A stretch of 64,000 bases of DNA from Klebsiella phage phiKp_32, in sequence record LC768500.1, one strand, 5' to 3'. Positions 1-64,000 of this stretch are shown here, one piece after another. The position numbers were made by a program, and so were the translations under genes. Positions within the stretch are counted from its first letter, which is position 1; each line of letters opens with the position of its first letter. The notes beneath the pieces were generated by a model. That model was not told the DNA's origin, made no database searches, and saw only the letters and a list, made by a program, of their open reading frames with translations.

Positions 1-2400
1 ATCAGTAATGTGGACTTTTTCTCCAACATCAGCCACATCAGAATGGCCGTTTGTGGAGAGAGCATCTATCTGTTTAAGGTTACAGACACGCAGGCCGATG
101 GACGCAAATATGTGACGATGAGGAAGATCGATGTAAGTTCTGTTGATGTCAACACAGAGAGTGTCGCTCTGACCACACCTTCGCTTATTTACACCGATTC
201 ATCTAATGCCAGTAAAACATCTACGACCGGGGTTTTCGATCCTTTCGTTGTTACCAAAGATGGGTCTAATAAAGTAACCAAAGTGTTGGGTAGTTTTAAC
301 CCAGTACTGGACTATATTGAGATGGAAAGGGACATTCATATTGAAATGATTCCTGATCCGACTAACCCCACTGTGAGTTATATGCGTTGGTGGACCCCTT
401 GCATGCATCATCTCGGGACCAAAGCAGTAACGACGACCTACTCCCCGTCTTGGAAATTACAGGAGAGTGGTGGGTTTACAACGATGACGTGGACGAAAGG
501 ACTAGGGTCTGCTACGATGAACATCACCGCGTGGGATTTGAATTACGCGCCGTGGATGGCTAAACAGAACACAGCGAATACTGCCTTCTTCCAACAAACC
601 TCATCGTGGTTCCACTCCGCAGCAATGGGTAATGGATTTACTGGCTCATCTTCAATACTCTCTAATGATGCAAGATTCTCATGCGCGTCAACCCACTGGA
701 ATTTTTTCCCGTTACTGACCGCAACGAGCATGCCGGATTTCTTTACGTCTAACGACCCTTCCACATTTACGACCGCTGATCCAGCAATAACAAATATGGA
801 TGTTAATGAGGCCGGTGGATATAACCTTAGAACTTTGGCATGTGGGATAACCAACACCACGGTCTATGGATCAGCACCAGCATCAAGTTGTCAGTCCACC
901 TTGCCATTTACTGAGGCGAATAACTCGATAACGCATTATGAACTTATTAAGTCTGAAGTCAATGATGATACCTTTGTTCATACCGCCAAATTGAGAACGG
1001 GCGATAGAACAACGGCTTCGGTATACGACGCCAACACTTATTACCATATGAGTTACACCAACGACATTTATAAGACCAATATCCCTCCAAGGGGGGTACG
1101 AGTCTCTTACGTTGATGAAATGAATGCGGCTAATAAGGGAGAGACGTTCTTCTCGGTGACCGGCGGGACGGTTTATAGTCTGGGTACCGGGCTTCAGGAT
1201 AATCTGTTAACTCACTCTTTCACTACGACCAGAGATTCTTCCACCAGGACGTTGTCGTTTAACCCATCTCTGTATGTTCAAATTACTAATGCTTTGGTTT
1301 TGTCTTTAGTAACGGCGAACTTCCCAAATGCGGCGGCTTACTATCAAAAAGCTTGGACTTTGTTATGGGTGCCAGGGAAAGAGAGTATTATCGCCCCTAT
1401 GCTGATCGTAGAGTGGATGGGGACGGGTTCTGATACTAACGCCTATATCGGCGTGATGACGTTGAACGTAGTTAAAAACCCAACGTTGACCACTAACCAA
1501 ACCGCGACTGTGAATGGTGTAAAAACCTGCGTAATGAATGTAGGTGATTTGACAGTAGCCAACAAATATACTGTGACGAACGGAACCTATTCTGGCGATC
1601 GTTCTTGGTTTGATGCGATTGGCAACCACTACATCAACTCAGGGTATTTCACTGTTTATCGCAATGCGTCTGGCGAAGTATCTTTCTATTGGGGTTCTAC
1701 CAACTCTAAGAACTACGGAAGCCCAACCAGTTATGGTGTGGCTAAAACAGCGTACCTGTCTGGTAAAATGTCGGGACCGAAAGTTATTTCTGCTATTAAT
1801 AACTACCCTGGCGGAAGAGATATGCTGGGATCCGTCGTCTACGCGTTAAAAGGTGTCGGTCTATTGCTGATTTCCGATACGATGTCTACTGATATCTTTG
1901 TGGGCGGTGGTATTACTCCGGCTAAGCTGGCGGGGACTACCTACCAGTCGGTTCTGGATGGATATGCCAACACAGCTTTGTTAGGATCGTTCTACATCAT
2001 CGCTGACATCATTCCGGTCAATCAATGGACGTTGTTCTTCTCAGCGAGCAAGATCGTTTTGAAAGGAACCTATTTCGAACTGCCCGTGGGTACTCTGACA
2101 TTAACAGATTACTTCACCGATGTTCAAAATAAAACGTTCTATTTGTTTTTAAAACTCACTGAAGGTAGCCCGGTATATGAGTTGTCATCAACTATGTTGT
2201 CGGAAACCTCGACGTGTATGTTGATAGCGACGGTTACTACCGATAACTTCAGCATTGTTTCTGTAGATACACAAAAGGTCTTTTCAATGACCGGCTATCG
2301 CGTGTCGTCTCAAGCTATCGGTTCGATCATACCTGGGTCGACCGGGGGGATCAACGAATTGGGCGAGACACCGTGGCTGTCGTCTACCTTGGTTGATTAA
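1..2400 (+). CDS. Large virion structural protein, 5'-truncated at the window edge; putative baseplate or tail-fibre component
   Basis: The reading frame is open from nt 1, so the real start lies upstream of the window. 796+ aa, Thr/Ser/Asn/Gly-rich and beta-rich. Sits in a run of giant ORFs upstream of a spike-like gene. Confidence 0.6.
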   Translation: MSNVDFFSNISHIRMAVCGESIYLFKVTDTQADGRKYVTMRKIDVSSVDVNTESVALTTPSLIYTDSSNASKTSTTGVFDPFVVTKDGSNKVTKVLGSFNPVLDYIEMERDIHIEMIPDPTNPTVSYMRWWTPCMHHLGTKAVTTTYSPSWKLQESGGFTTMTWTKGLGSATMNITAWDLNYAPWMAKQNTANTAFFQQTSSWFHSAAMGNGFTGSSSILSNDARFSCASTHWNFFPLLTATSMPDFFTSNDPSTFTTADPAITNMDVNEAGGYNLRTLACGITNTTVYGSAPASSCQSTLPFTEANNSITHYELIKSEVNDDTFVHTAKLRTGDRTTASVYDANTYYHMSYTNDIYKTNIPPRGVRVSYVDEMNAANKGETFFSVTGGTVYSLGTGLQDNLLTHSFTTTRDSSTRTLSFNPSLYVQITNALVLSLVTANFPNAAAYYQKAWTLLWVPGKESIIAPMLIVEWMGTGSDTNAYIGVMTLNVVKNPTLTTNQTATVNGVKTCVMNVGDLTVANKYTVTNGTYSGDRSWFDAIGNHYINSGYFTVYRNASGEVSFYWGSTNSKNYGSPTSYGVAKTAYLSGKMSGPKVISAINNYPGGRDMLGSVVYALKGVGLLLISDTMSTDIFVGGGITPAKLAGTTYQSVLDGYANTALLGSFYIIADIIPVNQWTLFFSASKIVLKGTYFELPVGTLTLTDYFTDVQNKTFYLFLKLTEGSPVYELSSTMLSETSTCMLIATVTTDNFSIVSVDTQKVFSMTGYRVSSQAIGSIIPGSTGGINELGETPWLSSTLVD

Positions 2401-2406
2401 CCCTTT

Positions 2407-2440
2407 AAAAGGAGGGGACCCCTCCTTTTATTTTTATAGG
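2407..2440 (+). terminator. Rho-independent terminator
   Basis: aaaaggagggg-ac-cccctcctttt stem-loop followed by a T-rich tract, directly after the stop at 2400. Confidence 0.6.
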
Positions 2441-2446
2441 TGTAAT

Positions 2447-5400
2447 ATGTCTGACTTTAAAATCCTATCTTTCGATCCCAGAGGGGATAACACAGATAAT
2501 CTGTTAACCGAGCAGGTGGTATTGGATGACACCACCCTCGATTACATTAAACCGGATTATACTCCATTTTATTCTAGCACTGTGGTTATCACTGATAAAG
2601 ACGGTCAAGTGAGGAATGAAGGGACGGATTATGTTCTGGAAGGGTTGGTGATCCCACTGGTAAAAACTTCCGGTAAGGATGTAAAGGCTTACATCAGAAT
2701 CGTCAATACAGAACTCTATGCTAAGTCTCCACTAAGCATTCAGTATCACTCTTGCGGGATTAACCACTTTCCGAGAGATATGGTTAAGAACACCCCAACT
2801 GGGTCAGAAGGCAACAGCCTCCCTATCGATTGGAATACACAAGTTTTAGGCAAACCTGATTCTTACCCTTTTAAACCTCATATTCATAACGTCGAAACTG
2901 AAATAGCGGCGTGGACTGATCTGGCCGATGAAATAGAAGAAATTTATCAGTACAGAAAAAATCACATCCTCAGCAAATACCAAGAGTTAAAAGGTCTGAG
3001 CGATGCAGTTTGGACTGCGACCGATCTTACTGCCAAGCAGCTCCGCGATAATGTGATGAATCACGATCGTGATCTTGATAACCCTCATGACGTTGATGCG
3101 GCTGACGTTTTACTTGGTAACGTAGATAACTTTGCTACAGCAACCGCCAATGACGAACTCCTGGGTTCGGCTGATAAGTTCTCTACTCCCCTGGGTGCAC
3201 AGTCTATACTTAATAATTCATTACAAAGTACGGACAGTTATCATCACATTGGTCGTCTTCCCCTTTCTTATTACGGAACTGATTTTTACATCCCTCCTCC
3301 GATAGAGGGAGACTTTAAAGGGATGTGGACGAACTGTGAAACGGCCGGATTCTGTTTGGAAGATAACGGAACGTTAATGATGCTCGCCAATGCGTCTGAC
3401 GGAAAGCACAACGGTCTGTTTTACACCACCATTGAAAATTGGGACAGCCCTAATCCAAAAGTCAGGTATACCGGTTATCCTTACCAATGGGGGAGTTTGG
3501 ATTACCGTAAGCTCAACGCCATTGTTGAAGGCTCCGGTAAAGACGTGATGATCGTAGGGAACCGGGCATCTCAGGATTGGTATATTACCCTGACCAAAGG
3601 TACTTTCGATCCAGCGAAACACAATCTTCACAAGATCACTTTCGATACCACCCCTCCTGGGATGTGGGATAACTACGTCGTTAACGAAAGATTCCCTTGG
3701 TTCGATATCAGTAAAGTTTTTGTAGCCGGGGGGTACGTCTGGCTGATGTATCTTAATCATCAGAATTTTAGCAATGAGCTGAGAATAGCAAAAGATCTTT
3801 ACTTCTACCGCATTCCGTTGTCGGCCTTTGATGCTGACGGACCTCTGGTATTCCAAGCTATTACCTTGACGAGCGCGCAGAACGTTTTCGGTACGACGTT
3901 TACTAATGTTAAGCCGCTTCGTATCAGCGATCCCGTCAAGAAAAGCTCAGGGTGGTATAACAACAGTTGGTGTCGAACTTCCCTGGATCTCGTCGCGTCT
4001 TATCAGTGGATAAAATCGGTAATTATTCCTACTGATTACGATTCGACGTCTAATAAGAAACTGATCTATTTAGAAACCAGGATGCATAACTACTATTATA
4101 ATGGTTCGGTGTATAATTTCTATGATCCGGCTCTTCAATTCATTTATATCTTTGATCCGGATAACAATACCTTCTTACTACACCCAGATAGCGGAAGGAA
4201 CTACCTCATTGACGTGGTAACTACCTCCAATAACCCACAGAGGGTAGGAGGAAGGATGGCTAATGGTGATAATTGGGTTAACATCGGTAGGAACCAAAGG
4301 CCGTCTATAACCCACCTCAATGGTTATATCCTAAAATCGGAAATAAATCAGGTCTACACCACCTTTAAATTAAAAACTGATTCACTCAGTTGGTTTAAAG
4401 ACCCCTATTCGGGAGCAACGGGCGGAACCAACGCACTAACAGCCATTAAAAAGTCTTATCCAATGGTAGAACCTCCTGGGGCGGTTCAATCAAGCTATTT
4501 CGATGGAGCCGAAATATATGGGGTTTATGGACCCCACCCATCCAGCGCCTTCAACGTCGCGACCAAAATGGGGCTGTATCTCAGAACCGGATTGGGTGAC
4601 TACGCCGACCATCCTGAGATGAGATGGGACAATACTAATCTCATGATACGTCTTCCCAGCAACCAGGATTTCAAAATTGCGGGTGGTGGGAACTACGCGA
4701 GATGTAGCGTAACCGGTGACGCGGCTGCTTTAACTGCTGCCGGCACCACAATAGGGTGGACCGGATTTAGTGTTTATGAAGACAGGGGTGTTTTCGATAA
4801 ATTCACCAACTGGCCCGCTCAGCCCAGTAATCAGGTTGCTTTACCCGGGAATATCACCTGGAATACCAGCGTTCCTGGGGTCGCGACAGCCCAGGTGAAT
4901 TCTACAGTGAATTACCCAACCACCATTATCAACCAGATTAAGGCGGTGTTGACTAATGGTATCGGAGCGACGAAATATTCGTCATTCACACTCTACGACT
5001 TTACCTATTCCCCATTTGCGGACGTCTATTCGGTAGCTACACTTTTCTATACGAAGCCCGGATCCGCTGGATTGTGGACAAGGTTTATTTTGTTTAAACC
5101 TACGGTAACAACGTCCGGTACCGTAAAAACTGTGACGGCTTATTCTGTTCTGTACAACTCCGGGGAAGTGGTTAACGATGGTCCGAGGTTCTTCGCGAAC
5201 ATTGACATGAGTTATTTTAGGGGAAGTAATACTTATCCCATAGTAGAAGTCTATGTCAATCGAACCACCGGGATCCATTATTACAACATTTATCCGGGTG
5301 TTTGCTTCTATCCGTCAGGAAACACGACAGCGTACGCGGTCGCTTATATCGTGCAGCCCCGTATACAGTTGCAGAGAGCGACCTCTAACAATGTTATTAC

Positions 5401-5959
5401 TGTTACCGAAAACACAACAAGACCTACTTGGTATAACGATGAATATTACGTCACCGTTGTTCCTAAAGTGGGGAGGGTTACCGTTTACGGCATTGACGTG
5501 TTAACTGAGATGGCGAATACCGGATCGATTACAACAGTAAACGGGACGCGATATGTGACCGCTCACACTTATCCGGCGGATAACTGGTATGTGTACTTCA
5601 CCAACGCGATTAACGTAACGATAGAAGGCGGCAGTTATCTCATGCCGACGGGCAGTATATCGCTTTACGACATTGTGAGTAATCCCGTTGATAAGACGTT
5701 CTACGTTTATATCAGGTTGAACGGAACCAAAGCGGAATATTTCGTTACTACCAAAAAGCTTTACGTTTCTAGCAAAATGTTGTTTGTTGCAACGATAACG
5801 ACTAACGATAAAGGGATCAGCAACATCGATCTTCTCCAACCGATGATGGTGGGAGATTTGGTTCTCTCTAACGTACGTCGTGGTCAAGCAATTCCTGTTG
5901 TGGACGGGTCGCTGGGTCAAGAAGCAACTGTGGTATGGAAACGCAGCCAAGATAATTAA
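2447..5959 (+). CDS. Very large virion structural protein (about 1170 aa), function unknown; putative baseplate or fibre-network protein
   Basis: Long ORF. ATG at 2447 (MSDFKIL) is preferred over the tracked 2393 start, which lies inside the terminator hairpin. No catalytic motif recognised. Confidence 0.6.
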   Translation: MSDFKILSFDPRGDNTDNLLTEQVVLDDTTLDYIKPDYTPFYSSTVVITDKDGQVRNEGTDYVLEGLVIPLVKTSGKDVKAYIRIVNTELYAKSPLSIQYHSCGINHFPRDMVKNTPTGSEGNSLPIDWNTQVLGKPDSYPFKPHIHNVETEIAAWTDLADEIEEIYQYRKNHILSKYQELKGLSDAVWTATDLTAKQLRDNVMNHDRDLDNPHDVDAADVLLGNVDNFATATANDELLGSADKFSTPLGAQSILNNSLQSTDSYHHIGRLPLSYYGTDFYIPPPIEGDFKGMWTNCETAGFCLEDNGTLMMLANASDGKHNGLFYTTIENWDSPNPKVRYTGYPYQWGSLDYRKLNAIVEGSGKDVMIVGNRASQDWYITLTKGTFDPAKHNLHKITFDTTPPGMWDNYVVNERFPWFDISKVFVAGGYVWLMYLNHQNFSNELRIAKDLYFYRIPLSAFDADGPLVFQAITLTSAQNVFGTTFTNVKPLRISDPVKKSSGWYNNSWCRTSLDLVASYQWIKSVIIPTDYDSTSNKKLIYLETRMHNYYYNGSVYNFYDPALQFIYIFDPDNNTFLLHPDSGRNYLIDVVTTSNNPQRVGGRMANGDNWVNIGRNQRPSITHLNGYILKSEINQVYTTFKLKTDSLSWFKDPYSGATGGTNALTAIKKSYPMVEPPGAVQSSYFDGAEIYGVYGPHPSSAFNVATKMGLYLRTGLGDYADHPEMRWDNTNLMIRLPSNQDFKIAGGGNYARCSVTGDAAALTAAGTTIGWTGFSVYEDRGVFDKFTNWPAQPSNQVALPGNITWNTSVPGVATAQVNSTVNYPTTIINQIKAVLTNGIGATKYSSFTLYDFTYSPFADVYSVATLFYTKPGSAGLWTRFILFKPTVTTSGTVKTVTAYSVLYNSGEVVNDGPRFFANIDMSYFRGSNTYPIVEVYVNRTTGIHYYNIYPGVCFYPSGNTTAYAVAYIVQPRIQLQRATSNNVITVTENTTRPTWYNDEYYVTVVPKVGRVTVYGIDVLTEMANTGSITTVNGTRYVTAHTYPADNWYVYFTNAINVTIEGGSYLMPTGSISLYDIVSNPVDKTFYVYIRLNGTKAEYFVTTKKLYVSSKMLFVATITTNDKGISNIDLLQPMMVGDLVLSNVRRGQAIPVVDGSLGQEATVVWKRSQDN

Positions 5960-5971
5960 TCGTTTTCACAC

Positions 5972-5990
5972 GGGGGAGTAACCCTCCCCC
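5972..5990 (+). terminator. Short GC hairpin between genes; weak terminator or RNA structure
   Basis: gggggag-taacc-ctccccc. No T-run follows; RBS agaggt and ATG 6005 come next. Confidence 0.35.
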
Positions 5991-6004
5991 TAAGAGGTCA
6001 GATA

Positions 6005-9000
6005 ATGATCATTTTAGATGAAACCATTCCTCCTAATGGTCAAGAGGATGAGCGCTTCGGTCTTTTACTTTACGCGTTAACTGACTACGGGATTAAAAGG
6101 GAGTTACAGCACGTCGCCAGTGTGGCGGTGTTGACCGATAAAGTTGCCGAAGCGAATGCTAAGATGACATCGGTCAGCTCAGCGGTAAACGATGCTCTTG
6201 ACGCCCACATTGCGACAAAAGGACCTATCCATGGAGAGACCAAGGAAACGATAGGTCTGGGTCTTGTTGACAATTTACGGACGGCTACGTTAGAAGAACA
6301 TGTTGACGGTAGCGACGACCTGTTCTGTACTCCTGCTGGAGTAAAATACGCGGCTCAGTTTTTGGTTGAACCTGATTACACCGGATTCATCCCGCAGACC
6401 GTACTCCCTATTGCTTATTTCAAAAGACTGACTGGGGATCTGAGTATTAACTCAACCTCGTTTAGTCCATGGACTCAGAGTAACAAGAAAGGTAACCTGT
6501 ACATCACAGACGGTGCTTATTACGTCAGCCTGTTAAGTAAGAATGGCGGTGGAGTCAACTACCTGAGTGATCTTTTAACATCAAGGGATTTGATGTACTT
6601 CACACCTAGTGGTGGGACGACAGTACCTAAACTGGCATACGGCTGGAACGCTAAGACGGGATACCAAATCCTGAGTGATGGTTCTAAACAGCTTACCTTC
6701 TTCGATTACACTCACAATGGTACTGGTGGGGAGTTCGCTCTTAATTTTTCGGGGTCTGTAACAGGTGACTATCTGTCGACCTTATTCGATCCTTTACTCG
6801 ACACGTCTTCTTTAATAGGCGGGCTGCGCTTAACTCAGGCTGGATTAAATGTCACTCTGACGACTATTACCCAGCCAGATGAGTCGGTCGCAACGCTACT
6901 GGTGGACAACACTACCGGTTTCAGTTTTAATGCCACAGGACCGAAGGGAACGGTTAGAACAGGGACGATTAATAACCTCATTCCTTTAGCCGACTTCATC
7001 ACGGTAACGGACGCTACGGCGGTTACAATTGACCCGACCTACACAGCCATTGACCAAACCCATGGTTATGGGAATATGGAATGGGAGGTTAAGGGGAAAT
7101 CTGCGATCCTTTACACCGATGCTATCCTGAGGACAACATTCCAGGGAGTCGTTAAGAAGATCGTCGCCAGAATAGCGTTAAGGTTGACGATAAGTGGGTC
7201 CACTTACACGATCACTCCCTTGTCTCAAGTGAGTATGGCGACGATAACTGCTGGCGCTATTGCTGTATCTGGGAACATCCTTTTTGAAGAAGAAATTGAT
7301 AACGCTTTACACCCCGTTTACGGAAAAGGTCCGTTCTTAAGCGAGGGTGGGCACGCCACATCAATGGCTTCCAACCAAAGCTTCTTCTTAAGGGCGTTTA
7401 CCCACAATCTAACTAACCTCGTTGACCTGGCTAAAAACTATCACGAAACCCTTTCTCTTTCTGGGGAGTATACAAAGGAATATCCGGGTAGTTTTGCGGC
7501 TCCGATAGGGGTGAACATTAAACGCTTCATACCGTTTAATAGTACTGCTTCGGGGTTAAAGGTTTTAACCTATCCGATGGCCAATACCTCAGAAGACTAC
7601 TACGGGGTATTAAGTTGGGATAGCCCTCAGATTCTCCAGTCGTCTAAGAACAAGCCGCTGTATTATCGGTTCAAGCAGGCGGGCTCTTTAACCAACTTTA
7701 CATTAAGCTCTACCATACCGACCAGGCTGATTGTTAACTCCGGTGCTGATGGCAGTGTTACTGTGAGGGGGCTGAGTTTCTTACGCAGCGATTATACTGC
7801 CGGTACGGGTAAACTGGTCATTACGGAGAATGAGGTTAAAGCGTCGGAAACTTGGGCGTTGGACGCCGACTCCATTACCACAATGGAATCTATCTTGTCG
7901 ACGTTCTCCACCAGAAGTCACACAGCGTACACTTCTGCCGGCGTGGCGTACGACGCAACTAAACAGTCAATGAGCTGGTCTGTTGGGATTTTGACGACCT
8001 CTGACGACATTACCGCAGTAACAAGATGTGTTGTGTTATTATCAGATGGTTGCGGTTATGTGGGGTGTCAAATCGTTCCTACGACGCCTAATAGCGGAAC
8101 AAGAACGTTTACCATCAACAGAGCGTCATTGGGTACACTGACATCCATGACCTTTGGGATGGCTGCTGTTCCTGATTTTAGTGCGGCCGAATATCTGACC
8201 CCGCCAGCGTACAACGACATAATGGTATTAACTCGTTCCGATAATTCGTTAGAGATCGCATTTAATAACGCGTTTAAAACGAAGTACGGGATGGCGTCAT
8301 TCTTATATTCCGGAACAACACTGACGCTGGATAAAATAGAAAATCCAAGAGTCAGTGTAGGGAATTTCCCCATCGTCGGGAAACGCGGCTGTTGCCCTAT
8401 CAGCGTTCCTTACTACGGTATTTTCAGGATGACGGATAACGAGGAGGAGTTTTTCAACGCCAACCTCAATCGTTATCTTAACCAGTATGGTGATTTAACG
8501 GACGACGTAGTCACTATGGGGGGTTCGGATTATCACCTAATCAGAATCCCTGCCGGGACCAAAGTGTTCTTGGATGGTCGAGAATTCCAAATGATCTCCG
8601 GTTTAGTCGTCTACGCTCAGGTAGGAGTGACGTCGTATATTTATCTCACAGCGGCGGCCGATAACGTAATGGCTGAGGCCAGAACCGTAAAATCAGAACC
8701 TGCTGTTGATGAAATCATTTACGCAGTAATGGATGAAGCGGGGAATCTCGTTATCAATGACACGTACACGGTCATCGACGGATTCGCAGTGTCCTACACT
8801 CGTCAGGGTAGTTCTATCCCGTATACCACGGGTTACCCTATGGATCTTGGCGAAACGCTCTTCTTTAAAACAACCTTCGGGGATCCAGATCTCGATGTAA
8901 TCATGAACTCTACCATGCCAGAGTTTGGCGGGATGGAGTACATGCCTGATCTTGATGAGGAGATCAACGACATCATTCCTTCTTGGGATAATCTCGAAGA

Positions 9001-9220
9001 TCAAGCCATGGACCTCATGATGAACCAGATTCTCCCAGAGGATATTGGAACATTGGAGGAAAATATCGATGAGCGCATCAACGAAATTCAACCTGAGTAC
9101 GTCGAAGACTACAGAGATTCCAACGACATCATTGTTAACCAATTGATGCCGGAAATAGGTATGTCTCGATTTGTATTGACGGATTATATCGTTAACCAGA
9201 TCTTACCTGATTCGGAATAA
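6005..9220 (+). CDS. Large virion structural protein (1071 aa) with a highly acidic, repeat-containing C-terminus
   Basis: Long ORF with RBS. C-terminal about 110 aa is D/E-rich with three N-Q-[IL]-[LM]-P-[ED] repeats. Confidence 0.6.
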   Translation: MIILDETIPPNGQEDERFGLLLYALTDYGIKRELQHVASVAVLTDKVAEANAKMTSVSSAVNDALDAHIATKGPIHGETKETIGLGLVDNLRTATLEEHVDGSDDLFCTPAGVKYAAQFLVEPDYTGFIPQTVLPIAYFKRLTGDLSINSTSFSPWTQSNKKGNLYITDGAYYVSLLSKNGGGVNYLSDLLTSRDLMYFTPSGGTTVPKLAYGWNAKTGYQILSDGSKQLTFFDYTHNGTGGEFALNFSGSVTGDYLSTLFDPLLDTSSLIGGLRLTQAGLNVTLTTITQPDESVATLLVDNTTGFSFNATGPKGTVRTGTINNLIPLADFITVTDATAVTIDPTYTAIDQTHGYGNMEWEVKGKSAILYTDAILRTTFQGVVKKIVARIALRLTISGSTYTITPLSQVSMATITAGAIAVSGNILFEEEIDNALHPVYGKGPFLSEGGHATSMASNQSFFLRAFTHNLTNLVDLAKNYHETLSLSGEYTKEYPGSFAAPIGVNIKRFIPFNSTASGLKVLTYPMANTSEDYYGVLSWDSPQILQSSKNKPLYYRFKQAGSLTNFTLSSTIPTRLIVNSGADGSVTVRGLSFLRSDYTAGTGKLVITENEVKASETWALDADSITTMESILSTFSTRSHTAYTSAGVAYDATKQSMSWSVGILTTSDDITAVTRCVVLLSDGCGYVGCQIVPTTPNSGTRTFTINRASLGTLTSMTFGMAAVPDFSAAEYLTPPAYNDIMVLTRSDNSLEIAFNNAFKTKYGMASFLYSGTTLTLDKIENPRVSVGNFPIVGKRGCCPISVPYYGIFRMTDNEEEFFNANLNRYLNQYGDLTDDVVTMGGSDYHLIRIPAGTKVFLDGREFQMISGLVVYAQVGVTSYIYLTAAADNVMAEARTVKSEPAVDEIIYAVMDEAGNLVINDTYTVIDGFAVSYTRQGSSIPYTTGYPMDLGETLFFKTTFGDPDLDVIMNSTMPEFGGMEYMPDLDEEINDIIPSWDNLEDQAMDLMMNQILPEDIGTLEENIDERINEIQPEYVEDYRDSNDIIVNQLMPEIGMSRFVLTDYIVNQILPDSE

Positions 9221-9224
9221 CGTT

Positions 9225-9260
9225 TATAGCGGAGAGGGGCGTGAGCCCCTCTCCGCTATA
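9225..9260. terminator. Bidirectional terminator between convergent genes
   Basis: Perfect 16-bp stem tatagcggagaggggc / gcccctctccgctata with a gtga loop. Flanked by A/T runs on both sides. Confidence 0.75.
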
Positions 9261-9267
9261 TTTATTG

Positions 9268-10254
9268 TTAACCGCCGCCAACCGGCATACCACCTGTACC
9301 GCTGCCACCTGAATTGCTATGACGATGTTTCAATAGGGATACCGCACCACCCCCTGCTGTAACATCACCTTTGGCATTTATAGATTCTTCTGCGTTAATG
9401 GTTCCTGAACACTGCATGGTTCCATCACCGCCTTCACCCGCAATTGTGGTAATGTTACCCGCCACACCCAGGTTACCAATAACTGATGTGTTAGCCTTTA
9501 TATTCACTCCTTCTGGAGCAACGACGTTGACGTCTTGCGCACTAACCAGCATTTGTTTGCAGATTATGCTTAATAGTTTATCGGCACTAATTCCAAATGT
9601 GTCCGCGCACTTAATTAAGATGTTCATCTTAGCCAGTGTAATTTCTGACCCATCCTGATTTCGTACGCTCGTGGTGTGCGACATCGAATCGGTAGCGATG
9701 ATGTTGCCTTCACCATCCCCAAGGAGAACGGTCCCTGCTTGGGCGTCTACTTGGAATTGATATTTGGTCTTCTCTCCGTTAGCTTGGGATGTCATAAACC
9801 CAACTTTACCCGTGTGGGTGGAGATCTCAAACGTGTAATAGTTATCCAGAGAGAATTCAGCATTCTCGTCTAAATTAGGATTGGCGGAAAATCCCCAAAC
9901 CACTGTCTCCAGTCGTTTAGTCTTCGTATCGACCCCATGGAGTGTCCAGAGTAATTGATCTGAATCCCCATACCGATATATGGCAACTGGTGTCCCTTCT
10001 CTGACATCCGGAGCCGTCATTCGGTTACCGCCGTCACCCATCCACTTAGCCGTCACTGAGTTAGATCCCAAAACCTGAGAAGTTTTGTTAGTTCCGTCGG
10101 CTGTTTGCGATGTTTGAACAGAGGTTTGGGCTGTGGCGACTTCCCTACCATCAGCCATCATGTTATACGATGGAAGGGAAACGGTAATTTCTTTTGAGTC
10201 AGTTTGTTTAGTCGATGTTACCGTTCCGACACCTAAACAATTCAGTAAATTCAT
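9268..10254 (-). CDS. Putative baseplate central spike or needle protein (gp5-like C-terminal beta-helix, Gly-rich tip)
   Basis: 328 aa. C-terminal VxGN-type repeats (VNVVAPEGVNIKANTSVIGNLGVAGNITTIAGEGG) and a GGSGTGG tail. This is the only - strand gene in the structural block. Confidence 0.4.
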   Translation of the reverse strand: MNLLNCLGVGTVTSTKQTDSKEITVSLPSYNMMADGREVATAQTSVQTSQTADGTNKTSQVLGSNSVTAKWMGDGGNRMTAPDVREGTPVAIYRYGDSDQLLWTLHGVDTKTKRLETVVWGFSANPNLDENAEFSLDNYYTFEISTHTGKVGFMTSQANGEKTKYQFQVDAQAGTVLLGDGEGNIIATDSMSHTTSVRNQDGSEITLAKMNILIKCADTFGISADKLLSIICKQMLVSAQDVNVVAPEGVNIKANTSVIGNLGVAGNITTIAGEGGDGTMQCSGTINAEESINAKGDVTAGGGAVSLLKHRHSNSGGSGTGGMPVGGG

Positions 10255-10304
10255 ACCCTGTCCCTTTATTTATAAGACTTTGTCATTTAAAAAATGGTTA
10301 CTAT

Positions 10305-12779
10305 ATGATCGTTAAGCTGATATTAAAAGGTTACATTCCTTTGAACACCAAAGGAGTAGAATATTTTGAGACGGATCAATTGGGCTTAATGAATATCCTG
10401 ATTGGACGCAATGGGCATGGGAAGAGTTCCATACTCAACGAGGCGTCGCCGATGCCTCCTGAAAACGCCGACTATGTAGAAGACGGCTATAAATACGTCG
10501 AAATAATTAATAAGGGAAAACGGTATTATTTGGAATCTTTCACGGGATCAAAAAGCAAACACTCGTTTAAAGATTCAGAAGGTAACGAACTCAACTCAGG
10601 CGGTACCCAAGCGGTACAAAAAGAACTGGTCAAACAGTATTTTGACCTCACTCCGTTGTACTTTAAAGTTCTTACCGCAATCAATGAAAACTATCGTTTC
10701 ACAGCACTAGGCGTGGCGGAAAGAAAGTTCCTCTTAATGGACCTCTACCCTAACGATACCAAATACGCGCTGATTGTCTATAACAAAATCAAATCAGCGT
10801 ATAGCGATACCGTAGGGGCGTTAAAGAACCAAAGTCAGAGATTGATTGAGGAACAGCAACGCGTAAGTGCTTTAGGAGGAAAAACCAAAGAAGAACTCCT
10901 CCACGATATCTCTCAGCTCGATAAACGTATTAACGAAATCGTTTACCTGCAAGGCGAACTCAACGGAACAGCTAACGTTAGTGGCGATCTTCGTTTAGAA
11001 ATTGAGGATTTCAATAGTAAAGTAAAATCCTTGCTCGTGATGGGGATGACCACAGGGACGCTGTCACGTCAACAGTTAATAGCGAGCATTGAGAGTTTAA
11101 AAGCTTCGTTGGTTTATCACGAAACCCAGCAGAAGATGTATCAGACGCAACTGAATGATATTTCCTCTGCGATGAGCGGACTGGAGTTGAAAGACCACGA
11201 CCCTAAACAATTTGAAACACAACTGTTGGATCTCGAGTATCGTCATGCCGTACTCGAAACAGTATTGAACGACTCGGAAGAACTCATCAAACGAGAACCG
11301 TTTATATCTGAACACCGGGAACGGCTAATTAACCTCGCTCCTGGTTTTAGAACCTTGATAGATCGGATAAACTTAATCCCCCTTTGTTCTAATCCAGAGT
11401 TAACCACGAGCCAGTACCAAAACTGGTTAGACAAGTCCGAACAGATTTTTAACGAAGGTAAACAATCCAGGGTTGAGTTGGAACACGTCCAACATCAACT
11501 CAAACATTATCGTGATGCTTCAGAAGTCCAGTGTCCTGAATGCTCTTCTCAGTTTAAACCTGGGTTCGATAAGACCTACGAATCTAAATTGATTAAACAG
11601 GAAGATGGATTAAAATCGACCATCGCTCACCTAACGAGTAAGTATAAGCAATACAAACAAACCCTCGCTTTGGATCAAGAATGGTTCAGTCAAATGAGGG
11701 CTTTGGAACAGTACGTAGAAAGCAGTCATGAAGCGAAATTCTTGCTTCATCTGTTAAGCGAGTATAAGGTAGGTTATGAACCAGCCGATAGGCTCATAAA
11801 CATCATTAAAACGCTCGCTACGACGCTGGATTATAAGAAACAACAGGATGCCTTGACCGAAGAAATAAACGTCTTAAAAACCCGTATAAACGTGTTTAAA
11901 ACGAATAATATGGAAGAGGCTCTGGCCGCGTACTCACTCAGCGAAGAAAGGCTGGGTGATAGTAATCGTGCAATTCGTCGTTGTATGGCATTGTTGAGGG
12001 AACACCAGAAGACCTTAAAGGATTATGACGCTTACGAAATAACGATTGACGCGATCAGAGAAGGGCAAGCAAGAATCCTCGACTTATTACGGGATGAGGG
12101 TAAGGTAAGTTTGCATAGGAGACTCAACGAAGTAATGTCAAGTCTTCTCCCTCAGAAAGATGAAGTCATGTCTCTGATGATCAGACAGGAGTCGTTAAAG
12201 ACTCTGGTCGAGTCTATCGAAGATAACATCGCGAACCTTAAGAAAAGACAATCTGATCTTAAGATCTTGATGGACGGACTCTGCCCTAAGAAAGGATACA
12301 TCGGGGAATTGATGAAGGACTTTATTACCGCAATTTGTGCGAATATGAATGCGGTAATACGGGACATATGGAGCACGCCTCTCTTTGTTAAACCGTGTGT
12401 TAATAAGAAAGGTGAAATGGATTATAACTTCCCAGTTATTAATGGCGACTCTAGCAGAACAGCTTCTGACGTGGCTAAATGTAGCGGGGGAGAAAAGGAG
12501 ATTATTAACTTCGCATTTCGGTTAGTTGTCTCTCGGTACGTGAAATACGACAGCCCTCTTTTCTTGGACGAGGTTGGCGTTAACATGGACGAATACCACC
12601 GTGGTCGCTTCTTTGATTATGTCAAACGACTGATGGCGACGGGTAAGATCGATCAATGTTTTATGATCAGTCATTACTCTTCACAATACGGACTTATGGA
12701 CAACGCTAACATTATTGCTTTAAATACAGAAGGTTTAACGGTTCCCCCTAACGTCAATCTCAGTACAACGATAAGGTAA
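10305..12779 (+). CDS. sbcC: Rad50/SbcC-family recombination ATPase (T4 gp46-like)
   Basis: N-terminal Walker A GRNGHGKSS; long coiled coils; central CPEC zinc-hook motif; C-terminal ABC signature CSGGEKE; Walker B LFLDE; H-loop ISHYS. Start moved to ATG 10305 (MIVKL). Confidence 0.8.
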   Translation: MIVKLILKGYIPLNTKGVEYFETDQLGLMNILIGRNGHGKSSILNEASPMPPENADYVEDGYKYVEIINKGKRYYLESFTGSKSKHSFKDSEGNELNSGGTQAVQKELVKQYFDLTPLYFKVLTAINENYRFTALGVAERKFLLMDLYPNDTKYALIVYNKIKSAYSDTVGALKNQSQRLIEEQQRVSALGGKTKEELLHDISQLDKRINEIVYLQGELNGTANVSGDLRLEIEDFNSKVKSLLVMGMTTGTLSRQQLIASIESLKASLVYHETQQKMYQTQLNDISSAMSGLELKDHDPKQFETQLLDLEYRHAVLETVLNDSEELIKREPFISEHRERLINLAPGFRTLIDRINLIPLCSNPELTTSQYQNWLDKSEQIFNEGKQSRVELEHVQHQLKHYRDASEVQCPECSSQFKPGFDKTYESKLIKQEDGLKSTIAHLTSKYKQYKQTLALDQEWFSQMRALEQYVESSHEAKFLLHLLSEYKVGYEPADRLINIIKTLATTLDYKKQQDALTEEINVLKTRINVFKTNNMEEALAAYSLSEERLGDSNRAIRRCMALLREHQKTLKDYDAYEITIDAIREGQARILDLLRDEGKVSLHRRLNEVMSSLLPQKDEVMSLMIRQESLKTLVESIEDNIANLKKRQSDLKILMDGLCPKKGYIGELMKDFITAICANMNAVIRDIWSTPLFVKPCVNKKGEMDYNFPVINGDSSRTASDVAKCSGGEKEIINFAFRLVVSRYVKYDSPLFLDEVGVNMDEYHRGRFFDYVKRLMATGKIDQCFMISHYSSQYGLMDNANIIALNTEGLTVPPNVNLSTTIR

Positions 12780-12783
12780 TACC

Positions 12784-13068
12784 ATGTTGACCTTTACTAC
12801 CACGGTGCGTAATAAAGCCGACAAGCTCGCAGCGGAACTCGATAAGGTTATCAGTAACTCATCGATAAACACCCGTAAAGCGACTTGGTTATTGCGTTAC
12901 GCCAATGTCATTAACTACGCAAACGTCAATGGATTAAAATTAGTTGAATTCAATACCAGAGCCGAAACTATTCGCAAATGGATAGCCACAGGACATGTTT
13001 TCTTTGAGGGTAACAAAGCCATCTCTCTTGAAGAAATCGGTATGGATTTCAACTCCGGCCGCCGGTAA
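12784..13068 (+). CDS. Hypothetical protein (94 aa)
   Basis: ORF with RBS aagg, tightly packed after the Rad50-like gene. Confidence 0.5.
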   Translation: MLTFTTTVRNKADKLAAELDKVISNSSINTRKATWLLRYANVINYANVNGLKLVEFNTRAETIRKWIATGHVFFEGNKAISLEEIGMDFNSGRR

Positions 13069-13101
13069 AATAAGACAGATCTATATCATATTTAGAGAAC
13101 C

Positions 13102-13142
13102 GTGAAGGGTGTCTCATTTTCTCTTACACCCTTCACTTTTTT
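13102..13142 (+). terminator. Rho-independent terminator
   Basis: gtgaagggtg / cacccttcac stem followed by tttttt. Confidence 0.6.
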
Positions 13143-13161
13143 ACTACGAGGAAATGAAAAA

Positions 13162-13830
13162 ATGAAGACCGTTTTTGGTTTAATGTTCGTTCTTATCATG
13201 GGGATAAGCAATGCACTCGCATCCGTGAGTTCGTCTCAATCAGACTATCACTACTTTAATAAACAGAAAGGTTATATTTTTGAAGCGTCTAAACTAACAG
13301 GGGTTTCTCCTGAATTAGTCACAGCCATAGGGTCCATCGAAAGTGGATTAGGTCGTAATAAGGTCAACAAATATTCTAAAGTCAAAGGTGTGATGCAAAC
13401 CACCAAGCGGACTTATAACTCTAACCTCAAGAAACACCACGAAAGACTTGGGTTATCTCCTAACGCTTCTATCAAAAACGATAGAGCAAATATCTTAGTT
13501 GCTACCGCAGCATTAGCAGATAACAAACGTTACTTAGAGAAAGTCACGAATAAAAAAATCACAGATGGGGATGTGTTCATTTCCCATCTGGTAGGTTTAG
13601 GTGGTGCAGCTAAAATAATTAAAGGTAAACCTAACGCCCCTATAAGCCGTTATATCACGCTTCATAAAGGGAACATGCGACTCTATACTGACAAAGGACG
13701 GGTATTGACCGTGGCGCAGTTTAGGAGGAGTATGGATCGGTTGGTAAAGAAAGAAAGCGCGAAGTATGCCGTGGTTATCAATCAGAACAAGTTGGATCGT
13801 TTGATAACAGCTGTCGCGTATAATCAATAA
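13162..13830 (+). CDS. Secreted lytic transglycosylase (SLT domain)
   Basis: N-terminal signal peptide MKTVFGLMFVLIMGISNALA. Catalytic E-S...G[LV]MQ motif (SIESGL...KGVMQTT). Start refined to ATG 13162. Confidence 0.7.
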   Translation: MKTVFGLMFVLIMGISNALASVSSSQSDYHYFNKQKGYIFEASKLTGVSPELVTAIGSIESGLGRNKVNKYSKVKGVMQTTKRTYNSNLKKHHERLGLSPNASIKNDRANILVATAALADNKRYLEKVTNKKITDGDVFISHLVGLGGAAKIIKGKPNAPISRYITLHKGNMRLYTDKGRVLTVAQFRRSMDRLVKKESAKYAVVINQNKLDRLITAVAYNQ

Positions 13831-13872
13831 ATTTCCACCGATCGAATCCTTTATATAGGAGGATGTTTACTG

Positions 13873-13906
13873 TGGGTTGAGCGTGGTAACTTAACCCACT
13901 CTTTTT
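13873..13906 (+). terminator. Possible terminator
   Basis: gtgggtt ... aacccac stem with a long loop, followed by tcttttt. Confidence 0.4.
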
Positions 13907-13920
13907 AAAGAGGCAGTATT

Positions 13921-14178
13921 GTGAACAAGACAATGCAATTTTCCCTTAACGACAAAGGGGTTTTAGTGCAAGACGACAACGGTAACATTCCCGTTCAAAT
14001 TATTGAAAATCAGACTGAGGACGGGCGTAAAACAGCCGCTATCGTATTCGGTGGAGAAACCCAAGGTTTCGCTTGTTTCGATTCTAATCAGAATAAACCG
14101 ATAAGCGTAATCCCCTCCAAACCGTTTCAAGATCCAAATCTCGATGAATCGCTGTACAATATTTGTAAAGCCATCTGA
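13921..14178 (+). CDS. Hypothetical protein (85 aa)
   Basis: ORF with GTG start and an upstream agagg. Confidence 0.45.
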   Translation: MNKTMQFSLNDKGVLVQDDNGNIPVQIIENQTEDGRKTAAIVFGGETQGFACFDSNQNKPISVIPSKPFQDPNLDESLYNICKAI

Positions 14179-14183
14179 TTTAA

Positions 14184-14206
14184 TAGGGGAGGTTCTTCCT
14201 CCCCTA
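14184..14206 (+). terminator. Stem-loop terminator
   Basis: taggggagg-ttctt-cctccccta. Confidence 0.5.
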
Positions 14207-14237
14207 TCCCTTATACCGCATTTTCGGAATTCTAAGA

Positions 14238-14648
14238 ATGAATAAAAATGAAATTATTGACCTCCGTTTTGGTCGCAGCGAATTCAAAGTCAATGGGTAT
14301 TTCGTAGCCTTTACCGCCGGGATGACTAAGCAATTCGGTAGGGTTGTTAAAATCGAATTTAAAATTAAAAACTCTGCCTCTCGTTTTAGGCTGATCGCTC
14401 ACGCATTGACGGTTATTGAAGAAACCGATCTCATTCTTTTGCATGGCGGAGATTCAAATATTATGGAATTTGTGCTCGACGCCTGTGAGCAAAGCAAGAG
14501 TATTGTTGAATACGGCGGTGAGCAGTTCGAAGCCTTTAATGTTTTGGAACGTGCCATCAAAGAAGACCCCGTTAATTGGGAACGGATGTTAAGTAAAGTG
14601 CAGTCGTCCTTGTTAACTAATAGTCCTTTGAGACAACATTATCACTGA
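14238..14648 (+). CDS. Hypothetical protein (136 aa)
   Basis: ORF. Confidence 0.45.
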   Translation: MNKNEIIDLRFGRSEFKVNGYFVAFTAGMTKQFGRVVKIEFKIKNSASRFRLIAHALTVIEETDLILLHGGDSNIMEFVLDACEQSKSIVEYGGEQFEAFNVLERAIKEDPVNWERMLSKVQSSLLTNSPLRQHYH

Positions 14649-14667
14649 CTTTAGATGGGAGTGTGCT

Positions 14668-15138
14668 ATGGATACGACGGTTGCTTCAGAGATACCATTA
14701 GATCAGACCCCTCAGTACGCAGACGATGTAGAGTGCACGGATGCGTATATTTTTGAAACCGACGAAGACGGAATAGGGTTAGAGCTAGCGTTGTTCTCAC
14801 CCTTACCTGATAGCTTTACTCCCGTATTAAGAATGGCTCTGGTCAAGTTGGATACCGCTATGCCTATTGACGGTATAGAGGGTTTATACCGGGATCTTGA
14901 CCAGACATTTGTAAACAATTACATGACAGGGTATCTGGAAGATGATTTCGAACGCTTCTTTATCCATTTAGCAGAGCATCTGGAAAGACATGGTGGGGAT
15001 ACCCACCCGGCGATGATTGCGACAATTGAACAGATAGCCTGCATGACTGAGATCTACGAGCTAAAGGATTTCAGAGAGTTCATTTACGGCGTGACCGTTA
15101 TGGTCAAACTCTTTAATCCAGAACCCACCATCCACTAA
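14668..15138 (+). CDS. Hypothetical acidic protein (156 aa)
   Basis: ORF with RBS gggag. Confidence 0.5.
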   Translation: MDTTVASEIPLDQTPQYADDVECTDAYIFETDEDGIGLELALFSPLPDSFTPVLRMALVKLDTAMPIDGIEGLYRDLDQTFVNNYMTGYLEDDFERFFIHLAEHLERHGGDTHPAMIATIEQIACMTEIYELKDFREFIYGVTVMVKLFNPEPTIH

Positions 15139-15146
15139 AGGTTTTT

Positions 15147-15773
15147 ATGGACACCAAATCCCCGGATTTTTATTTTGATCTAGACGACACCCTGACCGGC
15201 ACCAACCCTTATTTATATCGCCGCGCTAAAACGTTTACTAAGCTGAATGGAGAACATGACGTTCACGACGTTCTCGTTCAATCAGAAAAGAATGGATTAA
15301 CGACCCTACAACTACCTAAACCAATAGGTGATTACATTTTTACCCACTTCCTGGAAGACGGTAACTTTATGTTATCGGTTAACCGGTCTCCGTTATTAGA
15401 AGGGAATCTGGACGCTTTTATTTGCTTGCTTAAAACGATAAGAGCCAAAGGTGGGAAGGTAGGTGTTTGTACTCATCGCGGGTTTCATCCCAAAGCCAAG
15501 TCCTACTCCGAATATTGGCTGGACGTCAATATTGGAATGAAACATTTTGACGAAGTCCATGTCCTCGACCCCAAGGTTCATCCTGATAAGTTGAAGTACC
15601 TCGAGACACAGTCAGAATCCTTTAAGTTGGTTGACGATAATCCGTTCCATGATTTGAACAAAGTTCATGCCAGAGATAATCGAATCTTGCATTATAACGG
15701 GATTTCCGATTACTCGGGTTACCGCTTTCAACGCAAAGTCAAATCCGTTTCTGATATCATGCAATTGCTTTAA
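15147..15773 (+). CDS. HAD-superfamily phosphatase or nucleotidase
   Basis: N-terminal HAD motif I FYFDLDDTLTG (DxDxT). Confidence 0.6.
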   Translation: MDTKSPDFYFDLDDTLTGTNPYLYRRAKTFTKLNGEHDVHDVLVQSEKNGLTTLQLPKPIGDYIFTHFLEDGNFMLSVNRSPLLEGNLDAFICLLKTIRAKGGKVGVCTHRGFHPKAKSYSEYWLDVNIGMKHFDEVHVLDPKVHPDKLKYLETQSESFKLVDDNPFHDLNKVHARDNRILHYNGISDYSGYRFQRKVKSVSDIMQLL

Positions 15774-15850
15774 ATTTAAACGACACCTACTATCTCTTGG
15801 GAAACCAAGAGATAGTAAAACCACTTTTTTGCATTTAGGAAATTTTTACC

Positions 15851-17755
15851 ATGAGAGAGCAACTAGCTGAACAAATCAAGTATCATAATAAACGTTATTT
15901 TTTAGATAACGATCCGGAAATATCCGACGATCAATACGACGAATTAAAACGGCAATACGACGCGTTGGGTGGTAATAAAAGTTCTTCCCCCGTCTTGTTA
16001 GACATGGAGGGGAGTGCTCTGCACAAGGTAGGGTTAGACATCCCCATGTTATCTTTATCTAAGAAATTGAACTTATCGGAATACGAAGCCTGGGAATCCG
16101 ATTACGAAGATAAGGATAAGTATCATTCTTACAAACTGGACGGTCTGGCGATTGAAGCCTGTTACGAGTTTGGTTTGTTAACTAAGCTCCGTACACGAGG
16201 AGATGGGCTAACTGGCGAAGATATCTTAGATAATGCCGGGGTTTTCTCACCAGATCAGCTCCCTTTAGAAAATCCGGCTTTAAAGGATTTTCACCGGGTT
16301 TGGTTACGAGGGGAAGGGTACGTCAGACTGGACGATCTGGTTGTTATCAATGAGATCAACGCCAAGACTTATCCCAATTGTCGTAGTGCGGCATCGGGCC
16401 TTATTCGTAGAAATCCAAAAGACAACGAAGATCTGGCAGGTAAGATTTCTTATAACGTTTATTGGTGCAGTGAACGTTTCGGTTTAGAGACTTACTCCGC
16501 CGTTATGGATAAACTCCGTGACTTCGGTTTCAGTACTGCCCCGGAATGTCAGTATGAAGACATTGTCAATAATAACCGTCCCCCACTTCTTCCTACTGAC
16601 GGAATCGTTTCCGTTATCGATAGTTTTTCTGATCAAGATGAATTGGGTTCGACTAACGAATATCCTCGCTGGGGAGTGGCATATAAGTTCCCTCCGGAGC
16701 AAGCGGAAACCATCGCTGAAAACGTTTCATGGGAAACGGGTAGAACGGGACGAGTCACCCCAGTTCTCACTTATAAGGCGGTTACGTTAGGCGGTAATAC
16801 AAACACGGAATGTTCTTTGTTCAACTATCGTCATTTTATCAAAACCGGGGTACGTAAAGGGAGTCGGATCATCATCGCCCGTAACGGTGACGTCATTCCT
16901 TATTTCGTTAGGGTTGTAGAAGCCGGATTAGGCGATGAGTTTAAAACCCCTAAAGTCTGTCCGTCGTGTTCGTCCATTCTGATGTATGAAGGGAAAGACG
17001 AGAAGAACATCTTCTTAACCTGTAAAAATACCGCGGATTGTCCAGCGCAGCATATCCAGCGATTCATTAATTTTGTCAGTCGTAAGGGATTGGATATCAA
17101 AGGTTACGGCGATAAGATGATGGAGAAGCACGTCGGGGAAGGGAAAGTCAGTACGCTTTCTGACATTCTTAACTTAGGAGAAATCCTTTCAGGGGAGGGT
17201 TTGGATAGGAATACTGAGAAGGTTATTGAGAAACTCAATAACTTAGGAAGTTACCCGGCATATAAGGTACTGGGTGCTTTGGGTATTCCTGGTGTCGCCG
17301 AAGGAACAGCTAAACTCATTACCGCTCAAGTCGGCAGTGTGGAAGATCTAATCGCTCTGCTTAAAGACGTTAAACGTTTGCTGGAGATTGAAGGTGTTGG
17401 AGTGAGTACCGTAAATGAGATCCAATCGTTTTTAAGTAACCCGGCTCTTTTTACGGATGTCGAAAACGTACTGAATAAACTCACATTAACATTTGAAAAA
17501 GGACAAGAACACGATATCAAAGTTTGTGTTACCGGGGGGTTATCCATTCCGAGAAAAGCAGCAGAAGAGAAGTTCAATCTTTCTGGGATTGAGTTACTGG
17601 ACGGTGTAACTAAAAAGATGGATGTTCTCGTCTTCGCACCTGGAGGGAGTCAGGGTAAGAAGGATAAAGCTATCGCCATGAATAAAGTGGTTATAGAAGC
17701 AACCGACGTTCACACTGTAGAACAAATTATCGATCAAATATTAACAGCCATTTAG
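15851..17755 (+). CDS. ligA: NAD+-dependent DNA ligase
   Basis: Adenylation motif KxDG (SYKLDGLAIE); Zn-finger cysteines CPSCSS...CKNTADCPAQ; C-terminal BRCT-like region. 634 aa. Confidence 0.85.
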   Translation: MREQLAEQIKYHNKRYFLDNDPEISDDQYDELKRQYDALGGNKSSSPVLLDMEGSALHKVGLDIPMLSLSKKLNLSEYEAWESDYEDKDKYHSYKLDGLAIEACYEFGLLTKLRTRGDGLTGEDILDNAGVFSPDQLPLENPALKDFHRVWLRGEGYVRLDDLVVINEINAKTYPNCRSAASGLIRRNPKDNEDLAGKISYNVYWCSERFGLETYSAVMDKLRDFGFSTAPECQYEDIVNNNRPPLLPTDGIVSVIDSFSDQDELGSTNEYPRWGVAYKFPPEQAETIAENVSWETGRTGRVTPVLTYKAVTLGGNTNTECSLFNYRHFIKTGVRKGSRIIIARNGDVIPYFVRVVEAGLGDEFKTPKVCPSCSSILMYEGKDEKNIFLTCKNTADCPAQHIQRFINFVSRKGLDIKGYGDKMMEKHVGEGKVSTLSDILNLGEILSGEGLDRNTEKVIEKLNNLGSYPAYKVLGALGIPGVAEGTAKLITAQVGSVEDLIALLKDVKRLLEIEGVGVSTVNEIQSFLSNPALFTDVENVLNKLTLTFEKGQEHDIKVCVTGGLSIPRKAAEEKFNLSGIELLDGVTKKMDVLVFAPGGSQGKKDKAIAMNKVVIEATDVHTVEQIIDQILTAI

Positions 17756-17765
17756 GAGAAAAGCA

Positions 17766-18092
17766 ATGCGAATTATTAAAATCGTAACTGTTTTTGTAGA
17801 TGCGACTATGGAGGAGATCAAAGCGATCGTGAAACAACACGTCGATCGTAATTTATACGAAGATCATATCCTCGAATACAAAGAAGGTTCGGCCGTTTTC
17901 TTGGTTGCCGAAAACCAAGCTGGATTGGTTGCGACCTCTTTGCAAGGCGCTTTCGATAATTCGGAATACATGCCTCGCTCTACGTTAACGGATACTGACA
18001 AGGGATTGATCGTATTGCGTTACACCAAACTCACTGGGGACCTGCGCGCTTCTAACGGTACTCGTAATCAAGCCAAAGCCATGTTTAACTAA
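17766..18092 (+). CDS. Hypothetical protein (108 aa)
   Basis: ORF with RBS aggag. Confidence 0.5.
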   Translation: MRIIKIVTVFVDATMEEIKAIVKQHVDRNLYEDHILEYKEGSAVFLVAENQAGLVATSLQGAFDNSEYMPRSTLTDTDKGLIVLRYTKLTGDLRASNGTRNQAKAMFN

Positions 18093-18107
18093 TTGGATAT
18101 CGACAAA

Positions 18108-19355
18108 ATGACCAAAGAAACTAAAGTAGAGAAAAAAGAAGCAGGCGTTTTTAAACTTAAAGAGAAACAGATACAGGTTGCTAATCCTAAACGTGATTAT
18201 CATCTGATGATCGACGGAGAAGATAAAACTTCCGAATTAGTTGACGTGGATAAAGCGGGCATGGACGATTTCCAATTTCGGTTCGGATTCTTTATGTACA
18301 TCCGCGATAAAAACAAGAAGCTAAAAAGACTCTTTGAATACGGTTCTGCTGAGGGTTTGAAAGAGTTTACGTTTAAGCAATCTGATAAAGAATATCGGAT
18401 CGTTTTAGGTAAAGGGTCCTCTGTGACGCTTGAGACTAAATCTGGCGGTAGGATGTTCGACGAGGACTTCATGCCCATGGGAGAGGACGTCTCAGTGAAC
18501 GATTACCGATTACGTGATGCGTTCCACCCCTCTTTTAACCTTAAACCTGAGACAGGAAACAAAACTACTCTGGTAGTTCTTAACTCCACTGTTTCACTCA
18601 AATATGTTTACGGGATTAATCTCGTTATCAATCAGGATATCACAGAAGGAACGCTGATATCCTCCTATGTTTACAATTCTCGGTATTCGGATTACCATAA
18701 GCTGGTTAACCCGACCATTGTGCGGTCAGAGATTGATGAAGGGTCGTTATCCGAATCACCTTATATTGTAAAAAGTGTTATTCGTGACTCCGGACTGAGA
18801 GGAAAGAGGGTTTCCGTCGTCAACTCTGTGTTTCTTAAAACCAGAATTAATGCCGAAGGTGGGATCACAGCAAGTAAAGTTAGTTTAGAAAACTCCAACA
18901 TCAGCTCCAGAAGTTCTAACGTAGATTTCGACGGGAGCTCTTTCAACGTTTACTCAGGCGTACAGCTTAATACGGTCGCCGGCGTTCTAATCAAACGTAA
19001 AGTAGATTTTTTAGAGTACTCCATCGGTGATGTCACTCTGATAGCGGTACGTAAAGGCGGGCTTTATCCTCGCACCTATGAATCCGACAAGGGTGTTGAA
19101 ATGATTATCTCGACACCTTATCGTTACGTCGATGTTAGGGACGAAATTGTTGTTAGAGAGAAAGATTCCCGCAGTGAAATCACGGCTAAAGTAGCTAAGC
19201 TCATTTTCAATAGGGATACTGAACAGACTATTTATCAGGGTCCGTTCCAGAGTAACACTGTGGAGTCGACTATCGTTGAATCTTTCTCCGACGCCATTAT
19301 GTCCAGACTTCGTCTGTTGGGGATGATTGATACAGCTTTAAGTGTGGGGATTTAA
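18108..19355 (+). CDS. Hypothetical protein (about 415 aa)
   Basis: Long ORF. ATG at 18108 preferred over the TTG at 18093. Confidence 0.55.
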   Translation: MTKETKVEKKEAGVFKLKEKQIQVANPKRDYHLMIDGEDKTSELVDVDKAGMDDFQFRFGFFMYIRDKNKKLKRLFEYGSAEGLKEFTFKQSDKEYRIVLGKGSSVTLETKSGGRMFDEDFMPMGEDVSVNDYRLRDAFHPSFNLKPETGNKTTLVVLNSTVSLKYVYGINLVINQDITEGTLISSYVYNSRYSDYHKLVNPTIVRSEIDEGSLSESPYIVKSVIRDSGLRGKRVSVVNSVFLKTRINAEGGITASKVSLENSNISSRSSNVDFDGSSFNVYSGVQLNTVAGVLIKRKVDFLEYSIGDVTLIAVRKGGLYPRTYESDKGVEMIISTPYRYVDVRDEIVVREKDSRSEITAKVAKLIFNRDTEQTIYQGPFQSNTVESTIVESFSDAIMSRLRLLGMIDTALSVGI

Positions 19356-19358
19356 ATC

Positions 19359-19964
19359 ATGTTAAAAATTCGTTTCGAAGAATTAAAGACGTTTAACAAA
19401 CTCATTGTTAACGACTTTACCATTAAGGTCGATAAAGGTCACGAGAACCTCCCTGCTGAGCTTTACGAAGGTAAGACGCTCATTGCTACAATACCGACAA
19501 CAAAATCGTCCTCAGGCGTTCCTATTAAGCCTATGGGGTTGTTCCCGTTTGTTACTTTAATGGCCATGGGTGGGGCTATTATCAGTCAACAGAAAGAAGG
19601 GGTCTTTGATAAACTCCAGGGTTTATCCGAAGAGATCTTTTCTCAAGTAATCCATCGACAAACGATGGGAGAGCAGTTCTGCGACGATCCTAAGAATCAC
19701 AAGTACCTTCGTGTGTGCTTGGATAATGGGGCGTGGTCAACTGAGAAGGAAATCCAACCCGGTATTTTTGTGAATAACGAGTTTTACGTGTCGTCCAACG
19801 TTAATTCGAAAAATCAACGTTTTATGAAGGTTATTTCTATAACCGACGTCGCCTCCCCTAATCGTAAAAATATCGTTAGGCAGGAACTCCGTCAGGTTTA
19901 CGTCTTCACTGTACCGTTTGGGGAATTCGGATTTAAACACGAATTGGTCCAGTCGATTAAGTAA
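19359..19964 (+). CDS. Hypothetical protein (201 aa)
   Basis: ORF packed 3 nt after the upstream stop. Confidence 0.55.
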   Translation: MLKIRFEELKTFNKLIVNDFTIKVDKGHENLPAELYEGKTLIATIPTTKSSSGVPIKPMGLFPFVTLMAMGGAIISQQKEGVFDKLQGLSEEIFSQVIHRQTMGEQFCDDPKNHKYLRVCLDNGAWSTEKEIQPGIFVNNEFYVSSNVNSKNQRFMKVISITDVASPNRKNIVRQELRQVYVFTVPFGEFGFKHELVQSIK

Positions 19965-19971
19965 CGTTGAG

Positions 19972-19993
19972 AGGGGAGATTAAGTTCTCCCCT
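19972..19993 (+). terminator. Stem-loop terminator
   Basis: aggggaga-ttaagt-tctcccct. Confidence 0.5.
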
Positions 19994-20016
19994 ATTTAAC
20001 CAACGAGGATAAGATT

Positions 20017-20538
20017 TTGGATCAAATTACTATTTACACCGATGGTAGCTGTCTTGAGAATAGCGCGGCCGGAGGACCGGGAGGATGGGCGTACATTATC
20101 GTAGGCAAGGATGAAAAATATTCGATAGAGCAAAACAAAGGTTATTTTAAAACCACAAATAACCGAATGGAAATGATGGCGTGTTTAGAAGCGTTATTGG
20201 AGTTCGATTACCCGAAAAGAATTATCATTCATACCGATAGCCAATATCTCATCGACGGGATGACTAAATGGATTTACGGTTGGAGAAAAAGGAATTGGGT
20301 GACGGGTTACGGAGAAGCAGTTAAAAACAAAGACCTTTGGCAGGCGTTGATTGACGCCAGTAAGTTTCACAAAGTCACCTACGTGAAAGTTAGAGCGCAT
20401 AATGGTGATAAGTACAATGAGCGATGCGATGTTCTCGCTAAAGAAGCGGCGAGAAACCCAGAGCTTGATGACGTAGGATTTGTTCCCGTACACAACCCAC
20501 CCAAAATTAAATATCCTTATTACTTTAGGAAAAGATAA
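20017..20538 (+). CDS. rnhA: Ribonuclease HI
   Basis: TDGSC..N..GG.G.W, TNNRME, HTDSQY and ERCD motifs are collinear with E. coli RnhA. TTG start with RBS gagga. Confidence 0.85.
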   Translation: MDQITIYTDGSCLENSAAGGPGGWAYIIVGKDEKYSIEQNKGYFKTTNNRMEMMACLEALLEFDYPKRIIIHTDSQYLIDGMTKWIYGWRKRNWVTGYGEAVKNKDLWQALIDASKFHKVTYVKVRAHNGDKYNERCDVLAKEAARNPELDDVGFVPVHNPPKIKYPYYFRKR

Positions 20539-20540
20539 TC

Positions 20541-21881
20541 ATGGTTTCAATTGATGATGTGCAGAAAAAACTCACTACTTATTTTGATGACCGTTTAATC
20601 GGGCAACCGGAATTAGTAGAAGGTATCATTACCAATATTAAGTTGCGAGAGATCTACCACAATAATTTAGCGTTTGCTAAAGAAGCCGGTATTTATATCC
20701 CCCCTTTAAATATGCTGGTTAGGGGGAAATCTGGCAACGGTAAAAGTCATTCGATTAACTTTATTTGTCGATCTTTGGGATTACCTTTCGTCAGCGTCAA
20801 CGCCACGGATTTTACTTCTTCCGGTTACGTTGGCGCTTCGTTGTCAGATATTCCTAAAATGCTGATCGATGAAGCGGAAAGGATTCTTAAAGAGAAAGAT
20901 CAAATTAAGGGTGGGTTCGACGTTCCCCCTCCCACACAGGACGATAAAGATGTTGAGGAAGCCGACAATCGTTTTAAAGCAATAGAAAAAGAATTAATCG
21001 ACTTGGGTGTTCGTATGGATAAAATGGGTCCTAAGCGACCTGCCTTCGCCCACTCTATACGTTTGTATGAAAAGGGGATACCGTACAGAATCAAACTTTG
21101 TTTCAGTAACAAAACACCTAAGAAACTTTATGCCGAATTAACCGAAGGGAAGGAATTTACCGATAAAGAGAGGACTAAGATTAATAGTCTGTTAAACAAG
21201 CTGTCCACCCCATATAAACCCTACTCGTTTAAATTCGATACAAGTTTCATTGACAAGTTCAGGTTAGGTGGAATAAAAGATTCTAATCCTGGAGTCAAAG
21301 AGTATGCCCAAAATAAGGGTATCGTCATGATCGATGAGATTGATAAAATCCTCATGGGTAAGAACGGACAATACAACGTTGGGACTCACGGAATCATCAG
21401 GGAGATTCTAGCCTATCTGTCCGGATCAAACATCATGAGCGGAGGTGATATGTTTGATACGTCAAACATCATCTTTATCTGTGCTGGCGCTTTTGACATG
21501 GTCGACTTTAAAGATATCCCCACCGAACTCTTAGGTCGCCTCCCTACACGTTTAACTGTTAAGGACCCTACTGAAGATAGTCTTTACCGGATGCTGACTT
21601 CCCAGGTAGTGGACCCGTGGGGTATGGTCAAACTCATTCTTCGTAACAAAGGATGTGAAAATTTCATCATTAGTGATGAAATTTCTAGACATATCGCCAA
21701 ACGTGTTATCGAGGACGAAAAGATCAAACCCATTGGGGTCAGACGTTTAATGGCTGTGATTAGCGAAATAGCTAAAATCTATTATCTCATGGACGAGATA
21801 GATAAAGAGATAACTTTATCAGAGTTCGTAGCGGATAAAGCACTTAAAACGATTAGAGACGGTTTATTAGAATCGGTTTAA
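20541..21881 (+). CDS. hslU: HslU-type AAA+ ATPase/unfoldase homologue with an I-domain insertion
   Basis: IGQ, Walker A GKSGNGKS, PFVSVNATDFTSSGYVG (matches the HslU ATKFTEVGYVG), Walker B GIVMIDEIDKI, NIIFICAGAF, LLGRLP and a sensor-2 GVRRL. An insertion of about 150 aa sits at the I-domain position. Confidence 0.8.
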   Translation: MVSIDDVQKKLTTYFDDRLIGQPELVEGIITNIKLREIYHNNLAFAKEAGIYIPPLNMLVRGKSGNGKSHSINFICRSLGLPFVSVNATDFTSSGYVGASLSDIPKMLIDEAERILKEKDQIKGGFDVPPPTQDDKDVEEADNRFKAIEKELIDLGVRMDKMGPKRPAFAHSIRLYEKGIPYRIKLCFSNKTPKKLYAELTEGKEFTDKERTKINSLLNKLSTPYKPYSFKFDTSFIDKFRLGGIKDSNPGVKEYAQNKGIVMIDEIDKILMGKNGQYNVGTHGIIREILAYLSGSNIMSGGDMFDTSNIIFICAGAFDMVDFKDIPTELLGRLPTRLTVKDPTEDSLYRMLTSQVVDPWGMVKLILRNKGCENFIISDEISRHIAKRVIEDEKIKPIGVRRLMAVISEIAKIYYLMDEIDKEITLSEFVADKALKTIRDGLLESV

Positions 21882-21884
21882 ACT

Positions 21885-21914
21885 TATATCCTGGGCGGAT
21901 CCGCCCAGGATATA
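21885..21914 (+). terminator. Stem-loop terminator
   Basis: tatatcctgggcgg-at-ccgcccaggatata. Confidence 0.6.
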
Positions 21915-21944
21915 ATCTGTTAATTTAACTTTTGGAAACTCATC

Positions 21945-22439
21945 ATGCTTTTAGACGAATGGGTCGGTGTTTTTAACTCGTTATCCTCGGATTTGAAAGG
22001 AAGGGATGTAGAGGGTTACATTTACTTGTTTGGGGATATCATTAATGGTTTGTTGTGGGCTGGATTAGTAGGGTGGTCGATATCGTTAGTGAAGCGACGT
22101 AAGAAAAACAAACGAAGAGAAGAGAATGATTATAAGTTAGCGGAATTAATTGAGTCGTTCCTTGTCTTTGAAGGTATTACGCCGGATAAGTATTCCATCC
22201 CCAAGTTCCTAATAAAGAATGAGAAAGAACTCCTTATCGCACTAGACTACTTTTTAAGGAAGGACGCGATACTGCGTAAGAAACTGAGATTCAAACAATT
22301 AGATGTTAAATTATCGGAGGATAGGATCAAGATAAGATTTAAGTCTATCTTTAGAACCGGTGCATACGCCGTATCAACTGATTCCTCAAAGTTATTAATC
22401 TTCTTAGGTCTATTACTGGAGAAAAATAAAAATGGTTGA
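21945..22439 (+). CDS. Hypothetical membrane-associated protein (164 aa)
   Basis: ORF with the ..ggaaactcatcATG start context and a hydrophobic N-terminal segment. Confidence 0.5.
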   Translation: MLLDEWVGVFNSLSSDLKGRDVEGYIYLFGDIINGLLWAGLVGWSISLVKRRKKNKRREENDYKLAELIESFLVFEGITPDKYSIPKFLIKNEKELLIALDYFLRKDAILRKKLRFKQLDVKLSEDRIKIRFKSIFRTGAYAVSTDSSKLLIFLGLLLEKNKNG

Positions 22440-22818
22440 ATTATCGTTAGTCTCTATCATTTTTGGAATTGGGTTAGGTGTACTGCTGACTCTTTTTTGG
22501 ATTAAATTCTTAAAGGGAGTGTTGGAGAAGAAAGAAGCCGAAAGAAAACTTAAAGAGGAAGTATATGAAAAATCCAAGGAGTTAGACTCCTTGGTGTCGA
22601 AATTAAGAAGAGAGGTTCATAGTCTCGATGAGTTACTTAACCGCCCGGACTTCGCCGAACTGTACGATTTTCTTAAATGCGAAATAATAGTAAGGACCGA
22701 TTGCCTTTTCATTATTTCCCCGTTTTGGATCACCCCCAAAGAAGGCATCAAACACATCGCGATTCATTTAAATGCGGTTGACCGCATTTCCTCGCGTATT
22801 TTAGGTGAACTCTGTTAA
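22432..22818 (+). CDS. Hypothetical membrane protein (128 aa)
   Basis: ORF overlapping the upstream stop. N-terminal TM helix. Confidence 0.5.
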   Translation: MVELSLVSIIFGIGLGVLLTLFWIKFLKGVLEKKEAERKLKEEVYEKSKELDSLVSKLRREVHSLDELLNRPDFAELYDFLKCEIIVRTDCLFIISPFWITPKEGIKHIAIHLNAVDRISSRILGELC

Positions 22819-22854
22819 GTCCTATTTTTAAACTATACACTCATTAGGTAAATC

Positions 22855-23094
22855 ATGAAACTCAAAGATTATCAACATCACGTTTCTATCGTCCAACACG
22901 AAGATGGAAAAGAACTCCCCTATTTAAAACAAAAGACTTACTGTGGGGGTGAACCTGAACCTTGGATGTTCCAAGGCGCTGGGCACGCTATACTGGCGAT
23001 TTCTAATCAAAGCTACACACAACCCTGCCCTGAATGTGTTAAAGCCATACAGACGATTACAGAAGGGTATTTAAAGGAAAATTCCAATGGCTAA
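22855..23094 (+). CDS. Hypothetical Cys-containing protein (79 aa)
   Basis: ORF with the taggtaaatcATG start context. Confidence 0.5.
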   Translation: MKLKDYQHHVSIVQHEDGKELPYLKQKTYCGGEPEPWMFQGAGHAILAISNQSYTQPCPECVKAIQTITEGYLKENSNG

Positions 23095-23190
23095 ATCCAA
23101 AATGTCCGACTTTATTGATATTGCCGTGCTATTCCTGGTAATATCTCTCGTCTTAACCTTTTTCTTTTACGCTATTATTAAATATGGATA
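23087..23190 (+). CDS. Putative small membrane peptide (34 aa)
   Basis: Short ORF (MAKSKMSDFIDIAVLFLVISLVLTFFFYAIIKYG) overlapping its neighbours. Not in the ORF track because it is under 60 aa. Confidence 0.3.
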
Positions 23191-23534
23191 AAACTACTAT
23201 GTTTGACCTTATTAAACTTCTCGAGATTTTCCTGGGGTTCTTTATTTGCATTTTACTGATCGTTCTGCTCGTCATAACGACACGTAAGAATAAACGACCC
23301 CAGCTCCCTCCTACGCATGAAACCCTTCGGTACATCATCTCTGGCGCCCTACAGACGGGAGTTTATAATACTCCCGATCTTTATGTCGAACTCGCCTTAA
23401 AACTCTCTAAGGACTACGGAGAGCTCTTAAACGTTAAAATAGAGTACGATCATTTATCGTCGTCTAGCCATAAAACGTTTTATATAAAGGATTATACACT
23501 TAAACGAGTTTACCCGCTAACCTTTAACGCATAA
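23184..23534 (+). CDS. Hypothetical membrane protein (116 aa)
   Basis: ORF with an N-terminal TM segment. Confidence 0.5.
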   Translation: MDKTTMFDLIKLLEIFLGFFICILLIVLLVITTRKNKRPQLPPTHETLRYIISGALQTGVYNTPDLYVELALKLSKDYGELLNVKIEYDHLSSSSHKTFYIKDYTLKRVYPLTFNA

Positions 23535-23544
23535 AACGTTGATC

Positions 23545-23576
23545 TACTCCTACTCCCGTAATAGGGAGTAGGAGTA
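23545..23576 (+). terminator. Terminator, member of the conserved CTCCTACTCCC hairpin family
   Basis: tactcctactccc-gtaata-gggagtaggagta; 13-bp perfect stem. Confidence 0.7.
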
Positions 23577-23631
23577 CTCTTATGAATTTATTTTTAGTTA
23601 ATTAATTAATGTTAAACCTAGGATAGTATAG

Positions 23632-23639
23632 TATAAATA
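23632..23639 (+). promoter_or_regulatory. T4-late-promoter-like TATAAATA box
   Basis: Exact TATAAATA in the AT-rich gap upstream of the TnpB element. Confidence 0.3.
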
Positions 23640-23839
23640 GCTCTAGCGCAATATATTAGGCCTTCGGCCTAAAGGGCTAGGGTAAGTCTATTCGTTCGTT
23701 TCAGCATCAATCAAGGTATTCGCTACGCTCATACTTTCTTATGCTGATCGATGGGTAGAAAATCTTTCTATTTTAGTTAAATACCAGTTAAAACGGGTTT
23801 GGGCGACGTCTTTTTGAAAATTTAACTAGTGGCTATCAT

Positions 23840-25123
23840 CTTGGTACTTAACTTATTTAATTTAAACTCTATATCATAAAGTCGGAGGAACTTATTATGT
23901 TTATTTCTAAACGAGGTAAACTCCGGCTCTATAAAGAGGACGTGGAGTTAGTTAATCGCACCTTTGGTTGTCGGAGATTTGTATGGAATCAATTATTGGG
24001 TTTACACAAAGAGCGATATGAAAAATGGAAGGAAAATAATAACTTAGAAAAACCCACAGTTTCTATTTCTGCATTGAGAGAAGATTTTAAACGTATTAGA
24101 TCGGAGCATTCTTGGTTAAATGAAGTAAGTTCTGTTGCTTTATATGAGACCATTACTGATCTTTATAATGCCTTTCAACGCTTCTTCAATAATCAATCCG
24201 GTTACCCTAAGTTTAAATCTAAGAGAGGCGCGCAGACTTTTCGTATCACCTCTAGGGTCAACCTGCGGGTCGAGGGTAATATGGTTAGGTTACCCAAATC
24301 CAATTGTTATTCGATATTCTCTAAAAATACTGTCTTAAATGATCCTTCTTCTTATACCGTTACTAGGGATAGCGTAGGCGATTATTTCATCTCTTTCGTA
24401 GACCAAATTGATGAGATAGAGCCAGAACCCGAAAGTAAGGGCAAACATGTAGGGATCGATTTAGGAATTAAATCCTTAGCGATTGTTAAACCTAGTAAGG
24501 GAGAACCTTGGGAATTAATCAACCCTAGAACGTATACGAAATATCAAAAACGCAGAACGACGCTACAACGCCGTTTAATGAAAAAGAAGAAAGGGAGTAA
24601 AAACAGAAACAAAGCTAGAATTAAATTAGCGAAGTTAGAACGTAAAGTTGCTAATATTCGTAAAGATCTTTTACACAAATTTACGACTACACTGATTAAA
24701 GAAAACCAAATGATCAGTATCGAAGATTTAAATGTAAAAGGGATGTTAAAAAACCATAGCTTGGCTAAACATATTCAGGATTGTTCTTTTGGTACAATTA
24801 GAACGATGCTGGAATATAAAGCTAAACGTTATACTCGAAATAAAACGATCACCATCGTTAATCGGTTCTTTGCAAGCACTCAACTTTGTTCTCAGTGCGG
24901 TGTTCTCCCTAAAGAGCGTATCGGACTTAAAATCAGGAACTGGGTATGTTGGAACTGCGGCACTAAACACGATAGAGATATTAACGCTGCTACGAATATC
25001 CTTAACCAAGGATTACGTTTAACAACCTCCTAGGTTAAGGGTATTTATTACCCTTGGTCTGAGGGGAAGTTAAGCCTGTGGAGACAAGTTGCAGTAAGGA
25101 CTTTCTATGAAGCAGGAAGTTGA
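23840..25123 (+). mobile_element. IS605-family TnpB-only (IS1341-like) element, copy 1
   Basis: Ends are approximate. Inferred from where sequence similarity to copy 2 begins (about 55 nt upstream of tnpB) and ends (conserved gaagcaggaagttga 90 nt past the tnpB stop). Confidence 0.5.
23897..25033 (+). CDS. tnpB: TnpB (OrfB) RNA-guided endonuclease-family protein
   Basis: RuvC-I GIDLGIKS, RuvC-II ISIEDLNVKGM, zinc finger CSQCG...CWNCG, RuvC-III HDRDINAATNI. 378 aa. Confidence 0.85.
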   Translation: MFISKRGKLRLYKEDVELVNRTFGCRRFVWNQLLGLHKERYEKWKENNNLEKPTVSISALREDFKRIRSEHSWLNEVSSVALYETITDLYNAFQRFFNNQSGYPKFKSKRGAQTFRITSRVNLRVEGNMVRLPKSNCYSIFSKNTVLNDPSSYTVTRDSVGDYFISFVDQIDEIEPEPESKGKHVGIDLGIKSLAIVKPSKGEPWELINPRTYTKYQKRRTTLQRRLMKKKKGSKNRNKARIKLAKLERKVANIRKDLLHKFTTTLIKENQMISIEDLNVKGMLKNHSLAKHIQDCSFGTIRTMLEYKAKRYTRNKTITIVNRFFASTQLCSQCGVLPKERIGLKIRNWVCWNCGTKHDRDINAATNILNQGLRLTTS

Positions 25124-25145
25124 AATATACAAGACATCTTACACT
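25010..25145 (+). ncRNA. Putative omegaRNA (TnpB guide RNA) derived from the element's right end
   Basis: A segment overlapping the 3' end of tnpB and extending 90 nt past it is conserved with copy 2 (ggttaagggtattta..ttggtctgagggga.gttaagcctg.ggag...gaagcaggaagttga). It is followed by a copy-specific sequence, aatatacaagacatcttac..., that would serve as the guide. Confidence 0.45.
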
Positions 25146-25308
25146 CACCCATGCAACCTGGAGAGAAACCCCGACTGAACAAAGTTGTTTATTCCTTCTC
25201 AGGGGAATAAACAGTTCGTCGGCTAAAGACATAGGATGTTTTATGATCAGTAAAGAAATACGATAATCTAAACTTATTAGTTCAAACACTGTAATCTAGG
25301 AGATAACC

Positions 25309-25425
25309 ATGAATATCGTAATGCCACTAAAGCTACTCGGAGGGTTACTTATCCTGGGAGTGGGTTTTGGATTACTGGTTTATCTCATCGTTAAACTCTC
25401 TGTTAAAATGGCGTATAAGAAATGA
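25309..25425 (+). CDS. Putative small single-TM peptide (38 aa)
   Basis: RBS aggag then ATG. MNIVMPLKLLGGLLILGVGFGLLVYLIVKLSVKMAYKK. Its stop overlaps the next start (ATGA). Confidence 0.4.
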   Translation: MNIVMPLKLLGGLLILGVGFGLLVYLIVKLSVKMAYKK

Positions 25426-25889
25426 GTGAAGAAGAGTTATCATTAGGTTATATTTCAGTTAAAGTCATTCCCACTCAGGAAGACATTCTTAAAGATAAGG
25501 TGTTGGATGCGGGATGTCTTCCGTTAGATGAAGGGGCATATCACGCTACTCTTATTTTTGATATTCATCAAGATGGCGTGATCCCTAACGTACCTATGAT
25601 CCCTGAAAAGATCTTCGAGGGAAAGGTTATTGGAATCAAGGAACTCGGAGAGCGTAAAGGAGATATTATCTCAGCCGTTGTACTCGAACTGGATTCTCCT
25701 GAATTGACAGAAGAGCATGATCGGTTAATACAATGTGGGTATGGTCATTCCTATCCGGATTACATCCCCCATATTTCGCTCGCTTACAAGGTCACAGAAG
25801 AGCAAATGGAAGATCTCAAACGACAGTGTGAGTCGCTTATTGGTAAAACGTTCTACTTATCCGGAGAGAGCATCGACTGGATAGATTAA
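25422..25889 (+). CDS. 2H phosphoesterase-superfamily protein (LigT/Acb1-like); candidate cyclic-oligonucleotide phosphodiesterase
   Basis: Two H-x-[TS]-x motifs, HATL at H41 and HISL at H117, in a 155-aa protein. This spacing is the 2H-fold hallmark. Confidence 0.55.
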   Translation: MSEEELSLGYISVKVIPTQEDILKDKVLDAGCLPLDEGAYHATLIFDIHQDGVIPNVPMIPEKIFEGKVIGIKELGERKGDIISAVVLELDSPELTEEHDRLIQCGYGHSYPDYIPHISLAYKVTEEQMEDLKRQCESLIGKTFYLSGESIDWID

Positions 25890-25902
25890 GAGGTAAAGGG
25901 GT

Positions 25903-26331
25903 ATGTCTGATAAACTTACTGTATCACTTTTTAAGCTTATAAAAAACCATACTGGGTTAACGTTAAAGGAAGGCGAATTCTCTTTAACGGGAGAAAGACC
26001 CTTTTGGTTCAGAATACCTCCTTTCTCCCTTAACCCCAGTTCAAGAGATAGATTGAGAGATCTCTTTCAAGATAACTTTGATGTGACTGTAGTTGATTAT
26101 GTCGACGATTACCAGATCATATTCAGCCAAATTGAACCAACAACTTCTCGTCGTATAAAACGAGTCAGGAACATCCTAGATGTGTTAGAAAGAGAGTACG
26201 GTAGAAACTGTCTCAGACCAGAAACTGGTAGAATCTTGAGCGGATATTACTCTACTCATAAAGACAGAATAGAACAGGAAGAACTTGCTTATAATAAAAA
26301 GATTTTAAATGAAGCTTTACGACGACGTTAA
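25903..26331 (+). CDS. Hypothetical protein (142 aa)
   Basis: ORF with RBS aagggg. Confidence 0.5.
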   Translation: MSDKLTVSLFKLIKNHTGLTLKEGEFSLTGERPFWFRIPPFSLNPSSRDRLRDLFQDNFDVTVVDYVDDYQIIFSQIEPTTSRRIKRVRNILDVLEREYGRNCLRPETGRILSGYYSTHKDRIEQEELAYNKKILNEALRRR

Positions 26332-26372
26332 TCTTATGCAATATTTTTAATCTTAAAACGTGGGGTGGGTAA

Positions 26373-26696
26373 ATGACGTACGATGAAGTCGAGAAATATC
26401 TGGAAATGGGAGAGGCTATCTCTAAGGGTAGTTGGAAAGCTAACGAAGCGGTTTATTTAGAGCCGACGACGTTACTTAATCCAGCGCACTATCCTGAGTG
26501 TTTAAAGGCCGCGGGTATTAACTCCCTTTTGAGAGTCGATCGACATTTAGTGCGTGTTACCGCGAGTAACACTGTTGAGCGTTTTATTCCCAACATTGTA
26601 GAAAGAAAAGAAAACGATTGGTACGTTAAGAGTTATACCTTCGAACAAAATAAAGCATTGCCAGAACATAATCAAACCCAAGAAGAAGCTGCATAA
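26373..26696 (+). CDS. Hypothetical protein (107 aa)
   Basis: ORF. Confidence 0.5.
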   Translation: MTYDEVEKYLEMGEAISKGSWKANEAVYLEPTTLLNPAHYPECLKAAGINSLLRVDRHLVRVTASNTVERFIPNIVERKENDWYVKSYTFEQNKALPEHNQTQEEAA

Positions 26697-26701
26697 TAAC
26701 A

Positions 26702-26711
26702 CCCCCCCCCC
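26702..26711. repeat. C10 homopolymer tract
   Basis: Ten consecutive C residues immediately after the stop at 26696. Confidence 0.9.
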
Positions 26712-26725
26712 TACACTTAGATTTT

Positions 26726-26755
26726 AACCAGGAGAGGCTTACGCCTCTCCTGGTT
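26726..26755 (+). terminator. Rho-independent terminator
   Basis: aaccaggagaggc-ttac-gcctctcctggtt followed by ttatttt. Confidence 0.7.
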
Positions 26756-26792
26756 TATTTTACTTGTATTCTTTTTTGGATCGATATTATTT
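26756..26792 (+). promoter_or_regulatory. Sigma70-like promoter candidate (TTTTACTTGTAT cassette, copy 1)
   Basis: TTTTACTTGTAT immediately after the terminator, with gatattat about 17 nt downstream. The same cassette recurs at 56138 and 56674. Confidence 0.4.
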
Positions 26793-26829
26793 ATGTGTAA
26801 ACCTCAATAACTTTTTAGGAATCAACATC

Positions 26830-27045
26830 ATGAATGGTCTTTTTGGAACAGGTTGCTTGTTGTTAGGTGCTGCGGTGTATTTCTTCCTGAAGTACCTGGA
26901 ACTGCGTAAAGATTTTAAAGAGAATAAGATTAAAGACAAGGGTCGGGCGTCTGGGTATAAAAATGCCTATTTCTCTTTAACCATTTGCGTTTTGGGTCTG
27001 GGCGTCTTTTTAATGGTTAATGGGACTCTGTTGGAGATCAGATAA
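26830..27045 (+). CDS. Small membrane protein (71 aa)
   Basis: Start refined to ATG 26830 (tttttaggaatcaacatcATG). Two TM helices. Confidence 0.5.
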   Translation: MNGLFGTGCLLLGAAVYFFLKYLELRKDFKENKIKDKGRASGYKNAYFSLTICVLGLGVFLMVNGTLLEIR

Positions 27046-27512
27046 TGGATATCGTTATGCTGACCGACGCAGAAACAGTTTTGGATGTCGTCGATGCAGA
27101 GGAATACTATCTTCCTACGGGAATTATGCGGCATTGGATACAGATGGCTATCCGAAGAGGGCCTGGGCATTGTAGGGCATTTTGGTTTGAAGGTGGGATC
27201 TTTGTTTTGACCAAAATACCCTTAACAGGTAGTAATACATGGAACGCTTCGATTTGGATTTCTGAAGATTACAGGCGAAAAGGACTGGCCAAGCGAATAA
27301 CAGTTTTGGCTTTGGATATGTTCAGACTGGCTAACGCGACTCTACGTTTCCATCCTTGGGATCAGCGTAGCGTTGCATTCTTTTCTAATTTGGTTAACGA
27401 GGGATTGTTGACCGGGAAGAATTTTGGGGATATTGGGTCCAGACGTCTTTTATCGTCTGAACTCCTTAAAGATCCGGAAACCTTTACATCCCAGCGCGTT
27501 GAGCTGGTTTAA
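27045..27512 (+). CDS. GNAT-family acetyltransferase-like protein
   Basis: ISEDYRRKGLAKRI (GNAT motif A-like R-x-x-G-x-A). Paralogue of 45985..46452, sharing [DE]YR+KGLAKR. Confidence 0.5.
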   Translation: MDIVMLTDAETVLDVVDAEEYYLPTGIMRHWIQMAIRRGPGHCRAFWFEGGIFVLTKIPLTGSNTWNASIWISEDYRRKGLAKRITVLALDMFRLANATLRFHPWDQRSVAFFSNLVNEGLLTGKNFGDIGSRRLLSSELLKDPETFTSQRVELV

Positions 27513-27536
27513 TCTTTCATAGTAAGAGGTAATAAA

Positions 27537-27917
27537 ATGGACCGTAACGAATTAGCGATTATTCTCATCGATCAACTTAACAAATTCCTTTACCCTAAAC
27601 TTGAGAAAACCAATATGACGAAATTTTGTCTATTGGGAACGCTGAGCCTTGAGGTCGTCACCGGTCAGTTTTATGATCATAAAACATGCGTGGGGTCGGA
27701 GGATATCCTTGCATTGCTCAAAGAGCACGGGATTAACGACGATGGATTCTTAAGCGTAGAAAAACGACTATCGGCCTTTGGCGATATTCTGACTTCCTAT
27801 TCTTATAGAGTTCTAGGGGATCGTTATGGTGATGCTTTTGTTACCGTGAATTTCAATTTGAATTTAACCAATCTTAACATGCTTGAGTTCGCTAATGAAC
27901 TCGCGCGCTACGAATAA
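27537..27917 (+). CDS. Hypothetical protein (126 aa)
   Basis: ORF with RBS agaggt. Confidence 0.5.
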   Translation: MDRNELAIILIDQLNKFLYPKLEKTNMTKFCLLGTLSLEVVTGQFYDHKTCVGSEDILALLKEHGINDDGFLSVEKRLSAFGDILTSYSYRVLGDRYGDAFVTVNFNLNLTNLNMLEFANELARYE

Positions 27918-27962
27918 ATCATAATCCCGTCAATTTATTTTATACTTTTAGGAAACGCCATC

Positions 27963-28853
27963 ATGAACATCAATCAACTGCCAGAGAATCATCACGTCAT
28001 TTCTTCTATGGTCAATCCGTTTGACCCTAACGAAGAATTGTTCTTCGTTACCCATCCTCGTGTAAATACTTACTTGGATCTCGACGTCTGGTTCTGTGAT
28101 ATGGGTACCGGGGATATGAGAGTTGTCGAACCCTACGGCAAAGTGTCCGACGTTCGGTTATTTCCCCATATGGAAAAACACGTGTCCGACAATTCGGTTG
28201 AGTTTCTTTACCCCACAGTGATCACCCCTCTTAGTCTCCGAGAAACAGTTCTAAAAGTAGAGGATATCCTCGCTGGTGATAAACTTAATCCATTTCCATT
28301 ATCTGGAAGCGGGGCTGATCCGATGAGTGGATGGCGCTCAGACCCCCACGGAGTGAAAAGGAATATTCAAAAATTACCAGACGCTCTTGATTTATTAACC
28401 GATGAACAGCAAGAAAATTCTTTCCCTCTCGAAAGTCTTAACACCAGTAAAGCTCTTCATCACCCTTCCCCAGAAGAAATATCTGATGGGGCTAATAAGG
28501 AGTACGAGGCGAGGAAAGCAGCTTTGAAAGAACTGCTGGAAAGCGGAGGTGAGATTAAACCAATTCCGAAAACGGTTTACTACACTAAAGAGTTTTCTGA
28601 TGCTTTAGAGGACGTCCGCGCTGAACAGAGAGAGGCGACCGACCAACAAAGTTCCAAAATCCCCACTGAGTCTAGCGTAACCGTGACTGACCTTGGTGAC
28701 GGATTTTCAAGGATAGAAAAAACAATCGGGGGAAGAACCTTGGTAAGTTACGATGAAAAGGCTCACATTCCTTTTCCAAGAAAGCGCAAGCCCAAGAAAC
28801 CCAACCATAATCTTAACGCGATCATGGGTTTGTTAGCGAGGGCCAAGAAGTGA
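27963..28853 (+). CDS. Hypothetical protein (296 aa) with a basic C-terminal tail
   Basis: ORF with the ttttaggaaacgccatcATG start context. Confidence 0.55.
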   Translation: MNINQLPENHHVISSMVNPFDPNEELFFVTHPRVNTYLDLDVWFCDMGTGDMRVVEPYGKVSDVRLFPHMEKHVSDNSVEFLYPTVITPLSLRETVLKVEDILAGDKLNPFPLSGSGADPMSGWRSDPHGVKRNIQKLPDALDLLTDEQQENSFPLESLNTSKALHHPSPEEISDGANKEYEARKAALKELLESGGEIKPIPKTVYYTKEFSDALEDVRAEQREATDQQSSKIPTESSVTVTDLGDGFSRIEKTIGGRTLVSYDEKAHIPFPRKRKPKKPNHNLNAIMGLLARAKK

Positions 28854-29224
28854 CAGAAATGTATCAGAGTTGGGTCACTGAGTTTAAAAAATCGGTCAGC
28901 GAGCTCAAAGAAGTCGAATCGGCCGGCTACGGCAAATATCGTTTAGGCGTGCAGGATCCGCCAGGAAAGCCCTACGTCCTGGTAGAAGTAAAAACCTCCG
29001 ATTGTGCATACACGCCCAACTATTCGTTGGACCTTGTGAAAACGATTAAGATTCCAAAACCTAAAGGGTTGAGGTTATCGGTAGAACGTCGTATTCGGTT
29101 AGTGGGATATCTTTTAGAAATCGGCGTGTTTAATTTACTCACTCAGGCCGAATGGGGGATGATCTTTAATGTCTCTCGTGGATCCATTTGGCATTATAAG
29201 AAACAGAACGAGGAATTACTATGA
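28850..29224 (+). CDS. Hypothetical protein (124 aa)
   Basis: ORF overlapping the upstream stop. Confidence 0.5.
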   Translation: MTEMYQSWVTEFKKSVSELKEVESAGYGKYRLGVQDPPGKPYVLVEVKTSDCAYTPNYSLDLVKTIKIPKPKGLRLSVERRIRLVGYLLEIGVFNLLTQAEWGMIFNVSRGSIWHYKKQNEELL

Positions 29225-29535
29225 AGATTTATGCTGTAGTTAGTAAGGAAACTGATAATGTGATCGCTCAGTTTCTCGATCACGGGACGGAGAAAGTCAA
29301 GTTCAACGGGATCAAATTGGGGATCTTGGATCAACAGGTTCATCCAGATGAAAGAGAACTGCTGAAAGTCGTAGAGGTTTATCTTTCATCTTCAAAGGGA
29401 AAGATGGATCAGACGAAACAACTCGATTCCGACACGTTTATTGTTGAGAGCCTCAGTTATTATGAGGAGGTTGATTTTGTCTATCTATCTCGTAACCCTG
29501 AGCGTGACATCGCTCTGTGCACACCAAAGGAATAA
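29221..29535 (+). CDS. Hypothetical protein (104 aa)
   Basis: ORF with an ATGA overlap. Confidence 0.5.
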   Translation: MKIYAVVSKETDNVIAQFLDHGTEKVKFNGIKLGILDQQVHPDERELLKVVEVYLSSSKGKMDQTKQLDSDTFIVESLSYYEEVDFVYLSRNPERDIALCTPKE

Positions 29536-29537
29536 CG

Positions 29538-29903
29538 ATGCCCGAGATTGTAACCGCTTTTAGTGCTTGGGAATCGAAGTTCGTTTCCAGTTTAAATGAA
29601 ATGGAAAATTTTCTGAAGACTCCGCCCGAACACACCAAAATCGAATCGACGATCAAAGGGACCAAACACGGTGTTTGGATTACGTTACTTTATTTCAAAG
29701 ACCGGGACGTTGTTCTAGGTAGAAGTTTCTCTATCACCAAGTGTCCCATCTACGTTGCGAATAACGTTGTGAGAACCAAACTGATTCGTCATATCGCGGA
29801 CCGTGGATTAGAGTCAATTGTTTCGATGACTCGGTGGGGCAATATCTTAGGAATGAGTTCCGCTACCACCATCCGTTCTTTTAAAGAAGTTAAAACTCAA
29901 TAA
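29538..29903 (+). CDS. Hypothetical protein (about 121 aa)
   Basis: Start refined to ATG 29538 (aaggaataacgATG). Confidence 0.5.
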   Translation: MPEIVTAFSAWESKFVSSLNEMENFLKTPPEHTKIESTIKGTKHGVWITLLYFKDRDVVLGRSFSITKCPIYVANNVVRTKLIRHIADRGLESIVSMTRWGNILGMSSATTIRSFKEVKTQ

Positions 29904-29934
29904 CCTTTCAATACCTTTATTTAGGAAAAATATC

Positions 29935-30462
29935 ATGGGCAAACATTTTGCAGAAGATTTTAAATTAATGCTAGATCTTCACCAGCGCGTACCAGTTGAA
30001 GTGCTCAGGACCTCAGACCAGGTTAAAGCCGCAGTTAAGGTTATCGTAGACACTGTGTCTAAAATCAACGAAGCTCACCCTAGCAAACTCTTACAATCAG
30101 GGTTTGTTATCACGGGATCTCATATTGCAAAAAATACTGATTTTGTTATTGAGCAAACCGAGCTTAAGTTAGTATTATCAGAAATAGTGAGTTCTTCTTG
30201 TTACCGTGTAAAGATTGATCTGGTGAACACGAAAAATGACCGTCCTTCCGCGGCGGACCACCACATCCTATCCGAAGCTATTTTACTAGCTTCAGATATT
30301 TATGCGGTCTCCCCCTCTGGGGTTAGAGTGAATGATAAACATACCCCCAACCTATGTTTAGCAAATCATTTACAAGAAAGTTTTAAAATGTATTCTTGCG
30401 AAGCTTTCGTTAATATCAACCCCTACGCGATAGACATCCTCTTCCCTATCGTTTCATTATAA
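29935..30462 (+). CDS. Hypothetical protein (175 aa)
   Basis: ORF with the tttaggaaaaatatcATG start context. Confidence 0.55.
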   Translation: MGKHFAEDFKLMLDLHQRVPVEVLRTSDQVKAAVKVIVDTVSKINEAHPSKLLQSGFVITGSHIAKNTDFVIEQTELKLVLSEIVSSSCYRVKIDLVNTKNDRPSAADHHILSEAILLASDIYAVSPSGVRVNDKHTPNLCLANHLQESFKMYSCEAFVNINPYAIDILFPIVSL

Positions 30463-30502
30463 TCAAAAATCTCCGTACCCTACCTAAATAAGGATGAATA
30501 AA

Positions 30503-30847
30503 ATGAGCACATTTCTGTTAGTTGTATCTGGCTGGTTCGCTCTGTCTGTTATCTGTGTCGCTGGCTACTCCTTCGTAAGAGAGGGGTGGAAAAAAGAAGA
30601 TCTCTCTTGGTCGGAGTTTATTAAACAAAGCACGATCTCCGCTAACGTCATTAAAGATAAAGCGGCTCATAAACCTCACGATGTGACGTTGGCTGATTTC
30701 TTAAGCTCCGAAGAAGTTAAACCTTGGTTAAAAGGTTTTGACTACGACGTTGAAGAGAAAACCGGTTCTTACGTTATTACGTTGAGAACCCCGTCTCACG
30801 CAAGAGATTTCCTGCTACCACGACAGCTCTTTCCTAATGCCGCATAA
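30503..30847 (+). CDS. Hypothetical membrane-anchored protein (about 114 aa)
   Basis: N-terminal TM segment. ATG 30503 preferred for RBS spacing. Confidence 0.5.
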   Translation: MSTFLLVVSGWFALSVICVAGYSFVREGWKKEDLSWSEFIKQSTISANVIKDKAAHKPHDVTLADFLSSEEVKPWLKGFDYDVEEKTGSYVITLRTPSHARDFLLPRQLFPNAA

Positions 30848-30850
30848 AAC

Positions 30851-30905
30851 AGTATAGTCCATCCCCTAGGGGATGGACTATACTCAACATTTCATTTTTT
30901 TTTTT
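30851..30905 (+). terminator. Strong rho-independent terminator
   Basis: Perfect 16-bp palindrome agtatagtccatcccc/ggggatggactatact, followed by a T11 run. Confidence 0.8.
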
Positions 30906-30997
30906 CACTAACGAATTTTATGCTTTGAAGACCGAGTATGTGGGACGCCGCATAAACGTAATCATACATGTATGCTTATTGGTGAAAAGAGGACATT

Positions 30998-33136
30998 ATG
31001 ACCACACCTACCCAATTACCGATTCCCAGCAATAACTTGCTGGATTCGAGATTTAACTTTGAAAAGCTCGATCAGATTGTTAATAGCGACGCGAACTATT
31101 ACCTTGATCGATTTGGTAAACAACGACTCACCTCGGCCGGATTGGAAGATTTAGCCAGACGATTATCTGAAGATTATGAATCCACCCTATCTAATCAGGA
31201 TGGGTATAAGAAAATGGGGATGGTGTCTGATTTTACTACTCTCAGAACTATCGCCCCAACAATGGAAGGTCAGCGCATTCTACTCAGGTCGGTCGACGCT
31301 GGTTCGAATAATGGATCGGGAGAGTTTATAGGACATTTAGGGAACGGTGGGGTTGACGACGGGGTTAATGTCGCGGTGGGATCCAACTTCTATTGGGAGA
31401 GACTTTCGACTGATTTTGTTAAATCTTCTTCTATAGGTGATTACGCCCGGATTAACTCCTTTATTTCAGCCGGAAATAAGAAGATCACTGTCGATGCCGA
31501 TCTCAGCGGGTGGCTTAACGTCAAAAGTAACACCACGATAACTTTTAACCCATTGTGTCGGCTGATACCTGATACCGATGACAAAGTAGGTATAAGTATT
31601 AGAGGAGCCGCCCCAACCTCCTATGTTAATCTAGCTACTGATGCATTAGGGATAGATGGCTCAATTACCACCACTAATGACGTTTTTAACATTGGCGATT
31701 GGTTGGAAATTAGATCCAACAAAATTCTTCCCGGCGCGAATTTTTATCAGGTTAAGCAATCTGTTTTACGCAAAGTGCTTCGTAAAACACAAAATGGAAA
31801 TGGAACTTGGACATACCGTCTCCACAGTAGTTTAGGTTATAACTTTAACGTCAGCGACGGTGCTTCCGCTGGGGTTGCGACAGTATTGGAAAATATTGTT
31901 ATCGATGGGGCTAACTTAAATAAAGACAATTTCACCAATATCTTCACCATAGGGATAAACTGTTATTACGTTTATAACCTCACTATAAAAAATATCAACC
32001 TATTCGGAACAAAAGTAAAGGATTCTGCCTCAGACACTCCAGGAAGATCCGGAATAAAACTGTATAATTGCGTTAACGTTAGAATCGATAATGTGAACGC
32101 CTCTTATATAGGGTGGTATGGTGTAGAGGTTATGGGATGCAGTGAAAACGTAGATGTAAATCGTTTATACGGCGTGGATTGTCGACATACCGTTTCCATG
32201 AACTGGATCGAATCTGGTGACCTTTATGGCGGACCTATGTGGGTTTCGGTAAGGAACTCAGCAAGTCACGCTGCAAGATTAAGTGGGTTTGACACTCATG
32301 ATCTAGGAAAGGGGATCGCATTTATTAATTGTCAGAGCTTCGATTCCGGCGACGATGGATTCCAAGTAAGGGCGATGGACACCGTTCTAATCGATTGTCA
32401 TGCTGAAGGATCGACACTTGATGGGTTCGGCGGAGCTACTGGCGCAAAGAACAGCAAATTAGTAAACTGTTCTTTCAACTACAACGTCAGATACGGAATT
32501 AACTTAGGTTATGAAGGTGGTATTGTTATCGACTGTGACGTCGATAATAACGGTTACATGGGGATTTGTACCATCGGCGGACTTATCCAAGGAGGCTCGG
32601 TCACCAATAATTATCCGGCTGCTATCGATATAGGTGCCGGATTTAATGCCGCCCAAACCGATCTCAAAATCGATGGTGTTAGAATGCCCTCTTCGACCGC
32701 CCAGACAAAAATTTTGAGTTTTGCTGGTGACGCGGTAGCCGCTAACAACAAACCTGAGCTGGTCAGAATGGAAAATTGTTACGTTCCTGGTTACGGAAGA
32801 GATTGGGCCCGACTGGTATCGTTCACCGTCCAACCTTTACCTCCGGTGCTTAATAATAATCTACTTACTTCCAGCTTAACCTCCCCTGGAAAAATAAGCG
32901 GGCAAGTCCAATTATCTGCAGGGACGGCCACGGTAACAACCACAGAGGTTTTCTCACAACTTGGTAGCGGCGCAAATGTTTTAAAATACTCATCGCAGAT
33001 TAAGTTGAAACCTATCGCTCGTTCTGCCAATATAGGCGCTCATTATGTTTCAGCAATCAACAACGGGACGTCCTTTGTAATCAATTCAACCAATTCCTCG
33101 GATGGCTCGACCATTTATTGGGAAATAACACTTTAA
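30998..33136 (+). CDS. Tailspike/tail-fibre paralogue 1 (beta-helix, putative depolymerase)
   Basis: Shared N-terminal motif MTTPTQLPIPS...FNFEKLDQIVNSD..YLDRFGKQRLT. Body has repeated xxNC/xxDC beta-helix rungs (VIDCDVDNNG, FINCQSFDSG). Confidence 0.75.
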   Translation: MTTPTQLPIPSNNLLDSRFNFEKLDQIVNSDANYYLDRFGKQRLTSAGLEDLARRLSEDYESTLSNQDGYKKMGMVSDFTTLRTIAPTMEGQRILLRSVDAGSNNGSGEFIGHLGNGGVDDGVNVAVGSNFYWERLSTDFVKSSSIGDYARINSFISAGNKKITVDADLSGWLNVKSNTTITFNPLCRLIPDTDDKVGISIRGAAPTSYVNLATDALGIDGSITTTNDVFNIGDWLEIRSNKILPGANFYQVKQSVLRKVLRKTQNGNGTWTYRLHSSLGYNFNVSDGASAGVATVLENIVIDGANLNKDNFTNIFTIGINCYYVYNLTIKNINLFGTKVKDSASDTPGRSGIKLYNCVNVRIDNVNASYIGWYGVEVMGCSENVDVNRLYGVDCRHTVSMNWIESGDLYGGPMWVSVRNSASHAARLSGFDTHDLGKGIAFINCQSFDSGDDGFQVRAMDTVLIDCHAEGSTLDGFGGATGAKNSKLVNCSFNYNVRYGINLGYEGGIVIDCDVDNNGYMGICTIGGLIQGGSVTNNYPAAIDIGAGFNAAQTDLKIDGVRMPSSTAQTKILSFAGDAVAANNKPELVRMENCYVPGYGRDWARLVSFTVQPLPPVLNNNLLTSSLTSPGKISGQVQLSAGTATVTTTEVFSQLGSGANVLKYSSQIKLKPIARSANIGAHYVSAINNGTSFVINSTNSSDGSTIYWEITL

Positions 33137-33194
33137 CCTTTGCTGGATGGTGATTGGTCGACGCCGGTCTAAAACTAATTTGTTAGGATCATTT

Positions 33195-33228
33195 AAAATC
33201 CAACCGGTCTTAAGACCGGTTGGATTTT
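33195..33228 (+). terminator. Stem-loop terminator between tailspike genes
   Basis: aaaatccaaccggtc-ttaa-gaccggttggatttt. Confidence 0.6.
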
Positions 33229-33270
33229 ATGCTTACCGATATTTCAACCTTCCTGACCCGAGGAATAGCA

Positions 33271-35502
33271 ATGACTTTACCAACGCAAAAACCTATTCCG
33301 AGTTCATCCATAACTGATCAATTATTTAATGCCGAAAAGATAGATCAGGTTGTTAACTCGGATGAACTAGAATATTCCGATCGTTTCGGAAAGAAACGAT
33401 TCACCTTTTCAGGATTATACAACGTTGTGCAGAATTGGATCAGCAGTTTGGGTTCCAGTTCAGGGGCGTCAGCCGTAGGTCTTAGCCAGGGCGGGACGGT
33501 TCAGGCCGGCCTCTATAACGTTGTTAATGTCGAACAATTTGCTTATCTCAATATTTCAGATGATGATTGGGGTCCGGCTTTTAGAGGGGCCAGGGATAAA
33601 GCAATTGAGATATCGGCTCCGGCGGTTACTTTTAAAGGTCACTACAAAATAAAAGTAAGCTCCGGCCCGACCACTCACACCCTGCCTTTCGACGACGGAA
33701 CTTACGATACAAGAAGAACTGGCGAAGTTCTACTTTCTCCAGAAACCTTGAACACAATGCCTGTGGGATTGGAATGGCCTTCCGGACTCTCCCTGAAATC
33801 AGAAGGGATCGGAAACAACTCAATTACTTTTGATTGGGATAATACCACTGTTGGGTTGTCTCAGGGGATTGGGATCTGTATCAGGGTCAGAAACTGGGAC
33901 GGAACTTATCTTGCTAAGGCCGGCTCAGTTAATCGCATGAATAGCGATATAGCCAATGTGGAGTTTGATGGGTTTAGCGTAAATAACGCCTTTATCGGAA
34001 TACTGGCTGATGGTATCGTGGGATCGGTCAGTTGGGGCAGCCTCCAGTTTAAGAAATGTTTCTTACCTATGACTTGGCAGGGCGCCGACAGATGCACGAT
34101 TAAGAAACTGAGATTTACAGATTGTCCGACTGGATTCTCGGTAGGTGGATGGTGGTTGACCCGTAACGACATCTCAGGATCCAATACCGGGCTGGGGGTT
34201 CCGCCTTATGTTGCTGGAACCGACGTGTACTGCATCGGCTGGATGGACTTCGTTAAAATTGAATCTCTGGAGTATTCTAATAGTACTTCGTTTGACAATT
34301 CCCCGTTGTTTGCCGCGGTAGATACTTTCTTCGACACCTATTTCTACAAAAGCGCGAACAGCGCTAGAACTGCTAGTGGTGGTCGATGCACTAATACAGG
34401 TCCTAACCTAACTAGCGCGAGTACGTTAGCGGCAGATTCTCCGTTCTTAGGTATCGCCGGGCGTGCTCACTCACAAATGGGGCGTTACCACCGAAATCAC
34501 ATCTTGAATGAAATTATTTCTCTCAAGACCTGGGGATGTTTCAGGGCATCGGTCCTTACCACGGCTAATGGAAACTCGGAGCTCAATGTCCCGGGGTGCA
34601 TAGTGGGTACCGCGTACATCGAACAGGCCTGTAAGGTCACGGTTGGCGGTGACGCCACGGTGGGGGGAAGTAATGACTTCGTTACATCAGGTAAAGATGT
34701 TTGGAAAGGGACAAAAACTTATTCTAAGTATTATGCTGGTGAAGGATCCGTAATCGTTAAAGATGGATGGTCTGTTAATAGTTTGGGTTTGTTCCCGTCG
34801 GCGCGGACTGTTGCAAGAAACGATAACGGGTATAATAACAGACTAAGAAGGACAATTGTCGACGATGGTACAGGGAAACCGGTCATACTCGAACAGCTTT
34901 CTGAAACGGTCTATGCGACCCCTCCTCAGAAATTTATTCCCAACGCCGTCGGTTCAGTGGACGATAAGTATTACTGGGTTCAGTTTGAGAAGAACGTTTC
35001 TTCAAAGGCCGCTCTTTATTCTGGTGTTCCGACAACGGCTGCGCAAACACCTATAACAGCTCCGGCGATTAAAGTAATAATGGAACGCCTAGGTAACCGA
35101 GTTAAATTAAAAATTAATTTGGATGCGTCAAATTATGCAGCTGGCGGCAGTAATCCGGTGGTAATCGGATTTACTGGGATTTATAAGCCCATTATTGCTA
35201 CGAGTTCCGATTATGCCCTCGGCGCATACGGCCCGGTGAGACCCATAATGGTCAGCACCAAAACATTTACGGTTACTGATTCTACTTCAGTGAGCCGGAC
35301 GTTTAGGATCGAGCCGGTAGCGCATCAAGCTGGGGTGTTCACTGATGGCGCCGGGGTTAATAACTACTACTTTGTTTTGCTCACCCAGCATCATACTTCT
35401 GACACTAATAGACTGTTGTGGTCGGATTTCACCGGTTCGTTATGTCAGATAGAAATAGAATATGATACGAATGACACTATCACTTCATCCAGCGTATTTT
35501 AA
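33271..35502 (+). CDS. Tailspike paralogue 2
   Basis: Start refined to ATG 33271 (MTLPTQKPIPS...FNAEKIDQVVNSD..YSDRFGKKRFT). The tracked TTG extension lies inside the terminator. Confidence 0.75.
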   Translation: MTLPTQKPIPSSSITDQLFNAEKIDQVVNSDELEYSDRFGKKRFTFSGLYNVVQNWISSLGSSSGASAVGLSQGGTVQAGLYNVVNVEQFAYLNISDDDWGPAFRGARDKAIEISAPAVTFKGHYKIKVSSGPTTHTLPFDDGTYDTRRTGEVLLSPETLNTMPVGLEWPSGLSLKSEGIGNNSITFDWDNTTVGLSQGIGICIRVRNWDGTYLAKAGSVNRMNSDIANVEFDGFSVNNAFIGILADGIVGSVSWGSLQFKKCFLPMTWQGADRCTIKKLRFTDCPTGFSVGGWWLTRNDISGSNTGLGVPPYVAGTDVYCIGWMDFVKIESLEYSNSTSFDNSPLFAAVDTFFDTYFYKSANSARTASGGRCTNTGPNLTSASTLAADSPFLGIAGRAHSQMGRYHRNHILNEIISLKTWGCFRASVLTTANGNSELNVPGCIVGTAYIEQACKVTVGGDATVGGSNDFVTSGKDVWKGTKTYSKYYAGEGSVIVKDGWSVNSLGLFPSARTVARNDNGYNNRLRRTIVDDGTGKPVILEQLSETVYATPPQKFIPNAVGSVDDKYYWVQFEKNVSSKAALYSGVPTTAAQTPITAPAIKVIMERLGNRVKLKINLDASNYAAGGSNPVVIGFTGIYKPIIATSSDYALGAYGPVRPIMVSTKTFTVTDSTSVSRTFRIEPVAHQAGVFTDGAGVNNYYFVLLTQHHTSDTNRLLWSDFTGSLCQIEIEYDTNDTITSSSVF

Positions 35503-35517
35503 CATTTAAGGTGTGAT

Positions 35518-37704
35518 ATGACACTCCCAACACAAAACGCCGTTCCTAGTTCAGCTAAGAACGACCAGCTCTTTAATGCTGAGAAGATAGACCAGGTCGT
35601 TAATAGCGACGACCTCCAATATACTGACCGTTTCGGTAAGAAGCGATTTACTTTTACCGGGCTTTACAATATCATCCAGAATTGGATGGGTGGCATTAGT
35701 GGGCTCACCGGAGCAAACAACGTAGGGACGTTATCTGGTCTGTCCGTTCAGTCCGAATTGATTGGAGTACAGTCGGTAGAAGCTTTGCGATCACTTGAAC
35801 CGACTTATACGGATCAGAGAGTAAAGGTTTTGAGATCATCCCCCACCGGGGTTATTTTGAATCACGACGTTTACTATGATTCATCCGATAAAACTTCATC
35901 GGATAACGGATACTCGGTCTTTGTTACTCCCAATGGGAATAGGTGGAAGACCGATATTACCAACGGGTATAACCCATTATTTTTAATAGGGCAGGAAGGG
36001 TACACTGACATATCGTCTGCGATTAACAAAATCGCCTATGATCTGGCGGTACGGTGGGGTAATAATAAAGGCGTAATAGACTTCTGCACCACTATAAGGA
36101 TTCCGGGTAAGTTATTTGGTCAAACACGATATAACGTGACCGGACCTATCCATATCCCGTCGTTCGTTTCCCTAAGCATGGACGTTGACACATACTTTGA
36201 TTACTATACCGTGACTAACACAGACGGGATTATTATCGATAATAGTTATTTCCCGATGCTGTTAGACTCGGCGTACGATCCGTCTACTGCAGCCAGACCA
36301 AGATCAGTCCTATTATGGGAAGCGTCCAGAGAAGTCTTTATTGGCGGGAGACTCATCTTAACCCACCCTATAGGGTCGTCAAGAACATCTAATACCGGAA
36401 TAACGATAGGGAATACCGCTAGCGGATTCATAGATGTCAGAGGGTGTAATTTAAACAATTTTGAATGTTTTGGATTTTATTTCGGGATAAAAATAAATCC
36501 AATTGATGTTTATATCAACTCATTCTCCCGATTCCATTTAGGCCGCAACTATAACGCTGTTGCGGTTTTAGGAGATACAAAGACTAACGCCGGGGAAAAA
36601 TTTAATTTCAGTAACGCCACGATCTCCGATTCAGATTCCGACTTAATTTACATTGAGAATAACGGATTTGAATTGTTCTTTTCTGACGTGTCCTTAGACT
36701 ATCCAACAGGTGATCTAGTAAAAATCACCAAACTCGGTAATGCTTACGTCTCTTTCAATCAGTGCCATATTGAAGGCGTCCAGGGCATGTTAGTGAATGT
36801 AACAGGTTCTACTCTTTTTCCAAAATACGGAAAGAGAATCGTATTTTCGAATTGCATGATTGATATTTCTTCAGGGCAAAGTACCTGGAACAGAACTTGG
36901 TTCTTCTCCTCAACCATCAATACTTTCGTAATGGTGGATAAAACAACCAGGTTCTGGCCATCGACCGCTACGCTCAATTCGAGTAAAACCGCGTATCATT
37001 CTCTTATTAATAACGGTTCTCCAGCAAATAACGCCATTACTTTAGATTACCAATTATCAGACGAAGACCTTATTGACGCATCTACCTTTGTCCTGGGTCA
37101 GTTTAAGCCGGTAGGTGTCAACAAGAGGGTTATAAGTACCAATTCTTATTCCGGTACCGTCGGGAACGCCTACACTGGAGGGAGTTCTTCCACTGATTCT
37201 TGGGGTTGGTATATAGTCAACGGATCGTGGACTTATGCTTCAGCCGATGCATCCGATGGCGATGGTTTGCAGGCGATTTCTTTAACCTCGGACGATGCGA
37301 CTAAAAGCTTTTTCGTAATGTGTTCGCTACCGTGGAACACATTACCTCAAGAGAAATTTAGAGCGCTGGGCGCCATTAAGGTGTATAGCGGGTATACCGG
37401 CTCGGTAAACGTTTCTTGTCTAGTCGAGGCTCATAGTTTGCTGACAATGAACAGTACAGCAGTGGCCGATAATGTGATAGCGACTACTTACAGTCCGGCG
37501 GTAGATGTAGCGGCATTGGCCGCTGCGAATTCCAGGGTCGGTATGTTCCAAGGTTTCTGCACGCAAGCGGCCCAGGTTAACTCATATAGTAATTCTACTC
37601 ACCCGTTACAATTTGTTAGAGTAGGGTTTAAAATAACTGGATTCACTGGAACGATTGAATTGAAGTTACCGACGGTAACCAGTCATAGACTGCTGACAGC
37701 TTAA
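35518..37704 (+). CDS. Tailspike paralogue 3
   Basis: MTLPTQNAVPS...FNAEKIDQVVNSD..YTDRFGKKRFT. Beta-helix-like body. Confidence 0.75.
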   Translation: MTLPTQNAVPSSAKNDQLFNAEKIDQVVNSDDLQYTDRFGKKRFTFTGLYNIIQNWMGGISGLTGANNVGTLSGLSVQSELIGVQSVEALRSLEPTYTDQRVKVLRSSPTGVILNHDVYYDSSDKTSSDNGYSVFVTPNGNRWKTDITNGYNPLFLIGQEGYTDISSAINKIAYDLAVRWGNNKGVIDFCTTIRIPGKLFGQTRYNVTGPIHIPSFVSLSMDVDTYFDYYTVTNTDGIIIDNSYFPMLLDSAYDPSTAARPRSVLLWEASREVFIGGRLILTHPIGSSRTSNTGITIGNTASGFIDVRGCNLNNFECFGFYFGIKINPIDVYINSFSRFHLGRNYNAVAVLGDTKTNAGEKFNFSNATISDSDSDLIYIENNGFELFFSDVSLDYPTGDLVKITKLGNAYVSFNQCHIEGVQGMLVNVTGSTLFPKYGKRIVFSNCMIDISSGQSTWNRTWFFSSTINTFVMVDKTTRFWPSTATLNSSKTAYHSLINNGSPANNAITLDYQLSDEDLIDASTFVLGQFKPVGVNKRVISTNSYSGTVGNAYTGGSSSTDSWGWYIVNGSWTYASADASDGDGLQAISLTSDDATKSFFVMCSLPWNTLPQEKFRALGAIKVYSGYTGSVNVSCLVEAHSLLTMNSTAVADNVIATTYSPAVDVAALAAANSRVGMFQGFCTQAAQVNSYSNSTHPLQFVRVGFKITGFTGTIELKLPTVTSHRLLTA

Positions 37705-37765
37705 TCGGCCGCTGGTAGATCGTTTCTTATTCTGGTTAGCCGGCGTCTTCTTCCGTTTACTAGGT

Positions 37766-37789
37766 TATCGGGCTTTTAAAGGCCCGATA
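37766..37789 (+). terminator. Possible terminator hairpin
   Basis: ttatcgggc-ttttaaag-gcccgataa-like stem. Confidence 0.4.
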
Positions 37790-37856
37790 GTTATAATTGA
37801 TGGACGGGTGTAGCGACCGAATCTCTTTAGTCATTTTGGTATTTCAATCATTAATC

Positions 37857-37885
37857 TAACACCCCGTGTTCAACACGGGGTGTTA
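37857..37885 (+). promoter_or_regulatory. 12-bp hairpin immediately upstream of the RBS of the next tailspike gene
   Basis: taacaccccgtg-ttcaa-cacggggtgtta, then aggag and ATG 37897. Confidence 0.45.
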
Positions 37886-37896
37886 GGAGTCTTTCA

Positions 37897-40169
37897 ATGA
37901 CACAGCCAACTAAGAATCCTATTCCCAGTGGGAATATATTAGATCAAATTTTTAACGGGGAAAAGATCGACGAGGTGGTGAACAGCGATAATGAGCAATA
38001 CTCAGACCGTTTCGGTATTAAACGTTTCACAGTAACGGGACTTGCGAAGTTAGTTAAAGATCTTATTGCATCTATCTCCGGTGTGGGTGGCGCGGCTAAC
38101 GTAGGATTGGCTCAGGGAGGAAATATCCAACAGGCGATATCTTATATCACGCCTGAAATGTCAGGAATCGTCACCGGTGTCGGAAATGCGGATGACGACA
38201 CGTCAGCAATACAATGGGCTTTTAATCAAAACCTCCCCATCGTCTTTAACCCTAAAAAGGTTTACCACATAAATCCTGGGGTTATCACTCACGTCGGTGC
38301 TGTAGATGTCAAGGCCTCCACCGCTACCTTTGTTTCTGACGGTCCTGCTTTTGAGATCATAGATTGCGACGGTAGTCAATGGGACGGGGGTATTTTTGTT
38401 TCGCAAACTATTCCGTGGACCGTTGTGTACGATGCCGGGTTCAATGTGATAGAGTCCGGAAGATTGGGGTATGGTAGGATGCCTTATCAGGACAGCGGGG
38501 TCGATCCGAATTTTCTATATCAAAAAATAGCCTGCTCTTTAATTTTTAGATCGTCTGATCAGTCTGTGAAAGACGGACTTCTGGTTAAAAATATTAAAGG
38601 GAGTTACGCTAATATAGTCTGCGCTGGCTTTAAAAATACGGTTTTTGACAATTTAGAGATTAGAGGGGGGCTTTAGGGGCAGCTCTTCTTATCCTTAATG
38701 ATTGCGAACAACCGGTTCTTTCTGGTTTTGGGTGGAATGCGGGGGCGGATACAAGTAAAGGTAATAGTTTTAAATGGGGTAGAGGAACTAATCACATTAT
38801 TAAGAATTCGAAGTTTTTCGAATCCAGACAAATGGGTCTGGCCATTATGGGGTCGGATAATATAATATTATCCGATATTTGGACTTATGACAACGCCGAA
38901 TCCGGAATACAGACCGGTCAATATTCGGCAGCCTACCCCCAAGAATCAATAATTTCCAAACACATAACCCAAAAAGGATGTCTGTCGTGGGGCAACTATT
39001 ACGACGGGTTTGACCACGCCACCGTCACGTCTGGTGCCAACGGTCCTTATTTTGAAAAACACCTGAACATGATTGGTAACCAGGCGTTCAATAATAGAGC
39101 TACTGGGATGGTGGTCCAAGGAAACTTTTTACAAATTAATAATAATGAGTTCTCTGTTAACGGAACACACGGGGTTTCTATAAGAGATTCATCGGTTATA
39201 GATGTTTCCGACAATATCATGTACAAGAACGGAGCGATTTCCGGTGGGTATGGGTTGGTAGTTGTCGGGACCGATAGTTTGATTAAAGACAATACCATTA
39301 TTAACGACGAAACACTTGCAAACTCACATATTGTTAATATTTCCGTGGGTAATCAAGCAAGAAAAATTTTCGATGTTAAATTTATTACCTCCCTAATTTC
39401 AGTTCGTTCTTCCCCTACAATGGTTATTGGAAATGGTGTCGATATATCGTACACCAAAACAACTTCTAATGGAGCGGTTACATCCAGCGGTACAAAATCA
39501 AGTTTGGTTAAAGGGGATTTTGTCGCAGGAAAAACTAACAGTGAGTTTTACGATGATGAGTTTGGCGCTGTTCAGGCTTGGAAGCACCCTTATACCGGGT
39601 CGTATTTAAGATTAGGTCCCCTGGATACAGGCAGAACGACTAACGGGCCTTTTACAATAAGTTACAATAGGGGTAAAAACACAACTGCTCCTACTGGATA
39701 TTCTGATAACACAGGGATAGGGTCCACCGAATTAATATTTAATCCCACGTCGTTTATGCTGAATATCTATGCAGCCAATAGCCCGATAACCCCAGTCGTG
39801 GGTTACTCATTTAATACGACTAGTGTAAGACCAACGATTACCAATTTTGCTACTTTAGGAGAAAACAATTACCGGTTCAAAACTCTATATTTAAACTCCT
39901 TCGTTATTTCAGACTCAGGAATAATCCCTGAACAAACAAATATCGTTGATTTGGGTTCGGGCACAAAACGGATAAGAACAGGTTATTTTAACGCCCTCGA
40001 TCTTAGCACTTCGCCTAAAATAGGGAGTGGTGAAGCGGCGGTTATTGTTCAGCCTCCCGCGACTTCAACTTCGAATGGGACGAAGGGGCAGATTGCTTAT
40101 GATACCTCCTATATTTATTTGTGTGTTTCGGCCAATACCTGGATGAGATCACCATTATCATCTTGGTAA
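37897..40169 (+). pseudogene. Tailspike paralogue 4, split into two ORFs (37897..38676 and 38832..40169) by a frameshift at a G6 tract
   Basis: The N-terminal ORF carries the shared anchor motif (MTQPTKNPIPS...FNGEKIDEVVNSD..YSDRFGIKRFT); the second ORF is a beta-helix body with no anchor. A +1 nt slip in GGGGGG (38665-38670) joins the two frames with no stop across 38671-38831. Confidence 0.55.
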
Positions 40170-40179
40170 TAACATAATT

Positions 40180-40212
40180 CGATATCTCGACGGATAATCC
40201 GTCGAGATATCG
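40180..40212 (+). terminator. Stem-loop terminator
   Basis: cgatatctcgacgg-ataat-ccgtcgagatatcg; 14-bp stem. Confidence 0.65.
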
Positions 40213-40287
40213 ATAATTTTATGCTGATCTAAATTCAGTAGACTTGCGCAAGTCTTTTATACTACATTCTTTTAAAGGAGTAACCTC

Positions 40288-42846
40288 GTGGCTACAACTC
40301 CAACTACGGGTGACATCCCCAGCAATGCTGCGGTGGACCTCAAGTTTAACTCGGAACAATTCGACCGAGTAATGAATTCTGACGATCTGACTTATACGGA
40401 TCGTTTTGGTAAAAAACGCATTACAATGAAAGGGGTTCAGGAACTCGCTAATGGCTTCCAGGATACTTTCACCAATCTGTTGGGTTCTCCCGACGGGTTT
40501 AAACTGATCGGCGGAGTAAAGTCTTTTGACACCCTGAGATCAACCCCAGTGAAAACCGAAGGTCAGCGTATTTTCCTCAAGTCTTACTATCAAGATGGAG
40601 TCGACGGCGGTGGGCTCTTCATAGGACACATCGGAACCAAGTTAGATGACTCCGGAACCGTTGCCCAGGGAGTTAACTACTACTGGGAGCGAGTTCTAGG
40701 CGGAATTACACCCACGGTAGAGATGTTCGGTTGCCCTAACAGCACGACTGTTGACGCCGGCCCTTATATCACTTTAGCGCTAGGAGTTGTTGGCGAAGTA
40801 CGTTTACAGGATAGAACGTATTACGTGGACTCGGCGGATATTCCATCGGGCAGCAGGATTGTTTCTTTGGGTGGGGCTGTGATAAGGCCGTTAACCTCCA
40901 ATGCTTCTGCTAAATTTAACCTAGGTTCTGGAAGAGAAAAAATAAGATTTGAGAATATTAAATTCTCTGATCCGGCCGGCCTCGTTACCAGTGAAGACGC
41001 CCTTTTAATAAATGCCGAAAGCATCACCGGATTGACTATTACCAATTGCACCTTTGAAGGTTTAAAGCAGCGTTGTGTTAGAGTTAGAAATGGTTCCGGG
41101 ATAAAAATTACCGATAACAAATTCAGAGGAAGTCTCCCGCATTCTCAATTAAGCGATGAAAGATCCGCTGAGATTTATCTGGTTGACACCCTAGCACACG
41201 TGATCGTCTCTAATAATCAGTTCTATGGGACCGACAGTGGGTTATGGGGGTCTAGAGAAATTGGGGTGTTTGTTCACGCGGTTACGTCAGGGGCGTATTG
41301 GAATGACGTGCATATCGTGTCCAACTACTTCGAAAACTATCGTCGGTTTGGTATAGGCGTGGGAACTCAGGATATAGGAACCCTAGACCAGTTATCAAAA
41401 AATGTATGGATTACCGAAAATACAATTATTAACTCCGGCCAAGAAGGGATCAAAATGAAAGCCGGGTCGATAGTCCATGTTGATAACAACACTGTCGACG
41501 GATTTGAAGGAATAATGGCTGAGGTGCCGGATTCCTTGAACGGCGGAATTTTCATGCAAATTAACGCCGAGTCTACTTGTAACGGCAACCGTATTTATGG
41601 GAAAAATAAGAAGTTATGGTCCGGTGCCGTAACTTCGGCCACTGGTACAACAGTTTCTCTTCCCACAAGTAACTGGACGACATATACGATATCAGCAACC
41701 CAAGGTAGCGGAGTCAGTACCATTGCCGGCAAGTATGTTTATATAAGTTCAGGAACTGGAGTGGGTCAGTGGCGCCGGATTTCTAGCTGGAACAGCACGA
41801 CCAATATGGCTACCGTCAACACCGCATGGACGACCGTTCCGGATACGACCAGCGTGATAGAAGTTTATAGCAACCCCTCCATGGGCATAAAGTATCGCGG
41901 GAATAACACGGGTGGGTCCACCTGGGCCGATAGTAGAACCGCAAGATGCTTCCAAAGCATGAACAACTATGTGGAAGGCTGCGAGGTGGGATTTGGGTTA
42001 TCCGAACCCCTTTTCAATTGCCAATTCGGCTCACTTCATGCCCAGAACTGTAGAGCGATACTAAAAACTTATTCTGGAACGCTGAAAACAACCCGCGGGA
42101 TTCAGTTCTTTGGACTGACGGGCCAGTATCTTGACTACCCGTCCACTGACAACTCATCCGCCATAACCTTTACAGACTGTAGCCAAATCGAAATACATGG
42201 CTTAAAAATTTCTGGAAGTTATTACGATGGGTTGAGGTTATCAAATGTCGACAACTTTAAAATTTTCGGCGGTGTTGTGGAAGGATGCGGGATGGGGGTC
42301 AGCGGTCGTTACGGCCTGGCTATTGCTGGTGGTGTGACTAACTTCGAATCACACGGTGTGACCTACGGCGGGGCCAATGCGGGAGCTGGACAAAGCTACG
42401 CCGCATTTTTCCAGAATACTAATAGCGGAATATCCTTCTTCGGCGGCAGTATGCTGGGTAACGTTGCGGGAGTGTTTAACCCAGGGTCGTCTGGAGCTCT
42501 GTATCCTCCAAGAGATACTGTCTTTAGCGGGGTAGCTGGGGCGGGTCAGATTAAGGGCGTGACTCTCGTAGATAATGCGTCCAAAGTAATTGTCCCCGGT
42601 ACTGATAAAGACACTGTTTTATTTAATACCGCGCTGACCGCGATTAGAACAGTAACTTTCTCCACAGCCTTTGTTGAAGATGGTTGCGTGTACACCATCT
42701 GTAGATCGGCCGCCGCCACGGGGAGTTTTGCTCTCAACGTAGTGACCGCGGTAGGAACACAAGCCCTCGCAGCAGGCTCCTACCTAAGAGTTATTTACTC
42801 GAGTACGCTAGGTTGGATTCCTGTTTCCTACGGTTTATTGAGTTAA
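40288..42846 (+). CDS. Tailspike paralogue 5 (pectate-lyase-like beta-helix)
   Basis: GTG start with RBS aaggag. MATTPTTGDIPS...FNSEQFDRVMNSD..YTDRFGKKRIT. Rungs NCTFEG, ITDNKFRG, ITENTIINSG, VDNNTVDG. Confidence 0.75.
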   Translation: MATTPTTGDIPSNAAVDLKFNSEQFDRVMNSDDLTYTDRFGKKRITMKGVQELANGFQDTFTNLLGSPDGFKLIGGVKSFDTLRSTPVKTEGQRIFLKSYYQDGVDGGGLFIGHIGTKLDDSGTVAQGVNYYWERVLGGITPTVEMFGCPNSTTVDAGPYITLALGVVGEVRLQDRTYYVDSADIPSGSRIVSLGGAVIRPLTSNASAKFNLGSGREKIRFENIKFSDPAGLVTSEDALLINAESITGLTITNCTFEGLKQRCVRVRNGSGIKITDNKFRGSLPHSQLSDERSAEIYLVDTLAHVIVSNNQFYGTDSGLWGSREIGVFVHAVTSGAYWNDVHIVSNYFENYRRFGIGVGTQDIGTLDQLSKNVWITENTIINSGQEGIKMKAGSIVHVDNNTVDGFEGIMAEVPDSLNGGIFMQINAESTCNGNRIYGKNKKLWSGAVTSATGTTVSLPTSNWTTYTISATQGSGVSTIAGKYVYISSGTGVGQWRRISSWNSTTNMATVNTAWTTVPDTTSVIEVYSNPSMGIKYRGNNTGGSTWADSRTARCFQSMNNYVEGCEVGFGLSEPLFNCQFGSLHAQNCRAILKTYSGTLKTTRGIQFFGLTGQYLDYPSTDNSSAITFTDCSQIEIHGLKISGSYYDGLRLSNVDNFKIFGGVVEGCGMGVSGRYGLAIAGGVTNFESHGVTYGGANAGAGQSYAAFFQNTNSGISFFGGSMLGNVAGVFNPGSSGALYPPRDTVFSGVAGAGQIKGVTLVDNASKVIVPGTDKDTVLFNTALTAIRTVTFSTAFVEDGCVYTICRSAAATGSFALNVVTAVGTQALAAGSYLRVIYSSTLGWIPVSYGLLS

Positions 42847-42854
42847 TTAATCCA

Positions 42855-42878
42855 AGAGGGAGATTTAGATCTCCCTCT
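42855..42878 (+). terminator. Stem-loop terminator
   Basis: agagggagat-ttag-atctccctct. Confidence 0.55.
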
Positions 42879-42894
42879 ACCTAAAAGGTGAGTT

Positions 42895-44412
42895 ATGACT
42901 ACCCCAACTAATAACAATATACCGAGTAACTCGGTTCAAGACCGATTATTCAACGCAGAAAAATTTGACGAGTTTATCAACTCTAACAACACGTCTTTTA
43001 CAGACCGTCTTGGGATCAGCAGAACGACGTTAAACGGGATTAGACAAAACGTTTCTAATTGGATGACGTCGTTTTCCACTGAAAACGGGGCGGAGAATGT
43101 CGGATATAGAACCTCTAATGTGGGAGATGTTCTTTCCCGTATGAGGACAATGAGTGACTCGGGTCTTCCGCGTCCTTATCTGGGGTATTCTTCGACTAAC
43201 GACCTTGCTATTTTTACAGAGCAGGGCGCTCTTCGCGATACCGATCTTCTTTTGAATGGTTCGATCACCATAGGTAGGAAATTCCGTAGTATTCGCAGGC
43301 ACGCGACCGCATTGAGTTTACGAGGTGGCCGAGCTTCATCAGGAGATACTGGAGTCTTCAATGCTCAGGTTACGGGTGCGCAGAACGCCAGGGGCGTAGC
43401 TGCATATGGGTTGAATGATGGCGTAACATTATTTGCCGACGCCTTAGCTCCAGCACTGGAAGACTGGGAAACAGTTGATACTGCGTCATATACCGCCACG
43501 ACTGTTACGGTCAGCCCATCGGTGTATTCTTCTTTCCTGACCAACGCCCTAGTTGGTGACGTCATTCAGACACTCCACCCCACTAAATGTTGGGGGTTGA
43601 TTACCAGTATAAACAAAACCACTGGTGTGGTGACAGTTGATGAATGGGCGACAGCTGATGGGGCCACTCTAACACCGACTTCGGGCGTGGGGTTCAACGT
43701 CAACCTGATTAATAAAGTTTGGGCTATCAACGCCAACACTATCATTAACAGCAACTCTGCCGCCGATAATGCCGTAATATGCGAATTTGGGGCGGTGATC
43801 AATAAGTCTGGAGCTTCGCTAAACGGTATCGATATTCCGCTGCTCCAACAAAGCCTCTATGATGGTGTGGCTGGCGTACTGGTTCGCCCTGCGAGCACTT
43901 CAGCTAAAACATGGTTGTACGGTGTCCGTTCAACTAATAACAGAATGAACTTCTATGCGTCCGGCGCCACGTATAATAACTACGTATCGACCGGGTCTGC
44001 GCCAGTCGGAATAAGATTTTCTGGAATGCCCACTTATTCGATGGTGTTCAGCAAATCTTCCGATATGACAGATATGTCGTATGTTAACTCGACGATGATT
44101 TACGATGGATACGGTAGACGTCTGCGCAATATGACTAAGTACAGTGTGCTTACGACGAATACAACGCTGAATGCGCTCATTCCTTGTTATCTGATAAATG
44201 CAGCCGGGATAACTCTGACAATGCCGGCTATAAGTAATATGTCTTCAGGTCATTTTTACGAATTGAAGATACTTAGGGCTGGAACATACTATATCACCGC
44301 CAACGCCCAGGAAGTCAACGTAAGTGGTTACGCTACGTACCCTTTAACTGTCACCACCCCAACTAAAGTAGAGGTTTGGTACGATGGATCGACCTGGATA
44401 ATTGTTCCTTAA
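42895..44412 (+). CDS. Tailspike/tail-fibre paralogue 6
   Basis: MTTPTNNNIPS...FNAEKFDEFINSN..FTDRLGISRTT; the anchor is divergent but recognisable. Confidence 0.7.
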   Translation: MTTPTNNNIPSNSVQDRLFNAEKFDEFINSNNTSFTDRLGISRTTLNGIRQNVSNWMTSFSTENGAENVGYRTSNVGDVLSRMRTMSDSGLPRPYLGYSSTNDLAIFTEQGALRDTDLLLNGSITIGRKFRSIRRHATALSLRGGRASSGDTGVFNAQVTGAQNARGVAAYGLNDGVTLFADALAPALEDWETVDTASYTATTVTVSPSVYSSFLTNALVGDVIQTLHPTKCWGLITSINKTTGVVTVDEWATADGATLTPTSGVGFNVNLINKVWAINANTIINSNSAADNAVICEFGAVINKSGASLNGIDIPLLQQSLYDGVAGVLVRPASTSAKTWLYGVRSTNNRMNFYASGATYNNYVSTGSAPVGIRFSGMPTYSMVFSKSSDMTDMSYVNSTMIYDGYGRRLRNMTKYSVLTTNTTLNALIPCYLINAAGITLTMPAISNMSSGHFYELKILRAGTYYITANAQEVNVSGYATYPLTVTTPTKVEVWYDGSTWIIVP

Positions 44413-44457
44413 CGATTTAACCAATATATGGACCATAAACCCATCTAGGGAAATATC

Positions 44458-44739
44458 ATGTCAGCCGAAAAACAAATTCTTCAACTTCAAGCTCAAATTT
44501 GCCACCTGCGTTTAGAAGGCGCCGAAGCCAAACGATACATCGCCGAGCTCGAATCGATTATCGCTAATAACGAATTGCAGCGTGTATCTATCGAGTTGGG
44601 TCGTATCGAGAAAGCCGAAGGTATGGAGAAAGATACCGCTCGGCAAGAAGAAGACGAGGCGGTGAACAAAGACATCGAAGATATCAAACGCGCAGAACGG
44701 GCTTCAGAAGAAACTCAGGCAGAAGAAGAACAGCAGTAA
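44458..44739 (+). CDS. Acidic coiled-coil protein (93 aa)
   Basis: ORF with the tagggaaatatcATG start context. Heptad-like and E/Q-rich. Confidence 0.5.
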   Translation: MSAEKQILQLQAQICHLRLEGAEAKRYIAELESIIANNELQRVSIELGRIEKAEGMEKDTARQEEDEAVNKDIEDIKRAERASEETQAEEEQQ

Positions 44740-45120
44740 ATCCTTATAGTCAGTAGAATTGGGGGTATTTTTTAACTAACGTACCGTAGAGTTTGCCTCC
44801 AGAGCGTACGCTAAATTGGTTAATGTGAAGGTCCGATCTTTTGATTACACTGCCGATATGGGGTTCATTACTCAAGGCTGTAATTTTACAACCGTTACTA
44901 AGTGGGGTTTCCCTCAATTCGGGTCATTTGGTTTGGGTGAGAGGACTCAGCGAATGGATGCGATGGGCGCCGGCGCGGTAGCGGAATACATCAACACAGT
45001 TAATCAGGGTGTGTCGTTCAAAGCTTTAACAACTTACTCCGGGACATAATTCTAGTTATTTTCTACCCAGCCCTAATGCTATGAAGGTAAGGAGTTAACC
45101 CACACACAGCAGGTACTTAT

Positions 45121-45894
45121 ATGCATAATCGTAGTGTTAAGCGTGCTAACCGCGACGCTCGTCGCGAAGCAAGACGTCAAGATAAGTCCCAAAGTAGCCA
45201 ACTGAAACTGGTGGACAACAATTTCAGTGAAATAAATCTACCTCTTGCAAAAGCTGATCGGAGTAAGATTGAGCCGAAAACCCCAATGCAACAAAAATAT
45301 TGGAATGGGTTACACGCCCACGATGTCGTCATCGGTATTGGTGAAGCGGGTAGCGGTAAAACGTTCCTCCCGACTTGTTACGCTGCAGAACGTCTGCTGG
45401 CTAAAGACGTGGAAAAGATTATCGTTACACGACCAGTCCTACAGGCCGATGAAGATCTGGGTTTTCTCCCCGGGGATGTTAATGAGAAATTCGCACCTTA
45501 CTTCCGACCGGTCTACGATATCTTACTGAAACGCCTGGGTGGTGGAATGCTCAACTATTGCATGAAGCCTGGCGTGGAGAAAGTTGAAGTCGCCCCCTTT
45601 GCTTTTATGAGAGGTCGTACTTTTTCTGACTCAGTGGTGATTCTTGACGAAGCGCAAAACGTTACAGTTATGCAGATGAAAATGTTCATCACTCGTATGG
45701 GTGAGAACACTACGGTAATCATCAACGGCGACCTTACCCAGTGCGATCTTCCTAAAGGAGTTAAATCCGGTCTGGAAGATCTACTGGAGCGCATTGAACG
45801 AGATCCTGAAAATGGATTCCCGATTTATCGTTTCAATGCGGCTGATAGTGTGCGGTCAGATATTTGCTCCAAAGCCCTGAAACTTTATAAGTAA
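45121..45894 (+). CDS. phoH: PhoH-like ATPase
   Basis: Walker A GIGEAGSGKTFL, Walker B VILDEAQN, and PhoH-type spacing. 257 aa. Confidence 0.8.
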   Translation: MHNRSVKRANRDARREARRQDKSQSSQLKLVDNNFSEINLPLAKADRSKIEPKTPMQQKYWNGLHAHDVVIGIGEAGSGKTFLPTCYAAERLLAKDVEKIIVTRPVLQADEDLGFLPGDVNEKFAPYFRPVYDILLKRLGGGMLNYCMKPGVEKVEVAPFAFMRGRTFSDSVVILDEAQNVTVMQMKMFITRMGENTTVIINGDLTQCDLPKGVKSGLEDLLERIERDPENGFPIYRFNAADSVRSDICSKALKLYK

Positions 45895-45900
45895 ATTCTA

Positions 45901-45935
45901 ATAACTCCTACTCCCTTATCGGGAGTAGGAGTTAT
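45901..45935 (+). terminator. Terminator, member of the conserved CTCCTACTCCC family
   Basis: ataactcctactccc-ttatc-gggagtaggagttat (15-bp stem), then tttaa. Confidence 0.75.
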
Positions 45936-45984
45936 TTTAAACGCACCACGGTTATTTATGAACTTTTCATAAGAGACCGTAATC

Positions 45985-46452
45985 ATGAACCTCATGTACG
46001 ATAATTACTACGGAAAAGAAATACTTGGATTGGGTTTAGAGGGTGAAGTCATCACAATGCTAAATTTGGCGATGGCTGATATTAATCACTTCGCTAAGAA
46101 AAGCATTTCTAAAGATATCAACCCCTATCCGTTCAATCTGGAAGATTTTAAGCACAACCGTTTAAACGAACACTACTTCCTCGTTTTTGATGGGAAGAAA
46201 ATAGTGTCGATTCTATCCGTCGTTTACGCTTTAGAGCATCATCTCAAAATAGCTAAAATCTTTAACGTTTATACGTTACCGGAGTATCGCCATAAAGGAC
46301 TTGCTAAACGCAACCTAATCGCCGCTATCGTGTCGGCAAGATCAAATGGGTACATTGTGCAGTTAAACGTTTACAGGTCTAATAAAGCCGCTCAGAAGCT
46401 TTACAAGAGTCTCAAATTTAAACCTGTAGAATACACCATGCAGCTCGGTTAA
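45985..46452 (+). CDS. GNAT-family acetyltransferase
   Basis: LPEYRHKGLAKRNLIAAIV (motif A) and a downstream KLYKSLKF. Paralogue of 27045..27512. Confidence 0.6.
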   Translation: MNLMYDNYYGKEILGLGLEGEVITMLNLAMADINHFAKKSISKDINPYPFNLEDFKHNRLNEHYFLVFDGKKIVSILSVVYALEHHLKIAKIFNVYTLPEYRHKGLAKRNLIAAIVSARSNGYIVQLNVYRSNKAAQKLYKSLKFKPVEYTMQLG

Positions 46453-46560
46453 TTTTAACTACGTTATCGCCTTATTAGTAATGAAGAGAGAATACATTGT
46501 TTTAAACATCGGTTTGAAATAATACGTTCTCATTTTTAACACTAAGCGAAGGTAAATAAA

Positions 46561-47349
46561 ATGAAAGTAACTAAAGAACAATTGATTGAAGCTTTTAACC
46601 AAACAGTGGAAAAAGAAGAAATTGGTTTCAGTGATGGCAAAGAGAGGCTTAAACTGGTCTTAGACGACCCTAAGATGACCCCTCAGGAATTCGAGAATGT
46701 CGTGGGTTGGCTAACCGAGATCTTTTTCTCAGGAACCAATCTGCTGCATATTAATAACCAAACCTCATTAACAGGTGTTCTTTTCTTAAATAACGTTACA
46801 AGTCATTCCAAAGAACTCATTCTAACTAACTCTAACTTGCATAATACTAGTATTTCGGATAAAGGTCGGTGTGAGATTATTCATTCTAAGTTACAAGAAA
46901 GCTCGATTGCCTCTTATGAGGGAATTGGATCAAAGGTGATTGTTAAGTATAGCGACGTTATTGCCTGCCATTTAAACGGTGTTTTTATCGATCACGCTAT
47001 TGTCGTTTGTAGGGAAATTCGCGAAAGTATCACCCTGGAGAATTGCCATATTGCGCACTCAAGACTCTACTTTGGTCCATGTGAGATAAAAAATAAAAAG
47101 TTCTCGTCAGTTATCATCGACGCGGTTAATTTTACCGGTGATTATTTCTGTATTGGGTTAAATGGAGAAAACGCAGTAGGATATGTCAATGGAACTGAAA
47201 AACTAATTGTGGTGGGCGAAAAGAGATACAATCCCGGCAGTTGGGAAGAACAATTCGTTAATAAAGAACAAAATTTATTCATTAAAATGATGAATCAAAA
47301 GAAATTAGAAATGATGAATATGTTCTTCGATAGTTTGGCGTTTAAATAA
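46561..47349 (+). CDS. Hypothetical beta-repeat protein (262 aa)
   Basis: ORF with RBS gaagg. Has a periodic hydrophobic/Cys pattern. Confidence 0.5.
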   Translation: MKVTKEQLIEAFNQTVEKEEIGFSDGKERLKLVLDDPKMTPQEFENVVGWLTEIFFSGTNLLHINNQTSLTGVLFLNNVTSHSKELILTNSNLHNTSISDKGRCEIIHSKLQESSIASYEGIGSKVIVKYSDVIACHLNGVFIDHAIVVCREIRESITLENCHIAHSRLYFGPCEIKNKKFSSVIIDAVNFTGDYFCIGLNGENAVGYVNGTEKLIVVGEKRYNPGSWEEQFVNKEQNLFIKMMNQKKLEMMNMFFDSLAFK

Positions 47350-47355
47350 TAAAGT

Positions 47356-47389
47356 TTTACTCTACCTCGGTTTCCCGAGGTAGAGTAAA
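47356..47389. terminator. Bidirectional terminator between convergent genes
   Basis: tttactctacctcgg-tttc-ccgaggtagagtaaa; 15-bp stem. Confidence 0.7.
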
Positions 47390-47486
47390 GAGAGCCATCT
47401 GGATTATTAATGTCTAAGGAATATAACCGAGGAACCCAGCAAAAGAAACACCCAAAAATCAGCTAGTGAGTGTTCTATCGTTCTTT

Positions 47487-49295
47487 TTACGCTAATACCC
47501 AGCAAGCTCTAGATGAGTTCCAAATGAATTCATAGGTTCCCGCAGAAGTTAAAGCGACGCTAGTTAACGACCCACCTCCAGGGCCGTAAATTGTATCGGT
47601 CCCGTTAGGGGTTACCGTGTACGTCCCACCTGATAGGATTTTCTTAAATCTTATCATAAACCCTGAACTCAACCCAGTCCCAGACGGAAGGTTGAAAGAT
47701 GAGGCGGCGGAACTCAAACAGTAATAAACGTTACTCAATCCGGTCGTAGGGAAAGTATAACCGGTATTAATTTCAGTATAAGTAACGGATACTTGAGATA
47801 ATCCAGCTAATGAGACTTTACCTGCCGCGAACGTGATTAACTGGGTAGGCGCCGCAGTTCCTGAACCACCCCAGATTCCAGAAGGAGAGAAACTCAATCT
47901 TGGGTAAGCCTCACCCGTCACTTTTAACGAATACATTGCTGTAGCCGTGGACGTAGCTCCCTGTTGAATAGGCTGAACGGCATCCATGACTTTTATGTTA
48001 GCGAATTCGTAGTTTCCTCTGTCAGGGGAATTGGTAATCGCCACCGCGGCGGCGTCAGATGGGGACCCGGTAGCGACGTTATTGGTGAAGTAATCATTAA
48101 CGCCATTCCACATTGTCGAAGAACCTGACGCGAAAGCCATGCAATAAGCTACTCGTGTGCTAGACGTGCCAGTGTTGTAATTGAAATGGGAGTTGGAGGT
48201 AATAATCTTTCTCACGTTACCTGTGAACTTCAGGTTGGCGTAACCATTAGTGGCGATCTCCGCAGCTGCAGACCCCCATCCGTTGGCAAAGAACGTGTTG
48301 GCGATTTGTTCGTGGATTTCAGTACCGCCAGGAGTGTTAAATAAAATCCCTGACTTAGCGTTAGAGTTAACGTGGTTCCTCACCATGCTCGTTACGGTAG
48401 CATTAGGTCCGAATACCACGCCGTTTCCGTTAGACTCGTAAGATTCACTGAGTACCATACGGAAACTTGCACAGTTAGCGTAAATATTATCCGATCCACT
48501 ACGCCCGATAGAAGAAGATAACAATTGCCAATCCGCGCCATTGGCGATATACAAGCAGGTGTTGTAACAGTATAGTATCGAAGAGTATTGCAGATACCCC
48601 ATGTTACGGTTTTTCCCAGCGTAAACGCCGTACCCAGAGAAATTACCAATACCTGAGTTTATCAACTGTACACCGATTGAATAAACACTGGCATCGGCTA
48701 GATATATCGCCGTGAGAGGTCCGCTCGTCGGCGCGTTTAGAGCATAAACCGACCCTGGGTTAGACCAATCCCCCTCAATCCTAATATTTTCAAAAGTAGG
48801 GGAAGCCGACCGGGAACAGTAGAACATGTTACCGGTCGTCCCTGGTTTGGCGGTAATACGAGCTGAACTACGTTTACCAACACCTTCAAAATAAACGTTA
48901 CTGGAAATATTTAAATTCCCAATTATGTAGTTCTTACCCGCGCTAAGTTTTATTCTAGCTGTAGAGGAAGCGTTAATAGCGGCCTGCATGGCTGCTGTAT
49001 CATCAGTTACACCATCGCCCTTTGCCCCATAAGCTTCTGGAACAACGTAGGTCAAGTAATCCTGAACGTGTCCCCCTTGGCTAACGCCGATGTTACCAGC
49101 GCCAGTATTCCCAGTTAGGTTAGAGAAGAAGGTTTGGATAGAGGTTACGATCCCCTTCATTGTGAAACGCTTGGCTCCAAAACGATCGTCGTATGTCTCG
49201 TTATCACTATTAACGATCTCGTCGAGTTTCTCGGTGTTAAACCTCACGTCTATTGCAGTACTACTGGGTATATTATTTTGTGTTGGAGTTGTCAT
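47487..49295 (-). CDS. Tailspike paralogue 7 (minus strand)
   Basis: MTTPTQNNIPS...FNTEKLDEIVNSD..YDDRFGAKRFT anchor. Body rungs NHVNSNAKSG, FTGNVRKI. RBS ggaggga. Confidence 0.75.
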   Translation of the reverse strand: MTTPTQNNIPSSTAIDVRFNTEKLDEIVNSDNETYDDRFGAKRFTMKGIVTSIQTFFSNLTGNTGAGNIGVSQGGHVQDYLTYVVPEAYGAKGDGVTDDTAAMQAAINASSTARIKLSAGKNYIIGNLNISSNVYFEGVGKRSSARITAKPGTTGNMFYCSRSASPTFENIRIEGDWSNPGSVYALNAPTSGPLTAIYLADASVYSIGVQLINSGIGNFSGYGVYAGKNRNMGYLQYSSILYCYNTCLYIANGADWQLLSSSIGRSGSDNIYANCASFRMVLSESYESNGNGVVFGPNATVTSMVRNHVNSNAKSGILFNTPGGTEIHEQIANTFFANGWGSAAAEIATNGYANLKFTGNVRKIITSNSHFNYNTGTSSTRVAYCMAFASGSSTMWNGVNDYFTNNVATGSPSDAAAVAITNSPDRGNYEFANIKVMDAVQPIQQGATSTATAMYSLKVTGEAYPRLSFSPSGIWGGSGTAAPTQLITFAAGKVSLAGLSQVSVTYTEINTGYTFPTTGLSNVYYCLSSAASSFNLPSGTGLSSGFMIRFKKILSGGTYTVTPNGTDTIYGPGGGSLTSVALTSAGTYEFIWNSSRACWVLA

Positions 49296-49408
49296 CTCTC
49301 CCTCCGACTATAAAAATTAACGGTCACGCATATTACTATGTATGACGCCTAATGAACCTGGGTCATAAAATTCAACATGATGTTAATCCACGCTATTGAG
49401 GTTTTATT

Positions 49409-49684
49409 ATGAAATTTACTTCTGCTGTTGCAAAACTCAAACCTGGTTTCGGTATTCAGTGCACCGATTGGAATGGCGCAAATCAGTTTGTTTTCGATGC
49501 CTCTTTGACCATGTCTCTCGTTGAAGCACGCAAGCAGGGCTTCCCCGGCCCGGTTAAACTGAAACCGGTTTACGTGTTGCATAACGCCAAGGGTGAGCTG
49601 CAACCTGGTTGGGTGCCGTCTCAGGGTGATCTGCGCAACGAGAACTGGGTCGTTGTCAAAATCAAAGACGCGCTGGCGAAATGA
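49409..49684 (+). CDS. DUF2829-like small phage protein
   Basis: 91 aa with a W-N-G-A-N-Q-style motif (CTDWNGANQFVF). Chosen over the overlapping antisense ORF 49349..49603. Confidence 0.45.
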   Translation: MKFTSAVAKLKPGFGIQCTDWNGANQFVFDASLTMSLVEARKQGFPGPVKLKPVYVLHNAKGELQPGWVPSQGDLRNENWVVVKIKDALAK

Positions 49685-50007
49685 ACTACCATCTCTTCTT
49701 CGTCGTAGGATTGACAGTTTGTTTGATCGTTTTTAGTGTCTTTGACGATTACTACACGAAAAGAGCGATTGGACTTAAAGGTTACGTTCCTTTCTGGGCT
49801 GTCGCAGTAATTCCAGGAAAATCCAAACTTAGTCTTAAACTGATTAAGTTTAAGATGGCGTGTTATGTTTTGGTTTGGATTTCGTGGCTGGTCATTCTAT
49901 CATCTCCGTTACCTTTTCTTGTTGCGTTGATGATGACGATCTTGGGATTGCTCAGTTGTATCATGTTAGGATCGTTGCTTCACAACATCGCTCAATCTAA
50001 AAAATAA
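49681..50007 (+). CDS. Multi-pass membrane protein (108 aa)
   Basis: Three hydrophobic helices; ATGA overlap. Confidence 0.5.
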   Translation: MNYHLFFVVGLTVCLIVFSVFDDYYTKRAIGLKGYVPFWAVAVIPGKSKLSLKLIKFKMACYVLVWISWLVILSSPLPFLVALMMTILGLLSCIMLGSLLHNIAQSKK

Positions 50008-50010
50008 ATC

Positions 50011-50041
50011 TAAGTAGGAGAGGTTTCCCCGCTCCTACTTA
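50011..50041 (+). terminator. Hairpin terminator (CTCCTAC-related)
   Basis: aagtaggag-aggtttccccg-ctcctactt. Confidence 0.5.
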
Positions 50042-50058
50042 ATAAAGGATAATCTTTT

Positions 50059-50982
50059 ATGCCTATCATTATCGTTCCAGTTAGCGGTGGGGTAGAATCT
50101 ACCGCTTTACTCCACAAAGCCTTACAAGGTGACAACGAAGTTCATCCCGTATACGTTGCTGTCAACGGCGACCCTAGATCATCGGTATTTGATTTAACCG
50201 CAGCCGAACATATAGTGAATTGGTTTGAAGAACATAAAGGCGGTTACGTTGGGAGATTAAGACCCTTAACGTATATGATCAATCCGGTTTTCTTTCATCT
50301 CCATAACAATAACGAAATAGAAAACACCCCGGCCAATTATGGAGTGACCCAACAATTTCAATTGGTTTACAACATTAGTCTTCTTCGATCTAAATTTTGG
50401 GATTGTAATCCAGGTGTCTGGATTGGTTGGTTAAAGGAGGATGGCAATGAGTTTTCTTTTAACGAATACGATTTCTCGGCAGAGGAGTATAAGGAACTAT
50501 TAAAATTACCCGTGACACTAGGGGCGTTATCTAATATAGATAGAACGTGTAAGCCTTTTAGAACCCCCTTCTGGGAAATGACTAAATCCGATGTTTATCT
50601 AAGCCTGCCTGAAGAGCTTAAAACTTTAGTCGTTCCTAACGGTTCCGAGTATTATAACGGAGACGGTGACTTGGTCAGAACACCTTGGAAAGCTAAAAGG
50701 AAAGAATGGATCAATGCGAACATACCTATTAAAGACAGTTATGTATTTTCAGCAGCTCAGATTTCCCGCATAGGGCGATACGCCGGAAAGAAACTCTTGG
50801 GGAAAGATTTCAATCTCTCTCCTAATTACGACGCTTTAATCGAATTAGTTTATCGAGACTCTCGATGGCACCCTCTCCCCTTTACCAATAAAGACTTCTA
50901 CACCATTTGTAGTGCGAATAACTTAAAAGCCATCGTCAGGGAAGCCCAACACAACATCCCTGCTATCAAACCAATCGGTTAG
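50059..50982 (+). CDS. QueC-like PP-loop ATPase lacking the C-terminal Zn-binding cysteines
   Basis: N-terminal VSGGVESTALLHKALQGDNEVHPV matches the QueC SGGxDST...EVH pattern. TPFWEMTKSDV matches the QueC TPLMWIDKAETW. The QueC CxxC...C cluster is replaced by YYNGDGDLV. Confidence 0.6.
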   Translation: MPIIIVPVSGGVESTALLHKALQGDNEVHPVYVAVNGDPRSSVFDLTAAEHIVNWFEEHKGGYVGRLRPLTYMINPVFFHLHNNNEIENTPANYGVTQQFQLVYNISLLRSKFWDCNPGVWIGWLKEDGNEFSFNEYDFSAEEYKELLKLPVTLGALSNIDRTCKPFRTPFWEMTKSDVYLSLPEELKTLVVPNGSEYYNGDGDLVRTPWKAKRKEWINANIPIKDSYVFSAAQISRIGRYAGKKLLGKDFNLSPNYDALIELVYRDSRWHPLPFTNKDFYTICSANNLKAIVREAQHNIPAIKPIG

Positions 50983-50984
50983 TT

Positions 50985-52262
50985 GGATAGTTCATCTATT
51001 TTTAGTTCTACATTATCTGGTCGGAGGAACTAAAAATGTTTATTAGTAAACGGGGTAAACTCCGGCCACATAAATCCAATATTGAAATTATCGAACGGAC
51101 TTTCGGTTGTCGGAGATTTGTCTGGAATCAGTTATTAGGATTACATAAAGAGCAATATGAAAAATGGAAGGGGGATAATACTTTAGAAAAACCCAAATTA
51201 AGTTTAACACTGCTTAATAAAGAGCTCAATGAGCTCAAAATAACTCATTCTTGGTTAAATGAAGTAAGTGCCGTAGTTTTACAACAAAGCGTCAATGATC
51301 TTTATAGTGCTTTTCAAGGTTTCTTTAAGAGAGGCAAAGGTTACCCTAAATTTAAATCCAAAAGAGGAATTCAATCTTTTCGGTTTTCAGGTAGTCGGGA
51401 TATTCATGTCGACCACTCTAAAATCAGATTACCCAAATGCAATCATAAATCGGTAATTTCTAAAAACGTTATACTCAACGATCCTTCTTCCTATACCGTT
51501 ATTCGTGATCGGGTTGGCGATTATTTTATTTCCTTTGTTGACCAAATCGAAGAGATTGAACAAGAACCTGAAAGTAAGGGTAAGTTCGTCGGGGTTGATT
51601 TAGGGATCAAATCCTTGGCGGTTATTAAACACGTAAACGGTAAAGTAGAGGAAATAGAAAATCCTCAATTTTATCGTAAAGCTGAAAAACGTTTAAAGAC
51701 GTTATCCCGTCGTTTAAGTAAGAAACAGAAAGGGAGTAAGAATCGGAACAAAGCCAGAATTAAATTAGCTAAACACTGTCGAAAGATTGCTAATCAACGC
51801 AATGACTTTTTACATAAATTATCCACTCGATTAATTACCGAAAACCAAGGGATTAATATCGAAGATTTAAATGTAAAGGGGATGGTTAAGAATCATAACT
51901 TAGCGAAGTCGATTCAAGATGCGTCTTTCAGTATCTTAAAACAACAATTGATTTACAAAGCTAGCCGGTATATTAAACCTAAAGTGATTTGTCTTGTCGA
52001 TCGTTTTTATCCCAGTACTCAAATCTGCTCTCATTGTGGCGTTAAAAGTGAAGTGAAAATCAAACTTCACGTAAGAGAATGGACCTGTGGTCACTGCGGA
52101 ACGCATCACGATCGTGACATTAATGCGGCTACGAATATCCTTAACGAAGGATGTCGTTTAACTACTTCCTAGGTTAAGGGTATTTAGTTACCCCTACCCT
52201 TGGTCTGAGGGGACGTTAAGCCTGCGGAGTGCTGCAGTTGGTACGAGGAAGCAGGAAGTTGA
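50985..52262 (+). mobile_element. IS605-family TnpB-only element, copy 2
   Basis: Ends approximate. Upstream homology to copy 1 (tcta.at.at...gtcggaggaac); downstream conserved scaffold ends at gaagcaggaagttga (52248-52262). Confidence 0.5.
51036..52172 (+). CDS. tnpB: TnpB RNA-guided endonuclease-family protein, copy 2
   Basis: GVDLGIKS, INIEDLNVKGM, CSHCG...CGHCG, HDRDINAATNI. Roughly 65% identical to copy 1 by eye. Confidence 0.85.
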   Translation: MFISKRGKLRPHKSNIEIIERTFGCRRFVWNQLLGLHKEQYEKWKGDNTLEKPKLSLTLLNKELNELKITHSWLNEVSAVVLQQSVNDLYSAFQGFFKRGKGYPKFKSKRGIQSFRFSGSRDIHVDHSKIRLPKCNHKSVISKNVILNDPSSYTVIRDRVGDYFISFVDQIEEIEQEPESKGKFVGVDLGIKSLAVIKHVNGKVEEIENPQFYRKAEKRLKTLSRRLSKKQKGSKNRNKARIKLAKHCRKIANQRNDFLHKLSTRLITENQGINIEDLNVKGMVKNHNLAKSIQDASFSILKQQLIYKASRYIKPKVICLVDRFYPSTQICSHCGVKSEVKIKLHVREWTCGHCGTHHDRDINAATNILNEGCRLTTS

Positions 52263-52285
52263 TTTATCAGCAAGACACATTATCT
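52150..52285 (+). ncRNA. Putative omegaRNA of TnpB copy 2
   Basis: Same conserved scaffold as copy 1, followed by a different 3' sequence tttatcagcaagacacattatc. Confidence 0.45.
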
Positions 52286-52299
52286 TTTCGGAGTAATCA

Positions 52300-52488
52300 A
52301 TGAAATGCAATCACGATTTTGAAAAACCCACCTATGAATTCTTAAAGAAGGAGTCGGGCTTCTTTCATTGTTTTAAACGAACGTGTAAACAATGCGGGCA
52401 TGTTCACCAACAAGAAGTGAAACGTAAATCAGATGTGCCTCTCTGGGCTAAAGAAGCAGAAGAGGTATTTCACTATCACAAATTTTAG
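52300..52488 (+). CDS. Small zinc-ribbon-like protein (62 aa)
   Basis: C3, H5...H23, C24...C29-x2-C32, H34. RBS ggag. Confidence 0.5.
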   Translation: MKCNHDFEKPTYEFLKKESGFFHCFKRTCKQCGHVHQQEVKRKSDVPLWAKEAEEVFHYHKF

Positions 52489-52500
52489 GAGTCAATATCA

Positions 52501-52896
52501 ATGGGTATGATCGATTATGTTTACGTTGAGGGAGATAATAAGGTCGGAATCCCTAAACTAATCGGCGGTGAGCACTATCAAACCACGGAAATGGATTGTC
52601 TTTCGGTTAAATACAAAATTAATGAAAATGGTGTATTTTCTGTCGTGGGAAAGGGTAATTGGGAAGGGGATTACGAACAAGATGTTTTGGGTGGGTGTTT
52701 AACCGAAACAATTGCGCTCGTAGGAGAAACGGAAGAAGGTAATAAAGAGCTTTTTCTTTATATCGAGAATAACGTTGTTAAATTCGTTTTCGAATACGGT
52801 AACATTCGGTATAGAGCCGAAGATATTAACCTTGACAGCATGTATCGAAAATTCACCGATGAATTCTTGGGCGAATTCGAATTCTTATTAGAGTGA
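52501..52896 (+). CDS. Hypothetical protein (131 aa)
   Basis: ORF with the taggagtcaatatcaATG start context. Confidence 0.5.
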   Translation: MGMIDYVYVEGDNKVGIPKLIGGEHYQTTEMDCLSVKYKINENGVFSVVGKGNWEGDYEQDVLGGCLTETIALVGETEEGNKELFLYIENNVVKFVFEYGNIRYRAEDINLDSMYRKFTDEFLGEFEFLLE

Positions 52897-52903
52897 GGAT
52901 AAA

Positions 52904-53071
52904 ATGGCTTTCTCTATTTCTGGAAATGGTCTAAAGACAAAGGGTTTAAGGACACCTAATTGCTCTTGGGTTAAAAATGCAAATGATCGATTCTATTCAA
53001 TCGATAATGGTTGGGAGCGGTATATGAAAGCCTCTACAGAAGAGATCATTAGTGGGGGTAAAACGCATTAA
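52904..53071 (+). CDS. Possible small protein (55 aa)
   Basis: RBS gaggat then ATG. Overlaps the next ORF. Confidence 0.3.
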   Translation: MAFSISGNGLKTKGLRTPNCSWVKNANDRFYSIDNGWERYMKASTEEIISGGKTH

Positions 53072-53471
53072 CCTCAGTTCACCTGATTTTGGCATTAACG
53101 ATATTTTGATTAGTTTAATCGTTAGATTCAATACCGATATTCGTTTGAGCAAAATCTTCAGGAAGGTTAACAATAATGATGTTCCTTCTTTGTTTAACAA
53201 CAGCGACTTCGTAAAGCATTACACTCAGCGACCTCATATAGAAAACGGGTTATTGAAATATAACGGTTGGACAGTGGGGGTGGGTCGTCCGCTAAAAATC
53301 CAGTCTTTTGATTGGAGAGTGTATGGGTCTGAGGGATTTAACGTCATAACCATTCCCAACCCAAAACCTAAACTAAAGATCCGGTTTACAAGAAGCGATA
53401 AACCAGGCTACGTTAATTTTGTTGTTAAAGAACAACCAGGGCTTAACGAATGGGAGAAAGTTTATGAGTAA
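53052..53471 (+). CDS. Hypothetical protein (139 aa; GTG start uncertain)
   Basis: ORF with no internal Met; start codon ambiguous. Confidence 0.4.
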   Translation: MGVKRINLSSPDFGINDILISLIVRFNTDIRLSKIFRKVNNNDVPSLFNNSDFVKHYTQRPHIENGLLKYNGWTVGVGRPLKIQSFDWRVYGSEGFNVITIPNPKPKLKIRFTRSDKPGYVNFVVKEQPGLNEWEKVYE

Positions 53472-53967
53472 TCGGGGATTATCATCGAGTCCTTATAAGA
53501 GCAGACTCGAGAAGAAAAAGAAAGATAAAAAGAGAGCACGTATTCTTGGAGGCCCTAAACTGAGAGGACGTAAAAGCGCTCAACAGAGAGTACAAATAGA
53601 TTCATTCCTGGAAAGAGTTACTGCCGATGCCGAATCATGGGCGGAGCGACAAAAGACAGAAGAGTGGTTAAAGAATCCGCTTTATCCCTATTGGCGTAAG
53701 GATCCCTTCGAGATAAGACTCTCCGGGGTTATTTCTCCTCCTGCGTTTTCCGGTAAAGACTATCGAATGCTTTCTGAAGCGCTTAAAAATGTTGTGTTGA
53801 CTAAAACTATCCCCAGTGCCTCTGTGGAAGCACTGAATGGTTCCGCTAACCGACAAGAGAGCATTTACAAATCATTCTCTTTTTATAACCATAAAGAGAT
53901 CGATCTCCGGGACTATGTTAAAGTCCACGGTCGCCCACTAACTACTAACGGATTCCACCATGGCTAA
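53464..53967 (+). CDS. Hypothetical basic protein (about 167 aa)
   Basis: Start refined to ATG 53464, overlapping the upstream stop. K/R-rich N-terminus. Confidence 0.5.
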   Translation: MSNRGLSSSPYKSRLEKKKKDKKRARILGGPKLRGRKSAQQRVQIDSFLERVTADAESWAERQKTEEWLKNPLYPYWRKDPFEIRLSGVISPPAFSGKDYRMLSEALKNVVLTKTIPSASVEALNGSANRQESIYKSFSFYNHKEIDLRDYVKVHGRPLTTNGFHHG

Positions 53968-54424
53968 ATCTATTTGGAAACCGGGTGTTAAAATCACTCG
54001 TAAAGAAAAGAAAGCACTTCGTCGTTTAATGCCTCATCCTAATAAGGGTCGGAGACACTACCAGTGGCGGGTAGAGAATACCCGTATTAGTCGTATTATG
54101 AAAGACGTAATAAACGACGACGGAACTCTGAATATCGTCAACGTCGCTAAACGTACCACGCGGGTTTCGGATAAACTCACGATGAAGCGGGAATTTATTT
54201 ATACCCTACCGAACTCTTCGGACGAGAGAAATATTCAGGCTTTTCGTCCTCGTCTCATGGAAGGATTTTCCGAGTCAGATAAAGAACGATTCAATGAAAT
54301 CTGCCGTGAGGTACTCGAACAACAACTTATCGATGGGTTAAAGAACAGATTAACTGCTCGAGAGATAGAAGGAGAACATCTTCGTGGTCAAGCCAGTGAC
54401 GTATCGTCAGTTCCTAAAGAATAA
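53960..54424 (+). CDS. Hypothetical basic protein (154 aa)
   Basis: ORF, overlapping start. Confidence 0.5.
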   Translation: MAKSIWKPGVKITRKEKKALRRLMPHPNKGRRHYQWRVENTRISRIMKDVINDDGTLNIVNVAKRTTRVSDKLTMKREFIYTLPNSSDERNIQAFRPRLMEGFSESDKERFNEICREVLEQQLIDGLKNRLTAREIEGEHLRGQASDVSSVPKE

Positions 54425-54638
54425 CGACATCCCCAAGGATAAGAAAGAACCTCTTATTCCTACCACAGCGGTATTACTACCGAAACCCGAGGTTCCTAAA
54501 GGGCTTAATTCTAGCCTGCGCAGTACCGACGGAACGGGGATAGATACCTTCGGTAATTTAGATGGGCGGTCTGGAAAGATCGAAATACTCAACGCTAAGT
54601 ATGCTCATGGAGAATGGTTTACTTGGCCCAACAAATAG
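54384..54638 (+). CDS. Hypothetical protein (84 aa; GTG start)
   Basis: ORF overlapping the previous gene by 41 nt. Confidence 0.35.
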   Translation: MVKPVTYRQFLKNNDIPKDKKEPLIPTTAVLLPKPEVPKGLNSSLRSTDGTGIDTFGNLDGRSGKIEILNAKYAHGEWFTWPNK

Positions 54639-54641
54639 GTA

Positions 54642-54797
54642 ATGGTCATGGAAAAGTTAACGGTAATGAAAAATGTTTTTGAGTTAGCAACGGACATTAC
54701 TCCTAAGAGAAAAATACCCGATACTAAAAAGATACTAGAAGCGGGTAAAGATTCTGTCGTTGAATTCATTAACGAATATTTGGAGATGAAGAAATGA
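54642..54797 (+). CDS. Possible small protein (about 51 aa)
   Basis: ATG...TGA overlapping the DHFR start (ATGA). Confidence 0.3.
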   Translation: MVMEKLTVMKNVFELATDITPKRKIPDTKKILEAGKDSVVEFINEYLEMKK

Positions 54798-55315
54798 TCA
54801 TATCACTCATTATTGCTTTAGATGAAAATAACGTTATCGGGCAGGACGATCGTATTCCCTGGAATGAACCAGAAGACATGATGTGGTTTGTTACTAAGAC
54901 TCGTCATAAGGCCATCGTAATGGGTCGTAAGACGTTCGACGGTCTTCATAACCCGTTACCTAACCGGTTGAATATCGTCCTTACCAAAGACGGTAAGGAG
55001 CGCCCTGGAGCTATTACTGCTAAGACCCCGTGGGATGTTCAGAAAGCGGCTATCGACGCGGGTTATAACGAATTGGTTATTTGTGGCGGTCCTGGTTTAT
55101 ACGACTACGCGTTAAATAACAACATCGTGGATAAGATCTACCTGACTCGTGTTTTGAAAGAACACGAAGGTAACGTTAAATACGTACACCCTCTTTTGGA
55201 AGAACTCCTAGGTAGCGATAAAGTCGGTAATTTGTATGCGGGCAAATGGGTTCTGGACCAGTTCGTCTCAGTGCCGGGTTTAGTATTTCGGACCTTAACC
55301 AAAGTAAGAAAATAA
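54794..55315 (+). CDS. folA: Dihydrofolate reductase
   Basis: IISLIIALDENNVIGQDDRIPW and GRKTFD follow the DHFR N-terminal pattern. 173 aa. Confidence 0.85.
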   Translation: MIISLIIALDENNVIGQDDRIPWNEPEDMMWFVTKTRHKAIVMGRKTFDGLHNPLPNRLNIVLTKDGKERPGAITAKTPWDVQKAAIDAGYNELVICGGPGLYDYALNNNIVDKIYLTRVLKEHEGNVKYVHPLLEELLGSDKVGNLYAGKWVLDQFVSVPGLVFRTLTKVRK

Positions 55316-55338
55316 ACACAGACCAATAGGAAATAAAA

Positions 55339-55902
55339 ATGAAACAGAAATTTCATCAAGGTGATTTGGTTTTTATAAAAGAAGACCTCGGTCCTTTTAT
55401 GGGTCATTTCCAAAGTGGATGCAGGGCCATTGTTGAGTACAGTTACAATGATCGTTACGGGGATCGAGATAAATCAAAAGAGTTTAAAAATGAGTCCGAT
55501 ATCAGTTACTCTCTTTGGTTAGAAGGGAGAGGAAGTGTAGCCTGGTATCATCAGGACCAACTCATTCTCATTGAAGAGGGGAGAAGGGATCTCTTAGAAC
55601 AGTGGGAGAAAGAGGAGGAAGAGAAAAAGATTAGGGAATCTGATCTGGATTATATCTTTTCCATCAAAGATCCTAATAAACTAGGTTATTACAGTCTGCA
55701 AGCCTTGGCTGACGTAATGGAACTGGGGTCGCTTTGGGGCCCAAGAGGAGAGGGCATTGATTTGGTTCGAAATCAGCACATCATGTGTCTTATCGCTGGC
55801 CGTTTCATGGCGTGTGAAAACCCCAAGGAAGAATTCCTAAAATCCGCGAGTGAGTTTAAAGAGAAAGTTTCCTCTGGTGAAATCAACACGCAGATAAAAT
55901 AA
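55339..55902 (+). CDS. Hypothetical protein (187 aa)
   Basis: ORF with the ataggaaataaaaATG start context. Confidence 0.55.
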   Translation: MKQKFHQGDLVFIKEDLGPFMGHFQSGCRAIVEYSYNDRYGDRDKSKEFKNESDISYSLWLEGRGSVAWYHQDQLILIEEGRRDLLEQWEKEEEEKKIRESDLDYIFSIKDPNKLGYYSLQALADVMELGSLWGPRGEGIDLVRNQHIMCLIAGRFMACENPKEEFLKSASEFKEKVSSGEINTQIK

Positions 55903-55953
55903 AACCTTTAGTATCCCTTTGTAAATCCAACGGTTATTTTTAGGGAAAACATC

Positions 55954-56043
55954 ATGTTAAAGAAAACACTTATTTTTATTGTCGCTGTTATTGTTCTTCT
56001 CGGTGCCGCGGCGGAACGTCAACAAAAGAAGAACGCGATCTAA
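55954..56043 (+). CDS. Putative small membrane peptide (29 aa)
   Basis: tttttagggaaaacatcATG start context. MLKKTLIFIVAVIVLLGAAAERQQKKNAI. Confidence 0.35.
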   Translation: MLKKTLIFIVAVIVLLGAAAERQQKKNAI

Positions 56044-56085
56044 TCGCTAATACTTTAGAACTAGCTTTAAATATTTGATCTATCG

Positions 56086-56118
56086 TAACTCCTACTCCCT
56101 TATGGGAAGTAGGAGTTA
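56086..56118 (+). terminator. Terminator, conserved CTCCTACTCCC family (one bulge)
   Basis: taactcctactccc-ttat-gggaagtaggagtta followed by a T9 run. Confidence 0.7.
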
Positions 56119-56137
56119 TACCATGACTTATTTTTTT

Positions 56138-56168
56138 TTACTTGTATTTCATCATAAACCTATATAAC
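56138..56168 (+). promoter_or_regulatory. Sigma70-like promoter candidate (TTTTACTTGTAT cassette, copy 2)
   Basis: -35 TTACTT, 17-nt spacer, -10 TATATA. About 55 nt upstream of ATG 56224. Confidence 0.45.
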
Positions 56169-56223
56169 TTAAGTACATAAACATAAAACTTTATTAATTA
56201 AACCGTCTACGAGGATTTTTAAC

Positions 56224-56625
56224 ATGACCACTAAAGATAATAATCTGCTGGATAAACTGACCCAAGCGCTCAAAATCGACGTCTGTTCGCCAGAATATCA
56301 GCATGCGATCGGATTGCTTGATACACCACGGTATCGTGACAATGAACCCGATTACCTGATGTGTGCGCTGTGCGCTGCGTTCTCTAAAGATAATGGATTT
56401 AACCCTGTTGAGATTCCTGAAATTCTAGCGGTCTCTACAGCCATTATGTTACGTGAGTTCGTAGAGACCCGTAAGGAACCCACTAAATCGCAAATGACGA
56501 ATATTGCTAACGACCTCAATATTCGTTTTAATCGCGATGATTGTTTTACCATTCTTTTCGAAAACAAACAAAAGGTAGAAGATATTATCGTCGGTATTGA
56601 TTGGATCTCGTTGCTCAAGAAATAG
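56224..56625 (+). CDS. Hypothetical protein (133 aa)
   Basis: ORF with RBS gagga. Confidence 0.55.
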   Translation: MTTKDNNLLDKLTQALKIDVCSPEYQHAIGLLDTPRYRDNEPDYLMCALCAAFSKDNGFNPVEIPEILAVSTAIMLREFVETRKEPTKSQMTNIANDLNIRFNRDDCFTILFENKQKVEDIIVGIDWISLLKK

Positions 56626-56658
56626 TTTATACCCGCTCCTATCTGGAGCGGGTATAAA
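56626..56658 (+). terminator. Rho-independent terminator
   Basis: tttatacccgctcc-tatctg-gagcgggtataaa. Confidence 0.7.
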
Positions 56659-56673
56659 TGGAATATTTATTTT

Positions 56674-56704
56674 TTACTTGTATATTTTTATGAATCTTTA
56701 ATAT
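56674..56704 (+). promoter_or_regulatory. Sigma70-like promoter candidate (TTTTACTTGTAT cassette, copy 3)
   Basis: TTACTT, 17 nt, TTTAAT or TAATAT. Confidence 0.4.
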
Positions 56705-56816
56705 CTAAGTGTAAAATGAAACAGTCATTAGTCTTATATGGTTGTTTTTTCCTAACCGAGAAAATGGATGTTCTCGGTCTTTTTTAATATGGAATATAAT
56801 TTTAGGAAATCTGATC

Positions 56817-57233
56817 ATGAAAAATATTTTTATCGCTCTCTCTCTGTTCGTTTTCTCTTTCTCTGTACTGGCTGAAGATTTTGTCTGTAAGACAGAAGCC
56901 TATGTCGCTGATCCGAAAGGAACTGATCCGGCCGTAATAACCCATGGCGTTTACAGCTTTGATTATAATCGCGCTACCGACGTTTTAACCAAAATCGATG
57001 GTAAGAAAGATGACTTCGCAGTCCCTACCTTTGCGGTAGGTAAAGACGACAAAGGCATCACCGTCCGAGTGGGGTATAAAGGCAAAATGGTATATTGGTT
57101 TGGGTTTAACGGCCGGGCTATCGATTCCGTCATTCTGGCGGAACATAAAACCATGATAACCCGAGATTCTTTTAAAGGGGACGCTATGGCGAAAACAGTT
57201 TATTTGAAAATGTACAGCGACTGTTCTTATTAA
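56817..57233 (+). CDS. Secreted or periplasmic protein with signal peptide (about 138 aa)
   Basis: Start refined to ATG 56817 (tttaggaaatctgatcATG). Signal peptide MKNIFIALSLFVFSFSVLA. Confidence 0.55.
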   Translation: MKNIFIALSLFVFSFSVLAEDFVCKTEAYVADPKGTDPAVITHGVYSFDYNRATDVLTKIDGKKDDFAVPTFAVGKDDKGITVRVGYKGKMVYWFGFNGRAIDSVILAEHKTMITRDSFKGDAMAKTVYLKMYSDCSY

Positions 57234-57242
57234 GGGACGACG

Positions 57243-57938
57243 ATGAAAAGAAATGTGTTTGTCGAAATGCTCGACAACGGAGTGAGGATAAGAGCGCTTT
57301 CAGAAGATGCTAAAACCACACTGATCGACCACACGTTCACCACTCAATCGTTGTTGACTTCCGAACAGTTTCGACGCCTAGTGGACATCGCAGAAGAGAA
57401 TTGGGAGATCGAAAGTCAGTTTAGAAGATCTGTCCAGCTGTGTGTCCACTGGGGTGTGGTTACCAAGGAAATCGTCGACGGGTTAACTGAATACATCGGC
57501 GATCGTAAAGTTGCTGAACTGGGTTGCGGGCACGGTTATCTTCTTTCTTGTTTAAAAGAAAAAGGAGTCGATATCCGAGGATACGACCTGGGGATCGAAT
57601 CAGGAGAGGCCGAAGAATGGTTGGGTTCCAAAATCGTAACCGATAAGAAACATCATTTGTTTGCTTCTTATACTTCGGGTAATTATAACGAACTCTCGTT
57701 CGATTATTACGATATCATTCTCATGGTCTGGCCTCGTAATGCCGATCAAGCATTACTCAAAATGAAGCCTGGGCAGACGCTCATTCTTATCGGGGAATTG
57801 GACGGCTGCACCGGAGGTCCTCTTCAAGAGAGGATTTTGAATGAGCGTTTTGAAGTCATAGAAGAAAATTTCTTAGGGAAGCATTATATCCGCTGGGATG
57901 GACTGCACGACAAGATTAACATTTATCGTAAAAACTGA
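57243..57938 (+). CDS. Class I SAM-dependent methyltransferase, substrate unknown
   Basis: Motif I VAELGCGHGYLL, with an acidic residue downstream (GYDLG). Confidence 0.55.
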   Translation: MKRNVFVEMLDNGVRIRALSEDAKTTLIDHTFTTQSLLTSEQFRRLVDIAEENWEIESQFRRSVQLCVHWGVVTKEIVDGLTEYIGDRKVAELGCGHGYLLSCLKEKGVDIRGYDLGIESGEAEEWLGSKIVTDKKHHLFASYTSGNYNELSFDYYDIILMVWPRNADQALLKMKPGQTLILIGELDGCTGGPLQERILNERFEVIEENFLGKHYIRWDGLHDKINIYRKN

Positions 57939-57965
57939 CATCAACTTTATTTAGGGAAACGTATC

Positions 57966-58421
57966 ATGTCATTACTGAAAAACATCGTTATTAAATCTTC
58001 TTCTATTTCCGCCATCTGTGGGATTCCGACTTATAAGGATAAACCTTGCGCTTACACCAACGTGGGGTTCAATCGCAAACTTTACGGTACTGGTGTGGAC
58101 TACGTCCTCGATAATTCGGATGGGATCCTCAAACAAACTAATCTGGATGAAGCCAGTTCTGATCAGCCGACTAAACTTAACGGTGTTTTCGTTATTAAAC
58201 ACATGACTGGGTTGGTTGACGGCAATTCCTGCGTAATCGGGGTTAAGGACGACGTCATCCTTTGCGTGGCGGACAACAAAGGACTTATCTGGACCCACCC
58301 CACTCACTCCACGATGACCATTCAGGATGAGTGCCTCAAAGAGGTGATGACCCCCGACGGATTCGAGCAGTATAAGTTGGGTCGTAAACGTCGCTTCTCT
58401 GACGATCTGGCTTTCTTTTAA
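57966..58421 (+). CDS. Hypothetical protein (151 aa)
   Basis: ORF with the tttagggaaacgtatcATG start context. Confidence 0.55.
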   Translation: MSLLKNIVIKSSSISAICGIPTYKDKPCAYTNVGFNRKLYGTGVDYVLDNSDGILKQTNLDEASSDQPTKLNGVFVIKHMTGLVDGNSCVIGVKDDVILCVADNKGLIWTHPTHSTMTIQDECLKEVMTPDGFEQYKLGRKRRFSDDLAFF

Positions 58422-58451
58422 AGGGAGTCGTTCCAGAAACGAAATAACTTG

Positions 58452-58471
58452 ATCGGGAGGAAACTCCCGAT
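58452..58471 (+). terminator. Short stem-loop terminator
   Basis: atcgggag-gaaa-ctcccgat. Confidence 0.45.
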
Positions 58472-58493
58472 TGATAAATTAGGAAACCGCGCC

Positions 58494-58958
58494 ATGTCCA
58501 ATATTTTTGAAGCTAAGACTTATATCGAAATCGTTTCTTGTTCTGATGACGAGGTGATTCTTAAAGATACTCGCCATGACGGGATCTTGAAAATTAAATG
58601 TCTCGGTGATTTAAAAGGAACGACTATCCGTTCTGAAATTCAGAACGCCTTTATTTACGGTAATCTGTTGCTGAGAATCAAAGGAGAAAATACTTTCTTC
58701 TGCAAAGAAGGGTTTGACCTATCAGGTAACGTTCAAATCCATAACGTTGTTCTTCTCGACCCTATTTTAGAAGACACTTCTCTGATCGACGTTGAACTCC
58801 CTAATACAGAGTTAAGCGTCCGTTTTGCTTCTCTTGAAAATGTCCCTCCTTATAAAGGACCCAAGAAAATTACCTTGGCGTACGGACTGTATGCAGGAAG
58901 CGATCTTTGTGGCTCTTTAGACATTAACCGTATTAACGGATCGAATGTAAGAGCCTAA
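58494..58958 (+). CDS. Hypothetical protein (about 154 aa)
   Basis: Start refined to ATG 58494 (ttaggaaaccgcgccATG). The tracked TTG start lies in the hairpin. Confidence 0.5.
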   Translation: MSNIFEAKTYIEIVSCSDDEVILKDTRHDGILKIKCLGDLKGTTIRSEIQNAFIYGNLLLRIKGENTFFCKEGFDLSGNVQIHNVVLLDPILEDTSLIDVELPNTELSVRFASLENVPPYKGPKKITLAYGLYAGSDLCGSLDINRINGSNVRA

Positions 58959-58986
58959 AAAAATATTTGTATTACAGGAGATCGAA

Positions 58987-59379
58987 ATGATCACAGTTGA
59001 TTTAACAATGGGTCGTGTGACTCGTCTGGGTCTAATCATCAACAGGATTCAAAATTATCCTCGTCGTAAGGACCTCAAAGATTTAGCCCCGCTATTTATC
59101 TTTGATGAAACCAATTGGTTTTACCCGCGTTGCGAAATAAAGTGGAATAACCCGGAAACCTTAATCACCTGGCTGGGGTTGGTGGCTGACGAATTTCCCG
59201 AAGTCGGTGAAGAAGTCGAATTGATCGTTCGTGCGATCGAGGGTAAAACGTCCGGTCGGGTCAGTGCTTTTGATTTACTCAATACCCCCACTCACCAACA
59301 CCTTCTCCTGGTTTGGGATATCCATGAGAAAAAGACAACGGTTAAACATCCCGGCGGAGACCACCCCTTCTTTAAATAA
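58987..59379 (+). CDS. Hypothetical protein (130 aa)
   Basis: ORF with RBS aggag. Confidence 0.55.
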   Translation: MITVDLTMGRVTRLGLIINRIQNYPRRKDLKDLAPLFIFDETNWFYPRCEIKWNNPETLITWLGLVADEFPEVGEEVELIVRAIEGKTSGRVSAFDLLNTPTHQHLLLVWDIHEKKTTVKHPGGDHPFFK

Positions 59380-59405
59380 TCCGTTTTTCTTTAGGAATAA
59401 ACATC

Positions 59406-60050
59406 ATGGCAACTCCACGTAAAAAGAAACCCGCAACAAAAAACCGCATGACTTTCGAACAAAAACGTCTGTCTGAAATCATTAAGAAAGTCTATCACGA
59501 GCTCTATTTTGTCGGTGCATCTTTCTATAAACCTACGGCGGTTAACGCCAATAAACTCTTCTTGGGGGCGCAGGGCAAGGAAGTGCATACCGCCAGGAGA
59601 ATTCTATTAGATCATTTGATCAGCCTTAAGACGAACTGGCCTTTATGGGTTGGGTGTTTCTTCAATACCCCTAATGGAATCTCTGTAGCTACCGCAGACT
59701 CTTTATGGGAAAATGAGACGATGTTATCCTTCGGGGGTCAGTTTCATAAAAGGATCGATAGTATCGTGGATGGAATTATCGAAGCAGAGGCTGATGCTGA
59801 TTGCACTCGGGAAACGTTGATAGGATACGGGTACTTCTTTAGTCACTGCGATGTCTACAACATGTCCGGGACGGACGAACGTTTAGTAAAACTGATGCTC
59901 CCCTATATGGATGGGTATTTGGCTAAAGAAGTTAAACCAGAAGACGTCGTCGTTAGCACAGACCTTTTGATCGAATCAATAGTCAAACGCGGTGGGGTGG
60001 CTAAAGATGGCAAAATCGAAGAATACATCGAGGTGTCGGAGGAGTGGTGA
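59406..60050 (+). CDS. Hypothetical protein (214 aa)
   Basis: ORF with the tttaggaataaacatcATG start context. Confidence 0.55.
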   Translation: MATPRKKKPATKNRMTFEQKRLSEIIKKVYHELYFVGASFYKPTAVNANKLFLGAQGKEVHTARRILLDHLISLKTNWPLWVGCFFNTPNGISVATADSLWENETMLSFGGQFHKRIDSIVDGIIEAEADADCTRETLIGYGYFFSHCDVYNMSGTDERLVKLMLPYMDGYLAKEVKPEDVVVSTDLLIESIVKRGGVAKDGKIEEYIEVSEEW

Positions 60051-60598
60051 AACGATTATACCTGTTACTCATTTTGCTCGGATTAAGTTTTAGTAGTTTG
60101 GCCAGAGTCGACATCGTCCTGGTCTGTAACAAAGTTGGAGAGACCAAAGGAACTGGGGTTGTTAAACCGACTCTTTACAACACCGATATTAATTATTTTA
60201 TAATTTCCAAAAATAAAATCTCGTTACTCAATGGGCGTTATGGCGGTGTTCTTATGGGACTCCCTTTTTTCCTTTTTCGTGATAAAGGAAAAATAGAGGG
60301 CGGTGGTTCTGCCGGGTACGATAAGATCGATCTCGGTTTTACTAATGGTGACCTCGTCATAAACCTCACTAGGTTCACGAAATTCATAGCGACCCCGGAT
60401 AACAAAGAGAACAAAGTAGATAAAACGATTGAGTTCTCAGAATGTTATATTTTGGATCGGATTATCACGCCTGATGTAAAAGAAGCCGTACCTTTCTCTG
60501 AAACCGATAATAGTGATGTTAAAGGCAGAAGAGGCCCTAGACCAGGTCCGGCTAATCCAGGCGGTCACCCCAACGGTCCTCCAGGACCACCCCGTTAA
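60044..60598 (+). CDS. Secreted protein with a Pro/Gly-rich C-terminal tail
   Basis: Signal-peptide-like N-terminus LLLILLGLSFSSLA. C-terminus RRGPRPGPANPGGHPNGPPGPPR. GTG start uncertain. Confidence 0.45.
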   Translation: MVKRLYLLLILLGLSFSSLARVDIVLVCNKVGETKGTGVVKPTLYNTDINYFIISKNKISLLNGRYGGVLMGLPFFLFRDKGKIEGGGSAGYDKIDLGFTNGDLVINLTRFTKFIATPDNKENKVDKTIEFSECYILDRIITPDVKEAVPFSETDNSDVKGRRGPRPGPANPGGHPNGPPGPPR

Positions 60599-60616
60599 TT
60601 ACTCAAAGGAAATATC

Positions 60617-61234
60617 GTGGAAAAAACTATTTTTGACAAGATCGTCGACTGGTCTACTGAACGTAATATCATCACCGCGGGCAAGCCTTCCGGCCAAGTC
60701 CTTAAAGTCATGGAAGAAATGGGGGAAATCGCGGGCGGCGTTGCTCGCAATAAACTCGATTTGATCAAAGATGCCGTAGGTGATGTTTTGGTCATCATGA
60801 CCAACGTCGCTAAGATGTACGGGGTTGAACCGTCTTCTGTTATTACCTTTGACGAAGATGAACGAGGAGGGCATTTTGTATGGGCGGCGGGCACGATTAG
60901 CTTGATCGCGGATATGTACGCCTTTTGGGGAGAAGCCTTTAGCCTCGTAGAAGAGTACGACGTCGAGCGCAATTTTACCGACCTAGACGCCGTCTATTAT
61001 CCGGTGCTCAACATCCTTTATGAAATCTCCCGCCGTTATAACTTTACGTTGCAGGAAGCCATCGAAGCGTCTTACGACGAGATTAAAGATCGTAAGGGAG
61101 TTTTCTATAACGACGTCTTTGTTAAAGAAGCTGACTTCACTCCAGCTTGGGCGGTTGAGACGTTAGCGGATAAAGGTCTGTCGATGTCGGCTCGCGGATA
61201 TCTCTCCCATTGGTTGGCGAGACAAGCCGGTTAG
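60617..61234 (+). CDS. mazG: MazG-like nucleoside-triphosphate pyrophosphohydrolase
   Basis: All-alpha NTP-PPase pattern: KVMEEMGEIAGGVARNK...DAVGDVLV (E-E-x-x-E and a downstream D). Confidence 0.6.
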   Translation: MEKTIFDKIVDWSTERNIITAGKPSGQVLKVMEEMGEIAGGVARNKLDLIKDAVGDVLVIMTNVAKMYGVEPSSVITFDEDERGGHFVWAAGTISLIADMYAFWGEAFSLVEEYDVERNFTDLDAVYYPVLNILYEISRRYNFTLQEAIEASYDEIKDRKGVFYNDVFVKEADFTPAWAVETLADKGLSMSARGYLSHWLARQAG

Positions 61235-61244
61235 TAATCTTTGT

Positions 61245-61262
61245 GGGTGGGGCTTCCCACCC
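61245..61262 (+). terminator. Short GC hairpin
   Basis: gggtggg-gctt-cccaccc. Confidence 0.4.
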
Positions 61263-61280
61263 CCTATTTAGGAGAAAATT

Positions 61281-61556
61281 ATGGCTCAGGCGCCATCCAT
61301 AGTTTATTATGCTGCACGCACCACACCGACGGGAATTCTTTTGGTTGGTCAGGATCCTGACACCAAAGAGGTTCGTAAGTTCGATGTACCTAAAGATAAG
61401 CTGAACGCCAAATTAGGCGAGAAGTTTCGTTTGAGTTTCGGGGAGTTTCTCAGGGAAGATGAGCCTGACCCGATTATCTTCAGGGTTCATGATCTGAGTA
61501 AACCCAAAAAGAAACTCAATCCAAATAAGAAACATGCTAAAAGGAAAAGAAAATGA
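61281..61556 (+). CDS. Hypothetical protein with a lysine-rich C-terminal tail (91 aa)
   Basis: ORF with the tttaggagaaaattATG start context. C-terminus KKKLNPNKKHAKRKRK. Confidence 0.55.
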   Translation: MAQAPSIVYYAARTTPTGILLVGQDPDTKEVRKFDVPKDKLNAKLGEKFRLSFGEFLREDEPDPIIFRVHDLSKPKKKLNPNKKHAKRKRK

Positions 61557-61693
61557 TCACGGAGATAGTAACTATCGTACTATGTTACTTCGCCGGAGGG
61601 TGGTTTTTACATTTACTCTGGTGGCGTAATCAGAGAGCCCCAAAAGAAGGCTACGTCAAAACGTTATTCAAAGCCTGGCTTAGTCCTATATGA
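61553..61693 (+). CDS. Possible small membrane peptide (46 aa)
   Basis: ATGA overlap. MITEIVTIVLCYFAGGWFLHLLWW... is hydrophobic. Confidence 0.3.
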   Translation: MITEIVTIVLCYFAGGWFLHLLWWRNQRAPKEGYVKTLFKAWLSPI

Positions 61694-61764
61694 CATCTGT
61701 TTATTCTTATCGGCCATGCGTTTAAACGGGTAACTGAATTCTTTTTGGAAATCTTTAAGTAGTC

Positions 61765-61989
61765 ATGTTAGAGTTTAAAATTAAATGTGTCAGAGGAAGA
61801 CGGATGTATAAACTGTTTTCCTTTTTAAGGGAAGTTCTTTACGGGAGAGGGGTGATTTCTTCTACAGCGATTGACTGGGAGTTGGGAGAAATCACTTTGA
61901 GTATCTTTGCGCCGGGAGAAGAAGAAACACTGACAGAAGAAATAAAACAGTATTGCGAACAACACAGCTCATTGACTTTTCTATCCTAG
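61765..61989 (+). CDS. Hypothetical protein (74 aa)
   Basis: ORF with the ttggaaatc..gtcATG start context. Confidence 0.45.
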   Translation: MLEFKIKCVRGRRMYKLFSFLREVLYGRGVISSTAIDWELGEITLSIFAPGEEETLTEEIKQYCEQHSSLTFLS

Positions 61990-62013
61990 TCTATCTTTTT
62001 AGGAATTAACATC

Positions 62014-62262
62014 ATGATGAATAGGTTGAAGTTAAGACTAAAGAAAAACCTTTCTAAGACCTATCGACAATCCATTAGGTTTGAATCAGATTACCGTTAT
62101 AGGGTTATCGACCTCGGCAATCATTTTCGTATTGAGAAAAGGATCTCTGGATATTGGATATTTGCGCACTGGATGCGTTTACCGGTTATTTTTAATACCT
62201 ACGACAGGGCTAAGAATAAGATCATTATTCTCGGCATTCATCACACGTTTAAACTCAACTAA
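62014..62262 (+). CDS. Hypothetical basic protein (82 aa)
   Basis: ORF with the tttttaggaattaacatcATG start context. Confidence 0.5.
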   Translation: MMNRLKLRLKKNLSKTYRQSIRFESDYRYRVIDLGNHFRIEKRISGYWIFAHWMRLPVIFNTYDRAKNKIIILGIHHTFKLN

Positions 62263-62292
62263 TCGATTCACTACTAATTAAGGAAACAAAAA

Positions 62293-62715
62293 ATGTACTT
62301 ATGGTTATTTCGTATTTTAATGGTGATTGCTGTCGCGCTCAATCTTTATGGGACGTCTATTGGTAGCGAACAAATCGTTTCGTTCGCCGACTGGTTATTT
62401 TTACTCTTCACATCATTCACGATAGGTTGTGTTATCGCTTTGTGTTTAGTTTACGCCACCCTATTCGCAGCGGGCCAAAAGGTCAAAGATATGGCTAAGA
62501 ATATCTTAGCTAAAAATGAAGAACGCAAGAAAAAATCATGGTACGGTCTCAGGGTATGTGTCGGTCGTATCTGGGTATTTGGTTTCATGGCGTTTATGGC
62601 TTACTCAGGTTCACCTATTTTGGCTACGCTCAGCATCGTCTTCGTATTGATGTCATATGGGCTGAGTTCTTTGATCATGACAAAGGTAAAAGACGTTGTC
62701 GCTAAGGAGATTTAA
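62293..62715 (+). CDS. Multi-pass membrane protein (140 aa)
   Basis: Four hydrophobic helices. RBS taagga. Confidence 0.55.
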   Translation: MYLWLFRILMVIAVALNLYGTSIGSEQIVSFADWLFLLFTSFTIGCVIALCLVYATLFAAGQKVKDMAKNILAKNEERKKKSWYGLRVCVGRIWVFGFMAFMAYSGSPILATLSIVFVLMSYGLSSLIMTKVKDVVAKEI

Positions 62716-62963
62716 TGGAGAATATCTCTTTCGGTGATTACCGAAGATCATTGGGGCTAACCAGGACCAATCCTAAGACCGATAAAGAATTCTCCGTTCC
62801 TGATCACGCAGAACGCGTTTACGAGATTCCCACGGAGATTGATGTTATCGAGGGCGGCGTAAAGCTTGAGTACATCAATGGAAAGGGCCACGTGTATGCG
62901 ACATATCGCTGGATCGGCGACATGGGTTGGTGGCGCTGGGAAAGCAGAAATAAACCAAATTAA
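62715..62963 (+). CDS. Hypothetical protein (82 aa)
   Basis: ORF with RBS aaggag. Confidence 0.5.
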   Translation: MENISFGDYRRSLGLTRTNPKTDKEFSVPDHAERVYEIPTEIDVIEGGVKLEYINGKGHVYATYRWIGDMGWWRWESRNKPN

Positions 62964-62977
62964 CTTTAGGGAATATC

Positions 62978-63430
62978 ATGGCTAACGAATTCAACATTAA
63001 CGGTAAAAGTATCAATGTGCCTTCAGGCGCGTCCATCAGTTTCTCCAATGGCGAACTGTTAATTAACGGCAAACCTCCTTCAGAGATTGAGCCTGGTCAG
63101 AACATCACAGTTAATATCATTGTGCAGGGCTCTGCTACGAAAATCGATATCGGATCAGGGACTGTCACTGTCAATGGATCGGCCGGGGAAATAAAAACAG
63201 CATCCGGCAACGTCAATGTCCAAGGTAATTGCGAGGGTCAGATAACCACCGCATCGGGTGATGTGGATGTTGGCCAGGAAGCAAGAAACGGAATAAAAAC
63301 TGCTTCTGGTAACGTGACCGCAAAGACTATAAAGGGAAACGTTGAAACTTCTTCCGGAGATATTCAAGCTGATCAGATCGCCGGTAATGTTAAAACGACT
63401 TTCGGTACGATAAAACCCCCTCATGGATAA
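62978..63430 (+). CDS. Bactofilin-like beta-helical repeat protein
   Basis: Tandem 16 to 17-aa repeats: TASGNVNVQGNCEGQI / TASGDVDVGQEARNGI / TASGNVTAKTIKGNVE / TSSGDIQADQIAGNVK. The GxVxVxGxI periodicity is typical of bactofilin DUF583 domains. Confidence 0.5.
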   Translation: MANEFNINGKSINVPSGASISFSNGELLINGKPPSEIEPGQNITVNIIVQGSATKIDIGSGTVTVNGSAGEIKTASGNVNVQGNCEGQITTASGDVDVGQEARNGIKTASGNVTAKTIKGNVETSSGDIQADQIAGNVKTTFGTIKPPHG

Positions 63431-63436
63431 ACCATT

Positions 63437-63470
63437 TATACTCCTACGGCTTAATCGCCGTAGGAGTATA
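63437..63470 (+). terminator. Terminator (CTCCTAC-related family variant)
   Basis: tatactcctacggc-ttaatc-gccgtaggagtata; 14-bp stem. Confidence 0.7.
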
Positions 63471-63523
63471 TTTAAACGGTTATTTTTAGTTATTGAACTT
63501 CTCTTCCCTTTTAAGGATTATCT

Positions 63524-64000
63524 ATGAATTTTCAATCTTTGAAGAAACTCGTCGGCCCGATTGAGTTATCTTGCATATCCTTCTGTTTGCTATTTATGAT
63601 ATTTAATCTACCGGCGGCTCAGGAGTCGTGGTTAATCTCCGCGGTATGTTATTTGGCTTTATTGTTCTCTGCCAGTTGGTTATTCGAAGCGACAGGCTGT
63701 GTTCTGTGTTATAAAACGGAAGGCGGGTATGATGACAAACACGATCTAGAACATGTAGAGAACGTATTGCGCGCCGACCTTAGTTCTAAAGAGTGGTCTG
63801 CATTAACAGCGTGGCGAGTTCTAGTCGGGGTGGTTGTTCTGTTAGGGCTGGGAATATGGTACGGGGTGGGTTATTTCACCATGTTCTTTGCATCGCAGGG
63901 ATTAGGTTTGCTTGTCAAAACCTATTACGATGATTGGAAGAAAAACAACCAACCGTTATTAGAGAACGCCCGTAAAGAATTCCTTTTAGCTATTCAAGAT
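63524..64000 (+). CDS. Multi-pass membrane protein, 3'-truncated at the window edge
   Basis: ttttaaggattatctATG start context. Open through nt 64000. Several TM helices. Confidence 0.5.
   Translation, partial: MNFQSLKKLVGPIELSCISFCLLFMIFNLPAAQESWLISAVCYLALLFSASWLFEATGCVLCYKTEGGYDDKHDLEHVENVLRADLSSKEWSALTAWRVLVGVVVLLGLGIWYGVGYFTMFFASQGLGLLVKTYYDDWKKNNQPLLENARKEFLLAIQD

Follow-up and report, generated by a model that had tools for sequence, protein, structure and literature searches.

The window analysed here is a stretch of 64,000 nucleotides of Klebsiella phage phiKp_32 (sequence record LC768500.1), and all features are on the plus strand unless stated otherwise. An open reading frame with an ATG start at positions 20541–21881 is predicted to encode an AAA+ ATPase of 446 aa belonging to the HslU branch, whose ortholog is gp072 of Klebsiella phage Miami. 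An AGGA Shine-Dalgarno sequence (20527–20530) is located 10 nt 5′ of this ATG, and the ribosome-binding site of the Miami gene is annotated at the same place. Directly upstream lies the RNase HI gene (20017–20538; Pfam RNase_H, 136.6 bits), whose stop codon (20536–20538) leaves 2 nt before the start of the AAA+ gene. Hence, both genes are tightly packed. They belong to a hairpin-bounded block of six genes (15851–21881), the first of which encodes an NAD-dependent DNA ligase (15851–17755). The 5′ boundary of the block is a 15-bp hairpin that shortly precedes the ligase gene (15786–15819; called on the minus strand by the scan), and the 3′ boundary is a 14-bp G+C-rich hairpin (21884–21915) located 3 nt past the AAA+ stop codon, at the position equivalent to that of an annotated terminator in Miami. 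The AAA+ gene appears to be co-transcribed with those of DNA ligase and RNase HI. Neighbouring frames of 108, 420, 201, 164 and 128 aa in the window gave no match in Pfam and PHROG scans. Further away, structural genes are located 10–20 kb 5′ of the AAA+ gene, and an Acb1 gene (25422–25889) and a Tad2-like gene (26373–26696) lie 3.5–5 kb 3′ of it.

The window shows 90–94.5% identity with six jumbo phages (about 252–257 kb), among them Klebsiella phages Miami (about 94% identity), YC1 and KPN8, Raoultella phage VB_ZK_P1 and the ‘Stenotrophomonas’ phage BUCTxx100, which at 94.5% is the closest relative. Miami gp072 (QPB09167.1; UniProt A0A873WCQ0, named ‘ATP-dependent protease’) is 98.4% identical to the phage protein over all 446 aa, and it is also the top viral match by structure. 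Its locus is arranged as in the window, with the ligase and RNase H genes 5′ of the AAA+ gene and the terminator 3′; the two proteins differ by strain-level substitutions only, and the window also has TnpB insertions nearby. Miami is listed as a chimallin-encoding, nucleus-forming phage (Prichard et al. 2023, PMC10299810). In the BUCTxx100 genome, clear homologs of the PhuZ protein, the non-virion RNA polymerase β′ subunit and the DNA polymerase of Erwinia phage RAY were found, and a syntenic frame of 670 aa (202037–204049) matched PHROG 4795, ‘nuclear shell protein’, the family of RAY chimallin, with an E value of 1.6e-100. This last assignment comes from the PHROG profile only, as neither phmmer nor BLASTP (E 0.79) linked RAY gp222, the RAY chimallin, to the BUCTxx100 frame. 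The chimallin gene of the lineage is located outside the window. By homology, then, the lineage carries the hallmarks of chimalliviruses, namely chimallin, PhuZ and its own non-virion RNA polymerase.

The RAY protein gp116 is the one homolog of the phage protein that has been examined by experiment. Miami_gp072, RAY gp116 and AH06 gp122 have been aligned as ‘HslUV-like protease homologs’ (Fig. S4H of Prichard et al. 2023, PMC10299810), and in the same work the HslUV-like gene was classed as accessory, not core, in nucleus-forming phages, and a RAY gp116-GFP fusion co-localized with phage DNA inside the nucleus. A literature search on phage HslU-like proteins returned no functional study beyond this localization. 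The phage protein and RAY gp116 align along both AAA+ halves with 31–33% identity (E 5e-19 and 1e-10). Both fall into PHROG 4339, of which RAY gp116 is the archetype (603 bits) and to which the phage protein matched with 140.9 bits (E 1.4e-40). They share a phage-specific NVG motif after Walker B, the lack of the HslV tail, a basic insertion and an origin in chimallin-encoding jumbo phages. The RAY protein differs in its length of 569 aa, in an unrelated insertion of 226 aa, in a GYYG pore loop, in a C-terminal extension of about 25 aa and in its score on the HslU profile TIGR00390, of 250 bits versus 114 for the phage protein.

The preliminary description of this stretch had placed an HslU-like frame at 20541–21881 with strong, collinear similarity to bacterial HslU, and both the exact position and every motif that it listed were confirmed. 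The LIGQ box (G21, Q22) is present. Walker A, G62-K-S-G-N-G-K68-S69 (20724–20747), has G62, G65, G67 and K68 invariant, and in Walker B, IVMID265E266 (21321–21338) followed by IDKI, D265 and E266 are invariant. The pore-1 loop, G95-Y-V-G98 (20823–20834), with invariant G95, Y96 and G98, sits within NATDFTSSGYVGAS; it corresponds to the aromatic loop by which unfoldases of the HslU/ClpX type grip their substrates. The IIFICAGAF segment, which forms the GAF strand, is followed after nine residues by the arginine-finger segment LLGR333LP (21528–21545). The sensor-2 motif, GVR401R402L (arginines at 21741–21746), shows the RR doublet typical of HslU, while ClpX has one arginine. Pfam recognizes the whole as a split AAA module (AAA and AAA_2). 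According to the alignments and the motif table, all these motifs are invariant, both within the phage clade and in bona fide HslU, and they are intact in the 10 members of the Miami clade compared. As read from those alignments, the ATPase engine (Walker A and B, arginine finger and RR sensor-2) and the GYVG pore loop are intact.

The assignment to HslU, which was proposed together with a profile check that might have pointed to ClpX or MoxR instead, was supported by profiles, structure and phylogeny. The best NCBIfam family is hslU (TIGR00390), with 114.3 bits and an E value of 6.6e-33, a score below the equivalog cut-off of 362.45 bits. The genuine HslU proteins used as positive controls scored 725 (P0020) and 612 bits (P0013), and the other phage homologs 102–250 bits. 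ClpX is the second-best family, with 54.3 and 39.8 bits versus equivalog cut-offs of 359 and 371. MoxR, clamp-loader, Orc/Cdc6 and IteA identities were rejected, as their matches span the Walker A region only, with 12–17 bits. Among solved structures, the best matches by sequence are HslU chains (E 8e-26), aligned in two collinear stretches, residues 10–123 and 256–421. When the AlphaFold2 model of the protein (pLDDT 78, pTM 0.65) was compared with the PDB by Foldseek, the 50 best matches were all HslU (E down to 6e-17, TM 0.6–0.7). The resemblance to HslU thus greatly exceeds what chance would produce. A search of 5.8 billion proteins yielded a tight clade of phage and metagenome proteins (P0001–P0012; 36–95% identity, 265–950 bits), beyond which the scores fell abruptly to about 85–105 bits for bacterial HslU and then to about 60 bits for ClpX. 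The clade profile, run against 1.84 billion representatives, recovered about six clusters of Miami type only, and then matches of 120–250 bits. In a neighbour-joining tree built, with limited sampling, on 279 conserved columns and 100 bootstraps, the phage proteins grouped with HslU and left ClpX outside in 100 of 100 replicates. Bacterial HslU formed a monophyletic group (100/100) that did not include the phage clade, and the Miami clade was monophyletic as well (100), while the grouping of Miami-type with RAY-type phage proteins reached 33/100 only. The protein has the AAA+ architecture, fold, GYVG loop and RR sensor-2 of bacterial HslU (ClpY; for example PDB 1G3I, 1DO0 and 5JI3), from which it differs by its 20–26% identity, its score below the equivalog cut-off and its place outside the HslU crown group. 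With ClpX it shares the organization as a single-ring unfoldase of the HCLR clade, the GYVG loop and an N-terminal half that aligns at E of about 1e-11. Judged on this evidence, the phage protein is a member of the HslU branch, not of ClpX or MoxR, and it is not an HslU ortholog.

Coupling of such motors to a peptidase depends on elements that could be looked for directly. The C-terminal tail of HslU is reportedly inserted into HslV, which it activates (Seong 2002; Ramachandran 2002). The sequence DL(S/T)R(F/Y)IL closes the 10 bacterial HslU proteins examined and none of the 15 phage homologs. The phage protein ends in RDGLLESV (residues 439–446; 21855–21878), in which L442 is conserved and the HslV-docking SRFIL end is missing, as had been noticed from the sequence at the outset. 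The phage tails are acidic or polar at their ends (LLESV, LSDF, LRDDQ); distant members of the clade finish in RNSLSDF, RMSLEDF or similar. A clade-specific tail, R-x-S/G-L-x-D/E-F, is conserved. Regarding ClpP, the ClpX sequences carry an insertion of about 34 aa, placed after the GAF strand and before the arginine finger, with the ClpP-docking tripeptide (I/L)GF. The spacing there is nine residues in the phage protein, as in HslU, versus about 43 in ClpX; therefore, the protein has no IGF loop of the ClpX type. The C4 zinc-binding N-domain of ClpX (PF06689, zf-C4_ClpX) gave no Pfam match and is missing in the alignment, and the phage protein, unlike ClpX with its 6 residues, bears a long insertion at the I-domain site. 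As far as these motifs indicate, the motor retains neither of the known means of docking a peptidase.

The absence of docking elements disfavours the two hijacking models that had been advanced for this protein. Docking of host ClpP in the manner of ClpX might be suggested by the rank of ClpX as second-best family (54 bits), but the missing docking loop in effect refutes it; zf-C4_ClpX is lacking too, and the tree excludes ClpX in 100/100 replicates. The probability of this model would be close to negligible. The other model, in which the phage ATPase caps the dodecamer of host HslV and redirects proteolysis to substrates chosen by the phage, has more in its favour. HslU is the nearest relative by sequence and fold, the host Klebsiella encodes HslV, the tail has a similar length with the conserved Leu442, a non-canonical contact with HslV is conceivable, and the ortholog is named ‘ATP-dependent protease’ in GenBank. 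It is opposed by the tail itself, since the motif invariant in all 10 HslU proteins is missing in the 15 phage homologs, and by the intranuclear position of RAY gp116: the phage nucleus excludes most host proteins, and host HslV would be cytoplasmic. Hijacking of HslV is hence considered unlikely, and neither form of hijacking proposed at first was upheld.

The initial observation that no HslV gene lies nearby, made together with the suggestion that the rest of the genome be checked, held in a wider search. Authentic HslV and ClpP from bacterial loci reached through HslU and ClpX matches were used as queries against all six-frame open reading frames of at least 40 aa in the window, the complete BUCTxx100 genome (252,190 bp) and the locus of a distant clade member (L002). 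With phmmer (--max) only noise of at most 8 bits was obtained for either peptidase in the three targets, single-sequence queries being such that a highly divergent or novel peptidase would escape them. In a control bacterial locus hslV is placed directly 5′ of hslU, and no hslV was found beside four other phage homologs. Searching of phage records with tblastn detected HslV-like genes in Klebsiella phages, which among the listed matches are phAPEC8-like phages of about 140–150 kb and not Miami-like ones; with ClpP, 1851 records were retrieved, mostly of prohead proteases. Neighbours of the AAA+ gene bear no protease signature in Pfam or PHROG, either here, in RAY or in a distant clade member. 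Since no HslV or ClpP match and no conserved protease neighbour were found, the AAA+ protein can be regarded as an orphan.

A partner that such searches do not recognize, with a novel fold or of the phiKZ prohead-protease type, would turn the motor into a phage-specific ATP-dependent protease. Most genes of these phages have no known function (47 of 300 are annotated), and the conserved tail R-x-S/G-L-x-D/E-F could dock on something. Against such a partner, the only neighbourhood genes that this lineage has in common with loci L002 and L018 of distant clade members are RNase H and PhoH, the order RNase H–AAA+–PhoH being kept, and none of the neighbours carries a protease signature. RAY gp117 and gp118, of 179 aa each and thus of HslV size, were considered as cryptic HslVs and dropped for want of a Pfam match; these two, gp115 and the flanks of L002 gave no match in the combined Pfam and PHROG scans. 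A phage-encoded peptidase partner is considered quite improbable.

The insertion between the two AAA+ halves had been described as an I-domain, a claim correct for site and size and incorrect for identity. A clade-specific segment of 143 aa (residues 113–255; 20877–21305) occupies the exact I-domain site, after the helix of the pore-1 loop; at this site HslU has 138–185 aa and ClpX has 6. Comparison with the HslU I-domain by hhalign gave no detectable homology (probability 0.4%, E 0.16), and no homology was found either with the insertions of RAY type (probability below 1%; E 0.73 for RAY gp116). In the AlphaFold2 model the insertion forms a cap that is helical for the most part and includes two linkers of low confidence. 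Residues 113–160 correspond to an acidic low-confidence linker with a net charge of −5, and residues 161–255 are basic and mostly helical, with a net charge of +11 and a pI of 9.85. Its charge is opposite to that of the I-domain, the insertion as a whole having a pI of 9.3 versus 4.9–5.9 for HslU. The I-domain is acidic in all 10 HslU proteins, and the insertion is basic in all 10 Miami-clade proteins (pI 8.0–9.6) and in RAY gp116 (pI 9.25). Insertions of other RAY-type homologs are acidic; therefore, the idea of a basic cap does not generalize. Within the lineage, sequence and charge both indicate that the site taken in HslU by the acidic I-domain carries a basic insertion unrelated to it.

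An intact AAA+ engine makes a hexameric unfoldase or remodeller that acts without degradation the most economical reading. The protein is best interpreted as a ring unfoldase or remodeller of the HslU lineage that works without a peptidase, probably inside the phage nucleus and on DNA-associated complexes, a reading to which a rough probability of 0.45 is assigned. The GYVG loops of ATP-driven ring hexamers would grip a segment of polypeptide and translocate it through the pore, so that target proteins would be unfolded or dismantled without being degraded. The basic insertion would lie on the entry face and select the substrate or tether the ring to DNA or nucleoprotein. Action inside the phage nucleus would be directed to DNA-associated complexes of replication, repair or transcription factors. 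The protein is probably intranuclear because RAY gp116-GFP localizes in the nucleus, this localization being carried over from a C-terminal GFP fusion of a homolog that is 31–33% identical and has a different, larger insertion. Both the nucleus and DNA-associated substrates are favoured indirectly by the nuclear position of RAY gp116, by the basic cap and by the block shared with ligase and RNase HI.

The same gene block and localization bear on two further functions. The first is anti-defence or host takeover, in which host immune effectors or nucleoid proteins would be unfolded or stripped early in infection. Overcoming of host defence was raised as a possibility by Prichard et al. 2023 (PMC10299810), the gene is accessory, its insertion domain varies between lineages as expected of arms-race genes, and the Acb1 and Tad2-like genes are found downstream. 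However, a strong hairpin separates those anti-defence genes from the AAA+ gene, which is part of the ligase/RNase HI block, no PADLOC or anti-defence family was matched (best PADLOC score, 15.7 bits), and cytoplasmic host targets fit poorly with the nuclear localization of the RAY homolog, so that an anti-defence function is judged unlikely, to the same degree as hijacking of HslV. The second is a chaperone that would remodel head, scaffold or tail proteins during virion assembly. The initial proposal of a stand-alone unfoldase or assembly chaperone has to be divided here: the stand-alone motor is the best-supported option, and the ‘during assembly’ part found no specific support. Structural genes do lie upstream, but the AAA+ gene is placed in a replication and repair block and not in the structural module, and the RAY homolog co-localized with intranuclear DNA rather than with capsids; an assembly chaperone is very improbable. 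A variant of the nuclear remodeller, to which only a slim chance is given, would be a motor for pulling or proteostasis that a subset of chimalliviruses possesses inside the chimallin shell; its ring would either draw selected polypeptides in through the import machinery of the shell or strip and recycle DNA-bound proteins. With it, an ATP-driven unfoldase would be assigned to the phage nucleus for the first time. If the protease-independent nuclear remodeller itself proved true, the result would be of real interest to phage-nucleus biology, a field in which ATP-dependent unfoldases have no known role.

The gene and its resemblance to HslU are already known from GenBank, UniProt and Prichard et al. 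2023 (PMC10299810). The present analysis adds doubt on the ‘protease’ label, the observation that the insertion called an ‘I-domain’ is not one, and the finding that both hijacking models are left without the docking elements that they require. An HslU-derived motor without known peptidase docking and with its I-domain exchanged is probably misannotated as a protease; hence the label, as far as motifs can tell, is probably wrong. The vague term ‘HslUV-like protease’ would thereby be converted into a testable hypothesis, that of a protease-independent remodeller in the phage nucleus. A related question of naming concerns phage pSal-SNUABM-04, whose published description reports HslV at ORF 116 and no HslU. 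In its genome tblastn detected an HslU-like match at about 107 kb, at odds with that report, and the ‘HslV’ label is a probable mix-up.

Three genes behave like syntenic anchors flanking variable cargo: RNase H, the AAA+ gene and PhoH. PhoH lies directly 3' of the AAA+ gene in distant members of the clade (11547-12308 in locus L002 and 9101-9865 in locus L018), while in the window it is found 23 kb downstream (45121-45894, plus strand), and the gap between the two genes is occupied by tail-fibre-like and small ORFs.

Two TnpB-only elements, both on the plus strand, are present in the window, copy A at about 23746-25137 and a second copy at about 51030-52276, each with a 378-aa ORF (23897-25033 and 51036-52172, respectively) that carries OrfB_IS605 and a Cas12f1-like TNB domain, and neither element containing a TnpA. 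The DNA identity between them is only 70%. Both are missing at the corresponding sites of the close relative BUCTxx100, which has a third TnpB copy at a different position (12365-13501); copy A is missing at the corresponding site of the related phage Miami as well, where the flanks are contiguous. The TnpB elements are insertion polymorphisms between near-identical phages. Downstream of the AAA+ gene, the plus strand also encodes an Acb1 anti-CBASS 2H-phosphoesterase (25422-25889; Pfam PF23474, 50.3 bits, cut-off 27), whose Miami ortholog is labelled 'RNA ligase', probably a misannotation, and a protein with a Tad2-like (anti-Thoeris) domain (26373-26696; PF11195, 23.4 bits, slightly below the cut-off of 25). 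The presence of both genes suggests a small anti-defence cluster 3' of the AAA+ gene.

The six-gene block, which runs from the ligase through three unknown genes and RNase HI to the AAA+ gene, is flanked by two long perfect hairpins, of 15 bp at one edge (15786-15819) and of 14 bp at the other (21884-21915). Because their tails are not T-rich, these hairpins may act on RNA stability or signal termination to the phage RNA polymerase instead of being classical intrinsic terminators.

The mirror image of a phage with a lone HslU-type gene is offered by phAPEC8-like phages, about 140-150 kb in size and known from Escherichia and Klebsiella: they encode an HslV-family peptidase on its own, with about 28% identity to HslV by tblastn (for instance, phAPEC8 NC_020079.1, 34412-34876); no HslU-like match appeared for them among the matches listed in the tblastn search of phage records. 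For Salmonella phage pSal-SNUABM-04 (MT710307.1) the published description places HslV at ORFs 1 and 116 and reports no HslU; tblastn gives an HslU-like match at about 107320-107799, and the record names this region, at about 107 kb, 'putative DnaA protein'. The labels for this phage are inconsistent. The search with the clade profile also recovered a protein of 1238 aa (P0123), nine separate stretches of which match the profile (224.6 bits); it is possibly a multi-AAA+ relative, either tandem or fused.

The deposited host of BUCTxx100 (OR529409.1) is Stenotrophomonas maltophilia, an unexpected label for a phage that is 94.5% identical to Klebsiella and Raoultella phages across this region.

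Follow-up and report, generated by a model that had tools for sequence, protein, structure and literature searches.

The tnpB genes and the limits of the inserts

The window, that is, the whole 64-kb stretch of phiKp_32 DNA analysed here, carries on its + strand an intact ORF for a TnpB of 378 amino acids (23897-25033; copy 1). Pfam searches of this protein gave three matches, each above the curated cut-off, to OrfB_IS605 (PF01385, 7.6e-30), Cas12f1-like_TNB (PF07282, 8.6e-20) and HTH_OrfB_IS605 (PF12323, 8.6e-8), and the domain order, HTH/WED-REC, OrfB_IS605 (RuvC) and zinc-ribbon TNB, is that expected for TnpB. Alignment with ISDra2 TnpB (8h1j/8bf8) extended over the full length (residues 8-373, E=1.9e-55) and placed GIDLG (D188), IEDLN (E276) and HDRDIN (D359/D361) opposite GVDVG, TEHL and HDRDEN of ISDra2. 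The RuvC triad D-E-D (D188, E276 and D361) is present, the zinc ribbon CxxC...CxxC is intact, and D188, E276, C331/C334, C351/C354 and D359/D361 are unchanged across seven clade members. An earlier reading of the DNA, made from the sequence alone (hereafter the sequence-only reading), had described an intact 378-aa TnpB with RuvC and zinc finger, and the Pfam domains, the ISDra2 alignment and the seven-member invariance all bear this out; a substitution of the RuvC residues was looked for by alignment, and D/E/D is retained and matches the ISDra2 motifs. The second copy that it had placed about 27 kb away was located at 51036-52172; the two genes are 27,139 nt apart and their proteins 63% identical.

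The dN/dS of tnpB against other copies was 0.12-0.27, with dS among copies of 0.65-2.1, and judged by these ratios tnpB is under strong purifying selection. In the related copy of contig L094 the ORF is disrupted and truncated, so some copies decay. The copy-1 protein matches the NCBI TnpB entry for phage phiKp_32 at 100% identity, and since NCBI names both phiKp_32 copies 'IS200/IS605 family element RNA-guided endonuclease TnpB', the identity of the gene is already public and not new. A TnpB homologue was found in 419 of 50,697 phage records, mostly under the label 'transposase'. In the search of viral contigs a single-protein query gave no matches; alignment-based queries did.

Comparison with the empty sites of the sister phages KPN8, YC1 and Miami (...CTTTCTTATG|CTTACACTCACC) indicated that the inserted DNA of copy 1 is 23746-25137, with CT duplicated on both sides, and these limits replace the 23840-25145 given previously. 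Both ends had also been described as common to the two copies, over about 55 nt on the left and about 90 nt on the right. The right end is indeed shared, over about 104 nt (25034-25137). On the left only about 40 nt resemble copy 2, and in copy 2 all of the stretch so likened except 51019-51035 (17 nt) is backbone, present in the Miami empty site (...GTTCTACATTATCTTTTCGGAG). The copy-1 left arm resembles other copies only in its last ~45 nt, and a search of the phage collection found no homologue of it except for ~34 nt adjoining tnpB. A source for its extra 115 nt (23746-23860) was sought in the same collection and no homologue was found; the ZKP1_b insertion region, downstream of the major head gene, showed only weak and unconvincing similarity.

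An early-promoter-like motif lies in this arm (Table 1), a sigma-70-type scan flags 23848-23877 as well, and the motif recurs upstream of most copies; the copy-2 target falls within a motif of the same kind, TTTTTAGTTCTACATTATC, as judged by the published promoter consensus. When an early promoter was sought in the window, TAYATTAT occurred four times against about seven expected, and the box search was too noisy, with only three clear repeats (family D5). Because the window gave no clear promoter, the promoter association rests on the published consensus of related phages and on the recurrence of the motif. The TATAAATA box at 23632-23639 had been likened to a T4 late promoter, and its position is as described. 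The box falls beyond the limits of the insert, is also carried by YC1 and Miami, whose sites are empty, and occurs six times in the window against 4.6 expected by chance; published work indicates that the phiKZ-like phage group, to which phiKp_32 belongs, uses its own RNA polymerases. The late-promoter role was rejected on these three grounds, chance frequency, backbone location and phage group.

Table 1. Coordinates of the features at the two occupied sites and at three unoccupied target sites in the window
Feature	Position	Strand	Remarks
Unoccupied target GAGGAAAT, an RBS	13148..13155	+	Target of a related tnpB copy in metagenome contig L176
TAM-like motif TTATG, phage backbone	23739..23743	+	Directly 5' of the copy-1 target in the empty allele
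Left CT of the 2-bp target duplication, copy 1	23744..23745	+	2-nt overlap in BLAST of occupied against empty alleles
Left arm, copy 1, 151 nt	23746..23896	+	Missing from empty alleles; no left-end hairpin
Early-promoter-like motif TTTAAACTCTATATCAT	23861-23877	+	In copy-1 left arm; compared with published phiKZ-like early promoters
RBS GGAGG	23885-23889	+	In copy-1 left arm
tnpB copy 1	23897..25033	+	378 aa; TAM-reading segment of type 'LYET'
omegaRNA scaffold, copy 1	25043..25137	+	Ends ...CAAGACAT; right end agrees with empty-site junctions
Predicted guide, copy 1, CTTACACTCACCCATGCAAC	25138..25157	+	First 2 nt are the right CT of the duplication
Unoccupied target CAATATT after TTATG	26339..26345	+	Target of a related tnpB copy in contig L178
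Backbone target, copy 2: TAM-like TCTAC (51007-51011) and left 7-bp duplication ATTATCT (51012-51018)	51007..51018	+	
Complete left arm, copy 2, 17 nt, GGTCGGAGGAACTAAAA	51019..51035	+	Essentially an RBS
tnpB copy 2	51036..52172	+	378 aa; catalytic residues intact; TAM-reading segment of type 'LQQS'
omegaRNA scaffold, copy 2	52189..52278	+	Ends ...CAAGACAC; keeps a 5-bp terminal mini-hairpin GTTGA-TTTA-TCAGC
Predicted guide, copy 2, ATTATCTTTTCGGAGTAATC	52279..52298	+	First 7 nt are the right ATTATCT duplication
Unoccupied target region	59917..60028	+	Related tnpB copy in contig L180, flanked there by a duplication of ~112-125 bp

The omegaRNA scaffold and the predicted guides

The sequence-only reading had proposed a comparison with existing omegaRNA models, and none matched: no Rfam family reached its gathering threshold in the whole window, and none appeared at E<=10 in 24700-25250. 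Since no curated Rfam omegaRNA family matches, a covariance model of our own, R1, was built instead, from 28 distant homologues only and no clade member. R1 matched copy 1 over the full model at 25043-25137/25138 (42.1 bits, E=3.2e-8) and copy 2, likewise over the full model, at 52189-52278/52279 (37 bits, E=5.7e-7), in both cases directly 3' of tnpB. These two 3' regions are the only matches in the 64 kb, the next best hit having E=0.18, and R1 matches all clade copies tested. Single sequences of 237 nt, when folded, gave no useful signal (z=-1.1 for copy 1), and no group I intron, the hallmark of an IStron, was found at gathering score by any Rfam family anywhere in the window.

The copy-1 scaffold comprises the stems P1 (25051-25055/25062-25066), P2 (25075-25079/25112-25116) and P3 (about 25086-25090/25099-25103), followed by a vestigial AT-rich terminal stem. 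The proportion of paired cells was 92.9% versus 77.4% in shuffles (0/500 as high) and 38-52% in slid controls, and pairing of P3 is preserved across copies by AAGT/ACTT, GGGT/ACCC, GTAC/GTAC and TCAG/CTGA. By covariation and model match, the omegaRNA core is conserved with compensatory changes, structured, situated at the tnpB 3' end and ends at the right end of the element. The candidate omegaRNA proposed from the sequence alone is therefore real, on the strength of the R1 match, the covariation and a right end that coincides with the empty-site junctions; its end at gaagcaggaagttga and the guide aatatacaagacatcttac proposed with it are not supported, the scaffold extending to 25137. aatatacaagacat (25124-25137) lies within the insert, is conserved in copies elsewhere and aligns inside the omegaRNA model; as aligned, it is conserved scaffold.

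GACAN was preferred to GACA as the right end, being the sole register that matches the empty alleles from the first flank base (10/10 junctions; in L180 a mismatch of 4 nt occurs deeper in the flank), and the model alignment also backs it. Homology of the copy-1 flank to the empty alleles restarts at 25138, and 20 nt from there are identical in KPN8, YC1 and Miami, where they lie beside TTATG. The guide of copy 1 is accordingly placed by prediction from 25138 (CTTACACTCACC...), with an assumed length of 20 nt; its first 16 nt occur a single time in the window. The first 16 nt of the copy-2 guide differ by three mismatches from that copy's own left junction (51012-51027). The candidate TAM and target pairs are TTATG-CTTACACTCACCCATG for copy 1 and TCTAC-ATTATCTTTTCGGAGT for copy 2.

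Insertion events and flanking motifs in related phages

Ten insertion events with empty alleles, not all of them independent, were compared. The right junction was exactly ...GAC(A/G)N in 10/10, with the join on the 3' side of a TAM-like motif. Each right end was followed by 20 nt that recur unchanged in the empty alleles; a perfect match of guide and target follows from any insertion, and so it is not independent evidence. The left junction was variable, 4-151 nt before the ATG and without a left-end hairpin, with arms as short as 4 nt in L176, 17 nt in copy 2 and 19 nt in ZKP1_b and Miami. Target duplications measured 2, 2, 5, 7, 7, 7-8, 9 and about 112-125 bp, and one event had a 19-bp deletion.

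The right-junction pentamers have a YTAY-like core in common and are degenerate, with no single fixed motif. Copies with Y at the residue aligned to ISDra2 Q80 ('LYET') had the empty-allele pentamers TTATG (three times), AAATG, CTACG and CTATG; TTATG is found 5' of the ZKP1_a and L178 targets as well as that of copy 1. Copies that keep Q ('LQQ') had TCTAC, ACTAT, CCTAT and TCGAT, and a second CCTAT is deduced for L183, which has no empty allele. Motifs of the Q type carry A at -2, as does the ISDra2 motif TTGAT, and the Q80 of ISDra2 TnpB contacts the -2 dA. In this alignment the TAM-like motif co-varies with the residue aligned to the TAM-contact Q80, the classes having been set after the data were seen and with n=10-11.

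Presence of the insert is polymorphic among phages with 94-97% identical backbones, compared with only 63% identity between the two window copies. From one genome to the next the cassettes nearly always lie at another locus, KPN8 and YC1 have none, and contig L178 is empty at the copy-1 site. A single locus, that of L094/L174, carries an insert in two different genomes. What the data show, accordingly, is that new sites are often colonised, which homing alone cannot bring about; they do not show homing itself.

A search for a Y1 TnpA with an HMM of 47 TnpA proteins, taken from homologous IS605 loci, found none in the window (best E 0.58), in agreement with the sequence-only reading, and none was found in the examined flanks of relatives. 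By definition the IS1341 subgroup lacks a Y1 TnpA. Two hallmarks of IS200/IS605 elements were looked for: of hairpins at both ends, the left is absent and the right is reduced to an AT-rich stem of 2-5 bp, and in place of insertion without target-site duplication the duplications listed above were found. In 46 distant homologous loci a Y1 TnpA lies directly upstream of tnpB, and 117 phage records encode a TnpA homologue.

Interpretation and comparison with known systems

Beyond the existing annotation, comparison of sister phages suggests spread without the usual transposase. We consider it probable, with some reserve, that the insert is a TnpA-independent, RNA-guided homing cassette, consisting of tnpB and an omegaRNA gene in its 3'-UTR, with neither a transposase nor a functional left end. 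Homing driven by TnpB is an established concept, also in its non-restorative form between co-infecting phages or plasmids, and a homing or competition role, already suggested by the sequence-only reading, is retained as the most plausible function. Nuclease activity, expression, RNA processing, cleavage, homing and the route of new-site colonisation are inferred here, and the working cycle might be as follows. tnpB would be transcribed with the surrounding + strand genes, probably from the early-promoter-like motif just upstream, which lies inside the insert in copy 1 and is provided by the target in copy 2. The 3' part of the transcript would become the omegaRNA, in copy 1 the scaffold 25043-25137 with ~16-20 nt of guide taken from the neighbouring phage DNA from 25138 on. 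TnpB-omegaRNA would then recognise the same 20 nt in a co-infecting relative without the insert, where the target is preceded by the TAM-like TTATG at the place where the occupied allele has the element's ...GACAT; the RuvC site would cut this empty allele, and recombinational repair from the occupied genome would copy the cassette in, accompanied by co-conversion or exclusion of the rival's flanking markers. New sites would, as a best guess, be reached by illegitimate or short-homology recombination and then be selected for a right junction that places the scaffold beside TAM-adjacent sequence. Counting against the homing view, phiKZ-like relatives build a phage nucleus, which TnpB would have to enter if phiKp_32 builds one too.

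It also counts against homing that strand transfer by a Y1 TnpA would equally give an exact right junction beside a TAM-like motif. A non-autonomous IS200/IS605 (IS1341-type) element could be moved in trans by the Y1 TnpA of the host or of a co-infecting element, its left end being defective, so that only strand transfer at the right end, 3' of the TAM, is precise and replication or recombination settles the left side, in the manner of one-ended transposition, with TnpB serving for retention only. The ten exact right junctions 3' of a YTAY-like motif are what TnpA chemistry predicts, and the 46 loci with an upstream TnpA and the 117 TnpA-encoding phage records speak for it too. We nevertheless regard this as rather unlikely, given that no TnpA was found in the window or examined flanks, that the GC-rich subterminal right-end hairpin of the TnpA-bearing relatives has shrunk to the AT-rich stem in the phage clade and the left-end hairpin is missing, that target duplications of 2 to ~120 bp are not a trait of the family, and that the flanking motif co-varies with the TnpB protein and not with a left-end DNA guide. 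Target-primed reverse transcription could account for a 3' end that is precise, together with a 5' end and duplications that vary; we know of no reverse transcriptase for the phiKp_32 element, and copies lack the donor's guide, so this route was set aside.

The geometry would be identical to that of homing if the cassette were a domesticated weapon, with cutting of the rivals' empty allele benefiting phiKp_32 in mixed infection through interference or exclusion of markers, with or without copying of the cassette. Competition of this kind is reportedly mediated in the nucleus-forming phage PhiPA3 by an endonuclease encoded in an intron (PMC11620839), T-even free-standing homing endonucleases do likewise, and the new L094 guide would be directed at the omegaRNA gene of the L174 rival variant. 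A locus that differs in almost every genome, with none occupied in KPN8 and YC1, is the pattern of a selfish mobile element and not of a fixed beneficial gene, and we think a weapon in this sense improbable. That the insert is an inert relic, or a nuclease-independent regulator like TldR, seems very improbable: the truncated ORF of L094 fits decay, yet both window ORFs are intact and keep the catalytic D/E/D, tnpB is under strong purifying selection, the omegaRNA is conserved with compensatory changes and mobility is recent, and the TldR proteins described in PMC10705468 are without RuvC residues, unlike the phiKp_32 copies.

Extending the homing-cassette reading, we tentatively propose a possible general scheme for phiKZ-like jumbo phages, which we hold with much less confidence. 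A left-end-less tnpB-omegaRNA cassette might spread without any transposase, its only fixed boundary being the omegaRNA 3' end, which would land beside a TAM readable by its own TnpB variant. New sites might be entered by one-sided or short-homology recombination, with duplications of 2 to ~120 bp, and landings might favour conserved regulatory signals (cores of early promoters, CTAY|ATTATC, as well as ribosome-binding sites and start codons), with the displaced signal restored by the insert. TnpB-guided cutting might then drive the cassette through the phage population and could even target rival variants, as L094 against L174.

The phiKp_32 clade bears on the function of TnpB in virulent phages, its cultivable Klebsiella members forming natural matched pairs with and without the insert (phiKp_32 versus KPN8, YC1 and Miami). 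Guides, targets and candidate TAMs are now defined, which opens RNA-guided homing or interference between co-infecting phages to direct test. If TnpA-independent, left-end-less spread is true, TnpB and omegaRNA would form a self-sufficient mobile unit, with a bearing on the persistence of TnpB-only elements and on how Cas12-like systems arose. For genome-editing engineers, two naturally occurring TAM specificities that are linked to the replacement of Q by Y, at a position known to contact the TAM, could be of interest.

Among known systems, the ISDra2 TnpB-omegaRNA of Deinococcus radiodurans (PDB 8H1J, 8BF8, 8EXA) has the same domain order, size, RuvC D/E/D and zinc ribbon, and its omegaRNA is likewise encoded at the tnpB 3' end and runs into the flank. 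WED/REC reads its TAM of 5 nt; the residue aligned to Q80 is retained in copy-2-type proteins, whose flanking motif NC(T/G)AY resembles TTGAT, while copy-1-type proteins have Y there and (T/C)TA(T/C)G as flanking motif. The phiKp_32 copies differ further in being only about 35-40% identical, in having no tnpA partner and no left-end hairpin, in their variable flanking duplications and in their host, a virulent jumbo phage. The tnpB-only elements of the IS1341 group and the IS605-type elements of viral and metagenome contigs (L011-L173, ~40% identical) belong to the same protein family and have the same omegaRNA core of P1, the conserved ...ACGCCTGTGGAG... strand, long-range P2 and GAAGCAGGAAG. 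They differ in the Y1 TnpA directly upstream in 46 loci and in a right end formed by a GC-rich hairpin of 7-8 bp with TAGTTCAC, where the phage clade (phiKp_32, Miami, ZKP1, BUCTxx100 and EL) has instead the AT-rich 2-5-bp stem and the terminus AAGACAN.

The T-even Seg/Mob endonucleases and, as reported, the PhiPA3 intron endonuclease (PMC11620839) are similar in being intergenic nuclease genes of virulent phages, polymorphic among close relatives and with ill-defined cassette limits, and in the expectation that they cut the allele without the nuclease gene during co-infection. In phiKp_32, by contrast, the target would be recognised by a flank-read guide RNA and not by protein, and self would be told from non-self by the insert that separates the TAM from the target. 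TldR proteins have the TnpB fold and an omegaRNA-like guide, and some are phage-encoded; they have lost the RuvC catalytic residues and target host promoters, whereas the phiKp_32 copies keep these residues and the guide matches the phage's own flank.

TnpB proteins and limits of the two inserts

A Pfam search with the protein of copy 1 returned three matches, all exceeding the Pfam cut-offs: OrfB_IS605 (7.6e-30), the Cas12f1-like TNB zinc ribbon (8.6e-20) and HTH_OrfB_IS605 (8.6e-8). Alignment with ISDra2 TnpB, whose structure has been solved, extended over residues 8-373 (E=1.9e-55) and placed GIDLG, IEDLN and HDRDIN of copy 1 on the ISDra2 motifs holding D191, E278 and D361. D188, E276, the four zinc-finger cysteines and D359/D361 are unchanged across seven clade members, which confirms the intact RuvC signatures and zinc finger described in the sequence-only reading; the second copy expected about 27 kb away was also found (Table). 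A public collection lists the exact copy-1 protein under the name 'IS200/IS605 family element RNA-guided endonuclease TnpB [Klebsiella phage phiKp_32]' and lists copy 2 too, so the gene identity was already annotated.

Identity to the window is about 94% for Klebsiella phage Miami and for KPN8, YC1, BUCTxx100 and VB_ZK_P1. These jumbo phages measure about 250 kb and, according to annotation notes, encode many proteins similar to those of EL and OBP, which are phiKZ-like. A publication on nucleus-forming phages describes Miami as distantly related to Erwinia phage RAY. The window encodes virion proteins, an SbcC-like protein, a NAD-dependent ligase and several tail-fibre/depolymerase paralogues; at least four large tail-fibre/depolymerase-like paralogues stand in a run and share a common N-terminal module (PHROG matches). 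Klebsiella jumbo phages that have several capsule specificities typically carry such a run.

Copy 1 is missing from KPN8, YC1 and Miami, where homology ends at 23745 and restarts at 25138 with a 2-nt overlap (CT), and this break defines an insert of 1392 nt. Compared with the limits 23840-25145 proposed previously, the left edge moves outwards by 94 nt and the right edge falls at 25137. Copy 2 is missing from Miami, and its insert, lying between duplicated ATTATCT, contributes only 17 nt upstream of its ATG; the left end thought to be shared by both copies is thus mostly phage backbone in copy 2.

Upstream of copy 1, a perfect palindrome CTACTCCTACTCCC-loop-GGGAGTAGGAGTA lies 170 nt from the insert; such palindromes recur at gene ends and are annotated as terminators in Miami. 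KPN8, YC1 and Miami all show strong conservation of the intergenic stretch from this terminator to the insertion point. Within it lies a small hairpin (TAGGCCTTCGGCCTA) at which KPN8 has compensatory differences (GGCCGAAGGCC), and the stretch could be a small RNA or regulatory site.

Features of the window, with coordinates
Feature	Coordinates	Remarks
Copy-1 tnpB	23897-25033 (+)	378 aa
Copy-1 insert	23746-25137	1392 nt
Copy-1 covariance-model match	25043-25138	42.1 bits, E=3.2e-8, full model length
Copy-1 predicted guide	from 25138	CTTACACTCACCCATGCAAC
Hairpin AAGGGTA...TACCCTT	25034-25056	7 bp, directly after tnpB stop
48-aa ORF	25120-25266	TTG start inside omegaRNA terminus, reads through guide
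Copy-2 tnpB	51036-52172	378 aa; 27,139 nt downstream of copy 1
Copy-2 insert	51019-52278	
Copy-2 covariance-model match	52189-52279	37 bits, E=5.7e-7, full model length
Copy-2 predicted guide	from 52279	ATTATCTTTTCGGAGTAATC
L176 target	13148-13155	unoccupied; window = empty allele
L178 target	26339-26345	unoccupied; window = empty allele
L180 target	~59917-60028	unoccupied; window = empty allele
Tail-fibre/depolymerase-like run	30998-44412	
Terminator palindromes	23545-23576, 45902-45935, 56086-56119	
Conserved intergenic stretch	23640-23745	
Repeat family	26758-26801, 56136-56179, 56672-56715	probable early promoters

omegaRNA scaffold and predicted guides

No Rfam match was obtained for the omegaRNA region, even at E=10. 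About 160 homologous loci (about 40% protein identity) were gathered from viral and metagenome contigs, and their 3' regions showed a common order: stem P1, a strand ...ACGCCTGTGGAG..., inner stem P3, GAAGCAGGAAG as the closing strand of the long-range stem P2, a GC-rich hairpin and TAGTTCAC. This architecture is supported by many compensatory changes. A covariance model was built from 28 of the distant loci, none from the phage clade; it matched both copies over its full length, with no third convincing match in the window (next best E=0.18), and also detected every other clade copy tested. Paired cells amounted to 92.9% on the model alignment, which is fitted to the model and so favours structure, against 77.4% in shuffles (0/500 reach the observed value) and 38-52% in slid controls. 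Within the clade the P3 pairing is AAGT/ACTT in copy 1 and BUCTxx100, GGGT/ACCC in Miami and ZKP1_a, GTRC/GTAC in copy 2, ZKP1_b and L094, and TCAG/CTGA in EL; this covariation is independent evidence for the predicted structure. The candidate omegaRNA 3' of tnpB was therefore borne out, both by the clade-free model and by the compensatory changes in P3.

The clade 3' end carries an AT-rich stem of 2-5 bp where relatives have a GC-rich terminal hairpin, and terminates in AAGACAN versus AGTTCAN in distant relatives. The last model positions align to ...AAGACAT, ending at 25137, the position given by the empty sites. The stretch beginning aatatacaagacat, previously read as the guide, belongs to the scaffold, since copies at other loci conserve it too and it lies inside this alignment. 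The predicted guides begin immediately 3' of the inserts, and the empty alleles of sister phages carry each 20-mer without a difference.

The hairpin directly after the copy-1 stop codon competes with P1 for the CCCTT strand; it is kept across Miamivirus-clade copies and is found neither in phage EL nor in distant homologues. The 48-aa frame that crosses the omegaRNA terminus exists in empty alleles, with the ATG within TTATG as its start, and is unannotated in Miami; TATG has been reported as a late-promoter/start motif for phiKZ.

Junctions, flanking motifs and landing sites

Ten insertion events were compared with empty or prior-state alleles. Empty alleles were found for copy 1, copy 2, ZKP1_a, ZKP1_b, and the Miami and BUCTxx100 copies; the window itself supplies three more (Table), and contig L174 the 'empty' state for a replacement in L094. 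L178 also lacks an insert at the copy-1 site. The right junction is exact in all events, ...GAC(A/G)N being followed by a match to the empty allele from the first base; the L180 junction is the least certain, given a 4-nt mismatch a few bases inside the match. The left junction is variable, with 4, 17, 19, 19, 48, 55, 60, ~87 or 151 nt of insert upstream of the ATG, and a left-end hairpin is absent from the inserts compared. Target duplications measure 2, 2, 5, 7, 7, 7-8, 9 or ~112-125 bp, and one event shows a 19-bp target deletion.

The pentamers 5' of the junction in empty alleles fall into two groups: TTATG (three times), AAATG, CTACG and CTATG, and TCTAC, ACTAT, CCTAT and TCGAT. A further CCTAT was deduced for L183 from ATTATCT on both sides of the copy, without an empty allele. 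ISDra2 TnpB reads its TAM, TTGAT, through Y52, S56, K76, F77, Q80, T123 and N124, with Q80 bonding to the A at -2. The aligned residue is Q ('LQQS/T') in copy 2, ZKP1_b, BUCTxx100, L180, L183 and EL, and Y ('LYET') in copy 1, ZKP1_a, Miami, L174/L094, L176, L177 and L178. All 5 Q-type events (the L183 motif being deduced) have NC(T/G)AY, with A at -2 as in ISDra2, and all 6 Y-type events a motif with final G, in classes drawn up after the data were seen and with small n. Were the motif the TAM that the encoded TnpB reads, such co-variation would be expected, and at each insertion site the empty allele could be cut by the nuclease of that insert.

The motif TTTnAAnCCTAYATTATY precedes most copies by 17-65 nt and agrees with the published early-promoter consensus of EL (WTTTYAAACCTACATTATY), OBP and N1M2 (...KATATTATYWAAGTG) and phiKZ (TATATTAC). 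The motif is part of the target for copy 2, ZKP1_b and the Miami copy and is carried within the insert in copy 1, L178 and L180. The L176 insertion duplicates an RBS, so that tnpB and the downstream gene each retain one. This event and the two described next suggest that survival may be limited to non-disruptive insertions.

For ZKP1_a (L005:2700-2760) and the Miami copy (L007:2700-2760), the insertion point immediately follows a small gene's start codon. Because an RBS-like AGGAAA and an in-frame ATG are both present in their right end GGAAATTGAAAAATATGNGACAN, the downstream gene does not lose its start but is lengthened by three codons. A repeat family of the window (TTTTACTTGTAT, ~18 nt, (G/T)ATATTATYTAAGTGTAAA), whose 3' half fits the OBP/N1M2 consensus, probably represents early promoters of phiKp_32; the L183 target resembles it.

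Maintenance, spread and relation to known elements

dN/dS between tnpB copies is 0.12-0.27 (dS 0.65-2.1), indicating purifying selection on the protein. The two window copies share 63% amino acid identity versus 94-97% nucleotide identity for phage backbones, and are independent acquisitions, not a recent duplication. Copies occupy different loci in almost every genome, and neither DNA nor protein searches found one in KPN8 or YC1. The TnpB proteins are mosaics of two lineages, and the type of 3' RNA region is discordant with the protein tree, so the copies recombine with each other.

Two related phage contigs carrying tnpB at the same locus (L094:3700-3760 and L174:3720-3780) are 90% identical over 6 kb. 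In L094 the omegaRNA 3' part has been exchanged for another variant ending ...CAAGACA, joined exactly 3' of CCTAT within the old right end and leaving tandem right ends. Its new predicted guide would correspond to sequence in the omegaRNA gene of an element of the L174 type, and its tnpB ORF is shortened to 117 codons.

The best-supported reading, which we favour with some reserve, is that the copies are RNA-guided homing cassettes. TnpB-omegaRNA would cut a TAM-adjacent target in a co-infecting genome without the insert, and repair would copy the cassette into it; in the occupied allele ...GACAN replaces the TAM, which would protect self. The left junction of copy 2 retains TCTAC and a 13/16 match to its own guide, so that self-protection there would rest on three mismatches. 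Homing accounts for maintenance and spread at a given locus, not for the many new loci. These may have arisen by short-homology or illegitimate recombination, selection favouring those right junctions that give a working guide/TAM pair; both the motif/protein co-variation and the unconstrained left junction would fit this. A Y1 TnpA acting in trans could instead have carried out one-ended transposition, which would fit the exact right junction 3' of the TAM-like motif, but this is rather unlikely given the degenerate right-end hairpin, the missing left end, the target duplications and the lack of a TnpA in the sequences searched. Y1 TnpA lies directly upstream of tnpB in 46 distant loci (PF01797, 1.3e-44); when the window was translated in six frames and searched with an HMM built from 47 such proteins, none was found (best E 0.58), in line with the sequence-only reading, and the flanks of relatives gave none either. 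Less likely than either homing or trans-acting TnpA are a purely competitive role as a 'weapon', which we consider improbable, and an inert relic, which we consider very improbable.

TnpB was common in a search of phage records, and TnpB-driven homing is already in the literature, including a proposed non-restorative form between co-infecting phages; a limited literature search found no paper tying TnpB to phiKZ-like or nucleus-forming phages. The object is real, largely ordinary and previously annotated at gene level; its anatomy has been corrected, and it shows an unexpected, testable pattern of apparently TnpA-independent spread. Every testable feature of the TnpB/omegaRNA family was found in the window protein and RNA, whereas three defining features of IS200/IS605 are lacking, namely TnpA, terminal hairpins and insertion without target duplication. 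The element is therefore classed not as a canonical insertion sequence but as a TnpB-only derivative, one that would work like the TnpB module of IS605.

Follow-up and report, generated by a model that had tools for sequence, protein, structure and literature searches.

The segment of Klebsiella phage phiKp_32 DNA that extends from 30998 to 49295 in the window analyzed here (the whole 64-kb stretch from LC768500.1) is probably a receptor-binding-protein array of a Miami/KPN8/YC1-like jumbo myophage, composed of gp13-type anchors that carry variable bodies and may dock in a class-specific manner. The array comprises seven tailspike genes (g1 to g7), i.e., six intact genes and one, g4, that is broken by a one-base deletion. 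What is new here are six position-specific anchor classes, the swapping of bodies behind the anchor module, and a residue, equivalent to Lys19 of Sf11 gp13, that is diagnostic of class.

Seven Genes Share an N-Terminal Module

The source phage is a Miami/KPN8/YC1-like jumbo Klebsiella myophage, the alignable parts of which are 94% identical to KPN8, with only 20–45% of the spike locus common to any one relative. As reported in a preliminary description of this DNA, the ORFs that start at 30998, 33271, 35518, 37897, 40288, and 42895 on the + strand and at 49295 on the − strand all open with the same N-terminal module. It begins at residue 1 or 2 in each of the seven proteins, and a Shine-Dalgarno-like sequence lies upstream of all seven starts, including the GTG of g5 (40288). 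An HMM of the module gave exactly seven matches in a six-frame translation of the 64-kb window (E 1e-29 to 1e-33); no eighth copy was found there, the next match having an E-value of 2.6. The seven N-termini aligned significantly, with 19 invariant columns within the first 48 residues, and paralogue pairs were related by BLASTP at E 1e-10 to 1e-31, with similarity restricted to the first 51–136 aa. Although an anchor of roughly 45 aa had been described, the HMM span (1–56) and the recombination breakpoints (aa 40–60) place its length at ~55–60 aa.

The locus boundary just 5′ of g1 is marked by a terminator-like hairpin with a 15-bp stem (30851..30884). A hairpin with a perfect 16-bp stem (40179..40213) lies between g4 and g5, and another with a 15-bp stem (47356..47389) lies where g7, at its 3′ end, and a 262-aa gene converge. 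In the Miami annotation, terminators are present at places equivalent to 30851..30884 and 47356..47389.

The Module Is Homologous to the Anchor of Sf11 gp13

A profile of the seven N-termini, searched against the PDB, matched residues 1–60 of gp13, the tailspike of the Shigella siphophage Sf11 (9OCC chain G), with an E-value of 2e-22, and single module sequences matched Sf11 gp13 at E 1e-8 to 1e-11. In the 9OCC cryo-EM structure, these residues are helices bundled with the adaptor helix of the distal tail protein gp17, and Lys19 and Arg16 of gp13 form salt bridges in this gp13-gp17 bundle (PMC12724387). Given that the module is homologous to the very residues that bundle with the tail adaptor helix in Sf11, its interpretation as a virion anchor, as first suggested, is well supported. 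An AF2 monomer model of the g6 anchor consisted of a helix (residues 14–29), a hairpin (34–44), and a second helix (46–60), with pLDDT values of 64–81. Each gene would be expected to encode a homotrimeric tailspike with a ~55-aa helix-hairpin-helix anchor and a variable body, and homology to Sf11 suggests that the three anchors of a trimer would bundle around an acidic adaptor helix of a tail or baseplate protein.

The module was found in 1,754 representative clusters, and in 148 of the 150 best matches listed it started no more than five residues from the N-terminus (at residues 11 and 13 in the other two). The tailspikes of Sf11 (gp13) and of ~224 T1-like siphophages are similarly built, with a homologous module of ~55–60 aa at the extreme N-terminus followed by an exchangeable enzymatic body. 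In these siphophages, however, the module is present once per genome, and those of the Sf11 type have genomes of ~46 kb and dock their single copy on the distal tail protein. In contrast, phiKp_32 belongs to the Miami/KPN8/YC1-like group of ~250-kb contractile-tailed jumbo phages, with four to nine copies per genome, six diverged classes and no detected gp17-like adaptor. The cognate adaptor protein, a search for which had been proposed, was not found by gp17 homology, either in a six-frame translation of the window, which covers part of the genome (best E 0.26), or, among the 40 listed out of 312 tblastn matches, in any jumbo phage; an adaptor non-homologous to gp17 is possible.

Six Anchor Classes Are Maintained Across Related Phages

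The preliminary description had referred to one conserved anchor. Comparison of six phage genomes and two metagenome contigs instead revealed six position-specific classes that are conserved among them, i.e., A (g1), B (g2 and g3), D (g4), E (g5), F (g6), and G (g7). Mean module identity was 86% when one class was compared between genomes vs. 54% when the different classes of a single genome were compared with one another. Synonymous differences in the anchor codons far exceeded non-synonymous ones, and the class-E anchor was identical in amino acid sequence in six phages (73 synonymous vs. 0 non-synonymous codon differences). The anchor classes evolve under purifying selection and without homogenization. 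It is very improbable that some of the seven proteins are soluble, non-virion depolymerases that are set free at lysis. Certain Klebsiella siphophages have been suggested to possess a second, soluble depolymerase, but this proposal concerned proteins without any anchor or conserved peptide (PMC6872550), whereas each of the seven proteins here has a conserved anchor that is under purifying selection.

We tentatively propose that the six classes form an address code, in which helix 1 of each class, with its Lys19-equivalent, would recognize its own baseplate adaptor helix, so that each class would address its own docking site and the virion would possess six reloadable slots. The alternative that one generic docking site serves all classes, which compete for it and yield a stochastic mix of spikes, is rather unlikely; the classes would then be historical, i.e., old duplications inherited vertically, and devoid of address information. 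In keeping with a generic site, the same 19 invariant residues are present in all classes, siphophages with the module use one type of adaptor helix, the number of copies per class varies from one to two, and two chimeric modules exist, indicating that rare inter-class events occur. Furthermore, the candidate structural proteins are the same in six-class phages and in Miami, which has four classes: the large virion proteins and the baseplate protein encoded at 10–10254 of the window are 95–99% identical to those of Miami, with zero gaps, although Miami is without classes B and D, and the number of docking sites therefore does not appear to correlate with the class repertoire. A generic site is harder to reconcile, however, with the lack of concerted evolution among tandem genes that is evident from the 54 vs. 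86% identities, with the invariance of class E, with a class order along the locus that is conserved in eight genomes or contigs, and with the position equivalent to Sf11 Lys19, which is fixed inside each class and switches between basic and hydrophobic across classes (R/L/I/K/L/R). As counterpoints to class-specific addressing, class conservation could represent plain vertical inheritance of 5′ ends, and the tandem same-class pairs (g2/g3 in phiKp_32 and three pairs in KPN8) would share a site or compete for it.

Bodies Are Exchanged Directly Behind the Module

Bodies have been swapped between related phages in the same slot, with DNA breakpoints directly behind the module (nucleotides 122–144 of g1, 161–171 of g3, 139–146 of g4, 386–404 of g5, 171–179 of g6, and 119–153 of g7). 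Such replacement occurs by recombination between phages, with the junction right behind the anchor. The shared 5′ module had been regarded as a ready substrate for cassette exchange between the genes themselves; within one genome, however, this substrate is weak, since DNA identity between classes averages 56% (maximum 70%) and DNA repeats were registered only at the 5′ ends of g2, g3, and g4. Nor are the bodies entirely unrelated, as had been suggested, given that similarity continues past the anchor to aa ~136 in g1/g5, ~119 in g2/g3, and ~110 in g4/g7. Beyond these shared second stretches, no similarity among the bodies was detected by BLASTP at E 1e-3.

Most Bodies Resemble Depolymerases

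The 712-aa product of g1 (30998..33136, + strand) consists of a class-A anchor, the second module that it has in common with g5, and a K1-lyase-family beta-helix. Its Pfam matches were K1-lyase_Rider (PF24149, 7e-35), K1-lyase_C (PF24146, 1e-21), and Beta_helix (PF13229, 4.5e-6), and its PDB matches were the K1 depolymerase 9k4a (9e-113) and the K1 lyase 7w1c (3e-91). A KPN8 gene is 99% identical to g1. With Rider, beta-helix, and C-terminal domains that span the full body, as in the NTUH-K2044-K1-1 lyase (7W1C) and PhiK64-1 S2-4 (9K4A), g1 is a member of the K1 capsule lyase family. It differs, however, in its N-terminal anchor and is only ~36–40% identical to the characterized enzymes (~40% to PhiK64-1 S2-4), and its K1 specificity is putative.

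The two class-B genes follow on the + strand. g2 (33271..35502; 743 aa from the ATG at 33271) has a body of which aa 232–428 matched a KN1-specific capsule depolymerase (9m4d/9m4c, 1e-21), so that the relationship is partial. It matched the tail protein family phrog_22560 (2e-61) but no Pfam family, and is 97.5% identical to a KPN8 gene. The body of g3 (35518..37704; 728 aa) was identified as a beta-helix tailspike by AF2 and Foldseek, with a pLDDT of 77 overall and ~90 over aa 120–430. The top Foldseek matches in the PDB were K2-2 TSP (8iq5, 5e-16), CBA120 TSP4, and Depo32, and a precomputed assignment to PF27114 (Phage_tail_beta) was available. In Klebsiella prophages, this body is also joined to anchors of other types (PF09008, PF18668), being 65–70% identical to prophage tail proteins with different N-terminal domains.

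A class-D anchor and a beta-helix body (Pfam Beta_helix, 2e-8, for the repaired protein) are encoded by the frameshifted g4 (37897..40169, + strand). g5 (40288..42846, + strand; 852 aa) has a class-E anchor, a second module that extends to aa ~135, and then a beta-helix body (Pfam Beta_helix, 1.5e-10; PDB Depo32, 4e-17 on aa 45–154) that is 91% identical to its ZK_P1 counterpart. On the − strand, g7 (47487..49295; 602 aa) combines a class-G anchor with a pectate-lyase-like beta-helix body, based on matches to Pfam Pect-lyase_RHGA_epim (1.7e-7), Phi92 gp150 in the PDB (1.6e-9), and the tail protein family phrog_17312 (4e-31). No counterpart of this body was found in five relatives compared.

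The 505-aa product of g6 (42895..44412, + strand) has an orphan body behind its class-F anchor, with no Pfam, PHROG, or PDB match past the anchor and full-length relatives only in P0001 (92%) and YC1 (100%). The pLDDT of its AF2 model was 34 overall and ~28 in the body. A 93-aa ORF (44458..44739, + strand), encoding an acidic (pI 4.5), helical protein with no family match, accompanies this body. It lies ~45 nt 3′ of the g6-type gene in all three genomes or contigs with the g6 body (the window, YC1, and L010), and blastn found no match to it in four relatives without that body. Possibly, this ORF is a cassette-specific accessory or chaperone. Further downstream, 39 codons (44786..44902, + strand) resemble the C-terminal end of a truncated, module-bearing 118-aa ORF of ZK_P1 (blastx, 77% identity, E 1e-16), and represent the relic of a lost spike gene.

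The beta-helix fold that had been attributed to all seven bodies was recovered by Pfam in g1, g4, g5, and g7 and by structural modeling in g3, with a partial KN1 depolymerase match in g2 and neither a family match nor a confident model in g6. Most of the bodies are depolymerase-like, and are predicted to form homotrimers with polysaccharide-degrading activity.

A One-Base Difference in a G-Run Breaks g4

The gene that starts at 37897 stops at 38676, and the sequence as written contains a 259-aa ORF (37897–38676) and, in another frame, a 445-aa ORF (38832–40169). Addition of one G to the G6 homopolymer at 38665..38670 (+ strand) restored a single 757-aa ORF. Seven module copies are therefore present as first described, but as six intact genes and one frameshifted gene, and the reported range of 505 to 852 aa does not apply to g4 as written. 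Tract length toggles the reading frame between close relatives: G6 is present in the window and in a 12.7-kb Logan contig that is 100% identical to it (L007, run DRR406566), whereas two contigs that are 97.3% identical to the window (L008 from JGI and L009 from Logan) carry G7, with the 757-aa gene intact. These data suggest that g4 has been switched off in phiKp_32 by a G7-to-G6 deletion.

It is fairly unlikely that the break arose through an error of sequencing or assembly at the homopolymer, in which case all seven spike genes of the phage would be intact. The break is a single base in a G-run, a classic site of such errors, the repaired 757-aa ORF is perfect and 99% identical to its intact homologue P0013, and no additional disabling mutations are found 3′ of the break. 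However, G6 is also present in the independently built Logan assembly of DRR406566, the reads of which may be the same set as those of the window genome. Even less probable is that the run is a functional switch, operating through slipped-strand G6/G7 variation that turns g4 on and off in the phage population or through −1 slippage of ribosomes on GGG GGG, which would give a fraction of full-length protein. Tract length does differ among otherwise 97%-identical genomes, and by sequence reasoning a ribosome that slips by −1 on the second GGG codon would enter exactly the intact frame. On the other hand, no stable, stimulatory RNA structure was found 3′ of the run, where the sequence folds less stably than its shuffled versions (z = +2.08), the heptamer departs from the canonical X XXY YYZ slippery motif, and the tract was observed in just two states, each in its own lineage.

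Possible Parallel Docking and Host Range

The tailspikes had been thought to form a branched complex. No Pfam match (E ≤ 0.01) to a T4gp10-like or TSP1/Gp66-type branching domain (e.g., PF18668) was detected in any of the seven proteins, in a search confined to Pfam, whose coverage of these domains is incomplete. The presence of the same simple anchor on all seven suggests parallel docking rather than branching. In this respect, phiKp_32 differs from PhiK64-1 and RaK2 (Alcyoneusvirus) and phiKp24, which are also jumbo myophages with clustered, depolymerase-type receptor-binding proteins that presumably target many capsule types, and which include the K1 depolymerase PhiK64-1 S2-4, a homologue of the g1 body. 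These systems have been modeled as branched, with a single anchor domain, several different conserved peptides of short length, and branching domains that are T4gp10-like (PMC6872550). CBA120 and other Ackermannviridae (TSP1-4) and G7C (gp63.1/gp66) likewise possess several different beta-helix tailspikes on one virion, and the g3 model resembles the catalytic domains of CBA120 TSP4 and TSP2. Those phages, however, have XD/T4gp10-like domains and spike-on-spike docking, whereas the seven proteins of phiKp_32 have no Pfam match to such domains.

In the proposed array, the variable body would mostly be a right-handed beta-helix polysaccharide depolymerase, and a single virion may bear as many as six or seven kinds of spike simultaneously and thereby attack several capsule types. 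A broad host range may reasonably be expected from the array; the papers searched contained no host-range data on the Miami/KPN8/YC1-like group. Multi-depolymerase jumbo phages represent a known host-range strategy, and the build of phiKp_32 is unusually uniform among them. If the address code is true, these phages would possess six individually addressable spike slots, into which any body could be loaded by recombination behind the anchor, and would have derived from a siphophage tailspike anchor a parallel mode of docking that is distinct from branched spike-on-spike architecture.

A Seven-Fold Repeated Module at the Tailspike Locus

The phiKp_32 window carries six tailspike genes on the + strand (g1 to g6, starting at 30998, 33271, 35518, 37897, 40288 and 42895) and one on the - strand (g7, 47487..49295). 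All seven of these starts, which had been proposed in a preliminary description of the locus, were present, each with a Shine-Dalgarno-like sequence upstream; that of g2 is the ATG at 33271, as opposed to the upstream TTG given by the ORF lister. In pairwise BLASTP, the paralogues resembled one another (E 1e-10 to 1e-31) over the first 51-136 residues only, and 19 columns within the first 48 residues of g1-g7 were invariant. When an HMM of this N-terminal module was run against a six-frame translation of the whole window, it recovered exactly seven copies (E 1e-29 to 1e-33), the next best match having an E value of 2.6; an eighth copy or remnant of the module was sought by the same HMM and none was found. 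The exact number of HMM matches, together with the confined BLASTP similarity, demonstrates that the seven-fold repeat is genuine and goes well past what chance would produce. The module measured about 55-60 aa, longer than the ~45 aa first proposed, and the initial view of the variable bodies behind it as unrelated needs qualification, given that a second module is shared by g1 and g5 (to aa ~136), g2 and g3 (to aa ~119), and g4 and g7 (to aa ~110). No Pfam family covers the module, which is covered by PHROGs 3257, 13362 and 17635.

The Module Matches a Structurally Defined Siphophage Anchor

A profile of the seven N-termini, compared with solved structures, matched residues 1-60 of 9OCC chain G (E 2e-22), i.e., the tailspike gp13 of the Shigella siphophage Sf11. 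Of the Sf11 spike, only gp13 residues 4-59 were modelled in the high-resolution cryo-EM map of the tail, where the three N-terminal helices of the trimer pack into a helical bundle with one adaptor helix that belongs to the distal tail protein gp17 (PMC12724387). Salt bridges connect gp13 Lys19 to gp17 Glu136, Glu147 and Glu152, with a longer-range contact between gp13 Arg16 and gp17 Glu129 (PMC12724387). Because the module matches gp13 residues 1-60, its interpretation as a virion anchor, already suggested in the preliminary description, is well supported by homology to the structurally defined Sf11 anchor. In an AF2 model of g6, for which the alignment was deep over the anchor only, the anchor part comprised a helix (14-29), a hairpin (34-44) and a second helix (46-60), with pLDDT values of 64-81.

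Searched exhaustively with the profile, 1.84 billion representative proteins yielded 1,754 clusters with the module at E <= 1e-3. Amongst the 150 best hits listed, 148 had the module start within the first 5 residues, with the other two starting at residues 11 and 13. In the phage collection, one module per genome was found in about 224 T1-like siphophages (~46-48 kb; Salmonella, Klebsiella, Escherichia and Shigella), and 4-9 modules per genome in Miami-like jumbo phages. The presence of a siphophage tailspike anchor in a jumbo myophage clearly exemplifies how phages of different morphotypes can share a module.

Anchors Fall into Six Positional Classes

Megablast of window positions 30000-50000 against 50,697 phage records matched jumbo Klebsiella phages of ~252-257 kb: KPN8 (94% identity), YC1, Miami (genus Miamivirus), Raoultella phage VB_ZK_P1 (ZK_P1) and 'Stenotrophomonas' phage BUCTxx100. 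The alignable share of the 20-kb query was 14-45% per relative, the spike region being mosaic and the flanks conserved. BUCTxx100 (OR529409.1), which has the same seven-slot spike locus, was deposited with Stenotrophomonas maltophilia as host and shows 92% DNA identity to these Klebsiella phages where alignable; its listed host may be worth checking.

Using the same HMM, we found nine module-bearing genes in KPN8, seven each in YC1, BUCTxx100 and ZK_P1 (one of the ZK_P1 genes being a 118-aa stump) and four in Miami. Clustering of the 47-aa modules at 70% identity yielded six anchor classes, which sorted by locus position and not by phage: A (g1), B (g2 and g3), D (g4), E (g5), F (g6) and G (the minus-strand g7). 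Within-class tandem duplicates are present, and the class order is the same in two metagenome contigs. Mean amino-acid identity was 86% (minimum 68%) for the same class in different genomes, as compared with 54% (maximum 70%) for different classes in the same genome, and synonymous differences in the anchor codons far exceeded non-synonymous ones (73 to 0 in class E). These two properties of the sequences indicate that the paralogous anchors are of old origin, are each under a constraint of their own and have not been homogenised.

Module positions 17, 18 and 26 are fixed inside every class and differ among classes. Position 18, which aligns with Sf11 Lys19, is R, L, I, K, L and R in classes A, B, D, E, F and G, respectively. 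Chimeric modules were detected in Miami gp092 (L002 33059-34705; A then B) and in the YC1 gene at +8350 (L003 8350-10530; D then B). Both have class-B-like second halves and junctions near aa 32, which indicates occasional recombination inside the module at about this residue and places class identity in helix 1. In Miami, an anchor-less, RaK2_00525-like gene of 559 aa (gp093; L002 34712-36391) directly follows the class-A gene gp092; this may represent a two-gene spike unit or a spike with another mode of attachment.

The Fourth Spike Gene Is Frameshifted

The g4 ORF from 37897 ends at 38676 after 259 aa and is followed, in another frame, by a 445-aa ORF (38832-40169), the break site being a run of six Gs (38665-38670). 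Addition of one G to this run gave an uninterrupted 757-aa protein, 99% identical over its full length to an intact homologue whose gene lies on two metagenome contigs of independent origin (JGI 3300045375 and Logan SRR23702487). Both contigs, located by protein search, have seven Gs at this site and 97.3% DNA identity to the window; an exact-pattern scan of IMG/VR for the flanks of the G run returned 0 matches. The Logan assembly of run DRR406566 matched window positions 33200-45928 at 100% identity, including the six Gs and the 259 + 445 gene calls. Given that the short run is reproduced in this assembly, six spikes are intact and one is frameshifted in the sequenced genome, so that the original count of seven tailspike genes holds for the module-bearing starts but not for intact genes.

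The six-G run may reflect a real mutation, a switch within the population or an error at the homopolymer. Programmed frameshifting at the run was also considered and received zero support, since no downstream structure was found and the segment was less structured than shuffled controls (z = +2.08).

Bodies Are Exchanged Directly behind the Anchor

The bodies do not follow the anchors. Those of g1 and g2 were 99% and 97.5% identical to KPN8, that of g5 91% to ZK_P1 and that of g6 100% to YC1, and the g3, g4 and g7 bodies had zero counterparts in the five relatives. DNA homology with each relative ended directly behind the module, at 122-144 nt from the start in g1, 161-171 nt in g3, 139-146 nt in g4, 171-179 nt in g6 and 119-153 nt in g7, and, in the case of g5, behind the second module (386-404 nt). 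In Klebsiella prophages, bodies 65-70% identical to that of g3 stand behind other N-terminal domains (PF09008 P22-type head-binding, PF18668). The mismatch between bodies and anchors, the breakpoints and the occurrence of the g3 body elsewhere support exchange between phages at a given slot of the locus. The module had been proposed as a substrate for exchange among the seven genes; this idea fits exchange between phages, but is poorly supported for paralogues inside one genome, where between-class DNA identity averaged 56% (maximum 70%). DNA repeats among module 5' ends were confined to g2, g3 and g4 (72% and 62%).

On the basis of Pfam matches to a Rider domain (7e-35), a K1-lyase C-terminal domain (1e-21) and Beta_helix, PDB matches to 9k4a (9e-113) and 7w1c (3e-91), and about 40% identity to PhiK64-1 S2-4, g1 is assigned to the K1-lyase family of enzymes. 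Residues 232-428 of g2 matched a KN1-specific depolymerase (1e-21). The g3 protein had no match in the local Pfam copy and a precomputed assignment to PF27114; its AF2 model (pLDDT 77, about 90 over the core) had structural matches, with E values down to 5e-16, to Klebsiella K2-2 TSP, CBA120 TSP4/TSP2, Kp7 gp52 and Depo32. Pfam assigned g4 and g5 to Beta_helix and g7 to a pectate-lyase-like family. The g6 body had no PDB, Pfam or PHROG match, and its relatives were limited to an identical YC1 gene in the phage records and one 92% relative in 5.8 billion clusters. Because this body has essentially no homologues, the AF2 model was unusable for its fold (pLDDT 33.7). A C-terminal domain common to the bodies, suspected by eye, was dropped with zero Pfam support at E <= 1.

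About 45 nt downstream of g6 lies an acidic (pI 4.5), helical ORF of 93 aa (44458-44739, + strand). It was present in 3/3 genomes with the g6-type orphan body (the window, YC1 and Logan contig L010 at 9564-9845), had no blastn match in the four relatives without that body and no family match, and may be a cassette-specific assembly factor. The sole remnant found in the window, a C-terminal relic of 39 codons without the module (44786-44902, + strand) in the gap between g6 and phoH, was 77% identical to the C-terminal end of the truncated, module-bearing 118-aa ORF of ZK_P1 (L004 17008-17370). The relic and the ZK_P1 ORF both look like traces of an additional class-F spike gene that was lost or has decayed.

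Spike Docking and the Surrounding Genes

Upstream on the + strand are three large paralogous virion proteins of phrog_3573 (10-2400, partial, 796+ aa; 2393-5959, 1188 aa; 6005-9220, 1071 aa), adjoined by a - strand baseplate assembly gene (9268-10254). A homology search for the adaptor, using Sf11 gp17 (full length and residues 100-180) against the six-frame window, yielded nothing significant. By tblastn of gp17 residues 95-247 against the 50,697 phage records, no jumbo phage was among the matches listed, all of which were to small siphophages apart from a few to phages of intermediate size. Among many of the siphophages carrying the module, the segment of gp17 that contains the helix is also 85-97% conserved. 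Comparative genomics gave no adaptor signal either, since the 10-9220 proteins (gp056-058 in Miami) and the baseplate protein were collinear and 95-99% identical with zero gaps, despite Miami having neither class B nor class D. The adaptor may be encoded beyond the window, or its sequence may be unrelated to that of gp17, and the large virion proteins are obvious but unproven candidates for spike docking sites.

Other jumbo Klebsiella phages are known to possess multiple receptor-binding proteins, i.e., 11 in PhiK64-1, about 10 in RaK2 and 14 in phiKp24, and have been modelled as branched systems that combine an anchor domain with T4gp10-like domains and several distinct short peptides (PMC6872550, PMC13385381). 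In contrast, every phiKp_32 spike has the same short siphophage-type anchor, and no branching domain was detected in g1-g7 by Pfam. Rather than the branched complex originally envisaged, these features point to parallel docking of the spikes.

Genes for PhoH, a GNAT acetyltransferase and a 262-aa protein lie between g6 and the oppositely oriented g7. Two TnpB/OrfB-like paralogues of 378 aa each (23897-25033 and 51036-52172, both +), which share 63% identity from end to end, have the look of mobile elements inserted into the phage genome; the second directly follows a Rossmann-fold gene, and Miami has no such gene there. A palindromic hairpin at 33200-33223 is the end point of Logan contig L007, and a perfect hairpin with a 16-bp stem lies between g4 and g5 (40179-40213); these may act as terminators or mark points of recombination between cassettes.

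Implications for Spike Evolution and Engineering

The locus is a real, well-defined receptor-binding cassette array, of which the general idea is already known. A literature search on Miami-group spikes or host range found nothing specific. What is new is that all spikes share a uniform anchor of the Sf11 type, sorted by position into six classes, that the junctions are sharply mapped and that one member is disabled at a homopolymer. Capsule type limits the host range of Klebsiella phages, and multi-depolymerase phages are wanted for therapy. The build of the phiKp_32 locus is very regular, a short and recently structurally defined anchor being followed directly by an exchangeable body, and its natural recombination junctions are mapped to within a few codons. 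Together, these provide a concrete recipe for spike engineering, in which a new body would be joined to an anchor of the chosen class behind aa ~55. Should the six classes address distinct docking sites, a single chassis could carry six chosen specificities that would not compete with one another.

Follow-up and report, generated by a model that had tools for sequence, protein, structure and literature searches.

A one-base difference in a G run splits a tailspike gene of Klebsiella phage phiKp_32, probably through a recent deletion

Klebsiella phage phiKp_32 is 95.9% identical to Klebsiella phage Miami and infects only its isolation host, Kp32 (PMC10581060). The DNA analysed here, referred to as the window, is a stretch of 64,000 nucleotides from sequence record LC768500.1. 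The conserved parts of the window are ~94-95% identical to the Klebsiella phages Miami, BUCTxx100, YC1 and KPN8, jumbo phages of ~250 kb, and phiKp_32 (251,460 bp) is a Miami-like jumbo phage. Alignment of paralogues showed that seven window ORFs have in common an anchor of ~50 aa with 18 invariant residues. On the + strand the anchor-bearing ORFs start at 30998, 33220, 35518, 37897, 40288 and 42895; the remaining one, 47487..49295, is on the - strand. The ORF that starts at 37897, the fourth member of the tandem spike set, belongs to the split gene that is the subject of this report. In Klebsiella jumbo phages and Ackermannviridae, multi-tailspike arrays (phiK64-1, RaK2, phiKp24 and CBA120 TSP1-4) likewise consist of tandem genes with a short common N-terminal anchor and divergent beta-helix depolymerase bodies; compared with those, phiKp_32 is a Miami-like phage with seven anchor-bearing paralogues, of which one is disrupted.

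Several other features of the spike region and its surroundings were seen. Paralogue 1 (30998-33136) is probably a K1-capsule-lyase-type spike, because it has the Pfam K1-lyase Rider (E 7e-35) and K1-lyase C-terminal (E 1e-21) domains. The ORF listed at 33220-35502 begins with a TTG that adds a 16-aa N-terminal extension missing from the six other paralogues, and its true start is probably ATG 33268, which aligns with Met1 of the others. When the spike cluster (30998-44412) was compared with contigs L004, L006, L008, L009, L010 and L011, the flanks were conserved, including the downstream PhoH gene, while the number and kind of spikes varied; the intact orthologue of paralogue 4 adjoins differing neighbours in different contigs. 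On these comparisons the tailspike cluster is a cassette array. Farther along the window, a 378-aa TnpB/IS605-OrfB-like transposase ORF (51036-52172; PHROG 506, E 7e-111) lies within a ~1.2-kb segment (~51040-52276) that is missing from Miami and is located between the orthologues of Miami_102, a Rossmann-fold protein, and Miami_103.

Paralogue 4 is represented in the ORF listing of the window by an upstream ORF of 259 aa and a downstream ORF of 445 aa (Table 1). In the phiKp_32 record the two were deposited separately, each as a 'hypothetical protein', and the deposited proteins match the two fragments exactly. An AGGAG located 7 nt 5' of the first ATG is the gene's own translation start signal, and the region containing the 11-bp inverted repeat and the AGGAG is common to the window and the closest intact relative, L002. 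Perfect hairpins are found on both sides of the gene, one with the 11-bp stem (37858-37884) and one with the 16-bp stem past the stop codon; these may be cassette boundaries or terminators.

Table 1. Features of the split tailspike gene and its flanks (window positions).
Feature	Position	Strand	Basis
Whole disrupted gene, tailspike paralogue 4; 757 aa with one G restored	37897..40169	+	Repaired translation compared with the intact protein P0001
Upstream fragment, BEH89753.1, 259 aa: N-terminal anchor and start of the beta-helix, cut off by a premature TAG	37897..38676	+	ORF list, exact protein match
G6 run at which 1 nt is deleted compared with intact orthologues	38665..38670	+	Closest intact lineage has G7, three others GGAGGGG
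Sole stretch with both frames open, AGGGGGGCTT	38664..38673	+	Three-frame translation
Premature TAG, product of the frame change	38674..38676	+	Sequence, ORF list
Orphaned coding sequence in the -1 frame, no start codon; conserved beta-helix residues ..GAALLILNDCEQPVLSGFGWNAG..	38677..38831	+	Near-identity to intact orthologues
Downstream fragment, BEH89754.1, 445 aa: remaining beta-helix and C-terminal domain; no anchor, no Shine-Dalgarno before its ATG (tccagacaaATG)	38832..40169	+	
11-bp inverted repeat, AACACCCCGTG ttcaa CACGGGGTGTT, followed by AGGAG ribosome-binding site	37858..37889	+	Sequence
16-bp perfect hairpin past the stop codon, terminator-like cassette end	40179..40213	.	

The product family of the split gene was examined with the repaired protein, i.e., the translation obtained with one G restored. 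Pfam Beta_helix (PF13229) was found at aa 297-468 (E 8e-9), and an AlphaFold model of the repaired protein is a long beta-helix with pLDDT >90 across much of aa 90-450. In Foldseek searches the model matched the tailspikes of P22, Det7 and 9NA (E 1e-10 to 3e-9) and, more weakly, the CBA120 tailspikes and the phiK64-1 depolymerase S2-4; aa 2-60 match PDB 9occ_G, 'putative tail protein gp13'. Further, tblastn found Klebsiella phage tailspikes that are 52-55% identical to the repaired protein in one unbroken alignment from aa 67-81 to aa 665, which spans residue 258. The product of the intact gene would thus be a beta-helix tailspike and a candidate capsule depolymerase, the activity being predicted from that level of homology to annotated Klebsiella phage tailspikes.

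The two reading frames meet at the G6 run. Positions 38660-38679 read ttagaggggg gctttagggg, the zero-frame codons are ...GAG ATT AGA GGG GGG CTT TAG GGG C..., and the frame of the downstream ORF is offset +2 relative to that of the upstream ORF. Three-frame translation places the final stop of the downstream frame at TAG 38661-38663. Since the downstream frame is closed until 38664 and the upstream frame ends at the premature TAG, a rescuing frame change is confined to the 10 nt in which both frames are open, and the G run lies inside that stretch. Insertion of one G yields an unbroken ORF with the junction reading ..LEIRGGALGAALLILNDCEQPVLSGFGWNAGADTSKGNSFKWGRGTNHIIKNSKFFESRQMGLAIM.. / ..NLEIRGGALGAALLILNDC.., and the tryptic junction peptide of the full-length spike is GGALGAALLILNDCEQPVLSGFGWNAGADTSK. 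An earlier reading made from the sequence alone (the sequence-only reading) had proposed that the G run divides a single gene, which one added G repairs, with read-through of 38671-38831 free of stops and ..LEIRGGALGAALLILNDCEQPVLSGFGWNAGADTSKGNSFKWGRGTNHIIKNSKFFESRQMGLAIM.. at the junction. All of this was confirmed, the first point also by intact orthologues. The restored length given there, 756 aa, has to be corrected to 757 aa, the length of both the repaired ORF and P0001, and the "+1 slip" of that reading would, for a ribosome, have to be a shift of -1 (or +2). The window holds seven G6 runs, the six others being at 1091, 2344, 3728, 8518, 17534 and 34662, with 6.6 expected from composition, so that a run of this length is nothing unusual. 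Its place is not random, however, since it coincides exactly with the frame junction of a gene found intact in other genomes.

The state of the gene in relatives was established by database comparison, as the sequence-only reading had recommended. A search of a large protein collection returned P0001, an intact protein that is 99% identical to the repaired translation over its full length, and the 90% cluster of P0001 contains four different intact 757-aa proteins and otherwise only the two phiKp_32 fragments. Contigs with the intact gene came from six samples, L002 (JGI 3300045375), L003 (SRR23702487), L004 (SRR32162668), L005 (SRR32162666), L006 (ERR11042198) and L007 (SRR14877747), which represent four distinct sequences, L002 being the same as L003 and L004 the same as L005. 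The gene is thus intact, at 757 aa, in four distinct lineages. These four sequences differ from the window at 56-115 of 2274 nt (95-97.5% nucleotide identity), and the sole length difference is a 1-nt gap in the window at alignment column 770 of 2274, with the TAG three codons on. At the site, L002/L003 have AGA GGG GGG GCT (G7), and L004/L005, L006 and L007 have AGA GGA GGG GCT (GGAGGGG), in which the synonymous GGA interrupts the run. A distant homologue in phage BaqKoxi encodes the same Arg-Gly-Gly-Ala as CGT GGT GGT GCT, and the motif IRGG[A/S] is kept in 20 of 21 homologues that cover the body (36-50% alignment identity), the 21st having IRGW. The run is therefore not a conserved element of the gene, and the break falls in a conserved part of the protein body.

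The two-frame arrangement is absent from all four related lineages and from the distant homologues, each of which has one continuous ORF. Since the relatives are intact and an uninterrupted run is present only in L002/L003 and the window, the two-ORF state and the homopolymer are both lineage-specific. By this comparison the single-ORF state is ancestral and general, and the homopolymer is a synonymous codon-choice variant restricted to one sub-lineage, with a G lost in the window alone. A megablast search of the gene against a phage collection found no close relative, the sole match being 96 nt of the anchor, so that the large protein collection was the single source of intact orthologues, and exact-pattern scans of viral and metagenome contig collections for the G6, G7 and GGAGGGG alleles found no more of them.

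The position of the break bears on what the two fragments could do. In the AlphaFold model the break, at residues 257/258, comes after strand E254-256 and before strand E264-267, where the blocks have a mean pLDDT of 86-89, so that it is predicted to cut the beta-helix midway, inside the IRGG[A/S] motif, and not at the border of anchor and body. The sequence-only reading had assigned the anchor to the upstream ORF and the beta-helix body to the downstream ORF. The anchor is indeed upstream (~aa 1-60) and the downstream ORF indeed has none of its own, but ~180 aa of conserved enzymatic body are also in the upstream ORF. According to the ORF listing, the downstream frame has no ATG, GTG or TTG from 38664 up to 38831, and the bases just before ATG 38832, tccagacaa, contain no Shine-Dalgarno sequence. 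One sigma-70-like match, at 38839-38866, is 3' of this ATG; matches of this type are as frequent as expected by chance. We rejected independent translation of the 445-aa ORF as an explanation: it has neither a Shine-Dalgarno sequence nor an earlier start, and the product would be without the anchor and a third of the beta-helix. Because the downstream part has no start codon ahead of ATG 38832 and no ribosome-binding site there, and because the break is mid beta-helix in the model, a functional spike is most likely not produced from the split state.

The sequence beyond the shift has not decayed. Of eleven codons unique to the window, nine precede the shift, 7 of them synonymous and 2 non-synonymous; the two that follow the shift are synonymous, and no further stops occur beyond it. 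The event is either too recent to have left decay, or not real.

Among the four explanations offered by the sequence-only reading (an indel of sequencing or assembly, recent pseudogenisation, a phase-variable spike, and a programmed frameshift), we favour recent pseudogenisation: a very recent G7 to G6 deletion in phage DNA that inactivated tailspike paralogue 4 is, in our judgement, the probable origin of the split gene. Two findings count against programmed frameshifting and an evolved phase-variable spike: only this genome has the gene as two ORFs, and three of the four intact lineages, as well as the distant homologue, lack the homopolymer. In the proposed course of events, the ancestor would have had a single 757-aa gene for a tailspike of anchor plus beta-helix. 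A synonymous GGA to GGG change in one sub-lineage would then have made a slippage-prone run of seven Gs, from which one G was later dropped, most likely by DNA-polymerase slippage on the homopolymer. Translation would now stop at the TAG after 259 aa, leaving 498 codons with no start codon for 156 nt and with a first ATG that lacks a ribosome-binding site. The functional spike would most likely not be made, save for rare slippage products or G7 revertants in the population; this loss of function we infer from the anatomy of the gene. Spontaneous G6 to G7 revertants are expected in any large phage population. The site has a lineage-specific non-triplet indel and a premature stop, with no independent expression signals downstream. 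Streisinger-type slippage frameshift pseudogenes similarly have a lineage-specific 1-nt loss from a mononucleotide run, an immediate stop, intact close orthologues and no compensating features; there is no substantive difference from the phiKp_32 case, except that here the run itself would have been freshly made by the synonymous GGA to GGG change.

The main rival to a real mutation is a consensus error, in which the phage would carry G7 and an unbroken gene, of which the deposited consensus is one G short. We infer that the phage genome itself is mutated, for which the sequencing method and the homopolymer lengths given below are indirect support. At the G run the window differs from the nearest intact relative by exactly one homopolymer G, and the downstream part is undecayed, both as expected for an error. 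On the other side, runs of 6-7 nt have very low indel error in Illumina sequencing. The phage genomes were sequenced on an Illumina MiSeq and assembled with Shovill (PMC10581060), which speaks against an artefact. Further, of 48 assessable homopolymer runs in the window, 43 match every relative in length, among them the other G6 runs that could be aligned; the 5 length-discordant runs are all outside every ORF of at least 150 aa. Logan, which consists of independent assemblies of public reads, is listed among the sources of both fragment proteins, and this too would count against an error, but a look-up returned no contigs encoding the exact 259-aa or 445-aa fragment.

The record was also scanned for frame-breaking indels by comparison with four relatives. 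One further coding case was found, the other hits being intergenic or in spurious ORFs. At 53054-53058 the window has TTAGTGGGGGT (G5), and Miami and KPN8 have TTAATGGGGT (G4); YC1 is also one base shorter. This window-specific 1-nt insertion divides the orthologue of the 188-aa CPT_Miami_105, which is intact in Miami, KPN8 and YC1, into ORFs 52904..53071 (55 aa) and 53052..53471 (139 aa). With this case the record has two G runs at which a single nucleotide breaks a frame, which may be a sign of a G-run artefact and not of two true mutations. Of the two coding G-run indels, however, one is a deletion and the other an insertion, opposite changes that do not agree with a systematic bias. Weighing these observations, we think a consensus error unlikely, though it is the alternative to be taken most seriously; the indel of sequencing or assembly proposed by the sequence-only reading thus stays in contention, with the Illumina/Shovill data and the homopolymer concordance counting against it.

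In another explanation, G6 and G7 would be the two states of a reversible ON/OFF contingency switch of one spike, such that populations hold both states and host selection flips the majority. Both a G6 (OFF) and a G7 (ON) allele are found among close relatives, the gene is one of seven spike genes of the phage and a determinant of host range, and reversion by slippage is physically plausible. Homopolymers of at least 6 nt have been reported as reversible contingency loci in T2 and T4 (preprint 10.1101/2025.10.21.683753), but according to that preprint tail-fibre genes are depleted in runs of this kind. The phage contingency loci described there (T2 agt and T4 rIIA) and the poly-G loci of Campylobacter phages resemble the phiKp_32 locus in having a G homopolymer in a host-recognition gene, with ON and OFF alleles; in contrast to those loci, the phiKp_32 tract is short, not conserved among orthologues and not enriched, G6 runs in the window being at the chance rate. 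Maintenance of the tract across orthologues was not found, GGA interrupting it in three of the four intact lineages and GGT GGT replacing it in BaqKoxi, which argues for a codon-choice accident and not a maintained device. Moreover, a run of 6-7 nt is short beside classical phase-variable tracts, and the hypermutable poly-G tracts in receptor-binding genes of Campylobacter phages are longer and are conserved. The alleles known are a single OFF allele, the G6 of the window, and a single homopolymer lineage in the ON state, with G7 in two samples. These are too few to tell a switch from a single mutation, and the single OFF allele speaks, if anything, against a switch. The slippage-prone phase-variable spike suggested by the sequence-only reading is therefore, as an evolved device, argued against by the interrupted run, and we regard a contingency switch as improbable. 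Were it true, populations would hedge between displaying and not displaying the depolymerase, which might help to limit unproductive adsorption or shift the host range, and the OFF state seen here would be one phase and not a dead gene. Elsewhere in the window, a C10 run (26702-26711) and a T11 run (30895-30905) vary among relatives (C10/C11/C12 and T10/T11, respectively). These are the longest homopolymers in the window and both are outside every ORF of at least 150 aa, the Miami counterpart of the C run lying between annotated CDSs; they are the most plausible hypervariable tracts in the window.

A last explanation takes G6 as the functional sequence: programmed -1 frameshifting, or transcriptional slippage, on the G run would yield both a 259-aa anchor fragment and a 757-aa spike. 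A tRNA-Gly could in principle slip from GGG 38668-70 to GGG 38667-9, and the only 10 nt permissive for a frame change hold the run, with a stop two codons on. The in-frame heptamer is nevertheless A GGG GGG and not the canonical X XXY YYZ, and re-pairing of the P-site tRNA on AGG would leave a mismatch at the first position. Nor was a stimulatory RNA structure found past the G run: the 100 nt of 38671-38770 are less structured than 200 shuffles (MFE -16.2 vs mean -22.3 kcal/mol, z = +2.08), 197 of which fold at least equally well. Known transcriptional slippage sites are longer runs of A or T. In addition, the two-frame arrangement is seen in no relative, and the site is one step from an in-frame sequence. 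The -1 sites of the lambda G/GT tail chaperone and of dnaX also have two overlapping frames that meet at a repetitive run, with a shift in the -1 direction; in contrast to these, the phiKp_32 site lacks a two-frame architecture conserved in relatives, a canonical heptamer and a stimulatory structure, and it derives from a plain single ORF. The same three deficiencies argue against the programmed frameshift raised by the sequence-only reading, and we consider recoding very improbable. A prfB-like +1 frameshift at CUU UAG, after the Shine-Dalgarno-like AGAGGGGGG, was also tried as a candidate and rejected: a shift of +1 leads to a stop after 9 codons, and it is the -1 frame that contains the downstream ORF.

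In sum, the split of tailspike paralogue 4, probably by recent one-base deletion, is an ordinary lineage-specific frameshift, with no new mechanism. In the annotation, BEH89753.1 and BEH89754.1 should be labelled as the two parts of a single, disrupted tailspike gene. Because paralogue 4 is disrupted, host-range prediction for phiKp_32, a candidate therapeutic phage, should be based on six functional spikes rather than on seven or eight. The locus would also serve as an example of a synonymous change creating a slippage-prone run in a receptor-binding gene, and if G6/G7 heterogeneity is true in the reads, it would be a natural example for the recently proposed phage contingency loci.
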